Virus record (IMG/VR): IMGVR_UViG_3300032240_002557 | Location: 1-64,000 of that record | Reading direction: 5' to 3' (one strand) | Length of the DNA: 64,000 bases | Origin: a virus | Shown: positions 1-64,000 of the stretch, one piece after another | How the letters are laid out: each line of letters begins with the position of its first letter | Numbering within the stretch: position 1 is the stretch's first letter | Position numbers and translations under genes: made by a program | Notes under the pieces: generated by a model | The model's input: the letters and a program-made list of their open reading frames with translations, nothing else | What the model was told of the DNA's origin: nothing | Database searches by the model: none

Positions 1-3000
1 CGTTTGTTATGTTATACTCTTCGCTCTCCTCGTTATGTGGAAGTGAAATTGCAGTAAGAGGAGGATTAAAAGGACTTCCGCTGATATTAAAATCGGAAGG
101 AAGTTTAGAATATCCCCTAACCTTGTAATAAAATTTAGATATTCCAGGATCTTTAGAAGCATTGAGCTGTTCTGCTGCTTCGTAAAGATCTAGATAATTT
201 ACACTAGGATCGGGAGAAGATCTATTACCAAGTACTATTCCTTGGGTATTTTTTCCTACTTTTAATTGATCCCCACTTTGAAGATTATAAAGATTAAATC
301 CACCAAGCCAATCGAAATGATAATCATACATACCCCAGGTTTGACCGTAAAGATTATCCCACTCTAAAAGATCAAACTGATCCCAATCCATTTTTTTAGT
401 TCCATAATATCTTATGTTGTCAACCGGTATTTCTCCGCTGAAAGAATAATCTACGTAATCGCTATATGGATTAACACCCCCGATTAAAACAGCATTTGAA
501 GATTGAGAAATAGAATATCCGTCATAAAGATAAATTTCTCCATTTCCGATAAAATCTAAAGTTGTACCGTTTAAGGTTGCACCTGAATCTAAAGGTGCTT
601 CGAATGTTAATTCAAACCAATCCTGTACCAAAGGTGATGTTACAGTCGTTGATTGAATGTCTTTAATTTTAAACTTAGGTAGCTTATTTGAATTATTTAC
701 TGCTCCTCTGAAATTATTTAATGTTGTAGATAGATCGTTGTAAAATTCAACTCTGGCTAAATTTTTTCCGTTATAGCTGATCTTTAAAGATCCCTCTTTA
801 ACTACTGAAAATTTAGTAGGATCGACGCTTGAATCCAATATTATAGGAAGTGTAAATCCGGTAGAAGTAACATTAAAAATTTTATAAGAACCTGAAAGAT
901 TTCCTGATCCATTATTATGATCATCGAATAATGTTACGTATTCGCCATTAGCTAAATTATGTGGAAGATAGCTAGGATTTATAGTTACCAATACAGGGCC
1001 TTTACCACTAGTTCCGTAAGTGGAAGTAAATGCACTACAAACCATTCTCTTAAGGCCAACTTTTATAGTTGTTTCTGCTTGAGTCTCGGGGAATTTTTTG
1101 AGCACTCTGCATTCTTGACCTTCATTATACTGATTACCATAATTAGAATAATTCAGAACATCCGAAGATGCAGCAGGTTGATATAACGGTCTTTCGACAG
1201 GAAAAACCCAAGAAGCCTGATAGTTGTCCCAATGAGACGTTGAATTCTCCCAGGTATAAACTTCTGCCTCCCTAAATCTAGCAACATTTGTTAATTCTAT
1301 CTCTCTATTCTTAACCTCTATGCTTTCGTTATAGTAAGCTGTACAAATATCATTGAAGCCGTTCCATACTCTGCATTTAACGGAGTATATTCCTGCATAC
1401 GGTAATACTATTGGTAATTTGTAATAGTCGCTTATACGGCCTCTAAATTCGAAATTAAAGGGGATATAATCTTTCTTAGTGACTGTCCATTCTATTTCAT
1501 AGAATCCACCAAATCTAATATTGTCCCAAGAATAATACCCGTCAGAATTGAACGAATAATCGTAATACTCTAGATTAAGATTTTTTTCAAATATATTTAC
1601 AACTTCAACCTCCCAAAGATCTATAACCCCTTCTTTTTTACTCCAAAGTAATTTTAAAACTGCATCACCAGTTGTGATATTATAAGAATTAACCTGGCAA
1701 AGAAATTGATAATCAGGATCTAAAGAAGACGTGAATTTAACCTGTACCTTTCCATTGGATGGATTTAATATATCTAATCCAGCAGGAAGCGTGACATCGA
1801 ATAAATTACCAAAGATAGTTCCTAAATCAAATCTAAGACTAAAAGAAGAAGCCACAAAATTATCACCGGTATAATTTTGTATATCCGAGGTAGATGCAGT
1901 TTGTGTTGGGTATGTCGAAATGTTTCTATCAAGATTTTCCCATCTACTGTTTACTTCGTCCCAAGAAAGATTAAATGATGTTATTTCTAAGACTGTTGGG
2001 AATCCAGCAGGAACTTCGTTCTTCTTCCCATCAACGTGTCTAAAATATCCTCCGTTTTTGGTATCTCCGTCACCCAACTTATAAACACCAACGTTCTGTG
2101 TGTTTCTCTCGACGTAGAATGCTTTAATAGCATCTGCTAATTTTTTGGAATCACTTCCTTTTAGCTGAGGATTAAGAGCACTTGGCATTACTGTATTTCC
2201 GTATGTACTAAACTGAAAAGTAAGGGGATCCGGGCCTACATAAGGAACATAAGGTAATTCGTTAGTTAATCTGTTCTGAAAAGGTCTTAGATCTTCAATA
2301 TACCCATAATTGGGGGTAAACTCAACAGATATGTCTAATCCTTGATTTAGCTCGTCTATCTTTAAATTATCAACCCATCCTCTTGTTTTGTAAATACTAA
2401 AATAAACACCTTCTCCCGTTATATCAATTATTCTAGCATTAAGCGGAAGAAAATCTTTTTTAAGCTTTTCTCTTAATGCAAACAATTTCATCAAAACTTC
2501 TTCAGGCGAAAATACAAAAGCATCTTTAACTATAGGATAATCAAATTCGTCATACGTATCAGGAACTACTTCGTTTATATCATAAAATAAACCAAATAAA
2601 GCAGTTTTTTTATAAGTAGAAGAAGGATAAATCTGTTCTAACTGTGATTTTAATCCATATGTTCCGTCTGCTCTTTTTCCGTAGACTTCGACCTGTTTAT
2701 ACTTTCCAGAATTCTCGTCATCTAAAAGATTTGATATTAAGGTTGTTTGATCTTTTGGAGCAGAATTTAATTTTGAAATAAATTTAGAATTCTCTTTAAT
2801 GGCAGATACCTGTGTATCAGATTTTTTAACATTTAACCAATACTCTTTAATTCTAAGATCATAATAACCAAAAAATCTTATAGCATTGACTAAGCCTTTA
2901 TAAGAACCTAAGTAGGGATATATTTCATGTCCTTCAAGAAGAAGTTCTTTTCTTTTTAGGTTTAAAATCTGTTTATCCGTTAAGGGTTCTTCCGGGTCAC

Positions 3001-4075
3001 TATCTCTAAGAATGAAAGCATCCTCAGAATTTAATCTTCTGCCAAAGTTACTAAGTAGTGTTTGGTATCTTTCATCTTCACCTACTGTTTCGCCGTGAAT
3101 TTCTATTCTAGCTATTATTTTAGGATATCCTAGAGAAAGATCCTCTATAACTAAGGTTCTTCCAAATATTCCTTCCTCTGGAGAGATTAATGCAATATTA
3201 ACATAAATACTAGACGATTCAATATCGTCAGTTACCCTCTGTCCATTTACTATGTTTTCATTAGGATCAAATCCTATTTTAAAATAAGATTTCTCTAGTT
3301 TATTAAGAACCGGATTATCTAGATCAGGATCCTCTATTAATTCGTATTGATAGATGTAGCTAGAAACATCATTTCTTTCCTCAACTGGGTAAACGAAAAT
3401 AGTAGTATCTGGTATTGTTACGTTACAAACCTTGTTTAAATAAATCTTATCGGTTTCAACCTTAATTATTCTACAATCTTTAGGTATACCATCACCCAGT
3501 ATGTGAAGATAATCATTATTTGTTTTTAAAGAAGTTAAATCTGCAGTTGTAGTTATATAATCATTTCCAGCAGTAATAGATCCTTTAAAAGAATTAAAGG
3601 CATCAAAATCTAAAATATTTCTAGTTGTTTCAAAAGAAGATCTCCAAACATTAAAAACTAAAGGAACATTAGAATCATTGTAAGCAGAAGGATTTTCTAA
3701 TTCTATTTTATTGTTTGTAGTATCAATCGAAACTATTTTATTTCCATTAGGAAATTGGGATGTAAATAAACTACTTCCAACGAATTCTAAAAGTGGCGAT
3801 ACGTCTGTCTTTACTATATTAGAACCAGCTACAAATTGTCCATAAATTCCAGATGCAGATGTTGCTGCAGCAGTATCTGGAGTGATGTGTGGATATCCGT
3901 AAACCGTTTCGCCATTGCCATTCTTAAATGTTTCTAAAATAAAAAAGTGCTCTATCTCAAAAAGATCAGTAGAAACTTTAGGAAGCATAAGTCTTGCCTC
4001 CCAAAAATCACCATTCCAGATAAGATTTGTTTGATGTCCTGATTTATTAAAGAATAAAAGATTTTTATAATTCAT
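1..4075 (-). CDS. Large baseplate wedge-like structural protein (gp7-like), runs off the left edge of the window; absent from the ORF track
   Basis: ATG at 4073-4075 overlaps the upstream stop (TAATG). It translates as MNYKNLLFFNKSGHQTNLIWNGDFWEARL..., contains YLGSYKGLVNAIRFFGYYDLRIKEYW and LKKDFLPLNARIIDITGE, and the same frame is still open at position 2 (...LPHNEESEEYNITN). It lies downstream of the gp25/gp6-like genes. Confidence 0.7.
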   Translation of the reverse strand, partial: MNYKNLLFFNKSGHQTNLIWNGDFWEARLMLPKVSTDLFEIEHFFILETFKNGNGETVYGYPHITPDTAAATSASGIYGQFVAGSNIVKTDVSPLLEFVGSSLFTSQFPNGNKIVSIDTTNNKIELENPSAYNDSNVPLVFNVWRSSFETTRNILDFDAFNSFKGSITAGNDYITTTADLTSLKTNNDYLHILGDGIPKDCRIIKVETDKIYLNKVCNVTIPDTTIFVYPVEERNDVSSYIYQYELIEDPDLDNPVLNKLEKSYFKIGFDPNENIVNGQRVTDDIESSSIYVNIALISPEEGIFGRTLVIEDLSLGYPKIIARIEIHGETVGEDERYQTLLSNFGRRLNSEDAFILRDSDPEEPLTDKQILNLKRKELLLEGHEIYPYLGSYKGLVNAIRFFGYYDLRIKEYWLNVKKSDTQVSAIKENSKFISKLNSAPKDQTTLISNLLDDENSGKYKQVEVYGKRADGTYGLKSQLEQIYPSSTYKKTALFGLFYDINEVVPDTYDEFDYPIVKDAFVFSPEEVLMKLFALREKLKKDFLPLNARIIDITGEGVYFSIYKTRGWVDNLKIDELNQGLDISVEFTPNYGYIEDLRPFQNRLTNELPYVPYVGPDPLTFQFSTYGNTVMPSALNPQLKGSDSKKLADAIKAFYVERNTQNVGVYKLGDGDTKNGGYFRHVDGKKNEVPAGFPTVLEITSFNLSWDEVNSRWENLDRNISTYPTQTASTSDIQNYTGDNFVASSFSLRFDLGTIFGNLFDVTLPAGLDILNPSNGKVQVKFTSSLDPDYQFLCQVNSYNITTGDAVLKLLWSKKEGVIDLWEVEVVNIFEKNLNLEYYDYSFNSDGYYSWDNIRFGGFYEIEWTVTKKDYIPFNFEFRGRISDYYKLPIVLPYAGIYSVKCRVWNGFNDICTAYYNESIEVKNREIELTNVARFREAEVYTWENSTSHWDNYQASWVFPVERPLYQPAASSDVLNYSNYGNQYNEGQECRVLKKFPETQAETTIKVGLKRMVCSAFTSTYGTSGKGPVLVTINPSYLPHNLANGEYVTLFDDHNNGSGNLSGSYKIFNVTSTGFTLPIILDSSVDPTKFSVVKEGSLKISYNGKNLARVEFYNDLSTTLNNFRGAVNNSNKLPKFKIKDIQSTTVTSPLVQDWFELTFEAPLDSGATLNGTTLDFIGNGEIYLYDGYSISQSSNAVLIGGVNPYSDYVDYSFSGEIPVDNIRYYGTKKMDWDQFDLLEWDNLYGQTWGMYDYHFDWLGGFNLYNLQSGDQLKVGKNTQGIVLGNRSSPDPSVNYLDLYEAAEQLNASKDPGISKFYYKVRGYSKLPSDFNISGSPFNPPLTAISLPHNEESEEYNITN

Positions 4076-4329
4076 TATCTAACATACTTATTATTCTTAG
4101 GAACTCTGTAATTAACAAAATTCTTAATCCATTTGGTAGATTCTATCATTCTAAAAACTACCTTCTCTATAGATGCAAGTATACTAGTTCTATTAGTGTC
4201 TCCAGCTAAAGTTATACTAGATAGTGTTTTATTAAATATTTGACCCTCGTAATCAAAACCAACGTTTGTTCTATTATCGTTTGTTGATTCAATATAATCA
4301 TGATAACTTTTTCTTTCAGTAGTAAACAT
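4075..4329 (-). CDS. Small hypothetical protein in baseplate operon
   Basis: 84 aa, tightly packed and translationally coupled between baseplate genes. Confidence 0.6.
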   Translation of the reverse strand: MFTTERKSYHDYIESTNDNRTNVGFDYEGQIFNKTLSSITLAGDTNRTSILASIEKVVFRMIESTKWIKNFVNYRVPKNNKYVR

Positions 4330-4333
4330 CGTA

Positions 4334-6058
4334 TTAATTAGTTGTATTAATTATAGCCTTTTTGCTCTTCATATTAATTTCAGTATTGTACGTAATAGGA
4401 ATCGTTTTTCTGATATCAATATTAACAGAAGAAAGTTTATTTAAATCCGCTCCTCTGTCATAGTACAAACCAGCTCTATCATTCCATCCGCCGCCAATAA
4501 TAACTATTTCATCTTTATCAAAAATAATATCACCAAATTCATCTAAACCTAAAACTATAGATTTTTTAGGATCTGTATCAGGAAGCGTTTCTACGCTCTT
4601 AGCATAGATCTCATTCTTTTCTGAGATGAAGAATACAGTAACGGAATCAACGCCAGAAATAGACTCTACAATAGCAATTAAATCAGATCTAGGTATTCTA
4701 TCTCTTCTTCTGATGCTTAAGAAATAAGAACTTAAAGAATCAACAATTTGTCCTTTGACAGTATCGGGATCATATCCTTCAAAGATACTAATTAAAACAT
4801 TAACAACGTACCTAGATATTGTAGGATCTATAATCTTAACTTCTGTCGTAACTATCTTTTGCCCGCTTTCTTCCACAACTTGTAAAAGTCTAGTTTTTTC
4901 TGTATCGCTAAGAATGAACGATGTTTCTTTTATATCAAAATACGTCTCACTAGTCTTAAGCGTTTTATTAATATCCGGAACTAATAAAACATATATTATA
5001 TTATCATCGTCCAAATACTGATCATCAAAAGTTGAAAATGCTTCTATAATAGAAAAAGTACCAAACTTCTCAAAGAACGTTATGTAATTTTCAGCATTAG
5101 CAAGAACATATGATCTTGATGTTTTGGGTGCAAGTATTCTGGTTAATTCGATAGATTCTTTATCGGTACCTAACTGAGGAGCTGTAATACAACTTATTTT
5201 AAGAAATTCGTTTAAGGACACACTATTCCCAAAAGAATCAGTAGCTTGATCGTTAAATTCAAATGTTATCTTGTTTGGTTCAATTGCATTTATATTTCCA
5301 TTTGATCCAACAGTCTCTAAATATTGAACTTGTATAGTAGATCCTAAAGCTGGTGTTTTTCCAAAATTTACCGTTCCAAAAATAACATCAATACCGTTGG
5401 ATATTCCGGTTTTAACTAAGCATCCTTTGTAATCGTATGGAATATCATAAAGTGAATCATAAACCTTCCATTCCTCACTATCAACAAATACTTTAACCTC
5501 AAAATTATCAATTGCTGAAGTTACTCTATCTGATATGTTATAGCTTTGTAAAAGATTACCATTACCTGTGAAAGAAGATGTTTTTATTGTCCCTTCCATA
5601 ATCTCACATGTAACATAAGAAGAATTATTTAAATTAATTCTCGTATAATCTTGCTTGGTGTTTAGAACATAATTTGTACCCCCATTAGAAAACATCAATT
5701 TAGCATATTTAGGAATTAGAATAGCTGATCCCCCAACTGAGGAAGAATCTGTTCCGTTCCATGTTATTTTAACTTGACCTCTAGCAGCAGTACTTCTTGA
5801 AGCATTATGACCGGTTAGTGCTGCTAATCCATAAACAGAGCTTTCTCTGGTTGCACTTTGTATGTTTAATTCAGTAATTGAATCCTCTATAAAGAATAGA
5901 ATTAATTGGCTTAAGTTTTGAAGAACAAACAGAATCTGTCCCCATGCTGATGCAACTGTAAAAAGTTGATTAGCCTGGTTATATCTTTTTTGTATGAGCT
6001 CAAGAGTGTCCTGCAATAGGTCCTGTATCTTAGCCCGATTTTTTTTAAATAAATCCAT
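4334..6058 (-). CDS. gp6: Baseplate wedge subunit (T4 gp6 / baseplate J-like)
   Basis: Motifs ELNIQSATRESSVYGLAALTGH, VIFGTVNFGKTP, YLETVGSNGN, GTDKESIELTRILAP; follows the gp25-like gene. Confidence 0.8.
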   Translation of the reverse strand: MDLFKKNRAKIQDLLQDTLELIQKRYNQANQLFTVASAWGQILFVLQNLSQLILFFIEDSITELNIQSATRESSVYGLAALTGHNASRSTAARGQVKITWNGTDSSSVGGSAILIPKYAKLMFSNGGTNYVLNTKQDYTRINLNNSSYVTCEIMEGTIKTSSFTGNGNLLQSYNISDRVTSAIDNFEVKVFVDSEEWKVYDSLYDIPYDYKGCLVKTGISNGIDVIFGTVNFGKTPALGSTIQVQYLETVGSNGNINAIEPNKITFEFNDQATDSFGNSVSLNEFLKISCITAPQLGTDKESIELTRILAPKTSRSYVLANAENYITFFEKFGTFSIIEAFSTFDDQYLDDDNIIYVLLVPDINKTLKTSETYFDIKETSFILSDTEKTRLLQVVEESGQKIVTTEVKIIDPTISRYVVNVLISIFEGYDPDTVKGQIVDSLSSYFLSIRRRDRIPRSDLIAIVESISGVDSVTVFFISEKNEIYAKSVETLPDTDPKKSIVLGLDEFGDIIFDKDEIVIIGGGWNDRAGLYYDRGADLNKLSSVNIDIRKTIPITYNTEINMKSKKAIINTTN

Positions 6059-6061
6059 GTT

Positions 6062-6433
6062 TTAAATTACCTTTATTCCTAATATTGGGTCACCCTTAAT
6101 AGCAAATTCAATCACGCAACTATCTCTAGTTTCCCCTTTAAAAAATCCAAGTTGAAAGTCTACAGCCAGTATTCCCCTAGCAAATGGACAATAAGTATAT
6201 AATTGTAGATTTATTGCCTCCTGTAGTTCCCCCTGAGACACCTCAAAATCGAATATAAGAGATTCTAGGTCTATTCCAAAGAAAGGATCCCCAAGAACAG
6301 TTCCTGGCTTAGTAAGCATAATTTGCTTAATCATGCCTATAGCAGACTCCACAATATCATCTGTTTCTAGCTTATCCGCTTCGTAAAGTGGATCATCAGG
6401 ATTTCTAGGATATATGTCAACTATTTTGATCAT
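6062..6433 (-). CDS. gp25: Baseplate wedge / sheath initiator (gp25-like)
   Basis: IKQIMLTKPGTVLGDPFFGIDLESLIFD matches the gp25/GPW pattern; 123 aa. Confidence 0.8.
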   Translation of the reverse strand: MIKIVDIYPRNPDDPLYEADKLETDDIVESAIGMIKQIMLTKPGTVLGDPFFGIDLESLIFDFEVSQGELQEAINLQLYTYCPFARGILAVDFQLGFFKGETRDSCVIEFAIKGDPILGIKVI

Positions 6434-6438
6434 TATCC

Positions 6439-6448
6439 CTATATATTT
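6439..6448 (-). promoter_or_regulatory. Candidate late promoter variant AAATATATAG
   Basis: Upstream of the gp25-like gene. Confidence 0.45.
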
Positions 6449-6480
6449 GAAAAAATAAGAGGAAGGTAATTAAAAGGGGA

Positions 6481-7254
6481 TTAATTCCACTGTAAGAAAT
6501 AACTAGGTGTATTTTCAGATTTAATCATATCCATAACCTCGGTTCTCTCTGCTTGTCCAATTGATTGGATAGCAGCAGCATTGATAGTAACGCCTCCTGG
6601 TAATTGATAACCAAATGTCCCTAAAAGTCTTCCTATATTGATCTTAGCTTCTGCTAAAACATATCTAACGAACAGTTCATCGGAATAAAGGTTCTCATCA
6701 GGGATAGCAACGCAAACTCTTAACCCAACATCCACACCACCAACTGTTAATCCTGCTGCTGTTGTTCTATTTGGGTCTCTGCCTAAGATGGTTAATCTTT
6801 TAGTGTTTTTATTGAAATTAAAAGCAAAAGTAGTTAAAAGAAATGCCTTAGCTAAATCAAAGAATGAGTATAGGACTGTTCTATAAACAAGGTTGTCACC
6901 AACAAAAGGGCTAAGCATAAGTTCAGACCCTAAAAGTTTACTGTCTCCAAAGTCTTTATCGGGAGTACCTGTTAAACCAGCTCCACCAACTTCTCTAACA
7001 TCATAAACACTTATGATACAATCTGGTAGTTGAACTTGTCTGGTTTGAAGAAATGCAGGATGTGAAAAAAGTTGAGCACCTAAAATCATAATTCGATCCT
7101 CAACAGCATATTGATAATTATCATAAAAATAAGCTTTAGCTCTTTTTATTATCCTTTTTATTTCTTGATCGTTTAAGGCATACGGTAAAGCACAGGAATG
7201 AGAAATATCATCTTTAACTTCTTGTATTAGAGCTTCTTCTGTTGTAGTTGCCAT
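6481..7254 (-). CDS. gp13: Neck / head-tail adaptor protein (gp13-like)
   Basis: C-terminal QLPGGVTINAAAI motif typical of T4-type gp13. Confidence 0.75.
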   Translation of the reverse strand: MATTTEEALIQEVKDDISHSCALPYALNDQEIKRIIKRAKAYFYDNYQYAVEDRIMILGAQLFSHPAFLQTRQVQLPDCIISVYDVREVGGAGLTGTPDKDFGDSKLLGSELMLSPFVGDNLVYRTVLYSFFDLAKAFLLTTFAFNFNKNTKRLTILGRDPNRTTAAGLTVGGVDVGLRVCVAIPDENLYSDELFVRYVLAEAKINIGRLLGTFGYQLPGGVTINAAAIQSIGQAERTEVMDMIKSENTPSYFLQWN

Positions 7255-7256
7255 CT

Positions 7257-8714
7257 TTAATTTTTATTTTTAAAAAGCTTATTAACTAAGAATGATGGTT
7301 TAGAATTATTTAAATCATCAAACCCGGTTAATGCTCCTTTAGAATCGTTATAGTTCCTATCAGCGAATATGTTGCCTCTAAGCATTTTTTCTCCTTTACC
7401 TTTTCCTTTACTTTTTCCATCAGCAGCATTGGATATTATCTCTGTAGTATCTGAAATATAAGCAAGAGAGGTGATATATCCAGATCTAATAACGCCACCA
7501 GTAACTTCACAGCTTATTTCTTTGTCCCTAGAATCTATGTACGAATTTATGACTGTATTACTTGGACCAAGTGTACAGTCTATGATTTTAGAGTCTTTAA
7601 TATTATTATGCATAACGGCCTCGCAATCTTCAAATTGGCAATTTTTAAATTGGCTACCAAATAATCTGCAATTAGCTATATTACCTTCTATTTCACATTC
7701 TATTAGATCTAAATCTTTTAGCATGCTTGCAACCTGGGTCTTACCGTCTTTTAATTGGTATCTAGAAATCTGGGTATCGTAATTCAAGAATCCTTCAGTT
7801 ATACCATTTTCAACTATTAAAGAATACAGCAAATGCCTCATCTCGTTGAAGTATGTTTTAATTATTTGAAGATCTTCCCTTAAATCAACAGTAACGTGCA
7901 AATCTTTATAGTTCATCATAAATGATTCTGCATCAATAAATGTCTCAGTCTCTTTGTAGATCTTTGAAATTAATTCGCTCAGTATTTCTGTTTCTTTTTG
8001 ATTTAAAGTATCGTTATCTAAAATGGAGGAGAAAGTATGTGTTATGACATAATCTATAACTTCTTTTATCTCAGTGTACTTCTTTTGATAATCCGTACCA
8101 CCCATGTATCTAACCTCCATGTATCCATCTTCAAGCTTTGTTAGATTAATGCCCATGTTTTTTTCTGTATAAACAGTATAGGCATTTCTATCCCCAAGAA
8201 TATTTCTATTTCTACGAATGAATTTATTTGCTGGAATAATTCTCTTAATAGATTTTGCATATAAAGATCCCCTTCTTTCTGGGAATCTTTTCCAAATATA
8301 TTCTTCGTCAAATCCTAAAACGAATTTCAAAGGATTTAAATTGCCAAACTCAATAAGTGTTGGATATTTGTTTCTATCAAAACTTAAACCAAATTGAAGA
8401 GCGCATCTTTCACTAGTGTATCCATTATCGTCTATCCATTTAAGGATTCTGATTAAAACCGGAATGGCCTCAAAATAATCCATCGGACCAGTTATAAGCT
8501 CGACCATCTTAAGTCCGCCTGAAAAATCTGGTTCTAACTTAAAAATATCACGAGTTGGGGAAAATTTAGAGTGGTATTTTCTAAAGACTTTTACCTGTTT
8601 CCCTAAATCTTCCCCAATTTTTTCAGCTATCTCATCTCTAGAAAAGGATGACATAAACTCGAATTCAAATCCGATTTTAGCTGCGTAATAAAAATTTTGA
8701 TCAAGTATTTTCAA
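7257..8714 (-). CDS. Putative amidoligase (COOH-NH2 ligase, glutamine-synthetase-like fold) with C-terminal beta-helix-like repeats
   Basis: KIGFEFEF, LEPDFSGG, VELITGP and YMEVRYMGG motifs; the usual HxH motif appears as CALQFGLS; Cys/Ile/Asn-periodic C-terminal region. Confidence 0.65.
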   Translation of the reverse strand: MKILDQNFYYAAKIGFEFEFMSSFSRDEIAEKIGEDLGKQVKVFRKYHSKFSPTRDIFKLEPDFSGGLKMVELITGPMDYFEAIPVLIRILKWIDDNGYTSERCALQFGLSFDRNKYPTLIEFGNLNPLKFVLGFDEEYIWKRFPERRGSLYAKSIKRIIPANKFIRRNRNILGDRNAYTVYTEKNMGINLTKLEDGYMEVRYMGGTDYQKKYTEIKEVIDYVITHTFSSILDNDTLNQKETEILSELISKIYKETETFIDAESFMMNYKDLHVTVDLREDLQIIKTYFNEMRHLLYSLIVENGITEGFLNYDTQISRYQLKDGKTQVASMLKDLDLIECEIEGNIANCRLFGSQFKNCQFEDCEAVMHNNIKDSKIIDCTLGPSNTVINSYIDSRDKEISCEVTGGVIRSGYITSLAYISDTTEIISNAADGKSKGKGKGEKMLRGNIFADRNYNDSKGALTGFDDLNNSKPSFLVNKLFKNKN

Positions 8715-9825
8715 TTTTTTGCTTTAAATAGAGTTTAGAACTCTGTAGCTCGACGTCCAAGACTGTGCAATCTAGTTCTTCACCGACTTCATAATCTTTT
8801 GGATTCTTAGCTAAATAGTCCCTTTCGACCAGTCCTGTGATGTTATTCTCGAGTTTTACGAAGACTCCAAAATTCTTCACTTTAGTGACTGACCCTCTAT
8901 ATATTTTATTTTCTCTATCTTCCGATAAAGATACGTCCCTAAGTTCTTGTAAATCCTTATCTTTTCCTTCCGGCGGGTTTAATTTCAAAACTATTCTACT
9001 AGGATTTCTGAAATCAGAAACAAAGAATGAGATAGATTGACCCGGATTTAAATCCATTTTGATACCAGCATTCTGGAATTCTTCTGCCGGGATTAATCCA
9101 GTATAGTACTCGTCCCACTCAACAAATACACCAGCAGGTGAAGTACCTGTAGCAGTACCTGTATATTTTTGGGTCAATGATAATTCTTCAACCTTAGCAT
9201 TAATAACGTTCTTAAGGTATTTCTTAAAGGAAACAACAAAAATGTCTCTCTTTTCATCATACGTCTCAATCATTACATTCAAAGTTTTGCCTACAAAAGA
9301 AGAAAAATCTATAATTCTATTAGCAGCTGCCAATGATCCAGGAAGGAAACATTTAATACCGGAAAGATTCACCATAAATCCGCCAGGACATGTTGAATCA
9401 ATTCTAACAGTATATGCACTGTTTTCGTCTTTGATTGCTTTAAGAAGTTCGGTTTTTAATGAATTCTCATAGCCGGAAGCTAACGATCCATTATAAGATC
9501 CGCTCTTATCTTTAAAAATAACAACATCTAAATTATATCCCTCAACTACTTCTAATTCAGGAAATCCTAATCTTTTAATTGCTTTCTTTTCTTTTGTTAA
9601 ATCAATAGCAACAGATTGACCTAATGATGTTTCTCCGATTGCTTGATCTCCTCTAATTTGCGTAATAGTGACGTTTAGCACCTGATTCTCTTCTAATTCT
9701 TTGGAAGAAAATCTTGACATATCTTCTCCAAAGTTTTTGGTAAAGTTTCCTTCGTAGAGGTTATCCATGAAGGCTCTTTCCTCAGGAGAGTATACGTCTC
9801 TTGTGTACTGTCTTTGCCTAGCCAT
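8701..9825 (-). CDS. rpsA: Ribosomal protein S1 homologue (about four S1/OB domains)
   Basis: GGFMVNLSGIKCFLPGS, GTSPAGVFVEW and GSVTKVKNFGVFVKLENNITGLV are S1-domain signatures in bS1 order. Confidence 0.8.
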   Translation of the reverse strand: MARQRQYTRDVYSPEERAFMDNLYEGNFTKNFGEDMSRFSSKELEENQVLNVTITQIRGDQAIGETSLGQSVAIDLTKEKKAIKRLGFPELEVVEGYNLDVVIFKDKSGSYNGSLASGYENSLKTELLKAIKDENSAYTVRIDSTCPGGFMVNLSGIKCFLPGSLAAANRIIDFSSFVGKTLNVMIETYDEKRDIFVVSFKKYLKNVINAKVEELSLTQKYTGTATGTSPAGVFVEWDEYYTGLIPAEEFQNAGIKMDLNPGQSISFFVSDFRNPSRIVLKLNPPEGKDKDLQELRDVSLSEDRENKIYRGSVTKVKNFGVFVKLENNITGLVERDYLAKNPKDYEVGEELDCTVLDVELQSSKLYLKQKIENT

Positions 9826-9846
9826 TTTTTTTTTGTTTTTTGTTGG

Positions 9847-12800
9847 TTAATTTATTTTTATTTTAGTACCAAATCCTAAATTAATTTCAAGATCAGGGAG
9901 GGGATAAAATAATTTACCCGCACCCAGAAAAAATTTGAATCCTCCAGAAATATCTGCTGCTGATCTTAAGAATTCATCAAGAAAAACAACAAAGAAAGGA
10001 TTCTTTAAAGACATTCTATCCCATCTAGGAATATCATCTCGATTATAAAGAGGATTTATAATATCCAGAACATTCCTTCCCATCATTGCTGCTACTGGCC
10101 AAGGTATATTATAAATCAGTGAATTTTGTATCTCTTGGATTGGTTTTATAATCGAGGAAGGTATAGGAACTTTTGGAACCATTTTATATTTGGTCCAAAG
10201 GAGAGTAAATGCTATATCAGAAAAAGGGTGAACTGGCATAAAGCTCATAGTAAGTTCAGTAAAATCTTGGGGTCTAGCAGTTAGTGGTATACTTGGAATA
10301 TTTTCTATTGCAGGGATTTTAGCATTTTTAGTAAAATTTGTTGCAATATTTTTACTCATCGATTTAATGTCATCTGCAGTAAGATCTTGAAAAGAATCAA
10401 GCCCACCCGGTAGAATTTTATTAACATCAATAGAATCTACAATAGGATTCATTCCTTCGACTAAAAAATTGCTAATAACTTTGCCTGGTATAGGTATCTG
10501 TGGAATCCCGCCAATTCCAAGGGGCATTCCAGGATTGCCACTCTTTTTGGGCGGGAAAGCTGGTATTTCTAAAGAAGAAGAAAATCCTTTTAGATCCTTT
10601 GCTATACCAGCAGCACTTGCAGGATTAGGAATACTAAATTTTTTAAGATCTACAGGAAAGCTTGAAAGAGATTTATTCATAGTATTTTTTACTATGAGCT
10701 TAAGATCCTTCTGTCTTAATATTTTATTTTCACCAATAGCAGTATTCTTAATTAAATTAGAAAGATCTTTAGAATTTAAACTAATGCTTTTAGTTAAATG
10801 CGACTTTAAAGAATCAACAACCGGATTTGGTATTTCTTTCAAAGATCCCACTTCCGCTATGGATTCCCCACCAATTTTAGGTATTGGATTTAGATTTGGT
10901 TTAAATGACAACAAAGACTTAGAACTTAAAGGAGAGTCTTTTGAATTAAGATAATTTCCAACAGTTTTAGAAACAAGGCTGTTCATCTTTTGAAGATCTT
11001 TTTCATTTTTTGAAATGTCAGAAAGTTTATTATCAAACGATGCAACTATTTTTGAATCAGCAGATAATCTTTTATTCTTATCAGAAAAAATTGGATCTTC
11101 TGGTATTTTTATGCCATCTATTTTACTTAGTATTCTAGAATGCAAATTTATAACAGGCACTTCTGGAATTGTTCCTAATTTCTTCTTAGTATTAATGTCT
11201 TGAATTGCTTTAATTGGAGATGGGATTTCTGCTATTAAATTTTTAGAATTCTTAGGAAATACCATATCAGGAAGATCTATAGAATTTTTTAAATGTTCTT
11301 TTATTGTTTCTTTTATTGCGGACTCCTTTAAATCATTAAAACTTTTAGAAACAGAATCTAATTGCTTTTTCTTTTCATTGTAAGCTTCGGACCCTTCTAT
11401 TGCCCTGTTTCTTTTTAATTCAAGTGCTTGTGATTCTAAATCTTTTTTCTTTTTAGCTATAGCATCTTGCACTTTTTGTATTTTAGAAAAATCAACATTC
11501 TTTTGGACATTTGTTAATTGTTTTTCAACATTGGAAAGAACCTCCTGTAGTAATCTTGCTGGGGAATCTATGTTACCTCCGCCGATTGTTCCAAAAGAAA
11601 AAAGGTAATTAGGAATACCTGATGATAAGAATTTTTTATAATTTTCAAGCGGATCTGGAATAGTAGGATCAGATTTTCTAGGAACAAATCTGAATCCTCT
11701 CATCCCTAAAAGAAATATAGATGTTCCTGTTAAAAAATCATGAAAGAAAACTAAAGGACTAGGCATGAAGCCACCGATGAAAGGAATGAATATAACCATC
11801 AGTCCTATTGGTAGAGGTATGACAACAGGATCTACTTTAGTCCACACCATCGGCATAGGAATTCTGATAAAAGGTAATCCATCGAGGGGATTAACTATTG
11901 GGGGTGGTAACGGAATGAACGAAGGAGGAAGATAACCGACTGGCCAGTATTTCATACCAAGATTGGGCAAAAATAGAGCTGGATTTTCTATAGGGGGAAC
12001 ACCATTTAGCATAGGTAATAGCCCAACATTATTAGCTTTTTTTGAAAACTCTTTCCAGTAACATTTAGTATAAAACGTGGGGCAATCAACAGATCCATGA
12101 TTTGCACATGGGCCTCTACCCCCGTCAAGTAGTGATCCAGCAGATCCACAGCAATCAGACGGACATTGAACCTTAACACCTGGATTATCCGGGCCACATT
12201 TAATAGATGCTGCTCTTGCTGAAAGAGAATCGCTAGAGTTTTTCTGTTCTAAAACCTGAATGGATTCTCCAACTGACATCAGTAAATCTTTTATTTGATT
12301 TACTCTTTGATCTACACCATCAGATATCTCTTTTAATCCTTTTGATGTATCACCAAGTCCACTTCCTAGAACTATATAATAATCTGTTAAATTATCTATG
12401 AAAGAATCTGATATCTTTTTAATTTCATTTATTTTAGAATCGACATCTTTCTTTTTTTCCGTATATTTTTTATTCCATGCTGTTTTATAATCACCCCAGA
12501 AACTACTAAATTCTTTATTAGGATGTCCTTCTTTGTCTGTGCTAATAGGTTTAAGCTCTTCAGTCTTTCTAGCATCATTATCTCCCCTTTCTGCAGGGGT
12601 AAAGAATAACCAAGGACTTGCAGAGGACTCTAACAGATTTGAATATAAAAATCCATGATCATCCTCTATAGATTTTAATATTGCATCTTTTGGCTTATTT
12701 GAATTTTGAACGTCACTAACAAAAGAGAAAAAATCAGTTTTAGTTTTAGGATTTTCATCTTTTATAGTGATAAAATTTTTATAAGATTTTAAAAAAAGAG

Positions 12801-14145
12801 TACTTCCTGATCCTAAAATTCCATCCTTAGAAAATTCCATCCCCAATTGAACTTTAGTTATATCAACACTTTGATATGTATCAGATAAAAGTTCGCTGGT
12901 TGAATCTGATTTTATTGTTTCATATTGAATGGTCTTACCGAGACCTATAGAATATGATATTGAAAAATTAATACCAATATATCCTGATAAAGAAACATCA
13001 CTGCCATTAAATCTTGTAGAAAAGGACTTTAAAGAATTAACAAAAGATAAACTTTTGGCTTTTATAGTTAAAGAATTCCAGAGTTTAGCATCTATCTTTT
13101 TTTTGTTTTTTATCTTCTGGTCGTAAGCAGAGGATAATCCATTATAAAAATTTTGAATTATCGTATAGTGATATAGTAATTCTTCTAATTCTTTTTCAGC
13201 TTTTTCGTTTCTAGATTTAAGTTCGTTGTTACTCCTAATATCTTTAAATATTCCTTTAGCTTGAGCAAGGGTTTGGTTTATACACTTAGTAGTATCTTCT
13301 ATATTAACTTCAGGTGCAACCGGTGCTTCAGGTGTTTCTGGCTCAGGATCGCATATATTCTGAATAAATGATTTAAGGTCTTCTTCGGTGAATAAAGGTT
13401 CACCAGTTTCTGGATTTATAGGTATACTTGGTTCACAAAAAACCTCATCAACGATATCATCAAGATTGTTTAAATTCTTATTCTCTGCATCTCTATCTAA
13501 TAGGTCTTGCAACGACTGAAGCATTGCATTTTCATCTATTGTCGCTTGTTTACATTTTCCTAATGAAGGTGTTAGTCTATCTTTAATCTTATCTATGATA
13601 GATTTTAAATCCAATTTAGAAGGGGCAACGTGAAAGAATAACGGTATCCCTTTATTTGTTATAACGTGAATTTCAAATTTAAAAGGACCGATATTAAAAA
13701 TCCTAACTTTTCTATTAGAACCAGAAAATTTAATTCCTATTCCATCTAAATCTAAATTATCAGAAACCATTTCTTTTGCAGAATTAAGTTCTGTTTCTAA
13801 GCCCTTTTTAATCAGAAAATTATCAAATGCTCTATTGGTTGTAAAATCTGGTGTTTCTGTTATTTTATTAAGATATCCCTGTCTTCCCAATATTATCCAA
13901 AACATTCTATTAGCCAATTCCTCACCAGAGTATGAACAAAGAAGATCGTTTATGTCATCATCATTTAATATCAAAGGAACGGGTTTAATTGAATCCTCTA
14001 GTTCTTTACCATTTGCTATAATTTCTTCGTCGCTAGGAATAGGATCAGACGTTCCTTGTAGCATACCAGCAGCATCTTGTGGTGACATTTTACCGCTTTT
14101 AATCTGATCTAATATGTCCTGGAGTTTATCCGATTTTACTTCCAT
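9847..14145 (-). CDS. Large hypothetical virion-associated protein (coiled coils, Cys cluster, Pro-rich hydrophobic segments)
   Basis: 1432-aa ORF directly downstream of the gp5-like spike gene. Confidence 0.6.
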   Translation of the reverse strand: MEVKSDKLQDILDQIKSGKMSPQDAAGMLQGTSDPIPSDEEIIANGKELEDSIKPVPLILNDDDINDLLCSYSGEELANRMFWIILGRQGYLNKITETPDFTTNRAFDNFLIKKGLETELNSAKEMVSDNLDLDGIGIKFSGSNRKVRIFNIGPFKFEIHVITNKGIPLFFHVAPSKLDLKSIIDKIKDRLTPSLGKCKQATIDENAMLQSLQDLLDRDAENKNLNNLDDIVDEVFCEPSIPINPETGEPLFTEEDLKSFIQNICDPEPETPEAPVAPEVNIEDTTKCINQTLAQAKGIFKDIRSNNELKSRNEKAEKELEELLYHYTIIQNFYNGLSSAYDQKIKNKKKIDAKLWNSLTIKAKSLSFVNSLKSFSTRFNGSDVSLSGYIGINFSISYSIGLGKTIQYETIKSDSTSELLSDTYQSVDITKVQLGMEFSKDGILGSGSTLFLKSYKNFITIKDENPKTKTDFFSFVSDVQNSNKPKDAILKSIEDDHGFLYSNLLESSASPWLFFTPAERGDNDARKTEELKPISTDKEGHPNKEFSSFWGDYKTAWNKKYTEKKKDVDSKINEIKKISDSFIDNLTDYYIVLGSGLGDTSKGLKEISDGVDQRVNQIKDLLMSVGESIQVLEQKNSSDSLSARAASIKCGPDNPGVKVQCPSDCCGSAGSLLDGGRGPCANHGSVDCPTFYTKCYWKEFSKKANNVGLLPMLNGVPPIENPALFLPNLGMKYWPVGYLPPSFIPLPPPIVNPLDGLPFIRIPMPMVWTKVDPVVIPLPIGLMVIFIPFIGGFMPSPLVFFHDFLTGTSIFLLGMRGFRFVPRKSDPTIPDPLENYKKFLSSGIPNYLFSFGTIGGGNIDSPARLLQEVLSNVEKQLTNVQKNVDFSKIQKVQDAIAKKKKDLESQALELKRNRAIEGSEAYNEKKKQLDSVSKSFNDLKESAIKETIKEHLKNSIDLPDMVFPKNSKNLIAEIPSPIKAIQDINTKKKLGTIPEVPVINLHSRILSKIDGIKIPEDPIFSDKNKRLSADSKIVASFDNKLSDISKNEKDLQKMNSLVSKTVGNYLNSKDSPLSSKSLLSFKPNLNPIPKIGGESIAEVGSLKEIPNPVVDSLKSHLTKSISLNSKDLSNLIKNTAIGENKILRQKDLKLIVKNTMNKSLSSFPVDLKKFSIPNPASAAGIAKDLKGFSSSLEIPAFPPKKSGNPGMPLGIGGIPQIPIPGKVISNFLVEGMNPIVDSIDVNKILPGGLDSFQDLTADDIKSMSKNIATNFTKNAKIPAIENIPSIPLTARPQDFTELTMSFMPVHPFSDIAFTLLWTKYKMVPKVPIPSSIIKPIQEIQNSLIYNIPWPVAAMMGRNVLDIINPLYNRDDIPRWDRMSLKNPFFVVFLDEFLRSAADISGGFKFFLGAGKLFYPLPDLEINLGFGTKIKIN

Positions 14146-14151
14146 CTAAAT

Positions 14152-14931
14152 TTAATTGCTCTTTGTTACTTTAACTACGTCTGATGTTGATAGCTGCTCA
14201 TAGCTTTCAGCTAAACTTGACATACAACCGGGGGTTGAAGGGAGTTTAGCATCTATCGCAGAAGCCATCTGTTTTAAAAACATCCAAAGGGGTTCGGCTA
14301 AAACTGCAGAGTATACCGGGGAGTGCCCAAGTTTAGTTACCTTGCCATCTACCCAAACCTCATTACTGCTTTGTTTAATTCTAGTTGTTGCAGTGCTTTC
14401 AATTTCAGAATTTGCAAATTCTGTTATCTTACCTCCTCTAAATTCTAAAGTACAGGATTGACCAGCATGTGTAATAGTTATTGAATTGTCATTAGATATG
14501 ACAACAGACGAATCTTTTAAATCTATTGTTAATCCCTTTGCAACTGTATAGAATATTTTAAGATTTTCTATCCCGTCATAAATTAAAGAATGAGCTCCCT
14601 CGTATGAATTTTTTAATTCGTCTATTAAATCCTGAGAAAGTTCTTGGACAGCTTTGTATTCTGGTGCATAGTAGTTTCCGTTATTAAATTGAACGTGAAC
14701 TATAGCACCGTTTTTAGGAATGCTTACTCTCCCGGATCCACCATAATCTCCAAAAGAAATATCAAATCTTTGAAAAGCCCATGGTAAATCCTCATCAGCA
14801 ACCTCATCAAAAACACCAAATACTCTTACTCTGCATCTAGCTCTGAATTCTGGATCTTTATTATCAACCACAACACCTAAAAAATGTTGTGCTCTTTCTA
14901 TATTAGATTCCTGTAAATTATTTAAAGACAT
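14152..14931 (-). CDS. gp5: Baseplate central spike (gp5 / VgrG-type OB fold, no lysozyme domain seen)
   Basis: GVVVDNKDPEFRARCRVRVFG...LPWA...SIPKNGAIVHVQFNNGN followed by beta-strand repeats. Confidence 0.8.
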   Translation of the reverse strand: MSLNNLQESNIERAQHFLGVVVDNKDPEFRARCRVRVFGVFDEVADEDLPWAFQRFDISFGDYGGSGRVSIPKNGAIVHVQFNNGNYYAPEYKAVQELSQDLIDELKNSYEGAHSLIYDGIENLKIFYTVAKGLTIDLKDSSVVISNDNSITITHAGQSCTLEFRGGKITEFANSEIESTATTRIKQSSNEVWVDGKVTKLGHSPVYSAVLAEPLWMFLKQMASAIDAKLPSTPGCMSSLAESYEQLSTSDVVKVTKSN

Positions 14932-14949
14932 ACAAAAAGGTTTTATGTC

Positions 14950-14959
14950 TTATCTATCC
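14950..14959 (-). promoter_or_regulatory. Candidate late promoter variant GGATAGATAA
   Basis: Upstream of the gp5-like gene, one mismatch. Confidence 0.5.
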
Positions 14960-14974
14960 GTGTTTTTAAAACCC

Positions 14975-15595
14975 TTATTTATAGACGTTTTCGTCTATAG
15001 TTGGATATGTTCTTTTAGGAAGTCCGGAATCTGATCCTGGATTATTAGGATAAAGGTCTTCGGCTGTTATTGGACCAAGTGGTGAAGCTGCCGGGTATAA
15101 ATTTTCATTTAAACTTGCTATCGTTTGTGGGTCTGATTTATACACATCATCCTTTACAGAATTGTATTTTCTATCAGGAACACCGCCGTCTAATCCAGGA
15201 ACATTTGGGTATAAATCTTGCTTAATAGTATTATAAGATCTTTTTGGAAGCCCACCATCGGTTCCCGGATTGTTTGGATATAAATCTTCTTCAAGTTTTG
15301 GTGTATTGTACAGATAATCGGGAACACCAAGTTTACTATTATTCAAATCCCCACCAACCTCTCTGTACTCATCATCTTTTAATGTTGGGTATAATCTATT
15401 AGGTAATCCGCTGTCTATTCCTGGGTTTGTTGGATACTTATCCTCTACGTTAAAAGGATTAGGAGCTTGTCCTGGTGGATAAACATTTCCACCTGGGGAA
15501 GATGGTATTGCAGGAACGCCAGGATAAACATCTTCTTTGATATCAGGATATTGCCTTTGACCCGGTCCGCCAAGTCCTTTGGATTGGGGTCTGTA
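14975..15595 (-). repeat. Imperfect ~23-aa peptide repeats (EDLYPNNPGTDGGLPKRSY-type)
   Basis: Four clear full copies and several partial (D/E)(D/N)xY copies in the translation. Confidence 0.8.
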
Positions 15596-17080
15596 ATCAC
15601 CAAATGGTGTTTTTGTTTCCTTTATACCGTTGACTAAATCTTGAGCAGAATTAAGGGATCTTACAGCGTCAGTTATATTGAAGCCATAAGCATTTCCTAA
15701 TAGTGTAGAAGTAACTAAAGGAGATATTTGCTGCTGAACTACTGAAGCAACCGAATTGTTAACGAAGTTATTTGCTAATCTTTTAAAAAGATCCGGATTG
15801 TTAGAAAGGTTAACGTTATCTAAAAGTATCTTAGAACCAACCATGTTCCAACTGTCCTGGATTAAAACAGGTGCAAATATTGATTGATTTTTAATTAGAT
15901 CAGAAAGAATATTGTATTGAAGTTTATATTCTTTAGCATTACCAACGTGAACCTTAAATTGGCTTTTTACTGCTTCTGTGTTTCTTTCGTTAGAAAGGTT
16001 ATTGAACGGATAAGATTCATCAAAATCAAATTCACAAAGATCTAATTGATATATTAAAATATATGGTTGAAGCTTCTGAGTTGATTTAACAAAGCTATCA
16101 AGATTATCAGAAGGATTTCCTGGGGGTGTAACTTTATTTTTAGTTAGGCCAAATCCGTCTGCAAGATTTTTAATATTCTCAACAGTTCCACCGATTCCTG
16201 ATACATTAAAAGGATTTAAAACATCAGCAAGATTTCTTTCAAGATCTATTTGTCTAATTTCTGTCACTATGACGTACATTCTGAATTTTCTCAGATTGGC
16301 AGGAAGTAATTCTCTATGATATTGATAATCATAAGTTGCCTTTCTGTAAAGTTCAGCCATTGCGTTCATTCTTAGATCAATCGAATCTAAGCAATCAAAA
16401 GTTAAAACACCAGATCTTTGCTGTTTGTATCCGCCTCCGGTTCCACCAACTTGTCTAGGTGGAGTGACCTTTAGAATTTCACTAAGCCCTGATATTGATT
16501 TAATAAACCAAGGACTTTTTTCATTAACACTATTTAGTATGTTTCTAAATCCAACAAGTGCATCTGCACGGTGCGAGATATTATTATCAGGATTTAAAGA
16601 TGCGTTGTCTTTAGGTATTGCTTTACCGTTTATGTCGGTTATAACACCAGCTTCTCCATTTTCTGATGCAGTTCTTCTTTCTCTTAAATATCCTTCGGCT
16701 GTCATGTAGTGCATTACCCCAGTATAATTAGGAAATTGATACATTTGCTCTCTTGATCCGTGGAAGAAGTTTTTAGATCCATCTAATTTCATTCCTCTTG
16801 GGAAAGCACTAGGTGTATCAATACCTCCTCCGTTTCCGGTTCCTTTAGAAAGTAATGGACTTATTGGAAGATAAGTCTCTGGATCAACAAGTCCACCAAC
16901 ACCAAAATCGAACATAATTCTAAATCCTGTGTAAGTAGGATCTTCTTTTTGTCCAGATGTTGTTGTTTTTAGACCTTTTAAGAAATTAGTTCTTTGCTTA
17001 TCAACACCACCATTCAGTATCTGACTTTTATCAGTAACACTGCTTACATTATCTTTTATGCCACTAAAAAAATCAGCCAT
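14975..17080 (-). CDS. Putative tail/baseplate protein with C-terminal Tyr-Pro repeats
   Basis: 701 aa, baseplate context; repeated (E/D)DxYPxxPGxDxG(L/V)PxRxY units. Confidence 0.55.
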   Translation of the reverse strand: MADFFSGIKDNVSSVTDKSQILNGGVDKQRTNFLKGLKTTTSGQKEDPTYTGFRIMFDFGVGGLVDPETYLPISPLLSKGTGNGGGIDTPSAFPRGMKLDGSKNFFHGSREQMYQFPNYTGVMHYMTAEGYLRERRTASENGEAGVITDINGKAIPKDNASLNPDNNISHRADALVGFRNILNSVNEKSPWFIKSISGLSEILKVTPPRQVGGTGGGYKQQRSGVLTFDCLDSIDLRMNAMAELYRKATYDYQYHRELLPANLRKFRMYVIVTEIRQIDLERNLADVLNPFNVSGIGGTVENIKNLADGFGLTKNKVTPPGNPSDNLDSFVKSTQKLQPYILIYQLDLCEFDFDESYPFNNLSNERNTEAVKSQFKVHVGNAKEYKLQYNILSDLIKNQSIFAPVLIQDSWNMVGSKILLDNVNLSNNPDLFKRLANNFVNNSVASVVQQQISPLVTSTLLGNAYGFNITDAVRSLNSAQDLVNGIKETKTPFGDYRPQSKGLGGPGQRQYPDIKEDVYPGVPAIPSSPGGNVYPPGQAPNPFNVEDKYPTNPGIDSGLPNRLYPTLKDDEYREVGGDLNNSKLGVPDYLYNTPKLEEDLYPNNPGTDGGLPKRSYNTIKQDLYPNVPGLDGGVPDRKYNSVKDDVYKSDPQTIASLNENLYPAASPLGPITAEDLYPNNPGSDSGLPKRTYPTIDENVYK

Positions 17081-17082
17081 TT

Positions 17083-18606
17083 CTATTTAGATACTTTTGG
17101 TTCTGGGTCAGATCCTCTTCCTGAGTTTAACGCCCATTCTCTCTTCCCGAGAATGAAAGATTGTCTGATGTTCCCATCTATATACTCAATATATGATCCC
17201 ATGACCATATAAATGCCGCTTAAAAATTTATTCCTTACTTTTTTACCTACTTCGTATGCTCCTGGGTCCATTTGAGATAGTTCTTTGGATTCCTGAGATG
17301 CAACAGCTGCTGCTGTGGGAGCAGCATGTACTATTTGTGTAGGTACATTTTGACCTCTATAAACCCAAGGAATATAAGAATACATCTGTGTTTCTAAATA
17401 CACTTTAAAATTTTCGTACTTATTAATCCTGTTTTGAATTTTAGCTTGATATAAATTTTTATGTTGATTCTCACCATAAATTGTTCCTAACCAGGTCTTC
17501 TTTGTTTCTTTCTTATAAACTTCTTCATTAACTCTTCCCTTGAAAAGAATGCTATCTGGACCTAATTTTTTTTGTGTAACATATTCTGTACTATAGGTGA
17601 CAAATTTATTTACGGGTCTATCACTAACTAATTTTGTATCATAAAATTCAAGATCTCTAGAATATCCAAAATTATTTACTATGTAGCCTGAATTATTTTT
17701 AACAGAGTAAGCATTAACAAAAAAGGGATAATTATTATAAAAAGTGTCGTTTGTAAAAAACAAAGGCATTTCTATTTCTCCGGGTTCTGTTGTACTATCA
17801 ATACCTCCTATAAGTCCTCTTTCAATACCTATTGAAGCTAGAACGTTTTCATTGTTTTGGCTCTCTTCAAGGATTTGTTTTTTAAGATTTACAAAATTCA
17901 GAATATAATATTGATCTATCCACCAGTCAAAAAATTCTTCTTCCCCGTTCCACGATGATGAGCAAACATCTTCTATGAATTTATAGTATGTCATATTAGG
18001 ACAAACCCAATTCATCTTATCATCAGTACTCTTTTCGTTAGAAGCAAAGCCTAGATCAAGGTCCTTTGCAATTTCTCTTAAAACCTCAAATGAAGATTTA
18101 TTATTAAAAGATTTAGAAACGTGCTGAAATAAACCGGGGATTCGCATCTGAGCTTTTATAGTGAAAGATGCACCAGTATTATTTGCTCTTTGTAGCTTTT
18201 GGGAATCACCACTGCTTGTGTTAAGGAAATTATTCATTACTTCCGTAACTAATAAGTCCATTCTTATAGGTTTATAAACTTTAGAATTAGATTTTAAATA
18301 GAGGCAAACAAGATCACCGTCTTTAGGATAGGATGTATAAAGAAAAAGTTCATTTTCAGTAGTAAATCTAAAAATAAGTTCGGGTATTTTTCCAGACAGA
18401 TCTAATTTAAAAAAATCGAGTTGCTTAACTATATAAGCATTAATTTTAATTAAAGGAAGGGCGTATCCAATGTCTAATTCATCTCTCCCTCCTGCTGCAA
18501 TGACTGAATACGGATCGTCAGATTTTATTGGATCAACTATAGAAAGCTCATCCAATACTATTTTCTCTTTATCTAGTTGTAAAATTGTTTTTTTAACGTC
18601 GATCAT
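17083..18606 (-). CDS. Putative baseplate hub protein (gp27-like)
   Basis: SSFEVLREIAKDLDLGF, FFDWWIDQYYILNFVNL and LSGIYMV motifs; located between gp53-like and gp5-like genes. Confidence 0.55.
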   Translation of the reverse strand: MIDVKKTILQLDKEKIVLDELSIVDPIKSDDPYSVIAAGGRDELDIGYALPLIKINAYIVKQLDFFKLDLSGKIPELIFRFTTENELFLYTSYPKDGDLVCLYLKSNSKVYKPIRMDLLVTEVMNNFLNTSSGDSQKLQRANNTGASFTIKAQMRIPGLFQHVSKSFNNKSSFEVLREIAKDLDLGFASNEKSTDDKMNWVCPNMTYYKFIEDVCSSSWNGEEEFFDWWIDQYYILNFVNLKKQILEESQNNENVLASIGIERGLIGGIDSTTEPGEIEMPLFFTNDTFYNNYPFFVNAYSVKNNSGYIVNNFGYSRDLEFYDTKLVSDRPVNKFVTYSTEYVTQKKLGPDSILFKGRVNEEVYKKETKKTWLGTIYGENQHKNLYQAKIQNRINKYENFKVYLETQMYSYIPWVYRGQNVPTQIVHAAPTAAAVASQESKELSQMDPGAYEVGKKVRNKFLSGIYMVMGSYIEYIDGNIRQSFILGKREWALNSGRGSDPEPKVSK

Positions 18607-19190
18607 GATTCAAATATTTGTCTTTGAGCAAATCTAGATTTAATAGTTGCAACAGATTTATTTTGTTGTATTTTTGTTCGACAAACTCCTATGTCAGATC
18701 CGAAGATTAATTTACCATCTACAACTTTGAATTGTTCTTCCCCTTGTTTCGTAACATTTGGAGGGAGCTGAGCTTCTGTGCTCATATTAACAGCATTAAG
18801 ATATTCTTTTCTGCTATTGGATACTTGAGATATTCTATCTTGTAATTGCTTCCTGAAAGAATTTCTAATCTCCATATTCATAGGTTTATCAATTGGTTTA
18901 GAAAGATCATCTATTGTTTTTCTGTCTGGAATTAATAAAAGCTCATTAACATTAAGAGAAAATGGATTCGAAATAGAATTTAATTTTAGTAGAATTCCTA
19001 CTTTATTATGGGATCCACAATACATCTGTGCTGCAAGATCAGGACGCATTATCATTTCTTCTGTGCTTACTACAAATTTAGAATAATTAGGAGTTATCGT
19101 ATTGTTCAAAGAGGGAGAAACCAAATCCATAATCGATTCTCCATTAATAACCTTTTCCTGTTTATTCTCTAAAATATCTATACTTAGCAT
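18603..19190 (-). CDS. Baseplate wedge protein with LysM-like fold (gp53-like)
   Basis: MRPDLAAQMYCG...ILLKLNSISNPFSLNVNELLLIP. Confidence 0.7.
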   Translation of the reverse strand: MLSIDILENKQEKVINGESIMDLVSPSLNNTITPNYSKFVVSTEEMIMRPDLAAQMYCGSHNKVGILLKLNSISNPFSLNVNELLLIPDRKTIDDLSKPIDKPMNMEIRNSFRKQLQDRISQVSNSRKEYLNAVNMSTEAQLPPNVTKQGEEQFKVVDGKLIFGSDIGVCRTKIQQNKSVATIKSRFAQRQIFES

Positions 19191-19199
19191 GATTAAAAA

Positions 19200-21050
19200 T
19201 TATTTGTATGTTGCACTATTTTGAGCTGTCTTTGAAAGCCCTTTACCTGTAACATCTTTTGTTATTGCATCGCTACCACTAACCGCTCCAGTAAATACAT
19301 TTCTAGCTTGATCTGTTCTGTTAATTTTACCAAGATATAATCTACCGTTACCCCTGTTAAAGATGCTTTCAAAGTCTCCTTTATGCCTTTGTCTTGCTGG
19401 TTTCATAGTGTATTTAGCAGTCATTTCTGTTGGAAAATCGTCTGGACCTAATACATCATTGAATTTAATACTTACCCCAGTACAGATCAAATTACCTATC
19501 ATAGCGATTGGATTAAGTGGATTACCAACAACAACGTGCCATTCCCCGGTAGGATACCCAGATAACATAACAGGTTCGTAATAAAGATCCTGAAGAAGTC
19601 CAGATGTCATAGCTGCGCTTATTGTTTTATATAGCTTACCATCTTTGTTTATAGGAACACCTTTTGCTAATCCTGATAACTCATCCTTCGTTTTCTGAAC
19701 ATCACCTTTTAAACTTTCTATTTTAGCTTTCATTTCTTCGCTAAATTTTATTTTTAAAAGATCATTGATAAATCCAACTGGATCTAAAATACTTTTTACG
19801 TATTGATCAGCTCCTCCCGGAAATCCTAAGCCTTGCTTTTGACTGCCAACTATTAATTGGGGTGAAAGAAAAGTACCATAGTCTGTTCCAATGCTTAGAA
19901 GATTTGCAAATAAATCTATAAAAAGCATTCTACTATTAACCATACCAACACTAGTTAGACTGTATTTAAAAGTCAAGCTAAATTCAGCACTACCTCCACT
20001 AAACCCTTGGTTTCTTACCTGCATTTCGCTAACAGTATTCACATCAACAAAAAGTCTATTGCTTAACGGACCACCTGCTGCAGTCATCTTGTCAAAAAGA
20101 TTCCTATTAAGTCTAAGTCTAACATTATCAGGATCTGTGTATATTCCAGCCAGATTGCTTATACCTGTTAAATCCTTACTTAATTCCGGCCCAATCATTA
20201 CTTCTAAAAACTTAGCATAGTTTGTTCCCATAATACCCGGATCGTTTCCTTTGGCTTCTAATTTCTTATCTTGCTGAACAGATCTCCAGTTAAGTCCGTT
20301 AGTCACACCAAGTATTGATGTTAAATCATTATCAGTTCCAGTTCCAAAGTATGTAACAGCTTGAGCAACGGGTAATGCTGCACCGTCCTGTATCATTTGC
20401 TGTCTAGTTATAGGGCTTGCTAAATCTTTTTCAAATGGTTGTAAATTACCCCCGGAGCTCTTAACTTCTATTCTTGGTCCTCTGGTAGGAACCCTCAAGT
20501 TATCCATCACTGGCGTTGGAAATCTTCTAAGAGTGATCATTCTATTATTCGGTATAACCCCATAGTCTTTACAGAATATAAAATCTTTAACGTTATATGG
20601 CTGTGAGACGTAAGTACTATCAGGCTTTAAATATGCACCAGATTCTGTTGTTTCTTTTATGATAGAATGAGCGGTTGGATTTCTAGCAACATCGGGGGTT
20701 ACTATTTGATTATGCTCGTATTTTTCAGATAAATGATAAGTGAATTTCTCCTTTCCATCAAGAGATTTAGTGCTGTCACTTATGACATAATAATTAAAAA
20801 GGCCACTTCTTCCATCTTGCGAGTGCTGAGCTTCATAAAATAAAGAACCGGGTAATCTTGAAACAGCGCTGCTATAGTCCTCAAAAACACCATATTCTAG
20901 ATCAGAGCTCATTTTATAAATGTTATGCTCTGCCATGTATGATTTATCAAATTCTACCCCAGCAAACAACTTATCAGTTGTGGTCTGAACAGCAGGGGTG
21001 GTTTGATTCGGTGTTCCGGTTGTACTTACTACGCCTTCTTTTGTAGACAT
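19200..21050 (-). CDS. Putative tail/baseplate structural protein
   Basis: 616 aa, first gene behind a late-type motif in the baseplate operon; C-terminal IGNLICTGVSIKF...FPTEMTAKYTMK resembles tube-initiator-type ends. Confidence 0.5.
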   Translation of the reverse strand: MSTKEGVVSTTGTPNQTTPAVQTTTDKLFAGVEFDKSYMAEHNIYKMSSDLEYGVFEDYSSAVSRLPGSLFYEAQHSQDGRSGLFNYYVISDSTKSLDGKEKFTYHLSEKYEHNQIVTPDVARNPTAHSIIKETTESGAYLKPDSTYVSQPYNVKDFIFCKDYGVIPNNRMITLRRFPTPVMDNLRVPTRGPRIEVKSSGGNLQPFEKDLASPITRQQMIQDGAALPVAQAVTYFGTGTDNDLTSILGVTNGLNWRSVQQDKKLEAKGNDPGIMGTNYAKFLEVMIGPELSKDLTGISNLAGIYTDPDNVRLRLNRNLFDKMTAAGGPLSNRLFVDVNTVSEMQVRNQGFSGGSAEFSLTFKYSLTSVGMVNSRMLFIDLFANLLSIGTDYGTFLSPQLIVGSQKQGLGFPGGADQYVKSILDPVGFINDLLKIKFSEEMKAKIESLKGDVQKTKDELSGLAKGVPINKDGKLYKTISAAMTSGLLQDLYYEPVMLSGYPTGEWHVVVGNPLNPIAMIGNLICTGVSIKFNDVLGPDDFPTEMTAKYTMKPARQRHKGDFESIFNRGNGRLYLGKINRTDQARNVFTGAVSGSDAITKDVTGKGLSKTAQNSATYK

Positions 21051-21068
21051 TGGACTTTAATTATTCAA

Positions 21069-21079
21069 TTATATATTCC
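21069..21079 (-). promoter_or_regulatory. Candidate late promoter GGAATATATAA
   Basis: Upstream of the baseplate operon (21050). Confidence 0.6.
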
Positions 21080-21100
21080 AAACTGTCAAGGGCGGTAAAA

Positions 21101-21442
21101 CTAGATGCTATAGATTTCTATTTGAACAGGTGTAATCTTAAATTCGCTCATCATTTCTTTGAACGATCTGATCGAATTTCTGCTAGGTTCTTTAATTGTA
21201 ATGTAAACCTGGTCTATTTTAGAGGACTTAAATGATTCTATTTTCTTAATAATCATTTGATTTAGGATCCAATACTGGATATCACTAAGCTCCTTACCCT
21301 GCCCAAAATTCTCATTGATTATTTTGGTTACGTCTATATAGGACACTTTTTCGTTATCAGGAAGCGATTTTTTAATCTCTCTATAAGAAAGCGACGTTAA
21401 ATGTATTTTAAGGGAATTTTTTTTAGTCTTGATTTTCTCCAC
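21101..21442 (-). CDS. Hypothetical protein
   Basis: 113-aa ORF tiling the operon. Confidence 0.6.
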   Translation of the reverse strand: MEKIKTKKNSLKIHLTSLSYREIKKSLPDNEKVSYIDVTKIINENFGQGKELSDIQYWILNQMIIKKIESFKSSKIDQVYITIKEPSRNSIRSFKEMMSEFKITPVQIEIYSI

Positions 21443-21755
21443 CTATTGGTTGTATATTTTCTTCTTCAACAGTTACTGCTGTTTCAGTTGATGCCTCCGG
21501 CGTTTCTTCAAGTTTTTCTTCAATTGTTTCTTCTAATGGTTGATTTAAAAAAGCAGGAACAAGTTCTTCTTCAAATTGCCCTGGATTAAGTCTTGCATTT
21601 TCTTGATTCTGTAAATGGTATAAATGAATTTGTTTTCCTAATTCTTGTGCTCTTGCTATTCTCTCTGAATATTCTTTTAGTGATTCTTTTTTCTTAGTTA
21701 GGCCAAATTGTCTGGCAAGAGCTCTTCTTTCTCTTCTGGATGGAAAGTTATTCAT
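21423..21755 (-). CDS. Hypothetical protein (basic N-terminus, acidic C-terminus)
   Basis: 110-aa ORF tiling the operon. Confidence 0.6.
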   Translation of the reverse strand: MNNFPSRRERRALARQFGLTKKKESLKEYSERIARAQELGKQIHLYHLQNQENARLNPGQFEEELVPAFLNQPLEETIEEKLEETPEASTETAVTVEEENIQPIGGENQD

Positions 21756-21771
21756 AAATGGGGGTTTGTTT

Positions 21772-22290
21772 TTAGATTAATTTATTTTGGAATAATTTTA
21801 AAAATAAACAAGAGATTAATGCATCATCGTTGTTTATTGCATCGTTTATTGGGTAAAGTTTAAATTTACTGTCTTTTTCTTCCTCCGATCCATCTCCTAG
21901 TTTACGATCTCTGTCTAATCCTGTCACGTCTACACCGAATGCTGGGTTGCCATTATAGATCAATTTTGAAGTTTGAATGTTTCCTAAAAAATCCCATTTA
22001 TCTGTATCGTTAACTTCATAACCAGATTCTTCAAATAATTCTCTTTTAGCAGTTGCTAGTATATCAACGTCTTTATCTTCAGGGGATCCCGTAATAACTG
22101 TAATAGTCATTTTTTCTTCCTTGGTAGCAGAAGGTTCTGAAATTAAACCTAATTCTTTAGGTGATCCAGAGCTGTCTGTAGTGTAGGGAAGAATAAGAAC
22201 CGAAGGATTTTTTTGTTTGATACCAATCCTGTCCTTAATTTCTATAACCTCTTCGTAATTATTCTGAAAAAGAATCTTGGGATCTGACAT
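21772..22290 (-). CDS. Nudix hydrolase
   Basis: Nudix-box-like GSPEDKDVDILATAKRELFEESGY. Confidence 0.8.
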   Translation of the reverse strand: MSDPKILFQNNYEEVIEIKDRIGIKQKNPSVLILPYTTDSSGSPKELGLISEPSATKEEKMTITVITGSPEDKDVDILATAKRELFEESGYEVNDTDKWDFLGNIQTSKLIYNGNPAFGVDVTGLDRDRKLGDGSEEEKDSKFKLYPINDAINNDDALISCLFLKLFQNKLI

Positions 22291-22876
22291 TTTTTGGTGG
22301 TGTAGTATTTTTTTGCTTTTTATATATATCCTTTATAGATTCCCTCAGGGATTGGCGGACTACCTCTATATCTAGGTCTTTTGTAACATATTCTAGAATG
22401 TCTTTTTCAGCATCATCAAAAGAACTCATTAAAACATCCCATAAGCTTTTAGGTGGTAGGTTTATGCTCAATTTCAAATCAACATCCACCCAATTAACCT
22501 TTTGCTTAGCAAGAAGGGAAAAGATTGGGCTTTCTTCGTTTATTACTGTTTGGATCGGTCTAGTATCTCTTGGCATTACTCCTCTTGATGCTTCTTCTGT
22601 TACAGGGTGTTGTATAGTAGCTTGATTGATGCGATCTTCAAATCCCCTTTCTACCCTAATCATATATTCATCTAAAAGATCTAAGGATATTCTACTCTTA
22701 TCAGTGAATACCATAAATTTTTTATTGCCTTCCTCTATTAGGTCAGCATAGTGCTGAACTAAAGAAAGATTATCTCCTTTGATCCATTGATAGGAAAAGT
22801 TACTATATTCTTCTTTTAGTTCTGATAAATCTTTATCTGTCATGATATGGAATATTTTTTTTAAGCTTTTAAACAT
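22259..22876 (-). CDS. Hypothetical protein
   Basis: 205-aa ORF. Confidence 0.6.
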   Translation of the reverse strand: MFKSLKKIFHIMTDKDLSELKEEYSNFSYQWIKGDNLSLVQHYADLIEEGNKKFMVFTDKSRISLDLLDEYMIRVERGFEDRINQATIQHPVTEEASRGVMPRDTRPIQTVINEESPIFSLLAKQKVNWVDVDLKLSINLPPKSLWDVLMSSFDDAEKDILEYVTKDLDIEVVRQSLRESIKDIYKKQKNTTPPKNVRSQDSFSE

Positions 22877-22939
22877 TCTTTAAATGGAGTTTTGCTTTCA
22901 TGCAATTGATTATAGATCGTGGGAAAATAATTATTTCGA

Positions 22940-22949
22940 GAATATATAA
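22940..22949 (+). promoter_or_regulatory. Candidate late promoter GAATATATAA
   Basis: Upstream of 22956. Confidence 0.55.
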
Positions 22950-22955
22950 AAGAAT

Positions 22956-23519
22956 ATGAAGCTACCTAAAAAATACCTGACAAAAAACCCTAATGTCATG
23001 AAAAGGGAAATTAAAAAACATGGGGATAAAGAGGATAATGATTCTTCTGCATATGGTCCATGGGATGCTGATTATAAATCAAGAAAAGCGGGAAAAGGTA
23101 AACCAGTAGAAACAAAACCAAGCAAATACACATCTAAATACAAGAAGATGTATGGTGAAAGTTTAGAAATACCAGATTTTAAAGGATTTATGGAAGCTAT
23201 AGAAATAGCAGCATGGGAAGTTTACGACGAGCTTAAAGAATCAGAGGATATCAATGAGGGTGTTGATTCCCCATCCAGCCCCGTGAATAAAGCACTTAAG
23301 AATAAATCAGATAAGACCAGATTTCCATTAGGTATACTTAAACAGGTTTGGAAAAGAGGATACGCTGCCTGGAAAAACGGTCATATTCCAGGAACAACCC
23401 CACAGCAATGGGCAATGGCTAGAGTTAATTCATTTGTAACTGGTGGTAAGACGACTAAAATGGGAGATAAAGCTTTATACCAAAGGGGCAAGGCTAATAA
23501 GAAAAAGAAAAAAAAATAA
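22956..23519 (+). CDS. Basic two-domain viral protein (C-terminal DUF5824-like domain), probably nucleic-acid binding
   Basis: ILKQVWKRGYAAWKNGHIPGTTPQQWAMARVNSF; Lys-rich; internal DFKGFME and DINE|G motifs. Confidence 0.6.
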   Translation: MKLPKKYLTKNPNVMKREIKKHGDKEDNDSSAYGPWDADYKSRKAGKGKPVETKPSKYTSKYKKMYGESLEIPDFKGFMEAIEIAAWEVYDELKESEDINEGVDSPSSPVNKALKNKSDKTRFPLGILKQVWKRGYAAWKNGHIPGTTPQQWAMARVNSFVTGGKTTKMGDKALYQRGKANKKKKKK

Positions 23520-23525
23520 TATTAT

Positions 23526-24932
23526 ATGTTAAAATTTATTAAACTATTTGAAGAGTTTTCAAAAATGCAGTTTCCTGAATTCTCTATGCCAAATTCTTAT
23601 GAATTACCTAAAGGGCTTTCTGAAAAAGGCATCTATGTTCTTCAATTAAACGAGGTACCTGATAATGATTGGTATATTCTAGCGGATTATGAAACGATTA
23701 AAAAAATATACAAAGCGTTGAATATTTATTTAATAGCAGAAGAAATAGAAGGGTATTATGATATTTTTTATGGAAACAACACGAGGGAAGAGGTTATTAG
23801 TAGAAAACAAAAGATAGAAAGAAGCTTTGAGATAAGAATAGTAGCAGAAGCATATAAAGACGGAGGTCCTTACTGGGTATATTTTGGAAAGCAAGAGGAC
23901 TGGAGCTTAGCACAATTAAAGGACATAGCAGCAAGCTGCCAGGTTTGCGGAATTGAGCCAAGAAAGGATTCCCTGGTTCCGGGGGATTCAAAGAAGAATG
24001 ATTCAGGAGAACAAAGGTTAATAATTTTTGATCAAAATAGGGAACTGAACTTAACTCCTTTATACTTTGATAGTAAAACCAAGTGGGATCAATTTTACGG
24101 AAAGAAGGATGAAAATAATTTGGACATGGCTTTTTATGTTAAATTTGAAAAACCTTCCCTTTTTATGGATAACGTACACCCCGGGGATACGGCCCAGTAT
24201 GACTACAGATTCCTGGATAAATTTTTGGTTAATCCGTCAGCTCTTATTAATCTTCTGAAAAGAGGATATGAATATCTAGACACTGTGGCGGAGGAGATAA
24301 AAGACCGAAATAATAGAGAGGATTTTATTTCTTCTGTGATGTCAGCACTCGTAGATGTGGGTGTTTCTGCGAACGTACTCAGTTTTATATCTTCCAAATT
24401 ACAGGCAAAAGAAGATTACGAATCGGGTGAATTAGTAAATTATTATAGAATTCCTGTCACAAGCAAGGTAAGACGGATGTTAGACTGGAGCGGTAAGAAT
24501 TTTTCAAAAGAATATGATGCACATCAAGGATCATTCCATTTGGGGGTTATTGATGATCGAAAAATATTAGATTATATTATAAGTAATCTTCCAGAAAAAT
24601 CTAGCGATATAATAGATCTCATTAATTCCAAACCAGACTCATATTTTAATGCCCTTGGAAATTATTATGCTGAAGCTAAGTTAAATGGTGAGGAAACTGT
24701 TTCAGGGCAGAGAATGAAAGAGATCTTGAATTATAATGTATATCTAATAGATTATAAAAATATAGAGAATGCTACATTTAAGAAAGTAGAGAATATGGAC
24801 TTTAGTGATTTTAACGATCAAACAAATTGTATTTTTGAGGTAGGAATATTAGATGATATTTCATACGATTACATTAAGACAATAGATCCACTAGATCTTT
24901 ACATCTCTATATTTTATGGATTTAAAAAATAA
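23526..24932 (+). CDS. Hypothetical protein with capsid-targeting-like leader
   Basis: 468 aa; begins MLKFIKLFEEF. Confidence 0.6.
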   Translation: MLKFIKLFEEFSKMQFPEFSMPNSYELPKGLSEKGIYVLQLNEVPDNDWYILADYETIKKIYKALNIYLIAEEIEGYYDIFYGNNTREEVISRKQKIERSFEIRIVAEAYKDGGPYWVYFGKQEDWSLAQLKDIAASCQVCGIEPRKDSLVPGDSKKNDSGEQRLIIFDQNRELNLTPLYFDSKTKWDQFYGKKDENNLDMAFYVKFEKPSLFMDNVHPGDTAQYDYRFLDKFLVNPSALINLLKRGYEYLDTVAEEIKDRNNREDFISSVMSALVDVGVSANVLSFISSKLQAKEDYESGELVNYYRIPVTSKVRRMLDWSGKNFSKEYDAHQGSFHLGVIDDRKILDYIISNLPEKSSDIIDLINSKPDSYFNALGNYYAEAKLNGEETVSGQRMKEILNYNVYLIDYKNIENATFKKVENMDFSDFNDQTNCIFEVGILDDISYDYIKTIDPLDLYISIFYGFKK

Positions 24933-24940
24933 AAGGAGTA

Positions 24941-25174
24941 ATGGAAAAATACGGATATAAAAACATCAGCACAAGAAGCGAATTTGAACAAGCTTCAGCA
25001 AAAGACGGTAGTCATTCTTTTTCTTATAACTCTGGAGATCATGTAGGTAATTACGGATTTATTAATTGGGGCGATCAGAATCAATGGGGATCACCGGGTC
25101 AATCTAAATATTCGGTTAAGACTGTAGATCAATTACTAAATGCGGGTAAAACTGTTTCAGAAACTTCTAAATAA
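24941..25174 (+). CDS. Small hypothetical protein
   Basis: 77 aa; AGGAG 5' of the ATG; fills the gap up to the convergent gene. Confidence 0.55.
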   Translation: MEKYGYKNISTRSEFEQASAKDGSHSFSYNSGDHVGNYGFINWGDQNQWGSPGQSKYSVKTVDQLLNAGKTVSETSK

Positions 25175-26552
25175 AATCTCTAATTCTTTGATCTAATATT
25201 ACGTCTGCTTCTTCAACGTTTTGCATTCTTCCATGAAAACCAAAACATGTTCCGAGTGTGTGAAATTCATCAATCTTATTTTCAACACCAAAGATTTTAG
25301 CAAGTTCTAATGGAGCTATTTTTAATCCAGATACTAATAATTCTTTTCTGTTATTTACTACTAGGAGATAATCCTCATTCCCACCTGGGTACCACTCAAG
25401 TGTTTTTCCAAATTCAAGAAGTTTTTTACTTCGAAGAGAAATGCCGCCACTACCCACTTCCGCATTAGGGATTCCGAGCGGAGGTTCAGGCCAAGGACAT
25501 CCAATGTAGTCATAATTAAAAAATTCATCTGTCCAAAATTCAGGATTTAAAGGATATCCATCATCTTGGAATGTTAAGCAAAAATCAGTATTAATGTAAT
25601 TAGGAAGGTTATAAATTATGAATTTATTATATTCTTCATAGGATACAGGATCTATTTTTATATGTTTAATTCCTTCTATTCCAGGATCAAAAGGACTTAC
25701 AAATATAATTTCTGCAAATTCAAATCTTTCTTTAAGATATTTAAAGATTTTTTTATATCTATTAGGAATATAATAATCCTTAATTTTTTCTTCAGGTCTA
25801 CCCTCCATACAAAAAGCAGTCACATTAGGAAGTTTTAATTTTTTAATTTCCAGCAATGGATCGTAATTAAGATTATTAATCTTCTCCTTAATGAAAGATT
25901 CTGCTATTTCTAATAATCCATAATTTCTGCCATGAAATCCAAAGCATCTATACAGATTATGAGCTTCGTCAATAGGTTGTTCAACTGCAAATATTCTTGC
26001 AACATCTAACGGAGCTATTTTAATTCCAGCATCTATAGTTTTTTTCCTTCTACTTCTTAGAACAAAGCTGTCCTCGTTTTCACCGTTATGATAAGGCAGG
26101 GTTGAACAGTATTTTAAATATTTTTTACTTCTTAAAGAGAATCCCCCGCCTCCAACCTTTTCTATATTACCGCCTGCAAATAAACTATCAGGCCAAGGTG
26201 TTCCTATGTAATCATAATTAAAGAAACGATCGTCCCATAAATCTGGATTGACTATAAATCCATCATCTTGAAATATTAGGCAGTAATCTGTATCAATGTA
26301 ATTATGTAATTGATATAAACAAAATTTACTATACTCTTTATGAGTCATAGTATTATGAGAAATGAACTTAACCCCCGGTGCTTCAAATTTAAAATTACCA
26401 ATAATCTTAATATCACCAAAATCTATGAATTTTTGCATGAAAGATACTATTAACTTATATCTCTCCCTAGCGCCTAATTGTATATCAAGATGATCATCAG
26501 GTCGTGCGTCTATGCATATTGCGGTAACTCTTCTAAGATCTAGCTTTTTCAT
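25167..26552 (-). CDS. Tandem two-domain glycosyltransferase-like protein (DUF5672-like)
   Basis: Internal duplication: each half has (C)L(I/T)FQDDG...W.D.FFNYDYIG.PWP...VG.GG.SLRSKK...NED...FGFHGR. Confidence 0.7.
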   Translation of the reverse strand: MKKLDLRRVTAICIDARPDDHLDIQLGARERYKLIVSFMQKFIDFGDIKIIGNFKFEAPGVKFISHNTMTHKEYSKFCLYQLHNYIDTDYCLIFQDDGFIVNPDLWDDRFFNYDYIGTPWPDSLFAGGNIEKVGGGGFSLRSKKYLKYCSTLPYHNGENEDSFVLRSRRKKTIDAGIKIAPLDVARIFAVEQPIDEAHNLYRCFGFHGRNYGLLEIAESFIKEKINNLNYDPLLEIKKLKLPNVTAFCMEGRPEEKIKDYYIPNRYKKIFKYLKERFEFAEIIFVSPFDPGIEGIKHIKIDPVSYEEYNKFIIYNLPNYINTDFCLTFQDDGYPLNPEFWTDEFFNYDYIGCPWPEPPLGIPNAEVGSGGISLRSKKLLEFGKTLEWYPGGNEDYLLVVNNRKELLVSGLKIAPLELAKIFGVENKIDEFHTLGTCFGFHGRMQNVEEADVILDQRIRDFI

Positions 26553-27557
26553 TTACTTAAGAGATTCTGCTATCATCTCATCAAATATATCTGATAGAGA
26601 TAATTTTGGTTCCCAATGTAACACCTCTTTTGCTTTAGAAGCATCACCTTGTAGGAGTTCAACTTCAGCTGGTCTATAATATTTAGGATCTATTCCTATA
26701 ATAATTCTACCTGTAGATTTATCTATACCTATTTCTCTTTCGCCTCCGCCTTTCCAATCAAGATCAATTCCTAGTTTATCACAAACTATATTAACCATCT
26801 CTTTAATAGAATAGGTCTTGCCTGTAGCTAGCACAAAATCTTCTGGAGATTCTAGTTGTAACATCCTCCACATGCCTTCTACGTATTCTTTTGCATGCCC
26901 TATATCTCTTCTAGCTGAAAGATTACCCAATGTTAGTATATCGACCTTTCCTTTCTTGATCTGACAAAGCGAATCAATAATTTTCTTCTCAACAAAATTT
27001 TCACCTCTGCGGGGAGATGTGTGATTGAAAAGAATTCCGTTGCATGCAAATAAATTATAGGATTCTCTATAGTTCTTAACAATCCAATATCCGTATAATT
27101 TAGCAACACCATAAGGGGATCTAGGATAAAATGGGGTTGTTTCTCTCTGAGGTGTTTCCTGAACTTTTCCATAAAGTTCAGAGGTAGAAGCTTGGTATAA
27201 TTTAGAATTTGGAGAATGTGTTCTGATTGCTTCTAAAACATTTAAAGTTCCCATCGCATCTACTTGCCCTGTATAATTAGGAATGTCAAAAGAGATTTTA
27301 ACATGGCTCTGTGCACCTAGATTGTAAATCTCATCAGGTTTTAATTCTGAAATTATATGAGACACGTTTCCCGAATCTGTTAAATCCATATAATGTCTTT
27401 TAAAATTAGGATGTTCCCTGAAATGCTCTATCCTTCCAGAATTAAAAGATGATGATCTTCTGATTGTACCATGCACATCATATCCTTTATCTAGAAGTAA
27501 TTCAGCTAAATAAGATCCATCTTGTCCATTTACCCCTGTTATTAAAGCTCTTTTCAT
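26553..27557 (-). CDS. gmd: GDP-mannose 4,6-dehydratase
   Basis: [42 protein letters not shown]. Confidence 0.97.
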
Positions 27558-28489
27558 TTTCTAATTTTATCTTTATTATCCCAATACCATTTTACTGTTT
27601 CAGCTATTCCTGTTTCCAAAGAAAAATTAGGTTTCCATCCCATTGAATTAATCTTGGAATTATCCATTACTTTTCTAGGTGTTCCGTCCAATCCTTCCGT
27701 GTCAAATAGAATTTCTCCTCTATAATCAATCACGTGTGCAATAATACCAGCTAGATCTTTTATTGTCACTTCCGATCCGCTTCCTAAATTAATTAATCCA
27801 TATTCTAATTTATTGTTTTCTAATATATGAATAATACCATCAGCAAGATCATCAATATAAAGAAACTCTCTTAAAGGTTTTCCTGTTCCTAATAATTTAA
27901 GGGTCGGTTCATTATTATCTCTAGCAGTCTCTATTTTTCTAATCATTCCAGGAATAACATGTGATGCTTCAATATCAAAGTTATCTCCAGGTCCATACAG
28001 ATTACAAGGCATAACAGAGAAGTAATTCTTTCCGTATTGTTCTCTAATAGAATCGCACATTTGAATTCCAGCAATTTTTGCTAGAGCATAGGATTTATTA
28101 GTTTTCTCTAAAGGACCAGTTAATAGGTATTCCTCCTTAATCGGTTGTGGGCATTCTCTTGGATAAATGCACGAAGAACCAAGAAACAAAAAATTGCTAA
28201 CATCGCTTTCAAAAGCTGACATGATTACATTATTCTGGATAGTCAGATTTTCATAAAGAAATTCTGTTGGATATTTAGAATTTGCTACAATACCTCCAAC
28301 CCTTGCTGCTGCAAGAATTGCATACTCAACTCTGTTTTCAAAAAACCAATCAAGTACTTTCTCCCTATTAAATAGATCTAATTCTTTCCTAGTAGGTGCA
28401 TAGACATGATATTTTTCCTGATCTATCTTTTTTAAGATATTAGAACCAGCTAATCCAGTTGATCCGAATATTGCAATTTTCTTTTTCAT
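27554..28489 (-). CDS. fcl: GDP-L-fucose synthase
   Basis: [45 protein letters not shown]. Confidence 0.95.
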
Positions 28490-28501
28490 CTAATTTATAT
28501 T

Positions 28502-29188
28502 TTAATACTCCATCATTTCTCTGCCGCTTTTTGGCCAGCCTTCACCGTGATGAACATCCTTTAAATCCATTGGTAAGAATTTATCAGCAAGATCTTTGCG
28601 GCAATAGAATAAGTTTAATCCGCCAGTATTTGCTACAAGAATGTAACCTTTTTCATCGGCAAGCTTGTTAAAAGCACCAGCAGTTGCGCCGTAGTAATCA
28701 TCATAATTAAATCTATGATTTGGATCATAAGCTATAGTTAAGCTTTGTTCTGGACTATAATGTGGATTATATTCGGCAATAACAAATTTTGGATTGTAAT
28801 TTTTTAAGGATTTCCAGATCCATAAATCATTACCATCAACATCTATAGAAAGAACGTCGAAATCTTTAGGTATTTCTGTTTGTGATAAAAGATCGTCTAA
28901 CGATTCTCCTGGTTCACAGCTAACATAAGATTGGATAGGGACAACATCAGTCCTATCAATAAAACCATTTTTTAGATTATCAAAAGATTCTTGATCTCCC
29001 TCTATTAAAACACCAGACCATCCTTTATCTCTTAAATTTCTGGTATTAGATATCCAGTAACCATCACCGGCACCAAATTCACAGTACCATCCCCTTTCAA
29101 TTCCTAGCTCTTGAAATGCTTTCTCTATTATTCCATCTTCGCCAGATTGGCTATGGATCTTTTTTGAATATTCGTTTAGATTTATCAT
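28502..29188 (-). CDS. FkbM-like SAM-dependent methyltransferase
   Basis: SQSGEDGII, CEFGAGDG, SNTRNL, FDVLSIDVDGND. Confidence 0.8.
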   Translation of the reverse strand: MINLNEYSKKIHSQSGEDGIIEKAFQELGIERGWYCEFGAGDGYWISNTRNLRDKGWSGVLIEGDQESFDNLKNGFIDRTDVVPIQSYVSCEPGESLDDLLSQTEIPKDFDVLSIDVDGNDLWIWKSLKNYNPKFVIAEYNPHYSPEQSLTIAYDPNHRFNYDDYYGATAGAFNKLADEKGYILVANTGGLNLFYCRKDLADKFLPMDLKDVHHGEGWPKSGREMMEY

Positions 29189-29193
29189 AATTA

Positions 29194-29769
29194 TTATTTT
29201 TTAGGGTATATGAAAATACATCCTCTCATTGCTCCTGTAGCTATGGAATTGTATTCTTTAGTGTATTGATCTTCTCCGTAAATTGATTCTATTCTTTCTT
29301 TGATCCAATCCCAATCATAGGTTATACCTTGATCAGGATACACATCGTATCCAAATTCAGGATGATCCGGAACCATAAAATCGTGAATTGCAAGGATTGG
29401 TTTTTTTCCTGATTTTTTAATTGCATCAAGTTCATCTAATACGGGATTAGTATACCAATGGGCATCAAGAAATATGATTGTTTTATCTTCTTCGATAGAT
29501 TCTAAAACTTCTTCTAAGAATACTGGACTATCTTTTAGATTCATTTTGATATTTGGAATACTTCCAATCTTTTCAAAAGCTATCTCATAATGTTCCGGTT
29601 TTACTTCTACTGTATGGACAGTATCAAAATTATCAGAAAACCATTTAGTGGTAGTGCCGTGATAAGTACCTGTTTCGATAACAGTATTTAAATTAAAATT
29701 TGTTTTTATTTCTAAAAACTTTTCAGACATGTAATCGTCTTGGTTGAAAGCTCCGTTAGCAAAAATCAT
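29194..29769 (-). CDS. Class I SAM-dependent methyltransferase-like protein
   Basis: VIETGTYHGTT, DSPVFL, IFLDAHW, IHDF. Confidence 0.75.
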   Translation of the reverse strand: MIFANGAFNQDDYMSEKFLEIKTNFNLNTVIETGTYHGTTTKWFSDNFDTVHTVEVKPEHYEIAFEKIGSIPNIKMNLKDSPVFLEEVLESIEEDKTIIFLDAHWYTNPVLDELDAIKKSGKKPILAIHDFMVPDHPEFGYDVYPDQGITYDWDWIKERIESIYGEDQYTKEYNSIATGAMRGCIFIYPKK

Positions 29770-29790
29770 TTTATTTTTTTTATATTTAAT

Positions 29791-30429
29791 TTATTCTTCA
29801 GTATTAATAAAAAGATAAGGTTCTGAAATTCTATCCTCATCATTATATGTTCTATACTCTGATGTGTGATAATGGTACGACTTTATCGTTTTTGATGGAT
29901 TCCTAACAAGGTGTCCAGCCTTTTGCAGTTCAAAAGCTATCTTGTTATCACACCCGGGTATTCCTAATTTTATATCATAATCGCCAGGTATAATAGAATT
30001 TTTAAAAACCCAGGTATCCTGGCTATCCCATGTATCGTGATGAATGGGTTCTAACCCTGGTTTAAATTCCCATCTTGAAAGAGCAAATGCTTCTGTCGGT
30101 CTGAGTCTGGAATTCATCATCAAAACGTCTTCTGCTTTATAAAAAATATCACTATTTGATATTATCATTATTCCCTTATTCCTTCCAAGATGCTCTATTG
30201 CTATATCAAAAAGATTTTGATATGTTGGAATTTTTTCAATCCATTTAATTCTTATTTTCTTCCCAGCTGGTATTAATTCCCGGGGGGTTCCATTTTTTAT
30301 AACAAGAATGATTTTGTCTATTTCACAGTTTTTAAGATTCTGTTTAACACAATACCTTAACTCCTGATATCTTTCTGGATTATTCGGAATATAGAATTGG
30401 GTAACTAATATAATCTTATCTCTTTTCAT
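29791..30429 (-). CDS. GT-A-like glycosyltransferase
   Basis: ISNSDIFY, ALSRW, SQDTWVF, LGIPGCDN, YHYH; cluster context. Confidence 0.6.
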   Translation of the reverse strand: MKRDKIILVTQFYIPNNPERYQELRYCVKQNLKNCEIDKIILVIKNGTPRELIPAGKKIRIKWIEKIPTYQNLFDIAIEHLGRNKGIMIISNSDIFYKAEDVLMMNSRLRPTEAFALSRWEFKPGLEPIHHDTWDSQDTWVFKNSIIPGDYDIKLGIPGCDNKIAFELQKAGHLVRNPSKTIKSYHYHTSEYRTYNDEDRISEPYLFINTEE

Positions 30430-31272
30430 TTATAATTTTTTTATCTCTGTGTAGATATAATCGTCTCCAGATTTTAATCTTTTGACTCTTTCTAGATTAT
30501 CTTTAATATAATCTAATTTTGAGAGATATAAATCTTCGTCTAAATTTTCTATCGATGACAGATCCTCATAGAAGATAATTCCACCAGGATTGAAGTCTTC
30601 AACCACCTTTCTAGTTCCCCAGTAAACTGGAATTGTTCCGGTTGCAAAGCAATCTGTTATTTTTTCTGTGTAGTATTTGTCACAGATTACATTCTCAAAA
30701 ACAACAGAGAACATGTAATCTTTTAAAGCAGGAAGTTTAGATCTCCACCAATCGCCAGTTGGTCCAGACCCCTCTCCTATTCTAAGAGATCCGTGTGCAC
30801 CACCGAATAAGTCTATTTTATTTCTTAATTCTTTAGCAACGTCAAGTCTTAATTGGTGTCCGGTTGTTCTAGTTTTAGGAGAACATATCATAGAGCATAG
30901 CTTAGACTTAGTATATAAATTCATCTCTTCCCTCTTAGTCCAAGGCAGATTAGATCCTGGTGGAGCATAGATAAAAAATGGATCGCTCAATAGGCTCTCC
31001 TCACAAGTGAAGATCCTAGCATATCTGTCCTTATAATTAGGAAGATTTCTTTTAATAGATTCATGAACGTCTGGAATTATAGCAGGAGACTCACAAAGCC
31101 AGCCAAACTTTAGGTCATGTTTAGGGGTTTGTAAACCATCTATTACCTTTCCGTCTATATAAACATGGATATCAGAATCCTCTGATGTCCAAGAGAATAA
31201 ATCGGGCTTAAGATTAGAGCATGAAGAATATTCAGCAGGAAATGGCATTCCTATTCCTTTAATTAAATCCAT
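30430..31272 (-). CDS. GT10 alpha-1,3-fucosyltransferase-like protein (start probably 31272 rather than 31368)
   Basis: YMFSVVFENVICDKYYTEKITDCFATGTIPVYWG matches the alpha-1,3-FucT motif; WLCESP. Confidence 0.85.
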   Translation of the reverse strand: MDLIKGIGMPFPAEYSSCSNLKPDLFSWTSEDSDIHVYIDGKVIDGLQTPKHDLKFGWLCESPAIIPDVHESIKRNLPNYKDRYARIFTCEESLLSDPFFIYAPPGSNLPWTKREEMNLYTKSKLCSMICSPKTRTTGHQLRLDVAKELRNKIDLFGGAHGSLRIGEGSGPTGDWWRSKLPALKDYMFSVVFENVICDKYYTEKITDCFATGTIPVYWGTRKVVEDFNPGGIIFYEDLSSIENLDEDLYLSKLDYIKDNLERVKRLKSGDDYIYTEIKKL

Positions 31273-32363
31273 GAATTTGAGATTGTTTTTATTTGAATCT
31301 TTCCTAAACCATTTCCGGTAAAAGTTAAAGAGTGTAATGGATTTCTCATCATGCTTATTTCGTCCCATATTTTAAGGTCCCATTTAGGTTGGATATCTTC
31401 TATATTGGAAACACTTAGAATAATTTCCCCGTAATCTGCTTTGATGTCTAAGAAATCGTCGCTAAAATAAATATTGCCTCCGCTTTCTATTTCTAGTTGT
31501 TTAAATCTAATATTCCCCGTATGAGAAGAAGCATCATTTAGAAAATAAAATTCTAATCTATTATAATTCGAAAAATTATCTAAAAAGTTTAAAGCGCAAG
31601 AAAATACATTTTTCTTTGTATCGTTAAATAGGACTTTGATTTTCTTTACCCCTGCAGTGTATCCATATCTAGTAGCATCATCAACATGAACCTTTTGATG
31701 AATTTCATTCTTACCCTCAACCCTAGAATTTCCGTTGACGATATATTTACCATTGACAAAATCATTCCAATTATCAGAAAGTAAGAAAACACTATATTGT
31801 CCATTTAAAACTGGTAAAACATAATGTTTAAGAGCGTCATGATCTAATTCATTAATACCTCTAACATAAGCTGCTCTTGTATGAACTACCCATTCTCTAA
31901 GAATTTTAAATGACCCTGGGGTATAGTTAAAATAAACGGGAGATGCCTTTATACCCTCCATATCCCCGCTATGTGTAGCAAGTCCTATATCTTCTTTGAT
32001 ATTATTAAATTGGCTAAAAGGAAGTTTAAAATCTGTATCGCAATCCATCCATATTAATGGTGCTCTGTATTCCTTAATTTTTTTTAGAATAAACTCGGGC
32101 TTCATTAAGCAATTAGCGCCATAGTTGGATCTTGATTCTAACTCTGAAATGTCATAGGTTACCCCAAATCTTTTACATTTATCTGCGAGAGAAAGAGCAA
32201 AGTTTTTATAATAATCGTTCTTCATGAAATCAGCATAAAAGCTAATTATTCTGATTTTCATTTTTTCAAAAATGACGGGGGCTTCATTAATTTTTTGACT
32301 TTTTACTGCAGGTTGTTCTTTATGTTGGCTATTAATGATCCTTCTTATCCTTTCAAAAGACAT
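31263..32363 (-). CDS. Nucleotide-diphospho-sugar transferase (GT-A); start probably 32363 (MSFERIRR)
   Basis: CLMKPEFI...LIWMDCD DxD motif; the late-type motif overlaps the longer annotated start. Confidence 0.7.
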   Translation of the reverse strand: MSFERIRRIINSQHKEQPAVKSQKINEAPVIFEKMKIRIISFYADFMKNDYYKNFALSLADKCKRFGVTYDISELESRSNYGANCLMKPEFILKKIKEYRAPLIWMDCDTDFKLPFSQFNNIKEDIGLATHSGDMEGIKASPVYFNYTPGSFKILREWVVHTRAAYVRGINELDHDALKHYVLPVLNGQYSVFLLSDNWNDFVNGKYIVNGNSRVEGKNEIHQKVHVDDATRYGYTAGVKKIKVLFNDTKKNVFSCALNFLDNFSNYNRLEFYFLNDASSHTGNIRFKQLEIESGGNIYFSDDFLDIKADYGEIILSVSNIEDIQPKWDLKIWDEISMMRNPLHSLTFTGNGLGKIQIKTISNSWI

Positions 32364-32382
32364 AACGATTTCTCTCTTTATT

Positions 32383-32392
32383 TTATATATCA
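32383..32392 (-). promoter_or_regulatory. Candidate late promoter TGATATATAA
   Basis: About 20 nt upstream of the 32363 start of the glycosylation genes. Confidence 0.5.
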
Positions 32393-32970
32393 CTCTTTCT
32401 AGATGCTTGGAAATGCTCTATTACAGGGATTAATTCTGGATATAGATTCTTGGTATGATCAAAAACGAAAGTATATTCCGGGGGAAGATTTTGATATTTA
32501 AGTCCAGGTACTAGACTGACCGCTTTTTGCATATTTGCTTGTTCCCAAGTTTCAGGTTTATATCTCTGAGCGGGTGTTTGATCGTTTAACTTTATCCATT
32601 GATTAACAAAGGCTTTGGTCGTAGGGTTGTTCTTTAAAAAGATAGTTCCACTTAAAGCCTCATTAGATCTCCATTTGAAATTCTCTGTTCGGTACCCTAA
32701 ATCACAATCTAGGGTTTCTGCAAGATCTGGGTATGATCTAAAGACTGCATCAACATCAATATACAAGAGATTCTTTTCAAATTTTTCTAAGCACTCCTTA
32801 ATAAAATTTGCTTTATAGTGGGTGTTCTTTTCCCAAGATCCCAGATTTGGGATTGCTTTTAAAAAATGGGGGATATTAAAAGTCTCACAAGATTTTCTAA
32901 GATTTTCCGAGAGGCTTTCGTAATGGTTTCCTAAGGTGTAATAGGCTATGACTAGATAATTAGGCCTCAT
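32383..32970 (-). CDS. Nucleotide-diphospho-sugar transferase (GT-A)
   Basis: KANFIKECL...LLYIDVDAVF, LSGTIFL, WEQ, LPPEY, IEHFQASR; related to the neighbouring GT. Confidence 0.75.
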   Translation of the reverse strand: MRPNYLVIAYYTLGNHYESLSENLRKSCETFNIPHFLKAIPNLGSWEKNTHYKANFIKECLEKFEKNLLYIDVDAVFRSYPDLAETLDCDLGYRTENFKWRSNEALSGTIFLKNNPTTKAFVNQWIKLNDQTPAQRYKPETWEQANMQKAVSLVPGLKYQNLPPEYTFVFDHTKNLYPELIPVIEHFQASRKSDI

Positions 32971-33116
32971 AAGATATAGTATAGATATTCATACCCCGGG
33001 ATGTTATAGGATAACAATTTTAGTAGCCTTTTTAAGTTTTGTTTCAATAAATCAGAAATATTTTTTTTATCACAGGAATCGCTCCGGTTTTGGGTTATAT
33101 ATTATAGTTAAAGAGT

Positions 33117-33845
33117 ATGAAAAATTTACAACCATACTGGTTCTTACAGAATCCAATTGATGCTGAGCATAAGTATTATGTTCTAATGGACTTCTTGCAA
33201 TCGGTTGAAAGAGACTTAGACGAAAAGAAATATTCAGATCAGATCCAAAGAATAACCCGGGTTTATTCGGATTTGAAAACATTTCAAAAATCACACAAGT
33301 TAAACGATAAGACACTTAAACTAATGACCCAAGAGGAGCTTGATCGAATGAAAGAACTTGTGAGAGATATCAAAGATAACGAAGAGGTAGAAGAAATATT
33401 AATAAAGAGTATAGAGACCTTAGATTCTTTTATAGATAAGATCCATCCATACATCAAAGAGATTGAAAAATCCCTAACATTTAAAATACACAACGAAGAT
33501 ACTTTTTCTAAAGATCGGGGTTATATGATTATTAGAAATAATAAGAATAAGAAGATGAAAATTTATTCTTGGATGTTTTCTATTATCAAAGTCGATGATA
33601 TCGATCAAGTTGGATTACTCTTAAGCGAATTAATGGATCCCTTGCCCAATTACACTAAATCGGATAAAAAAATATACGATTTCTTTTCTAAGGAAATTAA
33701 TAATTTTTCCCCACATAATGATTGTTTTATTATAGTGGATTTAGAAAAAGGAAAAAGCGAAGATGAAATATCTTTCGATTTAATAAAAGAAAGATCGATT
33801 GAATTTATAGTAAATAACTATAGATTATATCTTTCACTGTTATAG
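33117..33845 (+). CDS. Hypothetical protein
   Basis: 242-aa ORF. Confidence 0.65.
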   Translation: MKNLQPYWFLQNPIDAEHKYYVLMDFLQSVERDLDEKKYSDQIQRITRVYSDLKTFQKSHKLNDKTLKLMTQEELDRMKELVRDIKDNEEVEEILIKSIETLDSFIDKIHPYIKEIEKSLTFKIHNEDTFSKDRGYMIIRNNKNKKMKIYSWMFSIIKVDDIDQVGLLLSELMDPLPNYTKSDKKIYDFFSKEINNFSPHNDCFIIVDLEKGKSEDEISFDLIKERSIEFIVNNYRLYLSLL

Positions 33846-34403
33846 TTCTCTTTTTGAGAATCTGTCGCACTTAGCAACAACACTGTCAAAATCTTCTTGT
33901 TTAATCCCTGCAGTTGCTGGATTAAAATCCTCGAAGTCTATGTATTTCTCGTCAATCTCCGGATACTCGTTAACAAATGCTATTTTAATCATTCCTTCGT
34001 ATGGTGAATAATAAAGGTCGCAAATAGTATTGCTATATTTCACTCCGTTATAACAAAGCATATAACCATCGGGAAGAATAATAGGTCTATAGTTAGATCT
34101 TGCGTCTAAATACTTTTCAACCTTAGGAATTAGTTTATCTATTGCTTCCTGCGAGGATGTCCTTAATGTGTTGATTCTAAATGCTCCGGATGATCTAAAA
34201 ATTACATCCATTAGCTCCCTTCTTTCGATAGTGTTTAATTCCTTGTAGATCATTTCAAGGTCTTCACAGAAATCATTCTTGGTATATCCTAATCGGTGGT
34301 CATACACCTTAGAATATTTAAACGGCGGAGTTTCCGCACCCCTTTCGTGAGATCCTGCAGACGTGCTTTCAAATAGCCCTTTATATGTTTTTAGATGTTT
34401 CAA
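33840..34403 (-). CDS. Hypothetical protein with capsid-targeting-like leader
   Basis: TTG start, MKHLKTYKGLFE|S; GGATATATAG upstream. Confidence 0.65.
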   Translation of the reverse strand: MKHLKTYKGLFESTSAGSHERGAETPPFKYSKVYDHRLGYTKNDFCEDLEMIYKELNTIERRELMDVIFRSSGAFRINTLRTSSQEAIDKLIPKVEKYLDARSNYRPIILPDGYMLCYNGVKYSNTICDLYYSPYEGMIKIAFVNEYPEIDEKYIDFEDFNPATAGIKQEDFDSVVAKCDRFSKREL

Positions 34404-34415
34404 CGTGTATTTGAT

Positions 34416-34425
34416 CTATATATCC
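34416..34425 (-). promoter_or_regulatory. Candidate late promoter GGATATATAG
   Basis: 12 nt upstream of the 34403 start; recurrent motif. Confidence 0.7.
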
Positions 34426-34445
34426 AAGGGTTTGTTTTAATAAAA

Positions 34446-34455
34446 GGATATATAA
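34446..34455 (+). promoter_or_regulatory. Candidate late promoter GGATATATAA
   Basis: Divergent partner of the 34416 copy, upstream of 34475. Confidence 0.7.
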
Positions 34456-34474
34456 GACAAATAAATTGCTGTCG

Positions 34475-35194
34475 ATGAAAGTTGTTAAATATTCAGAATT
34501 TAAACTGAAAGAATCTAAGGTTAATGAGGCTAAATATCTTATTATGGCTGAAAACCTTGATGCTCATCACCAAGACATGATCGCAAAAGGATTAAGTGAG
34601 TCTGAGATTAACGAAGGACTTGGTGATCTTTTAAGCTCTTTGGGTGGTGGTTTTACTGATAGATTAAAGAACTATGCAGCTGGTTGGTTACTTAAAAAGC
34701 TAGGATTACCTGCAGATAACATGTTTCTTTCAGAATGGGCAAAGAACATCGTGGAGAATATCTCATTCATGCACATTGGTAATTATTTTGGTAAAGGTTC
34801 TTGTAGATACTGGGCAGATGCTATAGGTAAAGGACTACTAGAGACGTTAGAAGAAAAAACCTTAGGACTTATTCTTTCTAAAGCTATCGGTATAGATGTT
34901 AACTTTAATAGCGGTTTAGGCGGTACGTTGATGGGTTCATTACGTGAGGCATTAACAAACTATATAAACAACACTGACTTTGTTAACAATTTATCTGCTA
35001 AATTAGAAGGAACAGTTTGCGGAGAGGGAACTTCATTTACTAATATATTTGGGGGAGGTAAAGTTTCCCCAAAGGATATAGCAGGTGCTGTTAAGACAAA
35101 AGAGGAAAACGCAGCATCTAATGCAGCAGGACTTGGAGATATAGTTTCTCCAGAAAAATCCGGAGGAATATTAAGCCTTTTGGGAATACAATAA
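34475..35194 (+). CDS. Putative internal virion protein (Gly/Leu-rich amphipathic), start probably 34475
   Basis: MKVVKYSEF...VNE|A and INE|GLGDLLSSLGGG; GGATATATAA upstream. Confidence 0.65.
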   Translation: MKVVKYSEFKLKESKVNEAKYLIMAENLDAHHQDMIAKGLSESEINEGLGDLLSSLGGGFTDRLKNYAAGWLLKKLGLPADNMFLSEWAKNIVENISFMHIGNYFGKGSCRYWADAIGKGLLETLEEKTLGLILSKAIGIDVNFNSGLGGTLMGSLREALTNYINNTDFVNNLSAKLEGTVCGEGTSFTNIFGGGKVSPKDIAGAVKTKEENAASNAAGLGDIVSPEKSGGILSLLGIQ

Positions 35195-35207
35195 AACATA
35201 GATCAAA

Positions 35208-35462
35208 ATGAACATTAAAGACGTTAAAAAAAGAGAGGTTTTAGACTTTAAGCAGTTTTTAAAAGTTGCTGCTGATCCGTGGAATAAAAAGAACCTTAGT
35301 AAGGAAGATAGAACAGGTGCACACGAGATAAAACTTGAAAAACCTTACGAGTATGTTGGATATGGTGATTCAATTTTTAAACACCAATCTAAAATAGATT
35401 ACCCAGGAACAGGAGCTCAGGAGTCAGGAATGGCTGCTAATTTGGGAACTCCTGCAGAATAG
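35208..35462 (+). CDS. Small hypothetical protein
   Basis: 84 aa; VLDFKQFLK near the N-terminus. Confidence 0.6.
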   Translation: MNIKDVKKREVLDFKQFLKVAADPWNKKNLSKEDRTGAHEIKLEKPYEYVGYGDSIFKHQSKIDYPGTGAQESGMAANLGTPAE

Positions 35463-35464
35463 AA

Positions 35465-35474
35465 AGATATATAG
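35465..35474 (+). promoter_or_regulatory. Candidate late promoter AGATATATAG
   Basis: Upstream of the acidic protein gene. Confidence 0.6.
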
Positions 35475-35491
35475 ATATAAATAAATACAAG

Positions 35492-36088
35492 ATGGAAAAA
35501 AAGATACTAAGTTTTGAAGAATTTTCTAAGCAATATGCTGAGGGAGCATTTGATCAAAACACAGATATGGAGGATTCCACACAAGAAACTCCGGATGAAA
35601 ACGTAGAAGATGACGGTGGCGCAGATTCTATAGATTTCACATCAGACGACGAGACTGAAGATGAAAACGAAGAAACAGACGGAGTTCCTGCAGATGACAT
35701 GGAAGATGATTCAGAAGATATGGATTCTGAAGATGAGGGGGATTCTGATAGTGATCTAGAAGATGCTGCTTCTGATGATGACGGTGAAGAAGAAGAGGAG
35801 TGGGAGGAAATGGAAGAAGACGAAGATTACGAGGAAGAAGAAATGGACGAGGAAGAAGAGGAGATGGAGGATTACGAGGAAGAAGAAATGGACGAGGAAG
35901 AAGAGGAGATGGAAGATTACGAAGAGGAAGAATGGGAAGAAGAGAACGAAAATGAGCATGAGCACGAAGAACATGAGTCTCATGAAGAAGAGCATGAAGA
36001 ACACGAGCACGAAGATGACGAAGAAGAAGATGAAATAGAGGGAGCAGAAGAAATTTACAACCCTGCATTCAACAGCTTTTTCAACTAA
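35492..36088 (+). CDS. Hyper-acidic (about 55% Asp+Glu) protein with capsid-targeting-like leader
   Basis: MEKKILSFEEFSKQYAE then Asp-rich, Glu-rich and His/Glu-rich blocks; has its own promoter motif and terminator. Confidence 0.75.
   Translation: MEKKILSFEEFSKQYAEGAFDQNTDMEDSTQETPDENVEDDGGADSIDFTSDDETEDENEETDGVPADDMEDDSEDMDSEDEGDSDSDLEDAASDDDGEEEEEWEEMEEDEDYEEEEMDEEEEEMEDYEEEEMDEEEEEMEDYEEEEWEEENENEHEHEEHESHEEEHEEHEHEDDEEEDEIEGAEEIYNPAFNSFFN
35825..35930 (+). repeat. 45-bp tandem repeat (DYEEEEMDEEEEEME, about 2.3 copies)
   Basis: GATTACGA recurs at 35825, 35870 and 35915 with near-identical intervening sequence. Confidence 0.85.
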
Positions 36089-36117
36089 TATTTAAATAGT
36101 ATTATATTATAGGAAAC

Positions 36118-36146
36118 AAGGGATCTTTCGATCCCTTTTTCTTTTT
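36118..36146 (+). terminator. Rho-independent terminator
   Basis: AAGGGATC-TTTC-GATCCCTT followed by a T tract. Confidence 0.8.
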
Positions 36147-36150
36147 ATAG

Positions 36151-36160
36151 GGATATATAG
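36151..36160 (+). promoter_or_regulatory. Candidate late promoter GGATATATAG
   Basis: Between the terminator and the rimK start. Confidence 0.7.
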
Positions 36161-36177
36161 GTTAACCTAAGCTATAG

Positions 36178-37650
36178 ATGGAAAATATACTAGAAGACAA
36201 TTTCATATTTCAGGGATCTAATAATACAGAGAAAGTTGAAAAAAAACCAATTTCTTTAATAATATTAACTACCAAATTAGAGGCTAAGCAAAAGACGTTA
36301 GCACCAACTGTAAAGAAAATGCAGGAAAAGTCTGCTTCTATGGGATTTAAATGTATAGTAATTAATACTTCTCAAGGAGAAATAGAAAAGACAGAAACGG
36401 GTAGCTTTTTCATCAGAAATAAAGGTAGTCAAAACAAGAGTGAAATTGATGTAAAGAACACAATTATTCTTGCTAGAAGATCTGCTATAAATTCAACAGC
36501 AGCCGTTAAATTTTTCGAAAAACTAGAATCCTTAGGTTTTGTGTCGGTTAACTCGCTAAAATCCGTTCTTCTTTGCGAAGATAAACTTGACACCGCGCAA
36601 AGACTTCAAGAAAAAGGAATACCTGTACCTAGAACAGCACTAATATCATCAGAGGATGATGTTGAAAATGCTATGAAAAAAATCGGGGGATCTTATCCTG
36701 TTGTTGTTAAGCTTTTAAATGGAACCAAGGGAATAGGTGTATTTCAAATAGATTCACATGCTTCGTTGCTTTCTACCTTACAAACTATTTGGAAGTTGTC
36801 TTCCGAAACCGAATTAATAGTTCAAGAAAAAATAGACGCAGATTCAGATCTAAGAATACATGTTCTTGGGGCGAGAGATGATAGTTCAGGCTATTCTGTT
36901 ATTGCTTCAATGAGAAGAAACAGAATAGAAAACGATTTCAGAACTAATGTTTCTTTAGGAGGTACTGCAGAAGCAATTAATATAGATCCAGAGATTGAAA
37001 AAATAGCAATAGAATCAGCAAAAGCAACAGGATGTTCTTGGTGTGGTGTTGATATTATTGTAGAAAAAAATACAGGCAAACCTTATGTACTTGAGGTTAA
37101 TGCATCAGCAGGTACCGATGGAATTGAAAATGCTACGGGATTAGACGTAACTGCTATAATTCTCGATTTTATACTGGACAAAAAGAATTGGAATTATCCA
37201 AGAAAACTTGTTGGATTCCGTGAGATTTTCACAGTGAAAGGTGTCGGCGATTTTATTGGAAAATTAGATACAGGAAACGGGGCAATTGGATGCTCAATTC
37301 ACGCAGATTATTCGGAAGAGACTGATGGATTCTTAAATTGGACTATCGGGGGAAAGGAATATAGTCACAGAATAGTAGAATACTCACATGCAGAAGTTGG
37401 GGATCAAACCGACAAAAGGCCTGTTATTCTAATGGATGTTGAATTTGGGGGAATGGTTTACAAGAAAGTTAAATTCTCTGTTGTTGACAGAACTAACAAG
37501 AGTACACCGATGTTAATCAATAGAACCTTTATGGAGCAAGCAGGTTTAATTGTTGATGCAAGTAAAACATTCTTACTTACAAAAGAACCAAATGGTTATT
37601 CACCGCTAGACGCAAAGGGAGATGCTACTGCGGGTATTACACTATTTTAG
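36178..37650 (+). CDS. rimK: RimK-family ATP-grasp ligase fused to a C-terminal RimB-like retropepsin protease domain
   Basis: CEDKLDT...GIPVPRT, YPVVVKLLNGTKGIGV, IVQEKI, DFRTNVSLGG, CGVDII...VLEVNAS; C-terminal VGFRE...GKLDTGNG...SIHA...KRPVI...DRT...MLINRTFM. Confidence 0.88.
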   Translation: MENILEDNFIFQGSNNTEKVEKKPISLIILTTKLEAKQKTLAPTVKKMQEKSASMGFKCIVINTSQGEIEKTETGSFFIRNKGSQNKSEIDVKNTIILARRSAINSTAAVKFFEKLESLGFVSVNSLKSVLLCEDKLDTAQRLQEKGIPVPRTALISSEDDVENAMKKIGGSYPVVVKLLNGTKGIGVFQIDSHASLLSTLQTIWKLSSETELIVQEKIDADSDLRIHVLGARDDSSGYSVIASMRRNRIENDFRTNVSLGGTAEAINIDPEIEKIAIESAKATGCSWCGVDIIVEKNTGKPYVLEVNASAGTDGIENATGLDVTAIILDFILDKKNWNYPRKLVGFREIFTVKGVGDFIGKLDTGNGAIGCSIHADYSEETDGFLNWTIGGKEYSHRIVEYSHAEVGDQTDKRPVILMDVEFGGMVYKKVKFSVVDRTNKSTPMLINRTFMEQAGLIVDASKTFLLTKEPNGYSPLDAKGDATAGITLF

Positions 37651-39076
37651 AATCTAGATATTCGGTATAACCTTCTTGGAAATAATTTAATGCATCTATT
37701 CTATATTGGGATGCATCTTTTACAATCTTCTCGTTTTTCAGTGGATGCTTTTTACGATCTATTACAGAGTCCGGTATTAAGCCTTTAAACGCACGCTTTA
37801 GTATTTCCTTATTCTTTCTTAAGTCAAAAGGTAATTGGAGCGCTAGCTGGATTAATTCAAGGTTTAAAAAGGGGTTACGAAGCTCTAGCGTATGTGCCAT
37901 GCTCATTTTATCAAGTCTAGGCAGGTGATAATGAGTTAATTCATGAAAAACATCTGATCCTTGAGAATCATATTCGTTTATTCTGCGATAACCTCCAAAC
38001 ATTTCATCAGCTCCATCCCCAGATAAGACTATTCTTGTATTAGTTCCTTTCTTGATTGCATCGAAGAGAAGATACTGGGGAACTACACTTCCCATATCAA
38101 TAGGGGATTCGTTCCATCTAAAATATAATTCAGGTAAGAATTTATCAAATTCTGGGTTATTTGCATCCATTTTATAATCCAAACGATTAACTTTAATACC
38201 CCAATACTTTTCGCATTCCTCGACATATTCGTTGTCCGGTCCATTGTTAATGGTGTACCAACTGACATCTGCACCAAGCTTCATAAGCAATCCGCCTATA
38301 ATAGAGGAGTCTAATCCCCCGGAGAGCAAGATAGAGATTGGATAATCCAAGCTTAATAGCCTATTTTTTGTCGATAGCTCAACTTTATTCCAAACCCAAT
38401 CAAGTAATCCATCTTCAGAATCAAATTGAAATATGGGCGCTTTAAATGCGAAATAAGGGCCATATTCTTGTTTGAAAGCCGGAGCAGCAAAATTCCACTT
38501 ATAAATGAAGTTTGGCTTTAGCTTTGTGATGTTTTCAAATGGCGTAGATTCATTAGAAACGTATCCCCATTTTCTAACACCCCCCATAAATGATTGATCA
38601 ACAAAAGAGTCTTCGTCAATTAATCCTTTCATCTCTGAGCATATTTCGCCCTTGTCGTTATAATAAAGACATTTCTTTCCTAGTGGATCAGTAAAGCAAA
38701 TAACTTCTTTTTTGGACATGTCAACTAGACAAATAGCCCAAAATCCATCCCAATTCTTTATATGAGGCTCGTATAATGCAGTAAACATCTCCAAGGATGC
38801 AAAGCTGAAGGTAGAGAACAGATTTACCAAGTATTCTGTGTCGGATCCAAAATCTGGGGGATAATTAAATATTTCCCCATTAAATAATAAATAGCGATCT
38901 TTTGATAACTCCACTGGTTGGATCCATCCATCACCGATAGCAGTCTGAATTGGTAACCTGTGATGACAAAGGGTTAAACCGCTGGCATCAGAATGTGTGT
39001 AATACTCTATCCCTCTATGAGCTATAGACTTAATTCTCTCCTCTGAAGGATTATGGGCAATAAGGATTCCACACAT
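37637..39076 (-). CDS. asnB: Asparagine synthetase B-like glutamine amidotransferase
   Basis: N-terminal MCGI (Ntn Cys), HHRL, FNGEIFNY, LLSGGLDSS, SGDGADEMFGGY. Confidence 0.9.
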   Translation of the reverse strand: MCGILIAHNPSEERIKSIAHRGIEYYTHSDASGLTLCHHRLPIQTAIGDGWIQPVELSKDRYLLFNGEIFNYPPDFGSDTEYLVNLFSTFSFASLEMFTALYEPHIKNWDGFWAICLVDMSKKEVICFTDPLGKKCLYYNDKGEICSEMKGLIDEDSFVDQSFMGGVRKWGYVSNESTPFENITKLKPNFIYKWNFAAPAFKQEYGPYFAFKAPIFQFDSEDGLLDWVWNKVELSTKNRLLSLDYPISILLSGGLDSSIIGGLLMKLGADVSWYTINNGPDNEYVEECEKYWGIKVNRLDYKMDANNPEFDKFLPELYFRWNESPIDMGSVVPQYLLFDAIKKGTNTRIVLSGDGADEMFGGYRRINEYDSQGSDVFHELTHYHLPRLDKMSMAHTLELRNPFLNLELIQLALQLPFDLRKNKEILKRAFKGLIPDSVIDRKKHPLKNEKIVKDASQYRIDALNYFQEGYTEYLDSKIV

Positions 39077-39615
39077 TATTTTAGATTTTTTATTATTGAT
39101 TGAAAATTAGAAAGAGATTCGGTGTCGAATTTATTTTCTAGCATAACTATTTTAACCCCCTTAGGAGATAGGTATTCTATGAATTCTAGAAATAGTTCTT
39201 TTTCCTCCGGTATTCTAGCATCCATATTATCCCAAACGTCTTTGGATCTTTCCTCCGTCGATGTTCCGGTTATGTATACAAATTGGGATCTTTTGAAAAG
39301 ATCCTGCTCCACCATATAATCCAATTCTTTAAAAACAGATTTTTTAGATACTCTCTTGTTTAGTATTCCCCAAACAGAATTAGTGATTACCCCTCTGTCC
39401 ATAATCAATGGACTTAAGAATCCATCTCTGTTTAACTGGTGTACCATTAATTCTTTACCTAGTCCGAGGTGATGCGTTTTATCCCCAGTAGCTGGCAAGC
39501 TTAAAGAATTGTATAGATTATTAAAGTCGAATTTGAATATAGGAACCCAGCTTTGTGAGTTAACAAAGAATGTCTTTCCTGACTTTCTGGCTCCTTCTAC
39601 AACAATAAGGGACAT
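39076..39615 (-). CDS. P-loop (d)NMP kinase-like protein
   Basis: IVVEGARKSGKT Walker A and IMDRG (thymidylate-kinase-like); translationally coupled to asnB. Confidence 0.65.
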   Translation of the reverse strand: MSLIVVEGARKSGKTFFVNSQSWVPIFKFDFNNLYNSLSLPATGDKTHHLGLGKELMVHQLNRDGFLSPLIMDRGVITNSVWGILNKRVSKKSVFKELDYMVEQDLFKRSQFVYITGTSTEERSKDVWDNMDARIPEEKELFLEFIEYLSPKGVKIVMLENKFDTESLSNFQSIIKNLK

Positions 39616-39663
39616 AAAATTTATATTTTATATCCCTAAATGTATTTATGTTTCGCGAGAAAA

Positions 39664-41847
39664 CTACGACAGAACTGAGACAAATTTCTTTCTAAAAGCG
39701 TCTATATCATCATTTACCCCGCCATACCAAGTTGACAATTTACTTGCTAAATGCTTATCTAAAGATTTTGAATATACTGTCTTGTAAGCTTTACTTAAGA
39801 TGCTAATTGAATCACTGCTCCAATTAATACAATCCTTACATGCTCTGCCTGGGTCAGAATCGAATTTACCAAAAGCAACAGCGTATTTAACAGGAACACC
39901 CGATTTCATCAGAATTGATAACCTATCTTTACTGCCATCGTTACCCTTGAATTCATCATTCTTTATGCTATAAAATCCTAGCATCTTATCAAACAATCTT
40001 AATGCCGTTCCGTTTGCATAGAACCTAATTCCATTTGCTGTTGCTACTGCCATTTGACCATTCTTGCCATAATCTGGATTTTCCGTTGCTCCTATCTCTT
40101 TAAGTTCTTTAACTGCTTGTTCTTTAGACCATTCTTGTTTTGCTTTAGCAACTGCATCATCGATCTGCTTCTTAACAGAGCCTGAAGAAATCTTTGGTGC
40201 AGCTTTCATGATTTCTTTAGCGTTCTTATTAAGAGTGCTTTTTGCTGCTTTAACATCTTCTTTTGTTGTTGGCTTAGGGCCATCACCGCTGGTTCTTCCA
40301 ACAGAAGCTTCTGCAGCTTTCAGATTGAATTCTTCCGAAACAGAAAAGGACTCTTTTAATTTATCGTCATGTGATGAAATCTTATCTATTAATTCTTGCG
40401 TGATATCACTAGATTTATCCTTAAGCTCAAATCCATTTTTTAGATATTTAATAAGAGCATCTGTTGATTTTCCAAAAATGCCATCTGTACCGTATTTAGC
40501 AAATTTGTCATATTCTTCAGATTTTCCTTTCAATCCCTTCATTTTGTCAATTGTCAGTTTTTGAAATTTCTTAATGTTATCCTTATCCTTGCTTCCTCTT
40601 TTGATTGGTTCTTTTATCTGAAGATCACTCTTAGTCGTCCCGCCATCTTTCTTACCTGCTTCTTCCTCCTTTTTCTTAGCATCCTCTGCTTGTTTCTTTG
40701 CAGTATCAACTTGGAGTTTAATTTTATAATTATTCATAGCAGTATCTGCCTCAATCTGTAAAGCCTTCTTAGCTCCTTCTGCTCTGTCTAAATGATCTTG
40801 CAAAGTAGGGACTGCGATTAATACATTAGAATAATCCGCTGATGCTTGTACTTCTGATTTATATGCTGTATTGAACTCTTCTAATTCGTTATTAAACAAT
40901 GCAACAACAGCATTTAATCTCTCTCTTTCAGCCCCCCAATTAACACCCTTTGGATCGATCCCTTCACCAAATTTAGTTTCAAGCGAATTAACTCTCTTGT
41001 AAATATTATTGAAAGCAGCTTCTTTATCTAAAGCTTTTAAATTTCTTTCACCTGGATTATTTCTAGCACTTGCTATTGTGTTCATTACAGAATCAAGTCT
41101 AGCTTTTAAAGATTCAATATTTGTAATAAAATCTTTTTTATCCCTGTTCGTTTTTCTGTCCTCCTTAGATCCAATTACAAAATCAAAAATACCTTCGTTT
41201 ACTATTTTAGAATATGTTTTAAAATCAACGCAGATGCTGCTATTAGAAAGATGCTCTAAAACGTTATCTGAATTGTATGAAACATCCTGATATGCAGATT
41301 CTTGAATTTTTATATCGTCGGAAAAAGCCTTGATATATTTTTGAAGAGCTAATTGTACTTCATCAGTCTGCTGTCCTATCACATCTCCAACCTCTTTTGC
41401 TTTTTTGGTAATATCATCTATTGCAGCAGTTTCTTCTGCTACCATTTTATTGAACTCTGAAAGCCATTCTTCAAATATTTTAGGATCATATTCTTTCTCT
41501 TGAGCAATCTCTTTTTTAAATCGATCATACTCAGCAACTATACCAGGTAAAACAACACTATTAACCTGAATATCTACGTTTTTAACAGTATCAATTTTAG
41601 CTCCAATTGCAGCTAAATTTGTTTTAAAAGATCTTCTAAAATCCCTTGCAACTTTAGTCGGCGGGTACGTAGACACTGCATATCCGAAATTGCTGATCAA
41701 TTCTTGAGTTATCTTGATCATAGTTCTTGCATAAGCTACATAGCCAAGTCCTTTATCAACGCTTGCTTCAGTAATGCTAGGGTGTACGTAACCTTCAGCT
41801 TTTTTTACAAGGCTTTCAAATAGTGGATTTACGATTTCGTTTCTCAT
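39664..41847 (-). CDS. Putative internal head/ejection protein with peptidoglycan-binding-like domain
   Basis: NPLFE|S leader, coiled coils, IKRGSK...IKKFQKL...DGIFGKST motif, internal DFKTYSKIVNE|GIFDF. Confidence 0.6.
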   Translation of the reverse strand: MRNEIVNPLFESLVKKAEGYVHPSITEASVDKGLGYVAYARTMIKITQELISNFGYAVSTYPPTKVARDFRRSFKTNLAAIGAKIDTVKNVDIQVNSVVLPGIVAEYDRFKKEIAQEKEYDPKIFEEWLSEFNKMVAEETAAIDDITKKAKEVGDVIGQQTDEVQLALQKYIKAFSDDIKIQESAYQDVSYNSDNVLEHLSNSSICVDFKTYSKIVNEGIFDFVIGSKEDRKTNRDKKDFITNIESLKARLDSVMNTIASARNNPGERNLKALDKEAAFNNIYKRVNSLETKFGEGIDPKGVNWGAERERLNAVVALFNNELEEFNTAYKSEVQASADYSNVLIAVPTLQDHLDRAEGAKKALQIEADTAMNNYKIKLQVDTAKKQAEDAKKKEEEAGKKDGGTTKSDLQIKEPIKRGSKDKDNIKKFQKLTIDKMKGLKGKSEEYDKFAKYGTDGIFGKSTDALIKYLKNGFELKDKSSDITQELIDKISSHDDKLKESFSVSEEFNLKAAEASVGRTSGDGPKPTTKEDVKAAKSTLNKNAKEIMKAAPKISSGSVKKQIDDAVAKAKQEWSKEQAVKELKEIGATENPDYGKNGQMAVATANGIRFYANGTALRLFDKMLGFYSIKNDEFKGNDGSKDRLSILMKSGVPVKYAVAFGKFDSDPGRACKDCINWSSDSISILSKAYKTVYSKSLDKHLASKLSTWYGGVNDDIDAFRKKFVSVLS

Positions 41848-42704
41848 TGTATTGTTCTTTTTACTTTCATTTTAAGTACGGATAACTTGTTGTTTAAATC
41901 AAGTAATGCTCTTTTATGTGCATCATTTAATTTATTTATTTGTTCTTCTGATAATCTATAAGAAGGTATATCACCACCCCTATAGGCTTTAGTTTTCAAA
42001 GATTTAAGATACATGATCTTTTCTTTATGCTTAGCATCAAAATCAACTTTCATAATTTGACCATCTTCAAGCATTTTTGCTAAATCTTTCTTAGGTAATG
42101 AATTGATGTCTTGAATGAATTCATTCAGAGGTTTATCAAACATACCCATAGTATATTCATCGTAATCTTCGTATGAAAATTCTCTATCCGAAAAACTTGG
42201 TCTAGAATTAACTTTCTGAGCTTGATCGTCCAGCTCTTTCCAGTGATTATAAAATTGTTCTTCATAATTATAATCTTTAAATCTTTTAGATTTTTCGTAT
42301 GCATATTGAGCTATTCTAGAATCTGCCTGAGCTTTCTCTTTATTATAAAAGGCTATTAGATCTGCATTCTTTTTGCATATTCTAGCAGCTTGATTTCCTA
42401 GAACCTTTACCTCTGCTGATTTTGCTGATTTTAGAGCATCTAATGCTCTTCTTGCCATAAATCCTTTATGCTTTGCATCGGTCATTTCTACAGGATTTCC
42501 TTTCCTCTGAGATTCACTAGAGAATACTATATAATTCAATTCATCAGATTGATCTAAGAATTTCTTTTCAAGCGCTTCCATATTAGAAATAAGGGCTGAA
42601 AGCTTTTGCTTGTCACCTCTAATAAACGAAGCAGCACCGCCTATAAGATCTTTTAATATGCCTTCGTTTATTCTACTTGATATGAAGTCTGAGTATTTCT
42701 TCAT
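41844..42704 (-). CDS. Putative internal head protein (helical)
   Basis: MKKYSDFISSRINE|GILKDLIGG; related to 42707..43876. Confidence 0.6.
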   Translation of the reverse strand: MKKYSDFISSRINEGILKDLIGGAASFIRGDKQKLSALISNMEALEKKFLDQSDELNYIVFSSESQRKGNPVEMTDAKHKGFMARRALDALKSAKSAEVKVLGNQAARICKKNADLIAFYNKEKAQADSRIAQYAYEKSKRFKDYNYEEQFYNHWKELDDQAQKVNSRPSFSDREFSYEDYDEYTMGMFDKPLNEFIQDINSLPKKDLAKMLEDGQIMKVDFDAKHKEKIMYLKSLKTKAYRGGDIPSYRLSEEQINKLNDAHKRALLDLNNKLSVLKMKVKRTIQ

Positions 42705-42706
42705 TA

Positions 42707-43876
42707 TTACGCAGCTTGCTTAATTTTTTCTTCAACTTCTGCCAAAACCCCTTCAATATCCGATGCCTCTCTGTAGATATTATCTTTATAATCTTTTATA
42801 CTATCAGGATTGTCTGCATTAGGTGTATTCTTAACTGGATACTCAATAAATTTCAATCTACTTACTCTTCTTTCAGCTTCTTTCAGTTTTGTTAGACATT
42901 TATCCTTAATCTGAACGTTTTCATTATCTGCTGTCTTAACTACTGATATTTTAGAAATTGCTATGTTCATCAGATTCATACAAATCTTTTTAAGATCGTC
43001 GAATGTTCTTTCTCTGTTTCTGTATTTATTAATTCCCCAGGCTTTAGTCTCAACAGATTTTTTCATCTCTTCAGATTCTTTCTTAATAAAATCGCTCAAT
43101 TCTTTAACTGATGCTAGGATCTCTTTTGAATAAGTCTCAAACACATTCTTAATTTTCTCAGAAGGCATTTTAGTAGTTTCATCTTTAGCTCCTAAATCTG
43201 TTTTGATCTTGTTTAAATCGTCTTGTGATTTTTTAAGGTCTTCTTCTGCTTTTTTAGGATCGCCTAACATATCCTGTATGCCTTTTAAGTACCCTTCTTC
43301 GTCAGAGGCAGCAACTAATTTCTTTTTAAATTCTGCTCTCATCTTCTTAGTCTCTACTGAATCCTCTGCTCTCTTTAAATTGTAATACTCAGATTTTCTA
43401 TTATTCTTCTTTGTTAGAATATTCACTTGTTTTTCTAATTCATCCATAATAGAATTATGCGATGATACTAAATCTTTTAATAACTTTTGGACTTTAACAA
43501 GTTTAACCCGAATCGAATCAAGTTCTGTTTTATCAGCTTTATCCATTCTTAGCTGAGCAAGTGCAGAGCTTAGCTTATAAAATTTATTCTCTGTTTCATG
43601 CTCGTCCTTAATGAACTTGATCTCTTCATCTTTCATTTGCTGAAGGATTTTGTCTATCTTACCTATATCACCTCCTAAATTCTTGGAAAGAAAATTCATA
43701 ATTTTATCCCCAATACCCTCGTTAATTCTATAAAGATTTTCACAAAGTACATCTTCATCAACTTTTGAATATTTACCGTTCATCAACTTCATCTTGGCAA
43801 TATCAACGTTACCGTATGATTCAATGATTGCTTTTTTACAATCTTCGTAAAAATTAAAATTTTCTAATAATTCCAT
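42707..43876 (-). CDS. Putative internal head protein (coiled coil)
   Basis: RINE|GIGDKIMNFLSKNLGGD; GGATATATAA upstream. Confidence 0.6.
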   Translation of the reverse strand: MELLENFNFYEDCKKAIIESYGNVDIAKMKLMNGKYSKVDEDVLCENLYRINEGIGDKIMNFLSKNLGGDIGKIDKILQQMKDEEIKFIKDEHETENKFYKLSSALAQLRMDKADKTELDSIRVKLVKVQKLLKDLVSSHNSIMDELEKQVNILTKKNNRKSEYYNLKRAEDSVETKKMRAEFKKKLVAASDEEGYLKGIQDMLGDPKKAEEDLKKSQDDLNKIKTDLGAKDETTKMPSEKIKNVFETYSKEILASVKELSDFIKKESEEMKKSVETKAWGINKYRNRERTFDDLKKICMNLMNIAISKISVVKTADNENVQIKDKCLTKLKEAERRVSRLKFIEYPVKNTPNADNPDSIKDYKDNIYREASDIEGVLAEVEEKIKQAA

Positions 43877-43891
43877 CTTACAACTTTTTCT

Positions 43892-43901
43892 TTATATATC
43901 C
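43892..43901 (-). promoter_or_regulatory. Candidate late promoter GGATATATAA
   Basis: Restarts transcription immediately after the capsid terminator. Confidence 0.7.
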
Positions 43902-43924
43902 CAACCCCAAAGGGAAAGGCAATA

Positions 43925-43952
43925 AAAAACCCCTGATCTCTCAGGGGTTTTT
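43925..43952. terminator. Rho-independent terminator after the major capsid gene (potentially bidirectional)
   Basis: AAAAACCCCTGA-TCTC-TCAGGGGTTTTT perfect inverted repeat. Confidence 0.88.
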
Positions 43953-43976
43953 CTATTTTAGGTGAATCGATTAAGA

Positions 43977-45719
43977 TTAAGCGATACCGCCTGCTGGCAC
44001 TTGAGCGAAGAAAGTCAAGTACATAGTTTGAGGGTGGTGTCCAGCCTCTACTAATGCATATCTTGATTTTACTGCGATCTTTGGTGACATTGTACCTTCA
44101 GAGATAGTCTGAATTGATTCAGCCATCATGTAAGGCATAAATTTGATACCTGGTTCGTCATCAGCACCTTTTCTTCCAATCAATACTCTCGTATCTCCGA
44201 AAGACATGTTTTGATCAACATAAACAGTCATACCAGCGATTGAACCAACTGGGTATAAAGTACCGTTATTTTGAGTTAACGTGTTTGTGAAAGGAGCGAA
44301 TGTGAATTGGCTGATATCTTGTAAAGCAGAAGCTACTTGAGAGTTAGTAACGATGAAGTTAGCAGGTCCTCTTCTTCCTCTGTTTGCTACTACGTTAGCA
44401 GCAGCTAAGATTCTTGAGAATAATCTTCTTTGAATAGTTGATTGGTTCTCGTATCCGCCTGAAGCAGGTCCATCAGGTTGGTTGATAGTAACTGATCCGT
44501 TATCCTTACCGATGTAAGACTTATCGTTACCAGATCCACCGATCTCTAATGTGATGTTTAATGAGTTGTTAGATGCACCACCTAATTCAGTGTTTGCAAA
44601 CTCATAGTGGTTAGACCATCCTAAAGCAAATGCTCTAGATAAGATGTGCTTGTTAATAGCTTGAGAAACCTCGTTAACAAGTGCGTTCTCGATCATAGAA
44701 ACTACGTCGATACCGAATTGCTTGTTCAAATCTTGGATTTGCTCAGTAGTAACAGAAGCAGCAACTTGGAATGTACCAGCCTCTACAAACTTAGTGAATG
44801 TAGAAAGACCTAATGACTTGAAGTAAGTGCTTTCTGCAGTTCCTCTTGACATTGGATCGTAAGCCTTAGTACCATCTACGTATGGTCCTTGCCATGCTGC
44901 TGTGTTATCTAAACCAGCACCAGTAAATCCTTGTACGTGATCTTCTAAAGTTTTAACTAAAGTAGCCGCGCCATTTGAATAACCTGCTGTTGCAGAAGCT
45001 GTGAAGCTTGAACCGCCCCAAGTACCTGAATAGATAACAGAGTTAGCGTTAACTGCATCAGCGATTGAATAACCAGCAGATAATGCAGTAACTTGGAAAA
45101 TAGGGAAACCGTCAATTCTTGAATTACCGATGAACTTAGCAACTAATTTGCTAGTACCACCTGTAACTGATACAGAACCTGATAATCCGCTAGCACCGAT
45201 CAAATAGTTTGTACCAACTGTTAAACCAACAACTGGAGAAGCTACTGATGTAGGAACTTTGATTAAATCAGGAGCGTTAGCTGTGTTAGGAGATGTAGTA
45301 TCAGTACCGGTTAATTTACCGCCTGCATATACATAATCTAAGTAAGATAATACGCCTGTAGGACCAGACATTGGGATAACTGGAACGATATCAAAACCTA
45401 CTGTTTTAGCAGCTACTTGAATAGCTAAAGGTAAAAGAGAAGGGAATTTATCGCCAGAACCAAGACCTGTTCCAGAATAAGAACCGCCAGCATAGAAACC
45501 AGCAGCACCACCGTTCAAACCTACGTTTGAAGCTGGAGATACTTGGCCCATACCGTTTAATACGCCTAGAGAGTTATACGCTCCGGCAGATTCGTTTAGA
45601 GAGTGATAGTGGCAATATGTTGTTAACCAGTCTAATTTTCCTCTCTCTTGAATACCTGTTTTGCTCTCTAAGATAGGAGCCCAGGTTTCATAGATTTCAT
45701 GTTTGTTAATTAGTTGCAT
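43977..45719 (-). CDS. gp23: Major capsid protein (T4 gp23-like)
   Basis: WAPIL, FDIVPVIPMSGPTG, TTEQIQDL...GID, IANRGRRG-type VANRGRRGPANFIV, FMPY...MSPKIAVKSRYAL; strong codon bias; followed by a terminator. Confidence 0.93.
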   Translation of the reverse strand: MQLINKHEIYETWAPILESKTGIQERGKLDWLTTYCHYHSLNESAGAYNSLGVLNGMGQVSPASNVGLNGGAAGFYAGGSYSGTGLGSGDKFPSLLPLAIQVAAKTVGFDIVPVIPMSGPTGVLSYLDYVYAGGKLTGTDTTSPNTANAPDLIKVPTSVASPVVGLTVGTNYLIGASGLSGSVSVTGGTSKLVAKFIGNSRIDGFPIFQVTALSAGYSIADAVNANSVIYSGTWGGSSFTASATAGYSNGAATLVKTLEDHVQGFTGAGLDNTAAWQGPYVDGTKAYDPMSRGTAESTYFKSLGLSTFTKFVEAGTFQVAASVTTEQIQDLNKQFGIDVVSMIENALVNEVSQAINKHILSRAFALGWSNHYEFANTELGGASNNSLNITLEIGGSGNDKSYIGKDNGSVTINQPDGPASGGYENQSTIQRRLFSRILAAANVVANRGRRGPANFIVTNSQVASALQDISQFTFAPFTNTLTQNNGTLYPVGSIAGMTVYVDQNMSFGDTRVLIGRKGADDEPGIKFMPYMMAESIQTISEGTMSPKIAVKSRYALVEAGHHPQTMYLTFFAQVPAGGIA

Positions 45720-45732
45720 TGTTTTATGTAAC

Positions 45733-47805
45733 TTATTTTTTAAATCTAACTTCTAGTGCTTCTGAAAGATTTTTTAAATACTCGCTGGAAACACCTTTTG
45801 GTTGATTCTCTTGTTTTTGGGATTCGTCTATTCTTTCGACGTTTGCCTTAGATGCACCGATACCTCTTGTTGCCCAGAAATTCTGGATTTGATAAGGTGT
45901 GTCTAATTTATAGAATTTGCTCTGTGCCATGATTGAAGCTTTTTGACCCTCATTCATTGACTCCCAAGAGTTTCTATATTTTTCTGGCATAAGATCTAGG
46001 AATTTTTCACCTGATTGATTTTGCTCATTTAAGGTTTTACCCATGATATCAATTACCTCTTTTTCGGATGAGTAATTGCTCTCGTTAAGTGCTTTTGCTG
46101 CCTTTTGTTTTTGGCCTTCGTGCATTGCTAAGAATTGATCTTGATTCTCTTTGCTCATAAGCTTTAAGAAAGGATAATTTTTTTGCTCTGCTATTTGTTC
46201 TGTCTTTTGTTTATTGACAGTTTCTAACAAGTTGTCTATTTTAGAAGAAATTCCAGTGTAATCACCAGCAAATCCTGAAGTGTTTGCACTTTCAGAAATA
46301 GCTTTAGTTACTGCTTCTTTAACTTCTTTTGTTCCGTTAGCTGTATTCACTGTTTCAGCAATGTATTCAGCATAACTAATATTGTTAGCTAATTTCTCAG
46401 CTAAGTATTCACTGTAATGAAGTGATTTGTCTAAATTCTCACCTAAGTAATCAGAGTAAGCTAAACCTTTATCTAGGTTTTCTGCTAAGTACTCAGAATA
46501 AGAGATATTCTTATCTAAGTTCTCTGCTAGGTATTCAGAATAAGCTAAACCTTTATCTAGGTTTTCTGCTAAGTACTCAGAATAAGAGATATTCTTATCT
46601 AAGTTCTCTGCTAAGTATTCTGCATAAGAAATGTTCTTATCTAAATTCTCAGCTACGTATTCTGTATATTTAATGTTTTTGTCTACGTTCTCTGCTACGT
46701 ATTCTGCATAAGCAATAGATTGATCAACTTTCTCTGTTAAACCTTTAACTGCTGACATGTTGCTATCAACATTCTCTGCAATATACTCAGAATAAGAAAT
46801 GTTATTGTCTAAATGCTCTGCTAAATATTTAGCATAAGAAATAGATTTATCAAGATTTTCAGCAAGATATTTTGAATATGAAGTTGTGTCTTCTAAGCTT
46901 TCAGCTAAGTATTCGCCATACTTAATAGAAGCTTCAAGGTTTTCTGCCAAATAATCAGCATATCTCTCTAACTTTTCTACTCTTTCCTCAAGGGAAGAAC
47001 TTGCTTGTGTTTTAGAAGATTCTTTAACGCCTCTTAATGATTCAATAGACCCTTTAATAGTGTCCATTTCTTTTTTAATTAGCTTAGAATATCCATTCAT
47101 TTCTTCCGCTGTAACGAAATTATTTTCCATGATTAAATTCTTATTTGGCTCCTTATTTAGAAGCTTTTGTATCTTTTCTTGATCTTTTATTCTATATATC
47201 TTAAAATTAGAGTTTTCCTCTATTCCTAAGCTTTCATTCATTAAAGGAAGACCTTTTAAAATAGATTCATTTTTAATTTTTTCACTAACTTCGTGTCCAA
47301 GACTTTCATATACTCTTTCTAATTGAGCATTTTCAAATCCAGGGTCAGCAACTAGATCGTAAGTAAAGATCTTCTTGATTTGTACTTTTTTGTTCTCTAA
47401 CACATTACCAGCTGCTCTTGAAGAGATTGAAACTGGAATACCTGCATCAACTAAAGATTTAGCAATTTTACCTGCTGGTGTATCTAAAAGTCTTACTTTA
47501 ATCCTTAATGTTCTATCGTTTTGATCATAGTTAAGTTCTTCAACTAGGTGAGAGATGTTCTTCAAAGAAACATCAAACTCTTTTGGGTGATCTAATTCAC
47601 CTACTAATCTTTTTTGCTCTATCTTTTCTTTTAAATATTGCAAATGTGGAAGATACTCTCTTTCCTCGTAGATTCTTTGATTAGAATTCTCCTTACCGAA
47701 AACTGCTGCTATCCCCTCAAGGAAATAGTCATTACCTGATTTTTCAGTCTTCAGGTTTTGCGAAGATTTTTCTAAGACTAAAACGAATTCGTTATTAAGG
47801 TTCAT
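45733..47805 (-). CDS. gp21: Prohead protease (gp21-like) fused to a scaffold domain (gp22-like)
   Basis: LEGIAAVFGKENSNQRIY, GELDHP (His), ISSRAAG (Ser), YDLVADPGF, then a long helical repeat region. Confidence 0.9.
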   Translation of the reverse strand: MNLNNEFVLVLEKSSQNLKTEKSGNDYFLEGIAAVFGKENSNQRIYEEREYLPHLQYLKEKIEQKRLVGELDHPKEFDVSLKNISHLVEELNYDQNDRTLRIKVRLLDTPAGKIAKSLVDAGIPVSISSRAAGNVLENKKVQIKKIFTYDLVADPGFENAQLERVYESLGHEVSEKIKNESILKGLPLMNESLGIEENSNFKIYRIKDQEKIQKLLNKEPNKNLIMENNFVTAEEMNGYSKLIKKEMDTIKGSIESLRGVKESSKTQASSSLEERVEKLERYADYLAENLEASIKYGEYLAESLEDTTSYSKYLAENLDKSISYAKYLAEHLDNNISYSEYIAENVDSNMSAVKGLTEKVDQSIAYAEYVAENVDKNIKYTEYVAENLDKNISYAEYLAENLDKNISYSEYLAENLDKGLAYSEYLAENLDKNISYSEYLAENLDKGLAYSDYLGENLDKSLHYSEYLAEKLANNISYAEYIAETVNTANGTKEVKEAVTKAISESANTSGFAGDYTGISSKIDNLLETVNKQKTEQIAEQKNYPFLKLMSKENQDQFLAMHEGQKQKAAKALNESNYSSEKEVIDIMGKTLNEQNQSGEKFLDLMPEKYRNSWESMNEGQKASIMAQSKFYKLDTPYQIQNFWATRGIGASKANVERIDESQKQENQPKGVSSEYLKNLSEALEVRFKK
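46350..46963 (-). repeat. About 15 tandem 14-aa repeats (YSEYLAENLDKNIS) including a near-exact 84-bp duplication
   Basis: 42-bp periodicity; the stretch beginning at 46457 recurs at 46541. Confidence 0.9.
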
Positions 47806-47824
47806 TCTAAGTTTTTTTATTTAA

Positions 47825-47834
47825 GTATATATCC
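47825..47834 (-). promoter_or_regulatory. Candidate late promoter GGATATATAC
   Basis: Upstream of the protease-capsid operon. Confidence 0.7.
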
Positions 47835-47851
47835 GTTTTTCGTTAAGCTTT

Positions 47852-50443
47852 TTATGGTTTAGGCATATTTGATGCCTCGGGTGCTTTCGAAGTAGATTTT
47901 TTGCCTTCTTCTTCGCTCTCTCCTTTTTTAACTATTTTAACACCCTGGTTAGCTAGATCAAGTTGTTCTTCTGTAATATCTTTGATATTTTCTGCTAGTT
48001 TACTCTCATTTGAGTTCAATCTATCAATAGCTTCTTTAACAAGTGTTAATCCATCAGAATAATTAACAGTATCTCCTTCCTCTAAACTTTTTGCATCAAA
48101 ATCTGGGAAATTGTGGCAGTCTCTTTTTAGAGTTGAATGAATTTCTTCTATCTCTGATTCAAAAGTTTGCTCTTCACTTTTTGCGTACCTTTCTTTAAAA
48201 TCTGCCCAAGCAGATATTGCTGCTGTTCTTTCTTTATTAGCGGTCCATGCACCTTTTAGTAAACAAAGTGTAGCCATAATTGCTTGAAGATCTTCTCTTG
48301 AAACGAATCCGTCTATTGTATTAATCATTCCTCTTGTTATCTTAAGCATACCTGCTCTTGAAATAAATCCATTACCAACTGATATTGCTACCTTTGTTCT
48401 GGTTCCCCACCAAGCTGTTCCCATTCCTGATAATGCGCCTGCTCCTACTGCTATAGGTACTGATCCAACTGCAAGTGCTGCTCCCCCACTAGCTGCTGCA
48501 GCTACCGTTGAGCCTAATCCAAGTGAAAGAGCTAAACCCCCTGTTGATGCTGCTGCAGAAGTTGCTGCTGCTCCCATTAAAGCACCAGATCCTGTTGTTA
48601 CCGCTCCTATTGCACCGCCTACGCCTGTTGCTGTTCCTGCAGCTACTGCTGGAACTGCAGCACCTAATGTAAGTGCACTAGCAATTACAATTGCTGTTAC
48701 AGCTCCTGTAACTTCAGCAACCTGTAAGGCTGCCTCACCCGATGATTCGTCATAATTAATGACATAAATTCCGTTGTCTGCTGGTTTTAATCCTTGCCAT
48801 TTCTTTTCCTCAACTTTCTTATTATCATCATTATCTACTATTACGTCTTGAATTATTTTATCATCTTTATAAGTAGAACATACAGCATCAGCTATAGAAA
48901 GTTTATTTTTATCGCTACTTCCTTCACCACTTACCTGAGGCTTGCTACCGACATTTTTTGCTTTATCAACTAAAGATTTTTCAGCATCTTTCACTGCGTC
49001 AAACACGCCTTCATTAAGTATCTTAGAGAAACTATCAAAAGAAACGACTGATGTTCCTTCATTATATTCTGCTTCAAATATTTTGCTTTCTAATACTTTA
49101 CTGTAATCTAAAGAATCTTTTACTGGTTTAACAGGTGCATCAATTGTTTGTATTACTCTTTGTCCTCCTACGATCTTATTGTGCATGTCCTGTGTTAATT
49201 CACCGGTTGCACTAAATGCGGATGATTTTGTCAAGTAAGCATAATAAATATTAGCTAACTTAGATGTTACCTTACCGTATTTACCATCTGCTCCTCCTGC
49301 TTTGTTAATCAATTCAGCAACACAAGGTCCAAGCTTCATTAAAGCCTCTTGTACCTCAACTACAACATCGCATTTAGTACTACTAATTTGAATAGGGAAA
49401 GCACAATCTGTTGTTGTAACAACATTATCATCTCCAGTTTTCTTCTTCTTTTTCTTCTTTTTGTTCGGATCAACTGTTGTTTCTGCTCCTTCTACACCTG
49501 TACTTGACTGTGCTAAAGCAACGCATTTTCCTTTATTAGGATCGTATGCTTGACCAACAGGACAAATAACTATAGGTTGTGGAGGTGTAGGAACGTTTCC
49601 TATTCTATATTTAAGCTTATTAAATTCTTCTCTCTGTCTTGTTATCTCTGTAAGAATGTTTTGTACTTGTACTTTAAAATCCGATCTTTTTAAATTTCCA
49701 GAAGCTGTAGGAACCTTACCAGCTCCGAATAAACCTTTATTACCACCAATTGGCTGAATTTTTCTAGCTTTATCTAAGAGCTGTTGTGCTTGGTCTGAAA
49801 ATCTTTGGATGTCTGCATTTCCTGCATATGCCTTATTGCCCATTGCTGCTGAGGTTTCACCAGCAAACGATGTTGCAGCATCTAAAGCATTCTTAGCATA
49901 CTGTAAGAATTTATTGTCTACTCTAACGTCTTGGGTTTGTCCTTCCTCACCGGTTAAGTCTGTTTGTTGCTCAGAAAGATATTTAGTTAAAAGACTTTCG
50001 TTTTGTTGAAGTTGAGCTTTATTAGCTTGTAAAGCAGAGATTGTAGTTCCTGCGTAAGCATTCATATCATCTAAAACCTTTTTAAAGTTTTTAGCGTCTT
50101 CCCCAACTAAAGGTTTTAATTGATCAAATAAAGTCCCTAAATATGTCTTTGTTTGTTGATAAGCAGCTTCTTGAGCTTTATCTTTCATAGCGTATTCGTC
50201 AATCTTCTTAATAAATTCTTGTCTAAGACCATCGATAGAGCTAACTTGTAATAGTTTATCTACAAAAACTTTAAATCCATCAGGAGTTTTAATTGACTCG
50301 TCTGATCCCATAAGAATAACATTAACAAGAGTATCATAGATAGTTCTGCTAATTAATCCTGGGTTGTTTTTGGTCTCCTGTTCGTATAACTCTTTCTTTA
50401 GAGATTCGAAAATAGGATTGTATCCGTTGTAAATTCCTGACAT
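47852..50443 (-). CDS. Putative internal/ejection protein with peptidoglycan-binding-like motif and a long Ala/Gly hydrophobic segment
   Basis: NPIFE|S leader, VQEALMKLG...ADGKYGKVT, SFDSFSKILNE|GVFDAV, about 100 uncharged residues (approx. 48405-48712). Confidence 0.6.
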   Translation of the reverse strand: MSGIYNGYNPIFESLKKELYEQETKNNPGLISRTIYDTLVNVILMGSDESIKTPDGFKVFVDKLLQVSSIDGLRQEFIKKIDEYAMKDKAQEAAYQQTKTYLGTLFDQLKPLVGEDAKNFKKVLDDMNAYAGTTISALQANKAQLQQNESLLTKYLSEQQTDLTGEEGQTQDVRVDNKFLQYAKNALDAATSFAGETSAAMGNKAYAGNADIQRFSDQAQQLLDKARKIQPIGGNKGLFGAGKVPTASGNLKRSDFKVQVQNILTEITRQREEFNKLKYRIGNVPTPPQPIVICPVGQAYDPNKGKCVALAQSSTGVEGAETTVDPNKKKKKKKKTGDDNVVTTTDCAFPIQISSTKCDVVVEVQEALMKLGPCVAELINKAGGADGKYGKVTSKLANIYYAYLTKSSAFSATGELTQDMHNKIVGGQRVIQTIDAPVKPVKDSLDYSKVLESKIFEAEYNEGTSVVSFDSFSKILNEGVFDAVKDAEKSLVDKAKNVGSKPQVSGEGSSDKNKLSIADAVCSTYKDDKIIQDVIVDNDDNKKVEEKKWQGLKPADNGIYVINYDESSGEAALQVAEVTGAVTAIVIASALTLGAAVPAVAAGTATGVGGAIGAVTTGSGALMGAAATSAAASTGGLALSLGLGSTVAAAASGGAALAVGSVPIAVGAGALSGMGTAWWGTRTKVAISVGNGFISRAGMLKITRGMINTIDGFVSREDLQAIMATLCLLKGAWTANKERTAAISAWADFKERYAKSEEQTFESEIEEIHSTLKRDCHNFPDFDAKSLEEGDTVNYSDGLTLVKEAIDRLNSNESKLAENIKDITEEQLDLANQGVKIVKKGESEEEGKKSTSKAPEASNMPKP

Positions 50444-50454
50444 TTTAATTTTTT

Positions 50455-51207
50455 TTATTCGCTATAAATTTTGTCGTAAGAAGCTGATATTAGGTCGATC
50501 AGTTTCTGTATATATCCTTCGTTTCTGAGCTTTTTGAATACCAAATTCTCTACGGAGAATTCCCCCCTCTCTGCTAATCCTTCTTTACGCATCTTCATGA
50601 TCTGGCTTTTAACTTTTTCTGAGTGTTCGTATAATTCTCTAGGGGTAATATCCGATTGATCGCTAGTCCCGTTTAGTAATGCCTGTAATTGATTTACATC
50701 ATTAACAATACCTTCAAATTTGGTCTGTACGTCTCTCTCGTCTATCTGTGGAGGATTGTACTTAGGTACCCTGATCCAATCATTGTTTAATAGGGAGAAT
50801 AGACCTGATGCAACGTGTTGCTCTCTAATATCCTGGAGATAAAGCTCAACATCGTGCCCTCTTATAATTACGTTATGCCTTAGATTCCAAATGAATCTTT
50901 GACCGTCTACTGATTTTTTAACTAAATCTATGTCCGGATTAATTTTAGAGAAGTCTATTAGAACATGAACGTCAAGATCTGATTTTTCTGTCCAATTATA
51001 ATTTGCAAGAGATCCTGTAAGTTGGATGTCTTCAATAGGAATGTCAAGTTTAAAAACTGCGTAAAATTCTTCAGCAATCTTAAGAAGCTTAGCTCTGACG
51101 CTTTGGTCAAAGTTTAAATTCTCCCAAAAGAGTGTATTCAATTCCCCTTGATAGAATTGATCCTCATTTAAAACCCAATTAGTAAAATTTTTGATGCGAC
51201 TACCCAC
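50455..51207 (-). CDS. Pol-beta superfamily nucleotidyltransferase with capsid-targeting-like leader
   Basis: LTGSLANYNW...SDLDVHV (hGS...DxD) and VELY; leader MGSRIKNFTNWVLNE; GTG start. Confidence 0.8.
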   Translation of the reverse strand: MGSRIKNFTNWVLNEDQFYQGELNTLFWENLNFDQSVRAKLLKIAEEFYAVFKLDIPIEDIQLTGSLANYNWTEKSDLDVHVLIDFSKINPDIDLVKKSVDGQRFIWNLRHNVIIRGHDVELYLQDIREQHVASGLFSLLNNDWIRVPKYNPPQIDERDVQTKFEGIVNDVNQLQALLNGTSDQSDITPRELYEHSEKVKSQIMKMRKEGLAERGEFSVENLVFKKLRNEGYIQKLIDLISASYDKIYSE

Positions 51208-51222
51208 CTGAATATTTTAGTA

Positions 51223-51232
51223 CTATATATCC
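51223..51232 (-). promoter_or_regulatory. Candidate late promoter GGATATATAG
   Basis: Upstream of the nucleotidyltransferase gene. Confidence 0.7.
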
Positions 51233-51247
51233 AGTAAGGGTTTATTG

Positions 51248-51952
51248 TTAGTCGAAAGAGAAAGATTCGTAGCACTTTATCAAGTACTTAACATCCATTT
51301 CGCAGTATTTCTTAATCTCTTCTATTCTTCCTGAGTGGAAATATGGGTGAACCATAGATCCGTCCATGTCATCTTTAGGTGATTCGTGGCCGAAAACAGA
51401 ACACATTAGATCTAGAGATGAATGGGTTTGTCCATAACCACCAAAGGCAAAAACCTCTGAGATATCAATAACAGGAGAATCCCACGGTTTTCTGTTTAAT
51501 TGGCCTATAATAGGGGAAGGATCTATTTTATTAATTATCATTCTTTTACCAACAAAAGGAATGTCAAAATTCTTAATCGTATGACCTCCTAATTTCCAAC
51601 CTTTTGTCACTGCATTATTAAAGATCTTATTAGCATTGCTAAGGAGTTCGTTTTCTTCGCCAATGATTGATTGAATCTTAACATCATCTCCGCTGTATGC
51701 ACCGAAGCTAATGCAAACAACTTTAGCAAATTCTGGATGTAAGGAAGATTTTTCTAACCAAAGTTGATCCTCTGTAGCATCTTTGTATTCCTCGCCTGAA
51801 TTCTTTCTAAGCCAAACACATCTTTTTTCCCAGATCTTAGCAAGCCTAGGATCCTCAGATTTTAAATCAGAAAAATTTTCATAGATACCTGCTGTCTCTA
51901 TATCAAAATAGAGAATCTTTTTAAGTGTGCCTTTACTTATCATATTAGCCAT
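51248..51952 (-). CDS. DEDDy 3'-5' exonuclease (PolB-exonuclease-like)
   Basis: YFDIET, GHTIKNFDIPF, YCEMDV. Confidence 0.85.
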   Translation of the reverse strand: MANMISKGTLKKILYFDIETAGIYENFSDLKSEDPRLAKIWEKRCVWLRKNSGEEYKDATEDQLWLEKSSLHPEFAKVVCISFGAYSGDDVKIQSIIGEENELLSNANKIFNNAVTKGWKLGGHTIKNFDIPFVGKRMIINKIDPSPIIGQLNRKPWDSPVIDISEVFAFGGYGQTHSSLDLMCSVFGHESPKDDMDGSMVHPYFHSGRIEEIKKYCEMDVKYLIKCYESFSFD

Positions 51953-52764
51953 TTTTTATCGATCCAAAAATTACGATCTTGTTTATCTTTAATAGGAACA
52001 CAATTTTCTTTGTTAAAATAGAATTGCATCCATGCTTGAAATTCTTTACTCTTCTTCTTTTCTAAGTCTGCTTGGTTATACCAATCTTTGAATTGACCCC
52101 CTCCAAGCTCATATGATTCAACTATTATCTTCTCGGTCATATTGAAAAATTTCTCTCCAGCCCTGATAATATAATCACCGGCGGATAATCTTGGATCTAA
52201 ATCTATTCTACCTAGAATTTCAGCTCTTAAATAATTTCCAACCCCGTTGAAATATTTTTGATTCATCATTACCTCATAAATAGGCTTTTGGAAGATTCTG
52301 TCTTTCATTAGATTTCCTAGAATGTCCTTCTTGAAAAGTTCTGTCTCCTGAACAGGATCATGGCCTCTTTCAGGATTCCAACTGCGCCAATCCCAACGGG
52401 CAAATCTTCTGACATCATTCATTCCTAAAACACCTCCGTCGCAATCCATAATCATGAAATGTGTATGCTTAGGTATTTCGAACATGCTTTTTGAATAATT
52501 CCAGTTCCCGCTCATACCCATTGTGAAAGTAAGATACTTGGAAGGATATGGTTTAAAGTTGCTTTTGGTTGATGCATCGATAAAATCTAGTCTTAATTCT
52601 TTCCCTCTAGATTCTGCTCTGATTTGAAATTTTTGATATGGAGGGGTTAAATCTGTTTTGCTTTTATGCTCTGGATTTTTACCCATTCCGAGAAAATAAT
52701 CAACGCCAGAAGCTACATTATTTATAAATTCTGACATAATCTTTACTTCACTGATTTCTGGCAT
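51940..52764 (-). CDS. nei: Fpg/Nei family DNA glycosylase/AP lyase, NEIL1-like
   Basis: N-terminal MPE, SRGKEL, MGMSG, DVRRFARW, NQKYFNGVGNYLRAEIL (H2TH); no zinc-finger cysteines. Confidence 0.9.
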   Translation of the reverse strand: MPEISEVKIMSEFINNVASGVDYFLGMGKNPEHKSKTDLTPPYQKFQIRAESRGKELRLDFIDASTKSNFKPYPSKYLTFTMGMSGNWNYSKSMFEIPKHTHFMIMDCDGGVLGMNDVRRFARWDWRSWNPERGHDPVQETELFKKDILGNLMKDRIFQKPIYEVMMNQKYFNGVGNYLRAEILGRIDLDPRLSAGDYIIRAGEKFFNMTEKIIVESYELGGGQFKDWYNQADLEKKKSKEFQAWMQFYFNKENCVPIKDKQDRNFWIDKKWLI

Positions 52765-52780
52765 CTTTGTAGTGTTTTTA

Positions 52781-52788
52781 CAAATATA
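52781..52788 (-). promoter_or_regulatory. Possible Bacteroidetes-type -7 promoter element TATATTTG
   Basis: Matches TAnnTTTG, upstream of the nei gene; no clean -33 TTTG. Confidence 0.45.
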
Positions 52789-52814
52789 AAGAAAATCCCC
52801 GTGAAATTAAAATG

Positions 52815-53585
52815 CTATGGTTCAGGAAGGCGATTGTCGAAGACAAAATCAAGTTCTAGCCCAAAGGGTCTAGTATCTTCCCCGTCCAATTTAGTGCTGC
52901 CTGGAAGATATACAAAGATAGGATTAACAGTTCTTTTCCATGTTGATGCAGCAAGGAAAAGTGATTCATTAAGTGTTAAATTTCCTTGGTTAGTGGGATA
53001 TGCTGTGGATCTAAAAACAATTGGGATTTTAATTCTGTAAAAAACCCCAGGTAGTAAATCCTTTACCGAGAAAAGACTTGGCTTTTCGTCATTCACAACT
53101 GCAAGTCTTTTAATATCTTCTTGAAGAAAAAGTGCTTCTACTTTTTTACAAAAATCGTCCATTGTTCCCCTTCTGTCACCTTTTGCCCCACCAATATGAA
53201 GAACGATTGGCATTTCTTGATATTCTTTGACATCAAAGTTTTTTATGAATTCTAAACAGAGAACAATTTGGGAGTGAGCATCAGTAATCTCTTCGTCAGA
53301 ATCTGATGTTAAATACTTTTTGCCTTTTATGTAAAATGCTACCCTAACACCTTTGTCGTTAATATAATTATTCATAGACGATTTTGCGCTCTCCGATACA
53401 TTGAAATCAAGCACATCAAAATCATCATCTGTTATCTCAAAAACGAAGCATTCATATCCTATATTAATTCCTTCTGAAATCTTATTAAGAACAAAATCAC
53501 AGAATGGTATAGTATAAGATATTTTCTTCCCCTTCTTAGAAGCAAGAGGAAATCTGACTAATATGCCGTTCTTTTGGTTACTCAT
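52815..53585 (-). CDS. UV-damage endonuclease (UvsE)-like protein, apparently degenerate
   Basis: LHIGGAKGD, RLAVVNDEK...FSVKDL, IPIVF, LAASTW; metal-binding motifs substituted. Confidence 0.65.
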   Translation of the reverse strand: MSNQKNGILVRFPLASKKGKKISYTIPFCDFVLNKISEGINIGYECFVFEITDDDFDVLDFNVSESAKSSMNNYINDKGVRVAFYIKGKKYLTSDSDEEITDAHSQIVLCLEFIKNFDVKEYQEMPIVLHIGGAKGDRRGTMDDFCKKVEALFLQEDIKRLAVVNDEKPSLFSVKDLLPGVFYRIKIPIVFRSTAYPTNQGNLTLNESLFLAASTWKRTVNPIFVYLPGSTKLDGEDTRPFGLELDFVFDNRLPEP

Positions 53586-53606
53586 CCCTATTATAATTTT
53601 TTGTTG

Positions 53607-54293
53607 CTAAATAGTTTCGAATTCCTCAAGTGTCATCTTGGGCCAAGATTCAATCATACTTTCGGTTGAAAGGTTAGCTATTTTTACTCCTTTGGCTATT
53701 AGTGCTTTACCAAGTTCTGAATATTCGGTCACAGTCTGATCTATCTGTCTATTAACTATATGTGTTCCAGTTTCAGCAAAGAAATGATTTTGCGTGAAAT
53801 CAACACCAACCATAGCTATTTTAGATGCACCCATTTGGTATGCTATTATGATAGCCATATATGGTGAATTTGTTGTGTAGTCTATGAATCCATAATTTTG
53901 TAAATCCACACCCCCATATTTTCCAAGATTTAAAATCACCTTTTTAGAATCATCTATGGGTAAATTTGATAAATGAGTAAAAACCCATTCCGAAGTATTA
54001 TCCTTTACGTATTTCCAGCGATCCCACTTGAAAGTATTTGGTGTATTTACAACAACTAAATATTTACACCATACTTGCCTTCCTGCATCATTAACACCGA
54101 TCGTAATATGATTGTCAAAGCTATCGAAATTTTTTAAAGATGCGCCACACCCGCAAATAACAAAAGATCCATCCTTGTGGGCATTTATAAAATCCTTAAA
54201 TCTTCCTAGATCTTTATGTTGAACCGAATTTTCAACCGGATTTATGTTCTCTTCTGGAAATGAAAGTTTTCTTCTAATTCTTTCTATTGACAT
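53607..54293 (-). CDS. MAF/MptE-like (GT29-like fold) putative glycosyltransferase
   Basis: FVICGCGASL, IGVND, AYQMGASKIAMVGVDF...HFF. Confidence 0.65.
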   Translation of the reverse strand: MSIERIRRKLSFPEENINPVENSVQHKDLGRFKDFINAHKDGSFVICGCGASLKNFDSFDNHITIGVNDAGRQVWCKYLVVVNTPNTFKWDRWKYVKDNTSEWVFTHLSNLPIDDSKKVILNLGKYGGVDLQNYGFIDYTTNSPYMAIIIAYQMGASKIAMVGVDFTQNHFFAETGTHIVNRQIDQTVTEYSELGKALIAKGVKIANLSTESMIESWPKMTLEEFETI

Positions 54294-54296
54294 CTT

Positions 54297-55214
54297 TTAT
54301 CTTTGAGGTAGGTATTCACTCATTGATGGAACTAATTCGTCTGCAGCTTCACCGTAAGAAACACCATGCTTCTTCATAAAGTTGGAAGCTATGATTTTAT
54401 ATGCTTCTTTCAGTCCTTTGTTTCTAAGGATCTGAGCAGCTAAAAGATCACTATACTTTTCGTCAATACTTTTATTTTTGGTTAAAGCTTTTGCAGCTTC
54501 TACTGCTTCTATCACTGTTAAATGGTTGTCATTAAACTTAGAAAAATTTTCATCATTTCTGTTGATATAGATTGCTTTATTTTCGGGAACCGAATAAATT
54601 GGGCCTAATTTTTTAAAATTCTCTATATGATGTTCATAATCAGGATGATTAGTGTCTATTAAAACAACTTGAATATTTGGGTCAATAAATCCAGGCCTTT
54701 CCATAACGCCAGTTCCTTCCTGAAGTAATAGATCTGTTTTTATGTTAGCACTCTTTGATTCTAAAGATCCCCAGATAAAATTACCATTGTTATATTTTAA
54801 CGCAGTCATAAATTTTTGTTTATTACTTATAGTTGATGCTCCCATTTCTTTTTTTAATATATTACCATTATCTGAGTGTGGTTCTACTGCATAGCTAGGA
54901 ACTGTATAGATTTTACTCGTTTTAATACTTCTTACTTTTAAGATAGTATCCTTTCCGTTTGCAGTCCTTGATGTTGAAACAACCTCAGCGATAATTTTAT
55001 TTTTATTAACGCCTCTTAGTTGTGCTTTAACAATATCCCCTGTTTGGTATTGTTCTCCCTTAACATAATCGTATGGATTTACGTCTCTGCCAACTGCTTT
55101 AGACAAATCATCGAAAGATTTATATTTAACTTTAAATACACCGTTTGAGCTATTAAATCCGTCACCGGAAAAAGTCTGCGCAAATTGTTCGTTTATTTTT
55201 TTGATCTTTGTCAT
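54297..55214 (-). CDS. Hypothetical protein with capsid-targeting-like leader
   Basis: MTKIKKINE|QF; 305 aa. Confidence 0.6.
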   Translation of the reverse strand: MTKIKKINEQFAQTFSGDGFNSSNGVFKVKYKSFDDLSKAVGRDVNPYDYVKGEQYQTGDIVKAQLRGVNKNKIIAEVVSTSRTANGKDTILKVRSIKTSKIYTVPSYAVEPHSDNGNILKKEMGASTISNKQKFMTALKYNNGNFIWGSLESKSANIKTDLLLQEGTGVMERPGFIDPNIQVVLIDTNHPDYEHHIENFKKLGPIYSVPENKAIYINRNDENFSKFNDNHLTVIEAVEAAKALTKNKSIDEKYSDLLAAQILRNKGLKEAYKIIASNFMKKHGVSYGEAADELVPSMSEYLPQR

Positions 55215-55738
55215 TTTCTTTTGTTAAGTTCTTCTATTACATCCCTTAGCTTTCCTGCTAGTATATAATCTTCTTTCTCGATAGACTCTTTTAATTTATC
55301 CTCAAGATTTAAACCGCCTTCTATTTCAAATTTAAATTCTGGAATGTCTAATTCTTCTGTCATTGTAGCACTTTGTGCTATAAATAAAACTTGAAGTTTG
55401 GATTCTAAAATAGGAATTACTATCTCTTCGACAGGTTCTTCTTCGTTTTCTGTCTGAATTATTTCTATATTCTCCCATGCACCATTAATCCAAAGAATTA
55501 GCCAACATCCGTAACTAAGCTCTGTTAAATCATTCTCTATTACATACTCTAAAACTTTTTCTAATTCTTCCTTAGCACCATCAAGAGTAACTTTACCCCT
55601 TGTGATTCCTTTTATTTTAAGCTGCTCGTAACCAACTCTTCTGTCAAGAACCTTATAAAATTTTAGAACTTGATCCCAGTCAATAGTAGAAATAATACCA
55701 TCGATTAATTTTTTATCTGTTTCCGTTATCTTAGACAT
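55211..55738 (-). CDS. Hypothetical protein with C-terminal UVR (UvrB/C) motif
   Basis: LEDKLKESIEKEDYILAGKLRDVI. Confidence 0.7.
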   Translation of the reverse strand: MSKITETDKKLIDGIISTIDWDQVLKFYKVLDRRVGYEQLKIKGITRGKVTLDGAKEELEKVLEYVIENDLTELSYGCWLILWINGAWENIEIIQTENEEEPVEEIVIPILESKLQVLFIAQSATMTEELDIPEFKFEIEGGLNLEDKLKESIEKEDYILAGKLRDVIEELNKRK

Positions 55739-55742
55739 AAGC

Positions 55743-58073
55743 TTAGTCTTTCTTTAATAAGTTTTTTAATTCTTCTATTTGAATTTGTTGCTCTTTGATT
55801 CCCTGAATCAATAATGAAACTATATTACCGTAAGAAACCATTAATGTTCCATCTTCTTTAGTCGTAATAACTTCAGGTAGTACCCTTTGTATCTCTTGTG
55901 CTATTACCCCTGCTCTTCTTGATTTGTCATCAGAATCTGTTCTAACAAAAGTGACACCTCTTATTTGCATAATCTTTTCTAGTGCATCTTTTATCTCTTC
56001 AACGTTCTCTTTTACTGATTCGTCGGAATAAGCAGCTATATCACCAGATGCGTAAATTGATACGCCACTTACGTCCCCTTCTACGTGTATCGGCCATCCA
56101 GGGGAAGCCGTATTATATCCAAGTCTTTGAGAGGATGCATTCCAATAAAGTTTAGTTGTTGATTCAATATTAGTGCTACTTGTAAAGTATGCTAAATATG
56201 GGGTTGTCCCTGAATTTGTACCAGGTCCTACTGCTCCTTGAGCTCCTGTATATCCCTGAGCCCCTGCTGCTCCTTGTGATCCCGTTGCTCCTTGAGCTCC
56301 TGTTACACCCTGAGCTCCCTGAGCTCCTGTTCCACCCTGTGCCCCTTGAGTTCCAGTTGCTCCTTGAGCTCCTGTTGCTCCTTGAGCCCCGTTAACCCCA
56401 GATCTTCCCGAAGATCCCGAAGTTCCAGCATTTCCTGAAGTTCCTGCTGTCCCTGCTGGTCCAACTGCACCATCTAGATTTAGATTCCATATATCAGTAG
56501 AAATATAGCTATTTGCCCCTGTTACTGCATCGATTTTAATGTCTAAATAGCCATTAGCTTTAATAAATCCGATTACAGTACCTGTTATGAAATTATCAGC
56601 ATCGATTGCAAGAACTACACTTTGTGCTACAGTATATGAAAGGTTTTGCGATATGGTGTTAAAATATGCATTAGTACCTAATAAACTTTGAGATAGAGTT
56701 ATAGACCCACCAGTATTGTGGGTAAGATCCGTCAAATAAGCAGTGTCTGCATATTTGTCCCCGGCTATTCCAGAACTACCTGAAGTACCTGTAGTTCCTG
56801 ACGTTCCTGTTGTTCCTGAAGATCCAGAGGATCCTGCTCTTCCTGAAGATCCTGAGGTACTACTAGTTCCAGAAGAGCCTGATGACCCATCTTTACCTGA
56901 TGAACCTGCTGATCCTGAAGTACCCGTTGATCCTGAAGTACCCGTTGATCCTGATGTTCCAGTTCTCCCAGAAGATCCTGAAGTACCAGTTGATCCTGAT
57001 GTTCCGTTCATTCCAGAAGTTCCTGAACTTCCACTTGCTCCTTGAGCACCCTTAGGTCCGATTGTTCCCGATTCACCAGAAGTTCCTGATGTGCTGCTGG
57101 TTCCTGAAGATCCTGATGTTCCTGTTCTACCTGAAGATCCTGCACTTCCTGATGTTCCATTATTACCGTTATCACCATTAGCTCCTGATGTACCTGCTGA
57201 TCCAGATGTCCCCGAAGATCCATTAGGAGGTCCAGGTTCACCTTGTGCTCCTTGTGCACCCTGTGCTCCTGAAGCTCCCGTTGCACCATGTGCTCCTGAG
57301 AAAGTTATCCAATCTGTAACACCATCAATACCTCCTGACATTTCTCCACCGTCTTCTAAAAGTGTTATTCCTGTTAATTCAAAAGTTATCGCTGCTCCGT
57401 TTAGGTATTCAGCATATCCACTTACTGATTTAAGTGTGACTGTAGTTGCGTCTGAGATAGCTTCTATTTTAGTATTAGAAGATAAAACTATATCTGCTAC
57501 TATTTGCTGTCCTGTTTTGTAAACAACGTCTTGACACGTTGAAGTAACTAGAAGTACTCCGTCAACATAAATCTTAATAGTACCACCTAGTACAACACCA
57601 AGTATAGTAAAAGTAAATGACGAGGGGGTTTCTCCACTATAAGCGTATCCCTGGAAATCTTTTCCTGTAAATCTAATTTGTCCAGGTACTGAAGGTTTTG
57701 TTAGCTCTGTGTTTCGATCTGGTCTAAGTCTTACCCTACCACCGTCTCCTTTCTTGTTATAAACATCAATATCTCCACCAACAAAAAGATCTTTAGAAAG
57801 ATTAGTAGAAGAAGCTGTAATTCCTCCGTTATTTCCGTCCATCACTATTTTAGCTACTCCTGTTGCAGGAAGTTGGACTGAATTTGCTCTAAGTATGTTT
57901 ACAAAGAAATCTGCGCTCTTTGCGTCCATGCCTGGTATTTCTATAGTAATACCAAAAGTGGACTGTAAAAGCGCTATAGCGTCTTTTAACTGCTTAAAAT
58001 TTTGATCTATTGTTAGATCTTTGGTATTCGATGTCGAAACCGGCTGTATGGTTAAATCTGTTAGTTCTGTCAT
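55743..58073 (-). CDS. Collagen-like fibre protein with C-terminal intramolecular chaperone (peptidase S74)
   Basis: Two Gly-X-Y blocks; C-terminal YSDESVKENV...GVIAQEIQRVLPEV...VSYGNIVSLLIQGIKEQQ. Confidence 0.88.
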   Translation of the reverse strand: MTELTDLTIQPVSTSNTKDLTIDQNFKQLKDAIALLQSTFGITIEIPGMDAKSADFFVNILRANSVQLPATGVAKIVMDGNNGGITASSTNLSKDLFVGGDIDVYNKKGDGGRVRLRPDRNTELTKPSVPGQIRFTGKDFQGYAYSGETPSSFTFTILGVVLGGTIKIYVDGVLLVTSTCQDVVYKTGQQIVADIVLSSNTKIEAISDATTVTLKSVSGYAEYLNGAAITFELTGITLLEDGGEMSGGIDGVTDWITFSGAHGATGASGAQGAQGAQGEPGPPNGSSGTSGSAGTSGANGDNGNNGTSGSAGSSGRTGTSGSSGTSSTSGTSGESGTIGPKGAQGASGSSGTSGMNGTSGSTGTSGSSGRTGTSGSTGTSGSTGTSGSAGSSGKDGSSGSSGTSSTSGSSGRAGSSGSSGTTGTSGTTGTSGSSGIAGDKYADTAYLTDLTHNTGGSITLSQSLLGTNAYFNTISQNLSYTVAQSVVLAIDADNFITGTVIGFIKANGYLDIKIDAVTGANSYISTDIWNLNLDGAVGPAGTAGTSGNAGTSGSSGRSGVNGAQGATGAQGATGTQGAQGGTGAQGAQGVTGAQGATGSQGAAGAQGYTGAQGAVGPGTNSGTTPYLAYFTSSTNIESTTKLYWNASSQRLGYNTASPGWPIHVEGDVSGVSIYASGDIAAYSDESVKENVEEIKDALEKIMQIRGVTFVRTDSDDKSRRAGVIAQEIQRVLPEVITTKEDGTLMVSYGNIVSLLIQGIKEQQIQIEELKNLLKKD
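56220..56471 (-). repeat. Gly-X-Y repeat block (GAQ/GAT)
   Basis: About 28 triplets. Confidence 0.9.
56760..57296 (-). repeat. Gly-X-Y repeat block, Ser/Thr-rich (GTS/GSS)
   Basis: About 180 residues of GTSGSSGTSGST-type triplets with few interruptions. Confidence 0.9.
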
Positions 58074-58091
58074 TTCTAGTGGATACTTTTC

Positions 58092-58101
58092 TTATATATC
58101 C
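58092..58101 (-). promoter_or_regulatory. Candidate late promoter GGATATATAA
   Basis: Upstream of the fibre gene. Confidence 0.7.
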
Positions 58102-58119
58102 ATAGAAAAAAGAACCAGA

Positions 58120-58518
58120 TTAACCTATCTGCTCAGAAATCGATTTACAAAAATCTTTAAATTCTTTAGGGTAAAATTTGCTCAGTTCAGATATCTCTCG
58201 ATCAGAGATTTCGTATTTCCTTTTTATTATTTCTGCAACTTCCTCAGGAGGGGTAAAGTTTTTAATCTTATCTTTCTTAATAGTTGCAGTATAGAACCAA
58301 CCAGGAACTGTTTTATATTTCAGATTTAATGTCGCTCTCCAGTAATCTATGACAGAAACTGGATCTATTTTAGTGTTATTAAAAGCATTTGCTTGTAATG
58401 GAAATGAAATTGACATGATCCTATTGATCATGAAGAAATTTTTCCCTTTCTCAATCTTAGAAATCTCGTCCCATTTCTTCTGGGTAAAGAAGCATTTTAG
58501 TATATCAAATAATTCCAT
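58120..58518 (-). CDS. Probable clamp loader small subunit (gp62-like)
   Basis: FFMINRIMS and IIKRKYEISDRE resemble gp62 patterns; in the same operon as the gp44-like gene. Confidence 0.55.
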   Translation of the reverse strand: MELFDILKCFFTQKKWDEISKIEKGKNFFMINRIMSISFPLQANAFNNTKIDPVSVIDYWRATLNLKYKTVPGWFYTATIKKDKIKNFTPPEEVAEIIKRKYEISDREISELSKFYPKEFKDFCKSISEQIG

Positions 58519-59657
58519 TATTTCTTTTTAAAGCTCATAAAAGGATTAAAAGCAGATGGTGCTTCATATTTGTCCCATCTGGATCTTCCAATTAAATTTG
58601 TCTTATCTGTCAGTGTTGGCTTTATTTCAAGGTCAGTATTTGAATAGGAAAATTCCATTGCTGCTAGTACTTCTTCAGGTATTACATGTTCAGATAGCCA
58701 TACCAGTTGAGCATTCTCGTGATAATTGTTTGCAACCTCTTGTCTATTAGCTGCTGTGTCAGTATATGAAAGTGATCTTAAAACATATCCAGAAACCCAA
58801 TCTTTAAATTCATCATTCTTCCAAATATCTTCTAATCTAGAATTACCCCATCCGGATTGTTTAAAATTCTCGTAGATGGAAGCAGATTTTGCTGGTGTTA
58901 GTTTAAATATCTTACCAGGTGTTTTTTCGTAAGAAAATATGCTAGGAACGTTATCTCCTTTATCCCCAGTTAAGATCTTTTCAAAAATTAATTTATCCTT
59001 ATTCACTATTTCTAGTGTTGCAGATGCTGCAAGATTGGCTATTTTCTCTTTTTCACTATTCTGAACAAAATCTAGATTGAAAATAGAAACATCTTCTTCT
59101 TTTTCTAAATAATCTGATTTCCAATTCTTATCACAGAATATTTTATTATTCTTAGAATTAGCATTCCAACAGATCGTCCATCTTCCATTTTCACATTCAA
59201 CCAATTGGTGGCTGTCTTTATCACCTGAATAAATTATGACGTTATGCCCTTGTTCTTTTAATTTCTTATTCCAAAACCATAAAAGATCATCACCTTCTGC
59301 TCCCTGAGCTTTAGAATAGATGTAGCCGTTTAATTCTAAGAATTTACCAAACTCCTCCATCAGAATAAAAAAAGATCCCCAATCTACAGTTTCACTCTTA
59401 ACCCTTCCTGATTTATATTCTTCTCTCTTAATGTCTAAGTTTTTTCTCCAAGATCTAGAATCCTTACAGAATATAACATATCCTGTTGTGGGTATTTGAT
59501 TCAGTGAATAACAAATATCTGTCATGATTTTTCTCATAAACATTCCTTGTTCTTCATTTCTGGAAAGAACTTCCCCGGGCTGTTTAGAACCAAAATCGGA
59601 GAATATTGCAAATGTTTTGTGGAAAAGATAATTTCCGTCTATTATAACGCTAGTCAT
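58518..59657 (-). CDS. rnh: 5'-3' exonuclease / T4-type RNase H (FEN family)
   Basis: IIDGNYL, DSRSWRK, EGDD, SGDKD, LTGDKGDNVP. Confidence 0.88.
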   Translation of the reverse strand: MTSVIIDGNYLFHKTFAIFSDFGSKQPGEVLSRNEEQGMFMRKIMTDICYSLNQIPTTGYVIFCKDSRSWRKNLDIKREEYKSGRVKSETVDWGSFFILMEEFGKFLELNGYIYSKAQGAEGDDLLWFWNKKLKEQGHNVIIYSGDKDSHQLVECENGRWTICWNANSKNNKIFCDKNWKSDYLEKEEDVSIFNLDFVQNSEKEKIANLAASATLEIVNKDKLIFEKILTGDKGDNVPSIFSYEKTPGKIFKLTPAKSASIYENFKQSGWGNSRLEDIWKNDEFKDWVSGYVLRSLSYTDTAANRQEVANNYHENAQLVWLSEHVIPEEVLAAMEFSYSNTDLEIKPTLTDKTNLIGRSRWDKYEAPSAFNPFMSFKKK

Positions 59658-59658
59658 A

Positions 59659-60138
59659 TTAAAAGTCTTGATTTGTTACCCTCATATCATAGTTGGAAAA
59701 TTCGAAAAAATCCTGATCGTCTGCTTCTATCCTACGATCTACAGAATCTGCGTCTTTCCTTTGAAGTAATCTTTGTTTTATAATTTCTTTTGGCGGATCT
59801 ATGAAAATGACAAAACATTTTTCTCTATCTTCTGCCTTAATATTATTTACCCCTCTAGGTGTCATAATAAATAAATTTGATCTTTTAAAATCGTCAATTA
59901 GTGTTCCGTATTTCCATCCATTAAATTCGTCTACTTCGTAGAAGTTAATAGAATTATTTTCAAAAAATTGAAAGTCTGTAAATTTATAATCCTTACCTTC
60001 TTGTTCTCCTTCCCTAATTGGTCTACTTGTATGGGAAACACAATACCTAAATCCCCTTGCTTCAAATTTTTTGCGAAGAAAATCCTTACCTGACCCACCA
60101 CGACCAACTATAACTATTTTACAATCATCGGTAATCAT
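59659..60138 (-). CDS. gmk: Guanylate kinase
   Basis: GRGGSGKD, VSHTSRPIREGEQEGKDYKF, FNGWKYGT. Confidence 0.88.
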   Translation of the reverse strand: MITDDCKIVIVGRGGSGKDFLRKKFEARGFRYCVSHTSRPIREGEQEGKDYKFTDFQFFENNSINFYEVDEFNGWKYGTLIDDFKRSNLFIMTPRGVNNIKAEDREKCFVIFIDPPKEIIKQRLLQRKDADSVDRRIEADDQDFFEFSNYDMRVTNQDF

Positions 60139-61082
60139 TACTGTGTTAATTTTTGTATTGAATAGAATAATGAGAGCAAACTAACAACCGGATCTATAAC
60201 TTGAGTTCTTTGTGCTTGGTGCTGTGCAACAAGAATAAGAACCGCAGGAATTATCTGAATCTTATCTGACTTCTTCTCTCTTATCCATTCTATAAATTCA
60301 CGTCCTAAAGATTCCATAACTTCACCGACCGAATTAGAATATTGTCCTGCTATAACCTGATAGCTTTTTACTGGATCTAATTTTTGAAAAAGCATTTCGT
60401 AAAGTTCTTCGTAATCCCAAGACGATTCCGAGACCTTCTCCTCTGTGATCTCTGTAGTTCCTTGAATCTGCCATCTTTGCATACAATTTAGTGCAGATCT
60501 CATGTCTGGATAAAACTTCTTTACGAAAGATTTAGTTGCTCTATCATCAATAGAGATATTAAGCTTACTCAGGATAAGAACTATTCTTTTTTCCCATTCG
60601 TCTCTAAGTTCTTGTTCTTCTTCTTTGTTTACCGGATCAAAGATAAAAACTTCGAATCTACTTTTCATAGGATCTGGTACTTTATTGATCCAATTACAAG
60701 TAGCTACGAATCTAGTGTTCTTTGCAAACTTCTCCATTGTTCCGCGGAGTGCTTTGTAGAATTGATCAGATGCGCCGTCAAACTCATCCAACACCACAAC
60801 TTTCATGGCATTAGTATCATCCATAATAGAAATAGTTGAGCAGAATCCAGTGATCTTGTCCCGAACGGTATCAACAGAACTTTCGTCCGATACGTTAATG
60901 AATAATCTTGGTGAATCGTTGGACAGAATCTTAGCTAAAGATGTTTTACCAGAACCTGGTGTTCCGGTTAATAAAACATTCTGCTGAAGCCCGTTAGCAA
61001 AAGCATCTTTGATTCTCTTTGGAAGAATCATGTGCTCCAATTTCTTAGGTCTTAATTTCTCTGTTAAAAGGCTGTTTATCAT
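60138..61082 (-). CDS. gp44: Clamp loader AAA+ subunit (gp44 / RFC small subunit-like)
   Basis: EKLRP, GTPGSGKT, LDEFD, TCN, KSRF, PDMRS. Confidence 0.92.
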   Translation of the reverse strand: MINSLLTEKLRPKKLEHMILPKRIKDAFANGLQQNVLLTGTPGSGKTSLAKILSNDSPRLFINVSDESSVDTVRDKITGFCSTISIMDDTNAMKVVVLDEFDGASDQFYKALRGTMEKFAKNTRFVATCNWINKVPDPMKSRFEVFIFDPVNKEEEQELRDEWEKRIVLILSKLNISIDDRATKSFVKKFYPDMRSALNCMQRWQIQGTTEITEEKVSESSWDYEELYEMLFQKLDPVKSYQVIAGQYSNSVGEVMESLGREFIEWIREKKSDKIQIIPAVLILVAQHQAQRTQVIDPVVSLLSLFYSIQKLTQ

Positions 61083-62401
61083 TTCTTTTTGTTAAATCTA
61101 ATTACTAAATCTTCTGGTTCTGTTTTATCACTTCTTACTTCAATAAATCTAGGAAGGAATAAAGATTTATTCCCGTGCTTATCTTCTATAGGAACATTGT
61201 ATTGGATTGTTACAATTTTTCCAATATAAGAATCTGGGTCTTTAGAAAGCATTTTTAAATCTGATTCTGTGAATCCTGAACCTACCTTTACTTGGTATTG
61301 CCCGGAAAGATCTTTACAATCAAATCCGCCTATAAATCCTTCCCTCTTGCCCTCTCCTGGGTACCATCCAGTAACTACTAAATCGCAATCTTCTACCTCC
61401 TTGAATTTAATCCAAGACTTAGATCTTTTGCATTCATAAACGTGTGAAGGATCTTTCATAATAACTCCCTCACCTCCGTTAGCTACTATTTGTTCGTAAA
61501 TAGGCATTAATTCTTCCTTAGTCTTAGCTTCCCATTTTCTTGCCAAAACCACGTTAGGAGTTTCACCGCTTGTTTCAAAAACTCTTTCAAGTGTTTGTCT
61601 TCTTATTGTATAGGGTGCGGTTCCTTTTCCTTCTCTGATAGATGACATACCATCAATATCAAAAACATTAAAAAGTAGATCATCACCGATTAATTCCTTA
61701 GGAGATCCTTTTAGAATCTGATTAACTTTACCACTTACGCTTTTTCTGTCTTTATCTGTTAGCTCGCCATCAAAGAATATGTTACCAAGATCTCTACTTA
61801 AATGCTTAAGCTGGTCTGCTATTTTAGTTAGATACTTGACATCTAGTTCATTAAATGCTCTGGTGTAAAATTTGGCCTTTCCCCCTTCGATTGAGCAAAT
61901 AACCCTAACACCGTCATATTTCTCCTCGCATACAATAGAATCCCATTTATCAATAGCTTTGTGGTCATCCTCAGCGAGCATTAAGCTAGGATCAGGGATT
62001 AGCTCCTTTCCTACTGCTTTATTAATAAGCTTAGCACCTACCCCTATGTTCATTCGCTTTGTAAGCACTTTAGCAAGCACTTTATTTAATTCTGTATGAT
62101 AACCAGTGGATTCAACCAATCGTTCAGCTTTGGACCTTAAATTGTCGTTTATAGCTGGTGCTTTTTTAAGCTCCTCACATAGATTTACAAATTCCTTGAA
62201 TAATTCGGGATTTTCATTGCTGGCTGCATCGCCATATTCTAATTTATGAAGTTTTGTTGTGACGAAGGGGTCAAAACAGATAGAGAGAATATATTCCAGT
62301 TCTGGGGATAAATTGTCAGCAATTAATTGCTGTTTTTTCTTTTGTGATCCGTCCCCAGTGGAGCTTTCAATTTCTAAGAGTAACTCAAGTTCTTTCCTCA
62401 T
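61079..62401 (-). CDS. lig: ATP-dependent DNA ligase
   Basis: EEKYDGVR, FDGEL, FNVFD, EGVIMK, YECKRSKSWIKFK, VGSGF, SLFLPRF. Confidence 0.95.
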   Translation of the reverse strand: MRKELELLLEIESSTGDGSQKKKQQLIADNLSPELEYILSICFDPFVTTKLHKLEYGDAASNENPELFKEFVNLCEELKKAPAINDNLRSKAERLVESTGYHTELNKVLAKVLTKRMNIGVGAKLINKAVGKELIPDPSLMLAEDDHKAIDKWDSIVCEEKYDGVRVICSIEGGKAKFYTRAFNELDVKYLTKIADQLKHLSRDLGNIFFDGELTDKDRKSVSGKVNQILKGSPKELIGDDLLFNVFDIDGMSSIREGKGTAPYTIRRQTLERVFETSGETPNVVLARKWEAKTKEELMPIYEQIVANGGEGVIMKDPSHVYECKRSKSWIKFKEVEDCDLVVTGWYPGEGKREGFIGGFDCKDLSGQYQVKVGSGFTESDLKMLSKDPDSYIGKIVTIQYNVPIEDKHGNKSLFLPRFIEVRSDKTEPEDLVIRFNKKK

Positions 62402-62419
62402 TTGATTTTATTTAGAGAT

Positions 62420-62427
62420 CAAATATA
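62420..62427 (-). promoter_or_regulatory. Possible Bacteroidetes-type -7 promoter element TATATTTG
   Basis: Matches TAnnTTTG, upstream of the ligase/replication operon; no clean -33 TTTG. Confidence 0.45.
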
Positions 62428-62461
62428 TGAAAACTTCTCGGGTTTAAAAAATGTTTCGGTC

Positions 62462-64000
62462 TTAAGCCTCCGGTGCTGGTGTTTCAGCAGCGGGCTCTGC
62501 AGCAGGCTCGGCAGCAGGTTCAGCAGCAGGTTCAGCAGCAGGCTCTGCAGCAGGTTCAGCTGCAGGGGTAGCCCCCCCTTCAGTAGCAGTAGTTGCTGAT
62601 TCCTTACCTTCCTCCTCCTCTTTCTTCTTGTATATGTCATTAACCCTTCTGTCCTCATTGGTTAATCCTAAGAACTTATCTATAAGGAATCCCTGGTCAA
62701 AGAAAGGAAGTTCTTCCTCTCCAACTTTTTCTTTAATGTCAGAAAGTCCTGCTATAAAATCTATCTTTTTAATTAATTGCTCTATCTCTTTAGATTCCCC
62801 AAATTGATTATCGGAATTAAATTTAATTCCTAATTGGGATCTAAAGATTGGATCCTCACCTAATTCCGGATGATCTAATGTCATCTGAATCCACAAAGGC
62901 TTAAGGAGAATTTCTTGATAGATCGATCTAATTCTATTAATGAATTTATTATATCTAATTTCGTCTCTTTCTGCGGATTCAGCACCAATCTTATAAGTAC
63001 CAACTGTACCCCCGGATCTTGCAGCAAATCTGTTAAAAGGAATTTTAGAATCTGCTTTCAATTTATTGAAGAAATAAACTACAGCATCAATAACATTAAG
63101 ATTTGGACCTGCGTTATTTATTGTTTCAACCTTAGGAGATTCCCCACCTTGCACAGGAAAAAGATAGTTTTTATAAAACTGAAGTTCTGGTCTACCATTA
63201 ATACTTAATTGGCCGGAATCTGTGTTTAAATTGATGTCTTCTTTATACATGCTCATCAATTCGCCTAGGGTTTCTTTTGCTTTTTGCGGTGATCTAGATC
63301 CAACAGGAATTGTCATCTTAATTCTGAAAGAAGCATTCATTACGTTCCAGATAATTCTGGTATGCTCCATAATCTTTAGTAAGTTATGGGATCTAATTAA
63401 TCTTTCAACATAACTGGATCTGCTTGCACTATTTCCTTTAGTAAAAGAGATATAAATTACTTGTGCATCGTATAATCTTCTTTCTTTGGTTGAATCACCA
63501 TAGTATTGATACCAAACTTGTTCTGCCTGTCCTTTAGCGTTTCTTTCAATAGAAGGTGTTAATGAAATTGGATCTAATTCTTTAAATCCTACAATATCTT
63601 TTCCTGTATCTGAATAAACTATTTCAAATGCAAGAAATCCTTCAATCAAAAATTGTCTAAAATATTGCCACGCAGAAATTCCATTATTGAATCCATGAAG
63701 AATATACATTTTTCTAAAATTCTCCCTAAGTGAATCTGCAACTTCATCAGTTAAATCCATATTAACTAACGAAAGATTACAACAGAAATTTCTATCATCA
63801 TAAACAATCGCTTCGTCTGCTAAGATATCTAGGATCCATTCTATTTCTGCATTCAAAGAAAAACTTCTTAAAAAATCTCTTTTGAAAGGATAATCCTTAT
63901 CAAAATAAGCAATGTATTTTCTGTTATATGTGTCTTGAGAAGCTAGGCTGAAAATAAAATCTTCATCAGAATCAGTAATAGCTAATTTCTGTCTTAGCAT
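62462..64000 (-). CDS. gp20: Portal vertex protein (gp20-like), probably 5'-truncated by the window edge
   Basis: EIEWILDILADEAIV, FRQFLIEG, SYVERLIR, YFFNKLKADSKIPFNRF, ERDEIRYNKFINRIRS. Confidence 0.88.
   Translation of the reverse strand: MLRQKLAITDSDEDFIFSLASQDTYNRKYIAYFDKDYPFKRDFLRSFSLNAEIEWILDILADEAIVYDDRNFCCNLSLVNMDLTDEVADSLRENFRKMYILHGFNNGISAWQYFRQFLIEGFLAFEIVYSDTGKDIVGFKELDPISLTPSIERNAKGQAEQVWYQYYGDSTKERRLYDAQVIYISFTKGNSASRSSYVERLIRSHNLLKIMEHTRIIWNVMNASFRIKMTIPVGSRSPQKAKETLGELMSMYKEDINLNTDSGQLSINGRPELQFYKNYLFPVQGGESPKVETINNAGPNLNVIDAVVYFFNKLKADSKIPFNRFAARSGGTVGTYKIGAESAERDEIRYNKFINRIRSIYQEILLKPLWIQMTLDHPELGEDPIFRSQLGIKFNSDNQFGESKEIEQLIKKIDFIAGLSDIKEKVGEEELPFFDQGFLIDKFLGLTNEDRRVNDIYKKKEEEEGKESATTATEGGATPAAEPAAEPAAEPAAEPAAEPAAEPAAETPAPEA
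62480..62570 (-). repeat. 12-bp tandem repeat encoding (PAAE)n portal tail
   Basis: About 6 copies of GCAGCAGG(C/T)TC(A/G/T). Confidence 0.85.

Follow-up and report, generated by a model that had tools for sequence, protein, structure and literature searches.

The stretch of DNA analysed here (the window, 64,000 nucleotides) comes from a jumbo myovirus with a T4-like head module. It belongs to a 99.9-kb contig with 96 N-termini, which covers part of the genome of an uncultivated jumbo phage whose nearest cultured relative shares about 32% capsid identity, none being closer. The major capsid protein (580 aa; 43977..45719, minus strand) matches Pfam Gp23 at 139.7 bits, and its N-terminal sequence can be aligned to the propeptide of T4 gp23 (WAPILES versus WKPLLEG). 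A capsid propeptide of 43 residues (nt 45591-45719) is predicted, with putative sites at ILE|S (residue 18) and SLNE|S (residue 43; the bar marks the predicted cut); the second site, to which an earlier note on this DNA had pointed, is present, and no displayed homolog departs from HSLNESAGAY. The neighboring ORF (690 aa; 45733..47805, minus strand) is an in-frame fusion of a prohead protease with a scaffold domain, as judged by Pfam, PHROG and T4 gp21 alignment. Its protease domain (residues ~1-175, nt 47281-47805) matches Pfam Peptidase_S77 at 34 bits, above the cut-off of 27, and gives a hit to Peptidase_S80 too; the ORF is assigned to PHROG 207, head maturation protease. Identity with T4 gp21 is 28% over 113 residues, T4 His85 and Ser140 aligning with H73 and S128, both of which are invariant in 33 homologs. 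These comparisons support placing the capsid protein in the T4 gp23 family and the protease, with its catalytic His/Ser kept, in the T4 gp21 family (Peptidase_S77). A conserved site, MNE|SLG, marks the protease/scaffold junction (residues 189-192, nt 47230-47241); there N190 never varies across homologs, and conservation is 90% or higher at E191 and S192. Beyond it lie about 14 tandem copies of a 14-residue scaffold repeat, YSEYLAENLDKNIS (residues ~283-485, nt 46351-46959). The density of [LIVMFY]xE is 8.4% in the scaffold part versus 2.8% proteome-wide, and the many xNE and LAE sites reported there amount to about 12 LAE and five xNE, so that the LAE-rich repeats look as would be expected of a degraded protein.

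Each of the 11 leader peptides listed in the earlier note was found at the ORF start and coordinates given for it. We described these peptides by a composite leader regex, ^M.{1,8}[FYW]xx[FYW].{0,14}[LIVMFY]xE, that is, aromatic-x-x-aromatic followed by [LIVMFY]-x-Glu, no more than about 30 residues from Met. The regex was shaped with that peptide list in view and was then put to the test with independent families and with T4, where it recovers IPI, IPII and IPIII (3/3). A leader HMM was also built from the family of the 286- and 389-aa proteins. The individual leaders are short, and the per-leader empirical p values it gives are only 0.0002-0.07.

The 286/389-aa family always lies after the capsid gene. 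The 286-aa all-helical protein (41844..42704, minus strand) begins with the leader MKKYSDFISSRINE|G (nt 42663-42704), in which Tyr4 and Phe7 occupy the same positions as in the T4 CTS. The regex matches 85% of 124 members of this family, and in a 41-sequence alignment (14-43% identity to the window copy) only E14 (P1) and G30 are invariant. In the AlphaFold model of the 286-aa protein, pLDDT is <50 at residues 2-4 and 8-27, and long helices run from residue 23. The 389-aa protein (42707..43876, minus strand; GGATATATA upstream at 43893-43901) has a longer propeptide with two predicted sites, AIIE|S at residue 19 (nt 43820-43876) and RINE|G at residue 53 (nt 43718-43729). ALIE|SYG is kept in close homologs, and the second site is the counterpart of the N-terminal leader site in distant homologs. 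The two proteins had been taken as unrelated, a description that does not hold, as they are distant paralogs with aligned RINEG sites. Structurally, the family looks core- or scaffold-like, not like cargo.

The 250-aa nucleotidyltransferase-fold protein (NTase; 50455..51207, minus strand, GTG start; GGATATATA upstream at 51224-51232) carries the leader MGSRIKNFTNWVLNE|D (nt 51163-51207). It is assigned to PHROG 36119 with a weak Pfam NTP_transf_2 match, and its fold matches, also weak, are all pol-beta-type NTases. The regex matches 78% of 55 homologs. The leader behaves as a portable add-on: Maribacter phage Molly and cyanophage MA01 have homologs with different N-termini without the composite motif, the tblastn alignments to other phages start only at residues 18-22, just past the predicted cut, and in the AlphaFold model (mean pLDDT 84) only residues 1-15 fall below 50. 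The Molly and MA01 homolog genes are located away from head genes.

Four smaller proteins carry leaders of varying length. The 187-aa protein (33840..34403, minus strand, TTG start; GGATATATA upstream at 34417-34425) begins with MKHLKTYKGLFE|STSAGS (nt 34368-34403), and three homologs at 26-46% identity retain the leader and hxE|S[ST]SAGS, for example MNRISNFSKFILE|SSSAGS. The 239-aa protein (34475..35194, plus strand; GGATATATA upstream at 34446-34454) starts with the leader MKVVKYSEFKLKESKVNE|A (nt 34475-34528), followed by another putative site, SEINE|G (nt 34607-34615, plus strand). The N-termini of its homologs, among them a 222-aa family from distant relatives, read h-K-x-F-[ED]-x-F ... 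[IV]NE, and its leader matches the HMM of the unrelated 286/389-aa family with an empirical p of 0.002. The top-scoring contig N-terminus by that HMM (13.8 bits, empirical p=0.0002) is that of the 198-aa protein (35492..36088, plus strand), which is mostly Asp/Glu past its leader MEKKILSFEEFSKQYAE|G (nt 35492-35542) and has AGATATATA 26 nt upstream; a homolog search with it returned close homologs only. The 305-aa protein (54297..55214, minus strand) has a short leader without the aromatic pair, MTKIKKINE|Q (nt 55188-55214), with M-K-[HY]-I-K-x-I-N-E kept in 79% of 57 family members and a Glu column that is 98% conserved and ranks second of 160 columns. This peptide is probably a cleavage site, from which a targeting role is not inferable.

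Two giant proteins pair a Glu-ending N-terminus with an internal leader-like module. The 727-aa protein (39664..41847, minus strand) starts with MRNEIVNPLFE|S (nt 41815-41847), of which NPLFES is retained in close homologs, while an 825-aa family in distant relatives starts NP[VI]A..[LI][LF]E; its internal module, FKTYSKIVNE|G (residues 209-219, nt 41191-41223, minus strand), is conserved as FN[TS][FY]N..[VI]NE|A in five homologs. The 863-aa protein (47852..50443, minus strand; GGATATATA upstream at 50509-50517) starts with MSGIYNGYNPIFE|S (nt 50405-50443), YNP[IV][FY]E|S being conserved in homologs at 37-40% identity, and has the internal module FDSFSKILNE|G (residues 469-479, nt 49007-49039, minus strand). 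In the corresponding F.DF...[LVI].E alignment, the aromatic pair is present in 12/12 sequences and the Glu in 8/12. Since each giant has an N-terminal motif unlike that of the other leaders (NP-x-F-E|S) and one internal aromatic module, both are probably cut into at least two pieces. An assignment of the 863-aa protein as portal was rejected, the true portal genes being located elsewhere.

The remaining two candidates fared less well. The 468-aa protein (23526..24932, plus strand), which begins MLKFIKLFEEFSK, is a weak candidate: it matches the regex, with an HMM empirical p of 0.045 and an atypical Glu at P1', and conservation of its leader is uninformative because its homologs are only at 76-79% identity. 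The gene before it in the operon has a variant late motif, GAATATATA, upstream. For the 84-aa protein (35208..35462, plus strand) a cleaved leader is unsupported, as the aromatic pair is not N-terminal (the listed peptide begins at ORF residue 11, and LDFKQFL is conserved at residues 12-18) and no hydrophobic-x-Glu follows; the pair is conserved in 40 loci, and the regex matches 0/41 family members. Thus the claim of about a dozen unrelated tagged proteins stands for most of those listed, less these two of 11 and with the 286- and 389-aa proteins as paralogs. An aromatic pair kept without any Glu site in the 84-aa family, together with the prediction that residues 4-10 form a short helix in the 286-aa protein, would fit a reading of the leaders as uncleaved amphipathic N-termini with some other role, such as chaperone binding, membrane association or portal docking. 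We regard this as improbable, however: Glu and the hydrophobic residue two upstream (P3) are the most conserved leader positions, a gp21-family protease of matching specificity is encoded next door, and the same sites occur in the capsid and scaffold.

The composite leader matches 9 of the 96 contig N-termini, eight of the nine clustering at 23.5-51.2 kb. With the background of 2.1% found at internal Met positions this is significant (p=2e-4), and with the conservative background of about 5% found on T4 ORFs the single-contig enrichment is marginal (p=0.05). The N-terminal enrichment proposed earlier therefore holds for the composite leader, while bare [ILV]xE, enriched 1.3-2.3-fold in the first 25 residues, is unconvincing alone. 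Such a modest figure, the false-positive rate on T4 ORFs and a match to an SbcC-like repair protein at 91441, outside the window and itself a probable false positive, would all fit chance acting on compositional bias, in an AT-rich genome with Lys/Asn/Ile/Phe/Tyr-rich N-termini and an abundant xxE tripeptide. Against this stand the positional clustering, the conservation across 14-43% identity and the family-level result: across 80 related IMG/VR loci the composite leader marks 7 of 29 multi-member families (p=2e-6 at 2.1%, p=5e-4 at 5%), whereas at least 20 control families with real N-termini from the same genomes match at 0-16%, mostly 0, and the neighboring enzyme families (AsnB-like, UvdE, exonuclease, P-loop) also match at 0-16%. 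Moreover, codons vary while amino acids stay constant. At the conserved Glu, GAA:GAG counts in four families are 56:25, 18:19, 10:16 and 8:7, and the conserved leader Leu is encoded by six different codons; synonymous codons vary freely at conserved leader positions, and the constraint therefore acts on the peptide. Chance is thus already disfavored, and we consider it very improbable.

Leaders are retained in the NTase, 305-, 187-, 239-, 863- and 727-aa families, and leader conservation extends to distant homologs. In a 245-kb close relative, the composite leader is present at 21 of 268 N-termini, with about 15 plausible tagged families, and extra leader-bearing families (89-aa, 222-aa and several singletons) are confined to relatives. 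The 10-kb regions flanking the capsid genes in Lak-A1 and LR756500 gave no match to the composite motif, whose occurrence may thus be limited to this phage clade. An invariant early Glu was also seen in control enzymes, where it is present for catalytic reasons.

The leader genes had also been said to sit behind GGATATATA, and this association is borne out (odds ratio 8.6, p=0.006; odds ratio 4.1, p=0.014). Nine exact copies of this late-promoter-like motif occur (22323, 34417, 34446, 36151, 43893, 47826, 50509, 51224 and 58093) versus 1.06 expected, 14-33 nt upstream of starts and exemplified by a divergent pair at 34417..34454. The motif also precedes sheath, portal-paralog, tail-fibre, protease and RimK-like genes, and virion genes generally, the sheath, portal paralog and tail fibre among them, have GATATATA 14-33 nt upstream of their start codons. 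GGATATATA is thus a general late-gene motif.

In the T4 IPIII CTS, residues 4 and 7 serve targeting and residues 8 and 10 processing (PMC9026906). Both determinants, aromatics three apart near the N-terminus and hydrophobic-x-Glu, are reproduced by the leaders here. As in T4 IPI, IPII and IPIII (MKTYQEFIAE|), a propeptide of 10-20 residues has aromatics at i/i+3 (Y4/F7 in T4 and in MKKYSDFISSRINE) and a hydrophobic-x-Glu cleavage site, predicted here; the tag is likewise on diverse, otherwise unrelated proteins expressed from late genes, beside a Peptidase_S77 protease with the same catalytic His/Ser and a capsid protein of the gp23 family whose propeptide begins homologously. Unlike in T4, there are more tagged families, at least eight in 100 kb, a variable spacer of 0 to about 12 residues separates the aromatic pair from the site, Asn is the commonest P2 residue, the module is also internal in ~800-aa proteins, and the protease and the 14-residue repeat scaffold form one polypeptide, in place of the two genes, 21 and 22, of T4. 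The sequences have diverged very far from those of T4, with gp23 matches local only and gp21 at the low identity given above.

The giant phages phiKZ, 201phi2-1 and SPN3US (Peptidase_S80), in which many head proteins are processed after Glu, are also similar in genome size, in head proteins, including candidate ejection proteins, cut after Glu (predicted here), in C-terminal autocleavage of the protease (here, the conserved MNE|SLG past the protease domain) and in conserved N-termini common to paralogous head proteins. However, they cut at [S/A/G]-x-Glu and their propeptides mostly exceed 100 residues, while here P3 is Leu/Ile/Val, the leaders are T4-short, and the capsid and protease score as T4 families, with S80 secondary. 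As CTS loading of varied proteins has already been proposed for T4-like phages (PMC9026906), and multi-protein Glu processing in giant phages is on record, the novelty claimed in the earlier note is overstated; the leader system is an extension of the known T4 mechanism, not a new mechanism.

From the T4-type capsid and prohead-protease genes, together with T4-like targeting and cleavage peptides on at least eight late-gene families, we infer that these proteins are loaded into the head and trimmed as in T4, a reading we consider likely. N-terminal propeptides of 9-26 residues, on the 286/389-, 239-, 187-, 198- and 305-aa, NTase, 863-, 727-aa and capsid families, would in most cases dock the proteins onto the scaffolding core during prohead assembly through two aromatics three apart (e.g. 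Y4, F7). Once the shell closes, the prohead protease would cut after [L/I/V]-[N/x]-Glu, before Ser/Ala/Gly/Lys, so that the mature protein is released within the head; its cuts in the scaffold repeats (YLAE|N) would leave small peptides. By analogy with T4, packaging could be followed by ejection into the host.

Alternatively, the propeptides may be cut from core, scaffold or shell-associated components that are not injected, the aromatic pair being a protease exosite and not a tag. The aromatic-pair-plus-hxE module is also internal in the 863- and 727-aa proteins and precedes the capsid SLNE|S (YCHYHSLNE), which fits 'cut here' better than 'N-terminal address'; the 286/389 family, all long helices and always behind the capsid gene, and the acidic 198-aa protein, which resembles core filler, would suit such a role as well. 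But targeting by T4 positions 4 and 7 is separable from processing, 863-family homologs without the Glu still retain the aromatic pair, and an NTase that is leaderless and away from head genes elsewhere has gained a leader here, which would be difficult to account for if it were purely an assembly component. On balance this alternative seems rather unlikely. The proposal of a generalised loading tag is accordingly supported in part, by the T4-family capsid and protease, both CTS determinants, distant conservation and portability, with two of the 11 candidates left unsupported and two being paralogs.

Under T4-style loading, some of the released proteins would likely be ejected with the DNA, like T4 Alt and the internal proteins, the NTase being the clearest case. 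Its short, Glu-ending propeptide layout is analogous to that of T4 Alt (MELITELFDE|), an ADP-ribosyltransferase that is late, packaged and injected; unlike Alt, the protein, for which packaging would be presumed, has a pol-beta-type nucleotidyltransferase fold.

The earlier note had listed eleven predicted proteins that begin with similar peptides, and all 11 were found where it had placed them. Bare [ILV]xE motifs near N-termini, enriched only 1.3-2.3-fold, prove little alone, and this signal was dropped as a test because it was too weak. Leaders were instead scored with a composite pattern, in which two aromatic residues three apart lie within about 10 residues of the initiator Met and hydrophobic-x-Glu follows 0-14 residues later. 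The pattern has a background of 2.1% when anchored at internal Met residues, and its 4 false positives among 83 T4 ORFs are the basis of a conservative background of 5%. One of these, T4 gene 57B (L089:13953-14411 in the T4 record), starts MMEFKDFSTGLYVAAKFSE and fits the pattern; it was entered as a false positive despite adjoining ipI. On the contig, which is 99.9 kb long with a G+C content of about 33% and whose first 64 kb make up the window, the pattern occurs at 9 of 96 N-termini (p=2e-4 at the 2.1% background, p=0.05 at 5%), eight of them between 23.5 and 51.2 kb. It also occurs in 21 of 268 ORFs of a close relative of 245 kb, where several further loci carry convincing leaders (among them MKYIKIFEDFSTGTSLNE, MKHLKLFTPFINE, MKRIQNFKTFNSVNE and MKTLKTYKNFLNE).

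When 1,247 ORFs from the contig and 80 related IMG/VR loci were clustered, half or more of the members matched the composite pattern in 7 of 29 multi-member families (family-level p=2e-6 at 2.1% background, 5e-4 at 5%). These are the capsid family (99%), the family of the 286-aa (41844..42704) and 389-aa (42707..43876) proteins (85% of 124 members), an 89-aa family present in relatives only (79%), the family of the 250-aa nucleotidyltransferase (NTase, 50455..51207; 78%), a small 242-aa family (67%), the 863-aa family (47852..50443; 62%), and a 222-aa family (51%) that is distant kin of the 239-aa protein of the window (34475..35194). Control families nearby (AsnB-like, UvdE, exonuclease, P-loop and others) match at 0-16%, mostly 0. 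The shared leader is real and more than chance would give. The tagged proteins had been called unrelated; all-against-all BLAST clustering bears this out at the level of families, which are mutually non-homologous, but the 286- and 389-aa proteins are paralogs. When families were ranked by their N-termini with a profile built from 286/389-family leaders alone, the other candidate families came first; within the contig, the 198-aa (35492..36088; p=0.0002) and 239-aa (p=0.002) proteins were at the top. A search for sharing of leaders between genes at the DNA level gave nothing convincing.

Across eight families the leaders are 10-26 residues long; the median for a family is 11-24 residues, or 11-19 among the five largest. 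In the seven families 51-99% of members have an [FYW]xx[FYW] pair, which in the 286-aa protein occupies precisely residues 4 and 7; it was not found in the leaders of the 305-aa (54297..55214), 727-aa (39664..41847) and 863-aa proteins, and the 305-aa family instead has MK[HY]IKxINE, which lacks the pair, in 79% of 57 members. In leader alignments the Glu at P1 is invariant or nearly so, and the site consensus is Leu/Ile/Val at P3, Asn in preference to Ile, Leu or Phe at P2, Glu at P1 and Ser/Ala/Gly/Lys at P1'. When 41 sequences of the 286-aa family, 14-43% identical to the copy in the window, were aligned, only E14, the predicted P1, and G30 were invariant. An invariant early Glu was dropped as a discriminator, since control enzymes have one too. 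The 187-aa protein (33840..34403) keeps leader and site in three homologs (26-46% identity) even as residues change, for example in MNRISNFSKFILE|SSSAGS. At conserved leader positions the codons vary freely, with GAA and GAG both common, six Leu codons in use and TTT, TTC, TAT, TAC and TGG at the aromatics, so selection acts on the leader peptide and not on RNA or a translation-start signal.

A candidate for the processing enzyme lies upstream of the capsid gene. The 690-aa protease-scaffold protein (45733-47805, minus strand) matches Pfam Peptidase_S77 with 34 bits (cut-off 27), and its protease domain matches the T4 gp21 structure 5JBL (E=7.5e-4) and is 28% identical to gp21 by BLASTP (E=8e-11 for the pair); a profile of its whole length found no match in the PDB. 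His85 and Ser140 of gp21, which we take to be the catalytic residues, align with H73 and S128, both invariant in 33 homologs. The protease domain is followed by a nearly invariant MNE|SLG, a plausible autocleavage point, and by about 14 tandem repeats of YSEYLAENLDKNIS, with a density of [LIVMFY]xE three times that of the proteome, as would be expected of a scaffold that, in the manner of T4 gp22, is to be degraded. At its N-terminus the capsid protein (43977-45719, minus strand; Pfam Gp23, 139.7 bits) aligns to the T4 gp23 propeptide, and the SLNE|S site noticed earlier is present and invariant in homologs; its propeptide is predicted to be removed at a hydrophobic-x-Glu site. An exact GATATATA lies inside the protease-scaffold gene at 47193-47200 (minus strand), in the linker between the two domains and upstream of in-frame Met226 and Met236, and such an internal late promoter might in addition give the scaffold as a product of its own.

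Suppressor analysis of the capsid-targeting sequence (CTS) of T4 IPIII, MKTYQEFIAE, assigned targeting to residues 4 and 7 (Tyr and Phe) and processing to residues 8 and 10, and the authors of the review that describes this had already proposed the CTS as a loader of varied proteins in T4-like phages (PMC9026906). Both T4 elements, the aromatic pair and hydrophobic-x-Glu, are contained in the leaders described here; MKKYSDFISSRINE is this phage's candidate counterpart of the IPIII CTS, and the composite pattern retrieves IPI, IPII and IPIII from the T4 record. In phiKZ, 201phi2-1 and SPN3US, by comparison, many head proteins are cut after Glu at [S/A/G]xE, mostly behind long propeptides (PMC5694885). 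Neither [S/A/G]-x-Glu nor long propeptides characterise the present set: P3 is Leu/Ile/Val in nearly all sites, the leaders are short, and the match to Peptidase_S80, the phiKZ-like protease family, is secondary. We consider a T4-type system of capsid targeting and processing propeptides, served by a gp21-family protease, to be the best explanation and a probable one. Our confidence is lower that the leaders may target proteins, as distinct from being cleaved, and lower still that the cargo may be delivered to the host.

The NTase suggests how a leader can be an add-on. Its model (mean pLDDT 84) is confident except at residues 1-15, exactly the predicted leader, and tblastn matches in other phages begin at residues 18-22. 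The N-termini of the homologs from Maribacter phage Molly and cyanophage MA01 are different and without the composite motif, and the genes of both lie away from head genes. As modelled, the fold is that of a pol-beta-type nucleotidyltransferase; Foldseek gave only weak pol-beta NTase matches in the PDB (TM 0.2-0.28), too little to name a specific function. Searches of PHROGs and Pfam with the cargo candidates gave no family except for the NTase, and the ESM Atlas gave nothing above chance for the 305- and 239-aa proteins. Two sites are predicted in the 389-aa paralog, whose propeptide is longer; the second, RINE|G, lines up with the one site that the 286-aa protein has and with that of distant homologs, which begin M-x-L-x-F-x-[EQ]-W-...-LNE|[SAG]. 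The 286-aa protein is predicted to fold as long helices and may belong to the core or scaffold instead of being cargo; its model had no match among viral models at E<=0.001 in Foldseek, and tblastn found none in cultured phages. The 863- and 727-aa proteins share the N-terminal motif NP[ILV][FY]E|S, and each has one internal aromatic module at a conserved position (FDSFSKILNE|G and FKTYSKIVNE|G, respectively). Two proposed members fared less well: the 84-aa protein (35208..35462) is not supported as tagged, as its conserved LDFxxFL is not N-terminal and no Glu site follows, and for the 468-aa protein (23526..24932) a large protein database gave only near-identical homologs and five related genomes gave none. 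A second 187-aa protein, distinct from that at 33840..34403, is encoded at 22956-23519 (plus strand); it is very basic and ends in a DUF5824 domain. Within it, at residues 87-102 and immediately ahead of the conserved domain, is a leader-like module, WEVYDELKESEDINE|G, and its gene is preceded by a variant late motif, GAATATATA; this protein, too, may be a processed head protein whose propeptide is long.

The promoter motif reported alongside the leaders, GGATATATA, is real: 9 copies were counted where 1.06 would be expected. Many virion genes, among them the sheath, portal-paralog, tail-fibre, protease and RimK-like genes, have GATATATA at 14-33 nt ahead of their starts; it is a general late-gene signal. 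The motif is commoner at leader genes than at other genes (odds ratio 8.6 on the contig and 4.1 in the 245-kb relative).

The nearest database phages by capsid are Lak megaphages and the uncultured huge phage LR756500 (about 43% identity), with other huge uncultured phages and Tenacibaculum phage PTm1 near 32%; no composite leaders were seen in the regions flanking the capsid genes of LR756500 and of Lak-A1, the latter translated with TAG=Gln. IMG/VR holds 80 loci at 63-86% capsid identity on contigs of up to 435 kb, one of them with terminal repeats and rated complete, and the phage is therefore a member of an uncultivated jumbo-phage clade. Leader families of these loci (L001-L080; for example at L020:13901-14161 and L019:20587-21252) that are absent from the window include the 89-aa (MLKFKEFLIKE|A) and 222-aa (MSRIIKNFDSFSGEETNE|A) families and several singletons, which suggests that tagged proteins turn over rapidly, as at T-even internal-protein loci.

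No new kind of system is revealed; the experimentally defined T4 mechanism of CTS and gp21 is probably extended to a deeply divergent uncultivated clade, and what is of interest is how many families are tagged, the enzyme that gained a tag, the internal modules in giant proteins and the fusion of protease and scaffold. That the two functional determinants of the tag can be recognised from sequence alone makes it a practical filter for head-internal, possibly injected proteins of huge environmental phages, and the leaders add natural variants to a tag with which foreign proteins have already been packaged in T4. A broader reading, which we advance tentatively and would not yet favour, is that the T4 CTS is an ancient address label, portable between proteins, which survives with both its determinants in a very distant uncultivated jumbo-phage clade (245-435 kb). 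Each genome there would have the tag on 15 or more families with fast turnover, some of them enzymes taken over from non-structural regions, and the tag would also occur inside ejection proteins of about 800 aa that resemble polyproteins. Were this true, the leader would be a sequence-only readout of the injected proteome in huge unculturable phages and therefore of candidate anti-defence effectors; the injected head-internal class of T4 includes anti-restriction (IPI*) and host-takeover (Alt) factors.

The 863-aa protein, whose gene adjoins that of the protease, was rejected as portal, because the portal gene and its tandem paralog lie at 62462-65742, with terminase, sheath and tube genes beyond. 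The first paralog (560 aa) runs from 62462 to 64000 in the window and on to contig position 64144, and the second (531 aa; contig 64147-65742) has its own GATATATA motif; L081:462-3742, a contig stretch, spans both. The two match PHROG 213 (E about 1e-58 to 1e-60) and have similar N-termini (MAGFIDNF... and MAGFLEDN...). Another tandem pair of paralogous genes, of about 190 aa each, lies at contig 80812-81972 (minus strand; L082:812-1972), directly downstream of the gene for the sheath (1132 aa); their N-termini, MAGLPHF[TS]SAKA..., are almost identical, and they look like duplicated tail-tube genes. At 36178-39076, a RimK-type ATP-grasp gene, with a late motif and a weak C-terminal Zn_protease-like match, and a convergent asparagine-synthase-like gene adjoin the gene of the 198-aa leader protein, which is rich in poly-Asp/Glu.

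Follow-up and report, generated by a model that had tools for sequence, protein, structure and literature searches.

Does head maturation in this phage arm its internal proteins against a membrane, or does it serve another end? The earlier note on this DNA listed five proteins with predicted prohead-protease sites of the form NE/G (the slash marks the predicted cut throughout). It proposed that cleavage would unmask membrane-inserting, Gly-initiated amphipathic helices. All five strings are found in the ORFs it named and their DNA coordinates agree, so the question is what they do. The window is the whole stretch of 64,000 nucleotides analysed here, and ORFs are named by their first coordinate (Table 1). 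We argue that the sites are maturation-cleavage cassettes on cargo loaded into the prohead, and that the helix behind the cut is mainly a protein-docking element. We give this explanation about an even chance of being correct.

The phage, its protease and its capsid protein

The 99.9 kb contig that carries the window covers part of a huge-phage genome, and its capsid protein is nearest to those of LR756500 and the Lak phages. A megablast search with the whole region found no match. This is not a classical T4-like phage, but it does have a gp21-type protease and a gp23-type capsid protein. ORF 45733 matches Peptidase_S77 (PF03420) with 34 bits (cutoff 27), and also PF20034. It matches phrog_207 in PHROGs at E 2.7e-35 and T4 gp21 (5jbl) in the PDB at E 1e-3. 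The protease domain is fused to a scaffold-like tail in which a 14-residue unit (42 nt in the DNA) is repeated in tandem about 14 times, each copy with an aliphatic-A-E site. The density of L/I-x-E in this protein is 6.2 per 100 aa, against 1.37 in the proteome.

The predicted capsid propeptide ends in the motif that also marks the cargo proteins. Its site, HSLNE/SAGAY, is unchanged in all the loci inspected among 80 related loci. The counterpart in T4 gp23 is LTE65/A. The two capsid proteins align poorly at the N-terminus, so we claim no positional equivalence of these cuts.

Table 1. Proteins of the window discussed in the text, with their predicted cuts
Protein	Coordinates	Strand	Predicted cut	Other features
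239-aa Gly-rich protein	34475..35194	+	VNE/A after residue 18; INE/G after residue 47 (G48 at 34616-34618)	CTS-like leader
198-aa extremely acidic protein	35492..36088	+	variant YAE/GAFD after residue 17	shared leader
727-aa protein	39664..41847	-	internal VNE/G after residue 218 (site 41164-41217)	GIFDFVIG after the cut (41193-41170)
286-aa basic helical internal-protein candidate	41844..42704	-	INE/G (G15 at 42662-42660)	14-residue CTS-like leader; amphipathic helix, residues 15-29, then Gly30 hinge
389-aa paralogue of 41844	42707..43876	-	INE/G (G54 at 43717-43715)	E 1.5e-8 to 41844; 53-residue propeptide; amphipathic element as in 41844
Major capsid protein, gp23-type	43977..45719	-	LNE/S after residue 43 (codons 45599-45591)	PF07068, E 2.2e-40
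Prohead protease, gp21-type N-domain (about residues 1-190)	45733..47805	-		PF03420, PF20034, phrog_207, 5jbl
863-aa protein	47852..50443	-	internal LNE/G after residue 478 (G479 at 49009-49007; site 48980-49033)	

The cleavage rule and the leader

The gp21 protease of T4 cleaves after L/I-x-E, and the 10-residue CTS of T4 suffices for the targeting and processing of foreign proteins (PMC9026906). The sites in this phage and its relatives fit the same rule, sharpened to aliphatic-N-E followed by a small residue. The family of 41844 and 42707 was sampled as 111 unique sequences that otherwise diverge down to 14-18% identity. P1 is E in 100% of them, P3 is L, I, V or M in 100% and P2 is N in 74%. 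Of 95 distinct sites, 88 have G, A or S at P1'.

The leaders closely resemble the T4 CTS. In the T4 ipI, ipII and ipIII records used for comparison, IPII and IPIII start MKTYQEFIAE/A; the window phage has MKKYSDFISSRINE/G. The leader sits on unrelated cargo, and 125 non-redundant examples were collected. A set of 202 leader matches falls into 12 BLAST clusters, 9 of which have at least two members. The leaders have no hydrophobic core, and a Sec or lipoprotein signal was therefore rejected. Since the sites fit the L/I-x-E rule and stand behind leaders of this kind, cleavage at NE/G by the prohead protease is likely.

One can imagine instead that the sites are never cut and that NE-G is kept in paralogous helical proteins only for helix capping or as a linker. 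The AlphaFold2 (AF2) model of 34475 does place a helix (residues 42-55) across the cut, at low confidence (pLDDT 65). However, this scenario would have to explain an invariant Glu and an aliphatic P3 in fast-evolving, unrelated families beside a gp21-type protease. It would also have to explain the same motif in the capsid propeptide, and leaders like the T4 CTS. We consider it very improbable.

Enrichment and independence of the sites

The earlier note described the residues after the cut as G-[ILV]-x-(x)-D-hydrophobic. Enrichment was measured against 100 within-protein shuffles, using 97 ORFs of the 99.9 kb contig with 31.9k aa in all. The string [ILV]NEG[ILV] occurs 6 times, compared with a shuffle mean of 0.34 (max 3). 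For the longer [ILV]NEG[ILV]x(1-2)D the count is 5, where shuffling gives 0.05 on average (max 1). The D-hydrophobic ending of the pattern describes 42707 (G-I-G-D-K-I) only loosely.

Some of the five sites are related by descent. ORFs 41844 and 42707 are paralogues that can be aligned from the motif onward. The paralogy of 39664 and 47852 is distant (E 0.002), and their HMM families merge. Because of these two pairs, the five proteins represent about three lineages. Recent gene conversion among the 54-nt cassettes was ruled out, since the best DNA match between them is 31/54 positions. A sixth, variant cassette lies in the acidic ORF 35492. Gly is at P1' in 6/6 sites of the window phage, which has a chance of about 1% given the family frequencies. 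This hints at a lineage-specific cause in the window phage.

The segment behind the cut

Four of the five post-cut segments score high for hydrophobicity and amphipathicity taken together. Their joint hydrophobicity and helical moment tails over 14 residues are 0.0002-0.007, which places them in about the top 1% of 14-residue windows. The 39664 segment falls outside; it is a hydrophobic stub of 8 residues with a low moment. The 47852 segment is amphipathic and not hydrophobic. Among relatives, 77% of sites in the 41844/42707 family and 100% in the 34475 family are within the top 5%.

Conservation also differs among the proteins. It is strong in the 41844/42707 family, where NE and the next 16 residues form the most conserved 18-residue window. 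Hydrophobic positions are 16, 17, 20, 24 and 28. The polar face is kept as well (D18 65%, N22 78%, S25 77%), and Gly30 is present in 95% of the 111 sequences. The clade consensus of the 18 residues after the cut contains Trp. Conservation is moderate in the 34475 family. It is absent in 39664 and 47852. In 39664 the residues after the cut are an 8-residue insertion found only in the window phage, where relatives read ..INE/AKEDR; near relatives of 47852 read ..LTE/AVYLTED. An initiating Gly is not conserved either. In one family P1' is G in 47%, A in 25% and S in 22%; in the other D (15/38) outnumbers G (12/38). The segments carry a charge of about 0 to -1.4, with family values of about +1 and -1.4 in the two families, and are near-neutral or anionic, not cationic.

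Most leader-bearing families have no such helix, and their post-cut ends are hydrophilic. Their family medians are 0.16-0.39, whereas the two helix families have medians of 0.012 and 0.051. Since the other leader families have ordinary ends, the helix is an added module outside the cleavage signal. The acidic ORF 35492 shares the leader and also has no hydrophobic helix. LR756500 and Tenacibaculum phage PTm1 have ΦNE/S-type sites in their head regions, and the helix module is not evident in either. The interpretation given in the earlier note is supported only in part. Predicted sites do directly precede hydrophobic or amphipathic segments, but most leader families do without the helix.

Models and searches for the individual proteins give some further detail. 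The AF2 model of 41844 (pLDDT 85) has a break at residues 11-16, with a leader helix (4-10) followed by an unstructured RINE/GI stretch. The next helix starts at residue 17 and is not packed on the body; pLDDT is below 50 at residues 16-26. Foldseek comparison of this model with the PDB and BFVD gave generic helical bundles only (E at least 0.1). The predicted new N-terminus of 34475 is hydrophobic and Gly-rich. The AF2 model is too weak to support masking by its propeptide. The C-terminal product of 47852 has Gly/Ala-rich hydrophobic stretches of transmembrane grade at residues 571-604 and 647-674. In the ESM Atlas, neither 34475 nor the C-terminal fragment of 47852 reached a score of 0.85 (all scores were at chance level), and Gly-zipper and colicin leads from it were too weak to use. 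The five proteins found no family in Pfam or PHROGs, and neither 41844 nor 34475 had a tblastn match among GenBank phages.

Known systems

The system of T4 is the closest parallel. There too a gp21-family protease adjoins a gp23-type capsid gene, the cut follows aliphatic-x-Glu and precedes a small residue, and short N-terminal leaders have aromatics at about positions 4 and 7. One leader serves many unrelated cargo proteins (IPI, IPII, IPIII, Alt), and the acidic tail of gp67 is comparable to the acidic core protein ORF 35492. The differences are that P2 is mostly Asn in the window phage, its protease is fused to a repeat scaffold, and it has leader-like sites deep within proteins of 700-860 residues. 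It is also a huge phage, with LR756500 and the Lak phages as relatives. The T4 IPs, gp67, gp68, gp22 and gp24 have no conserved post-cut helix, whereas two cargo families of the window phage have one.

The earlier note knew of no description of such arming, but SPN3US offers a partial precedent. Its gp47 has an N-terminal transmembrane helix after the cut that was speculated to contact the host membrane (Ali et al. 2017, PMC5694885). SPN3US gp47, gp53 and gp54, and inner-body proteins of phiKZ and 201phi2-1, are ejection (E) proteins of giant phages that the prohead protease processes; they are head-internal, often tandem paralogues, and cut after Glu. The measured mature N-termini in SPN3US are amphipathic helices (gp53, gp54) or the predicted transmembrane helix (gp47). 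Its motif is A-x-E, however, its propeptides are 111-254 residues long and no shared post-cut motif is described. No homology was found when a 40-sequence family alignment was compared with gp53 and gp54 by hhalign (probability 0.1-0.2%).

Adenovirus protein VI is a functional parallel. Its lytic amphipathic helix (34-54) starts at the AVP cut that removes pVIn (10.1101/857581), and the uncleaved N-terminal peptide holds the helix inactive in the hexon cavity. Protein VI, the nodavirus gamma peptide and the fusion peptides of enveloped viruses belong to eukaryotic viruses, with unrelated proteins and proteases. Membrane lysis has been demonstrated experimentally for them; for the window phage, whose clade has no cultured member, it is a conjecture. 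In contrast to these systems, the phage segments lack both a cationic character and a conserved Gly.

Docking or membrane action

The segments abut the predicted cut, so it is worth considering whether cleavage arms ejected internal proteins with N-terminal helices that insert in the host inner membrane and help to breach or cross it. The hydrophobicity and moment tails and their recurrence across both families agree with this, as do the free helix in the 41844 model, the transmembrane-grade stretches of the 47852 product and the SPN3US and adenovirus precedents. Like T4 internal proteins, the mature products of 41844, 42707 and 39664 are basic. Two amphibian antimicrobial peptides that start GLFD are similar to the first five residues. 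On the other side, Gly is not kept at P1', and net charges of about +1 and -1.4 in the two families do not make the segments cationic. The polar face keeps the identity of its residues, the 39664 stub is private to the window phage and the 47852 segment is not conserved. We consider membrane arming possible but unlikely. A bolder version has a modular helix on ejected head proteins of this huge-phage clade. The leader would keep it inactive and the protease would unmask it, after which it would insert in the host inner membrane and aid the route of DNA entry. Such a system would parallel adenovirus protein VI in a phage, and it would evolve as cleavage sites acquire short hydrophobic cassettes, of which the 8-residue insertion of 39664 is an example. 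That proposal we regard as distinctly unlikely.

Another reading is that the post-cut residues have no function of their own, and that their likeness reflects S' preference of the protease, a local helix start, or co-evolution of substrates with the protease. P1' is indeed nearly always small, SPN3US likewise prefers Ser there and all six sites of the window phage share Gly. Even the protease-tail junction, ΦNE/S-Φ-G-Φ, resembles the G-Φ-G-D starts of the cargo segments. However, NE/SAGAY in the capsid protein, the conserved C-terminal site of the protease (NE/GQKQS) and leader families reading NE/EDSE.. and NE/SESE.. have no hydrophobic P2'-P4'. Conservation also runs at least 16 residues past the cut with helical periodicity, much farther than the subsites of a protease reach. 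This reading is improbable.

The scenario that we prefer is the cassette with a docking helix. We infer cleavage, packaging and helix function of the cargo as follows. The upstream half would be a T4-CTS-like leader, with aromatics about three positions apart, that ends in aliphatic-N-E. By analogy with T4 it would dock precursors to the core of the prohead, and it would be cut off after Glu by the gp21-type protease, whose gene lies two genes away. The small P1' residue would be a protease preference (Gly in the window phage; G, A or S in relatives) and not a functional Gly. The downstream half would be a separate amphipathic or hydrophobic helix of about 15 residues, present only in the 41844/42707 and 34475 families. 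It would become the mature N-terminus, with a near-invariant Gly between it and the protein body. The helix may contact a conserved partner (core, shell or portal, the last with two paralogues) or self-associate, and cleavage would free or reposition it. If the helix does act on a membrane after ejection, that role would be secondary, and the look-alike segments of 39664 and 47852 would be recent lineage-specific additions.

The charge and the conserved polar face lead us to favour protein docking over generic lipid binding. A specific partner fits the pattern of polar face and Gly30 better than lipid does. It must be noted that true fusion peptides also have highly conserved polar positions, so this conservation is compatible with a membrane role.

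Significance

The functions of most head-internal proteins are obscure. It is also poorly understood how DNA and hundreds of internal proteins of contractile-tailed phages, notably the huge ones, pass through the inner membrane. This clade offers a defined, conserved 15-residue module exactly at a predicted maturation cut, and its relatives supply natural variants with and without the helix. The two candidate roles, prohead docking and membrane action after ejection, are open to direct test. The leader and its ΦNE site could be a cargo-loading tag for the clade, as the CTS is in T4.

The phage and its head genes

Judging from its capsid gene, this DNA is a piece of a huge phage's genome rather than of a classical T4-like one; the earlier note took the phage to be T4-like. 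The top matches of the capsid protein among GenBank phages are the uncultured phage LR756500 (462 kb) and the Lak megaphages, at 43% identity, and the next are jumbo phages of Bacteroidota. IMG/VR holds 80 related loci (capsid identity 63-86%, contigs of up to 434 kb), among which the gene order around the capsid gene is conserved.

The protease domain of ORF 45733 (ORFs are named by their lower coordinate) matches PF03420 above cutoff, phrog_207 (E 2.7e-35) and the T4 gp21 structure 5jbl (E 1e-3). Fused to it are ~14 repeats of 14 residues in tandem (42-nt period), and every one of them carries an aliphatic-A-E site. L/I-x-E is denser in this tail (6.2 per 100 aa) than in the proteome as a whole (1.37). 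The tail is probably a self-destructing scaffold that is chopped into 14-mers.

Coordinates of head-gene features (window positions unless PTm1 is named; ↓, predicted prohead protease cut)
Feature	Position (strand)	Residues	Remarks
Capsid protein	43977-45719 (-)		Gp23-type, PF07068 E 2.2e-40
Protease gene, ORF 45733	45733-47805 (-)		Upstream of capsid gene; gp21-type protease domain
Repeat tail of 45733	46363-46851 (-)	~282-491	
ORF 34475	34475-35194 (+)		Predicted to be cut twice, after residues 18 and 47
GLGD repeat in 34475		219	Motif repeated near C-terminus
ORF 35492	35492-36088 (+)		198 aa, extremely acidic, mature pI ~4; same leader, YAE↓G site
GIFDFVIG in ORF 39664	41170-41193 (-)	219-226	8-residue hydrophobic insertion exactly at predicted new N-terminus
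ORF 47852	47852-50443 (-)		
Lys run in 47852		~325-335	Eight Lys
Gly/Ala-rich region in 47852		571-674	Hydrophobic, ~100 residues, two TM-grade stretches
Leader-bearing ORF	50455-51207		250 aa, leader ending ..VLNE↓D
PTm1 (L084) ORF-299	11169-12002		..E↓SYG.Q.P....GMGAV
PTm1 (L084) capsid	13992-15842		..E↓SYG.Q.P....GMGAV

Probable cleavage sites and leader

The earlier note proposed that cleavage at NE↓G-hydrophobic strings would expose Gly-initiated amphipathic helices in five proteins. All five strings were found where it placed them, in ORFs 34475(+), 39664(-), 41844(-), 42707(-) and 47852(-). In the 99.9 kb contig containing the window (97 non-overlapping ORFs, 31.9k residues), there are 6 instances of [ILV]NEG[ILV], where within-protein shuffles predict 0.34. 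The longer [ILV]NEG[ILV]x(1-2)D is found 5 times; the shuffled expectation is 0.05, and none of 100 shuffles gave more than 1. The acidic ORF 35492 carries a sixth cassette (leader plus post-cut segment) in the variant form YAE↓GAFD. The five sites do not represent five independent cases: 41844 is a paralogue of 42707, alignable from the motif on (E 1.5e-8), and 39664 is a distant one of 47852. Any two cassettes have at most 31 of 54 bases in common, so their likeness is maintained as peptide and does not reflect a recent copy.

T4 gp21 cleaves after L/I-x-E (PMC9026906). The 41844/42707 family (111 unique sequences, otherwise down to 14-18% identity to the window protein) agrees with this rule: every sequence (100%) has Glu at P1 and L/I/V/M at P3, and 74% have Asn at P2. 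The cassettes are therefore probably cleavage sites, as the earlier note held. Aliphatic-N-E↓S is retained near capsid residue 43 in the related loci and also at the protease-tail junction; in T4 gp23 the site reads LTE65↓A.

The stretch preceding the predicted cut is a leader with strong similarity to the T4 capsid targeting sequence (CTS). T4 IPII and IPIII start MKTYQEFIAE↓A (T4 record) and ORF 41844 starts MKKYSDFISSRINE↓G. There are 125 non-redundant leaders of this type across the loci; a stricter pattern gives 202 matches, which BLAST groups into 12 clusters, 9 of these with two or more members. At both internal sites (39664 and 47852) a leader-like F..F/Y...ΦNE stretch (Φ, hydrophobic) comes just before the predicted cut. 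We consider cleavage very likely at the leader-proximal sites and somewhat less so at these two. Relatives of 34475 with shorter leaders have a single predicted cut only. ORF 35492 resembles gp67, a core protein of the T4 prohead whose start is likewise leader-like and whose tail is acidic. The protein at 50455-51207 has weak nucleotidyltransferase-fold matches, PF01909 and PF22600 (both under cutoff), and phrog_36119; it may be an enzyme loaded into the head via the same leader tag.

Residues after the predicted cut

A conserved initiating Gly does not hold up. P1' is G 47%, A 25% and S 22% in the 41844/42707 family, and Asp in 15 and Gly in 12 of 38 members of the 34475 family. For the full set of leaders it is A 28, S 24, G 22, E 13 and D 10. 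This looks like an ordinary small-residue protease preference, comparable to the P1' Ser preference of SPN3US.

Following the check proposed in the earlier note, the 14-residue post-cut segments were scored for hydrophobicity and helical moment (Eisenberg scale) against every window in the proteins of the contig. For 34475, 41844, 42707 and 47852 the joint tails of the two measures are 0.0014, 0.0002, 0.0062 and 0.0068; the 39664 segment is unremarkable apart from its 8-residue hydrophobic stretch. Nothing sets the capsid and protease-junction sites apart. Over the whole clade, the top 5% of windows takes in 77% of sites in the 41844/42707 family and 100% of those in the 34475 family. Only in these two families does the median joint tail stand out (0.051 and 0.012, respectively). 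Most families with the leader have no such helix: in clusters of ~90 and 180-280 residues, and in a number of smaller clusters, the ends after the cut are hydrophilic or acidic (family medians 0.16-0.39).

Conservation divides the proteins too. In the 41844/42707 family, no other 18-residue window of the protein is as conserved as NE together with the 16 residues that follow; in the 34475 family the post-cut segment is conserved above average, not at the protein's peak. The closest relatives of 39664 read ..INE↓AKEDR and lack GIFDFVIG, which is unique to this phage among those compared; a hydrophobic cassette seems to have been gained recently at the predicted cleavage site. Near relatives of 47852 read ..LTE↓AVYLTED, and remoter ones differ again. 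The five-protein claim narrows to two cargo families in which the post-cut helix is a conserved module; the other two proteins have lineage-specific look-alikes.

Comparison with known systems

The new N-termini of T4 gp21 substrates (IPI-III, gp67, gp68, gp22, gp24) have no amphipathic or hydrophobic character, unlike the helix-bearing ones here. Giant phages offer partial precedent for the general idea. The mature N-termini of the abundant SPN3US ejection proteins gp53 and gp54 were mapped by mass spectrometry (PMC10052503); by our calculation their moments over 14 residues are 0.50 and 0.59. Mature SPN3US gp47 begins with a predicted transmembrane helix, which Ali et al. 2017 speculated touches the host membrane (PMC5694885). 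No homology of the families here to gp53 or gp54 was detected, and a shared post-cut motif or module has not been described in giant phages. The nearest mechanistic analogue would be adenovirus protein VI, whose lytic helix 34-54 starts at a maturation-protease cut and is kept hidden in the hexon cavity by the uncleaved N-terminal peptide (10.1101/857581). In Tenacibaculum phage PTm1, ORF-299 and the capsid protein share a near-identical stretch after a predicted E↓S cut; ORF-299 could be a second head protein with a capsid-propeptide-like module.

Possible role of the helix

AF2 (40-sequence alignment) models 41844 as a bundle of helices, mean pLDDT 85, in which the leader helix spans residues 4-10, residues 11-16 (RINE↓GI) are non-helical and a helix runs from residue 17. 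The pLDDT is <50 at residues 16-26 and >90 from ~30 on, which implies that the post-cut helix is unpacked from the body. In the weak 34475 model (pLDDT 65) the cut lies inside a helix following the propeptide helix. Hydrophobic positions in the 41844/42707 family are 16, 17, 20, 24 and 28, partially 23 and 27, and Gly30 is kept in 95% as a hinge. Predicted mature products of 41844, 42707 and 39664 are basic (pI 8.8-9.2). TM-grade stretches occur only in the 47852 C-terminal product and recur in relatives, usually sub-threshold; two other ORFs of the contig, 55743 and 70408, have related Gly-rich regions.

We put protein docking or assembly at about an even chance as the role of the helix. The polar face is conserved in identity (D18 65%, N22 78%, S25 77% in the 41844/42707 family), which would favour a specific protein partner. 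This is not decisive, since fusion peptides can be equally conserved. Membrane action after ejection, for which SPN3US gp47 and the adenovirus VI helix would be partial precedents, we rate as about half as likely. Besides the polar face, net charge over 18 residues (~+1.2 in the 41844/42707 family, -1.4 in the 34475 family) is not that of cationic antimicrobial-type helices. The G-Φ-F-D-Φ starts bear only a resemblance to two amphibian antimicrobial peptides, presumably aurein 1.2 and citropin 1.1, with sequences confirmed in the literature. It is unlikely that the post-cut residues have no independent function. Least probable is that the sites are uncleaved, given the constancy of P1 and P3 at such low identity.

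Docking or assembly remains our preferred role. Since the T4 CTS by itself is enough for targeting and processing (PMC9026906), we favour reading the post-cut helix as a module added to the mature protein, outside the signal itself. The whole is a variant within the known CTS/prohead-protease system of T4 and the giant phages.
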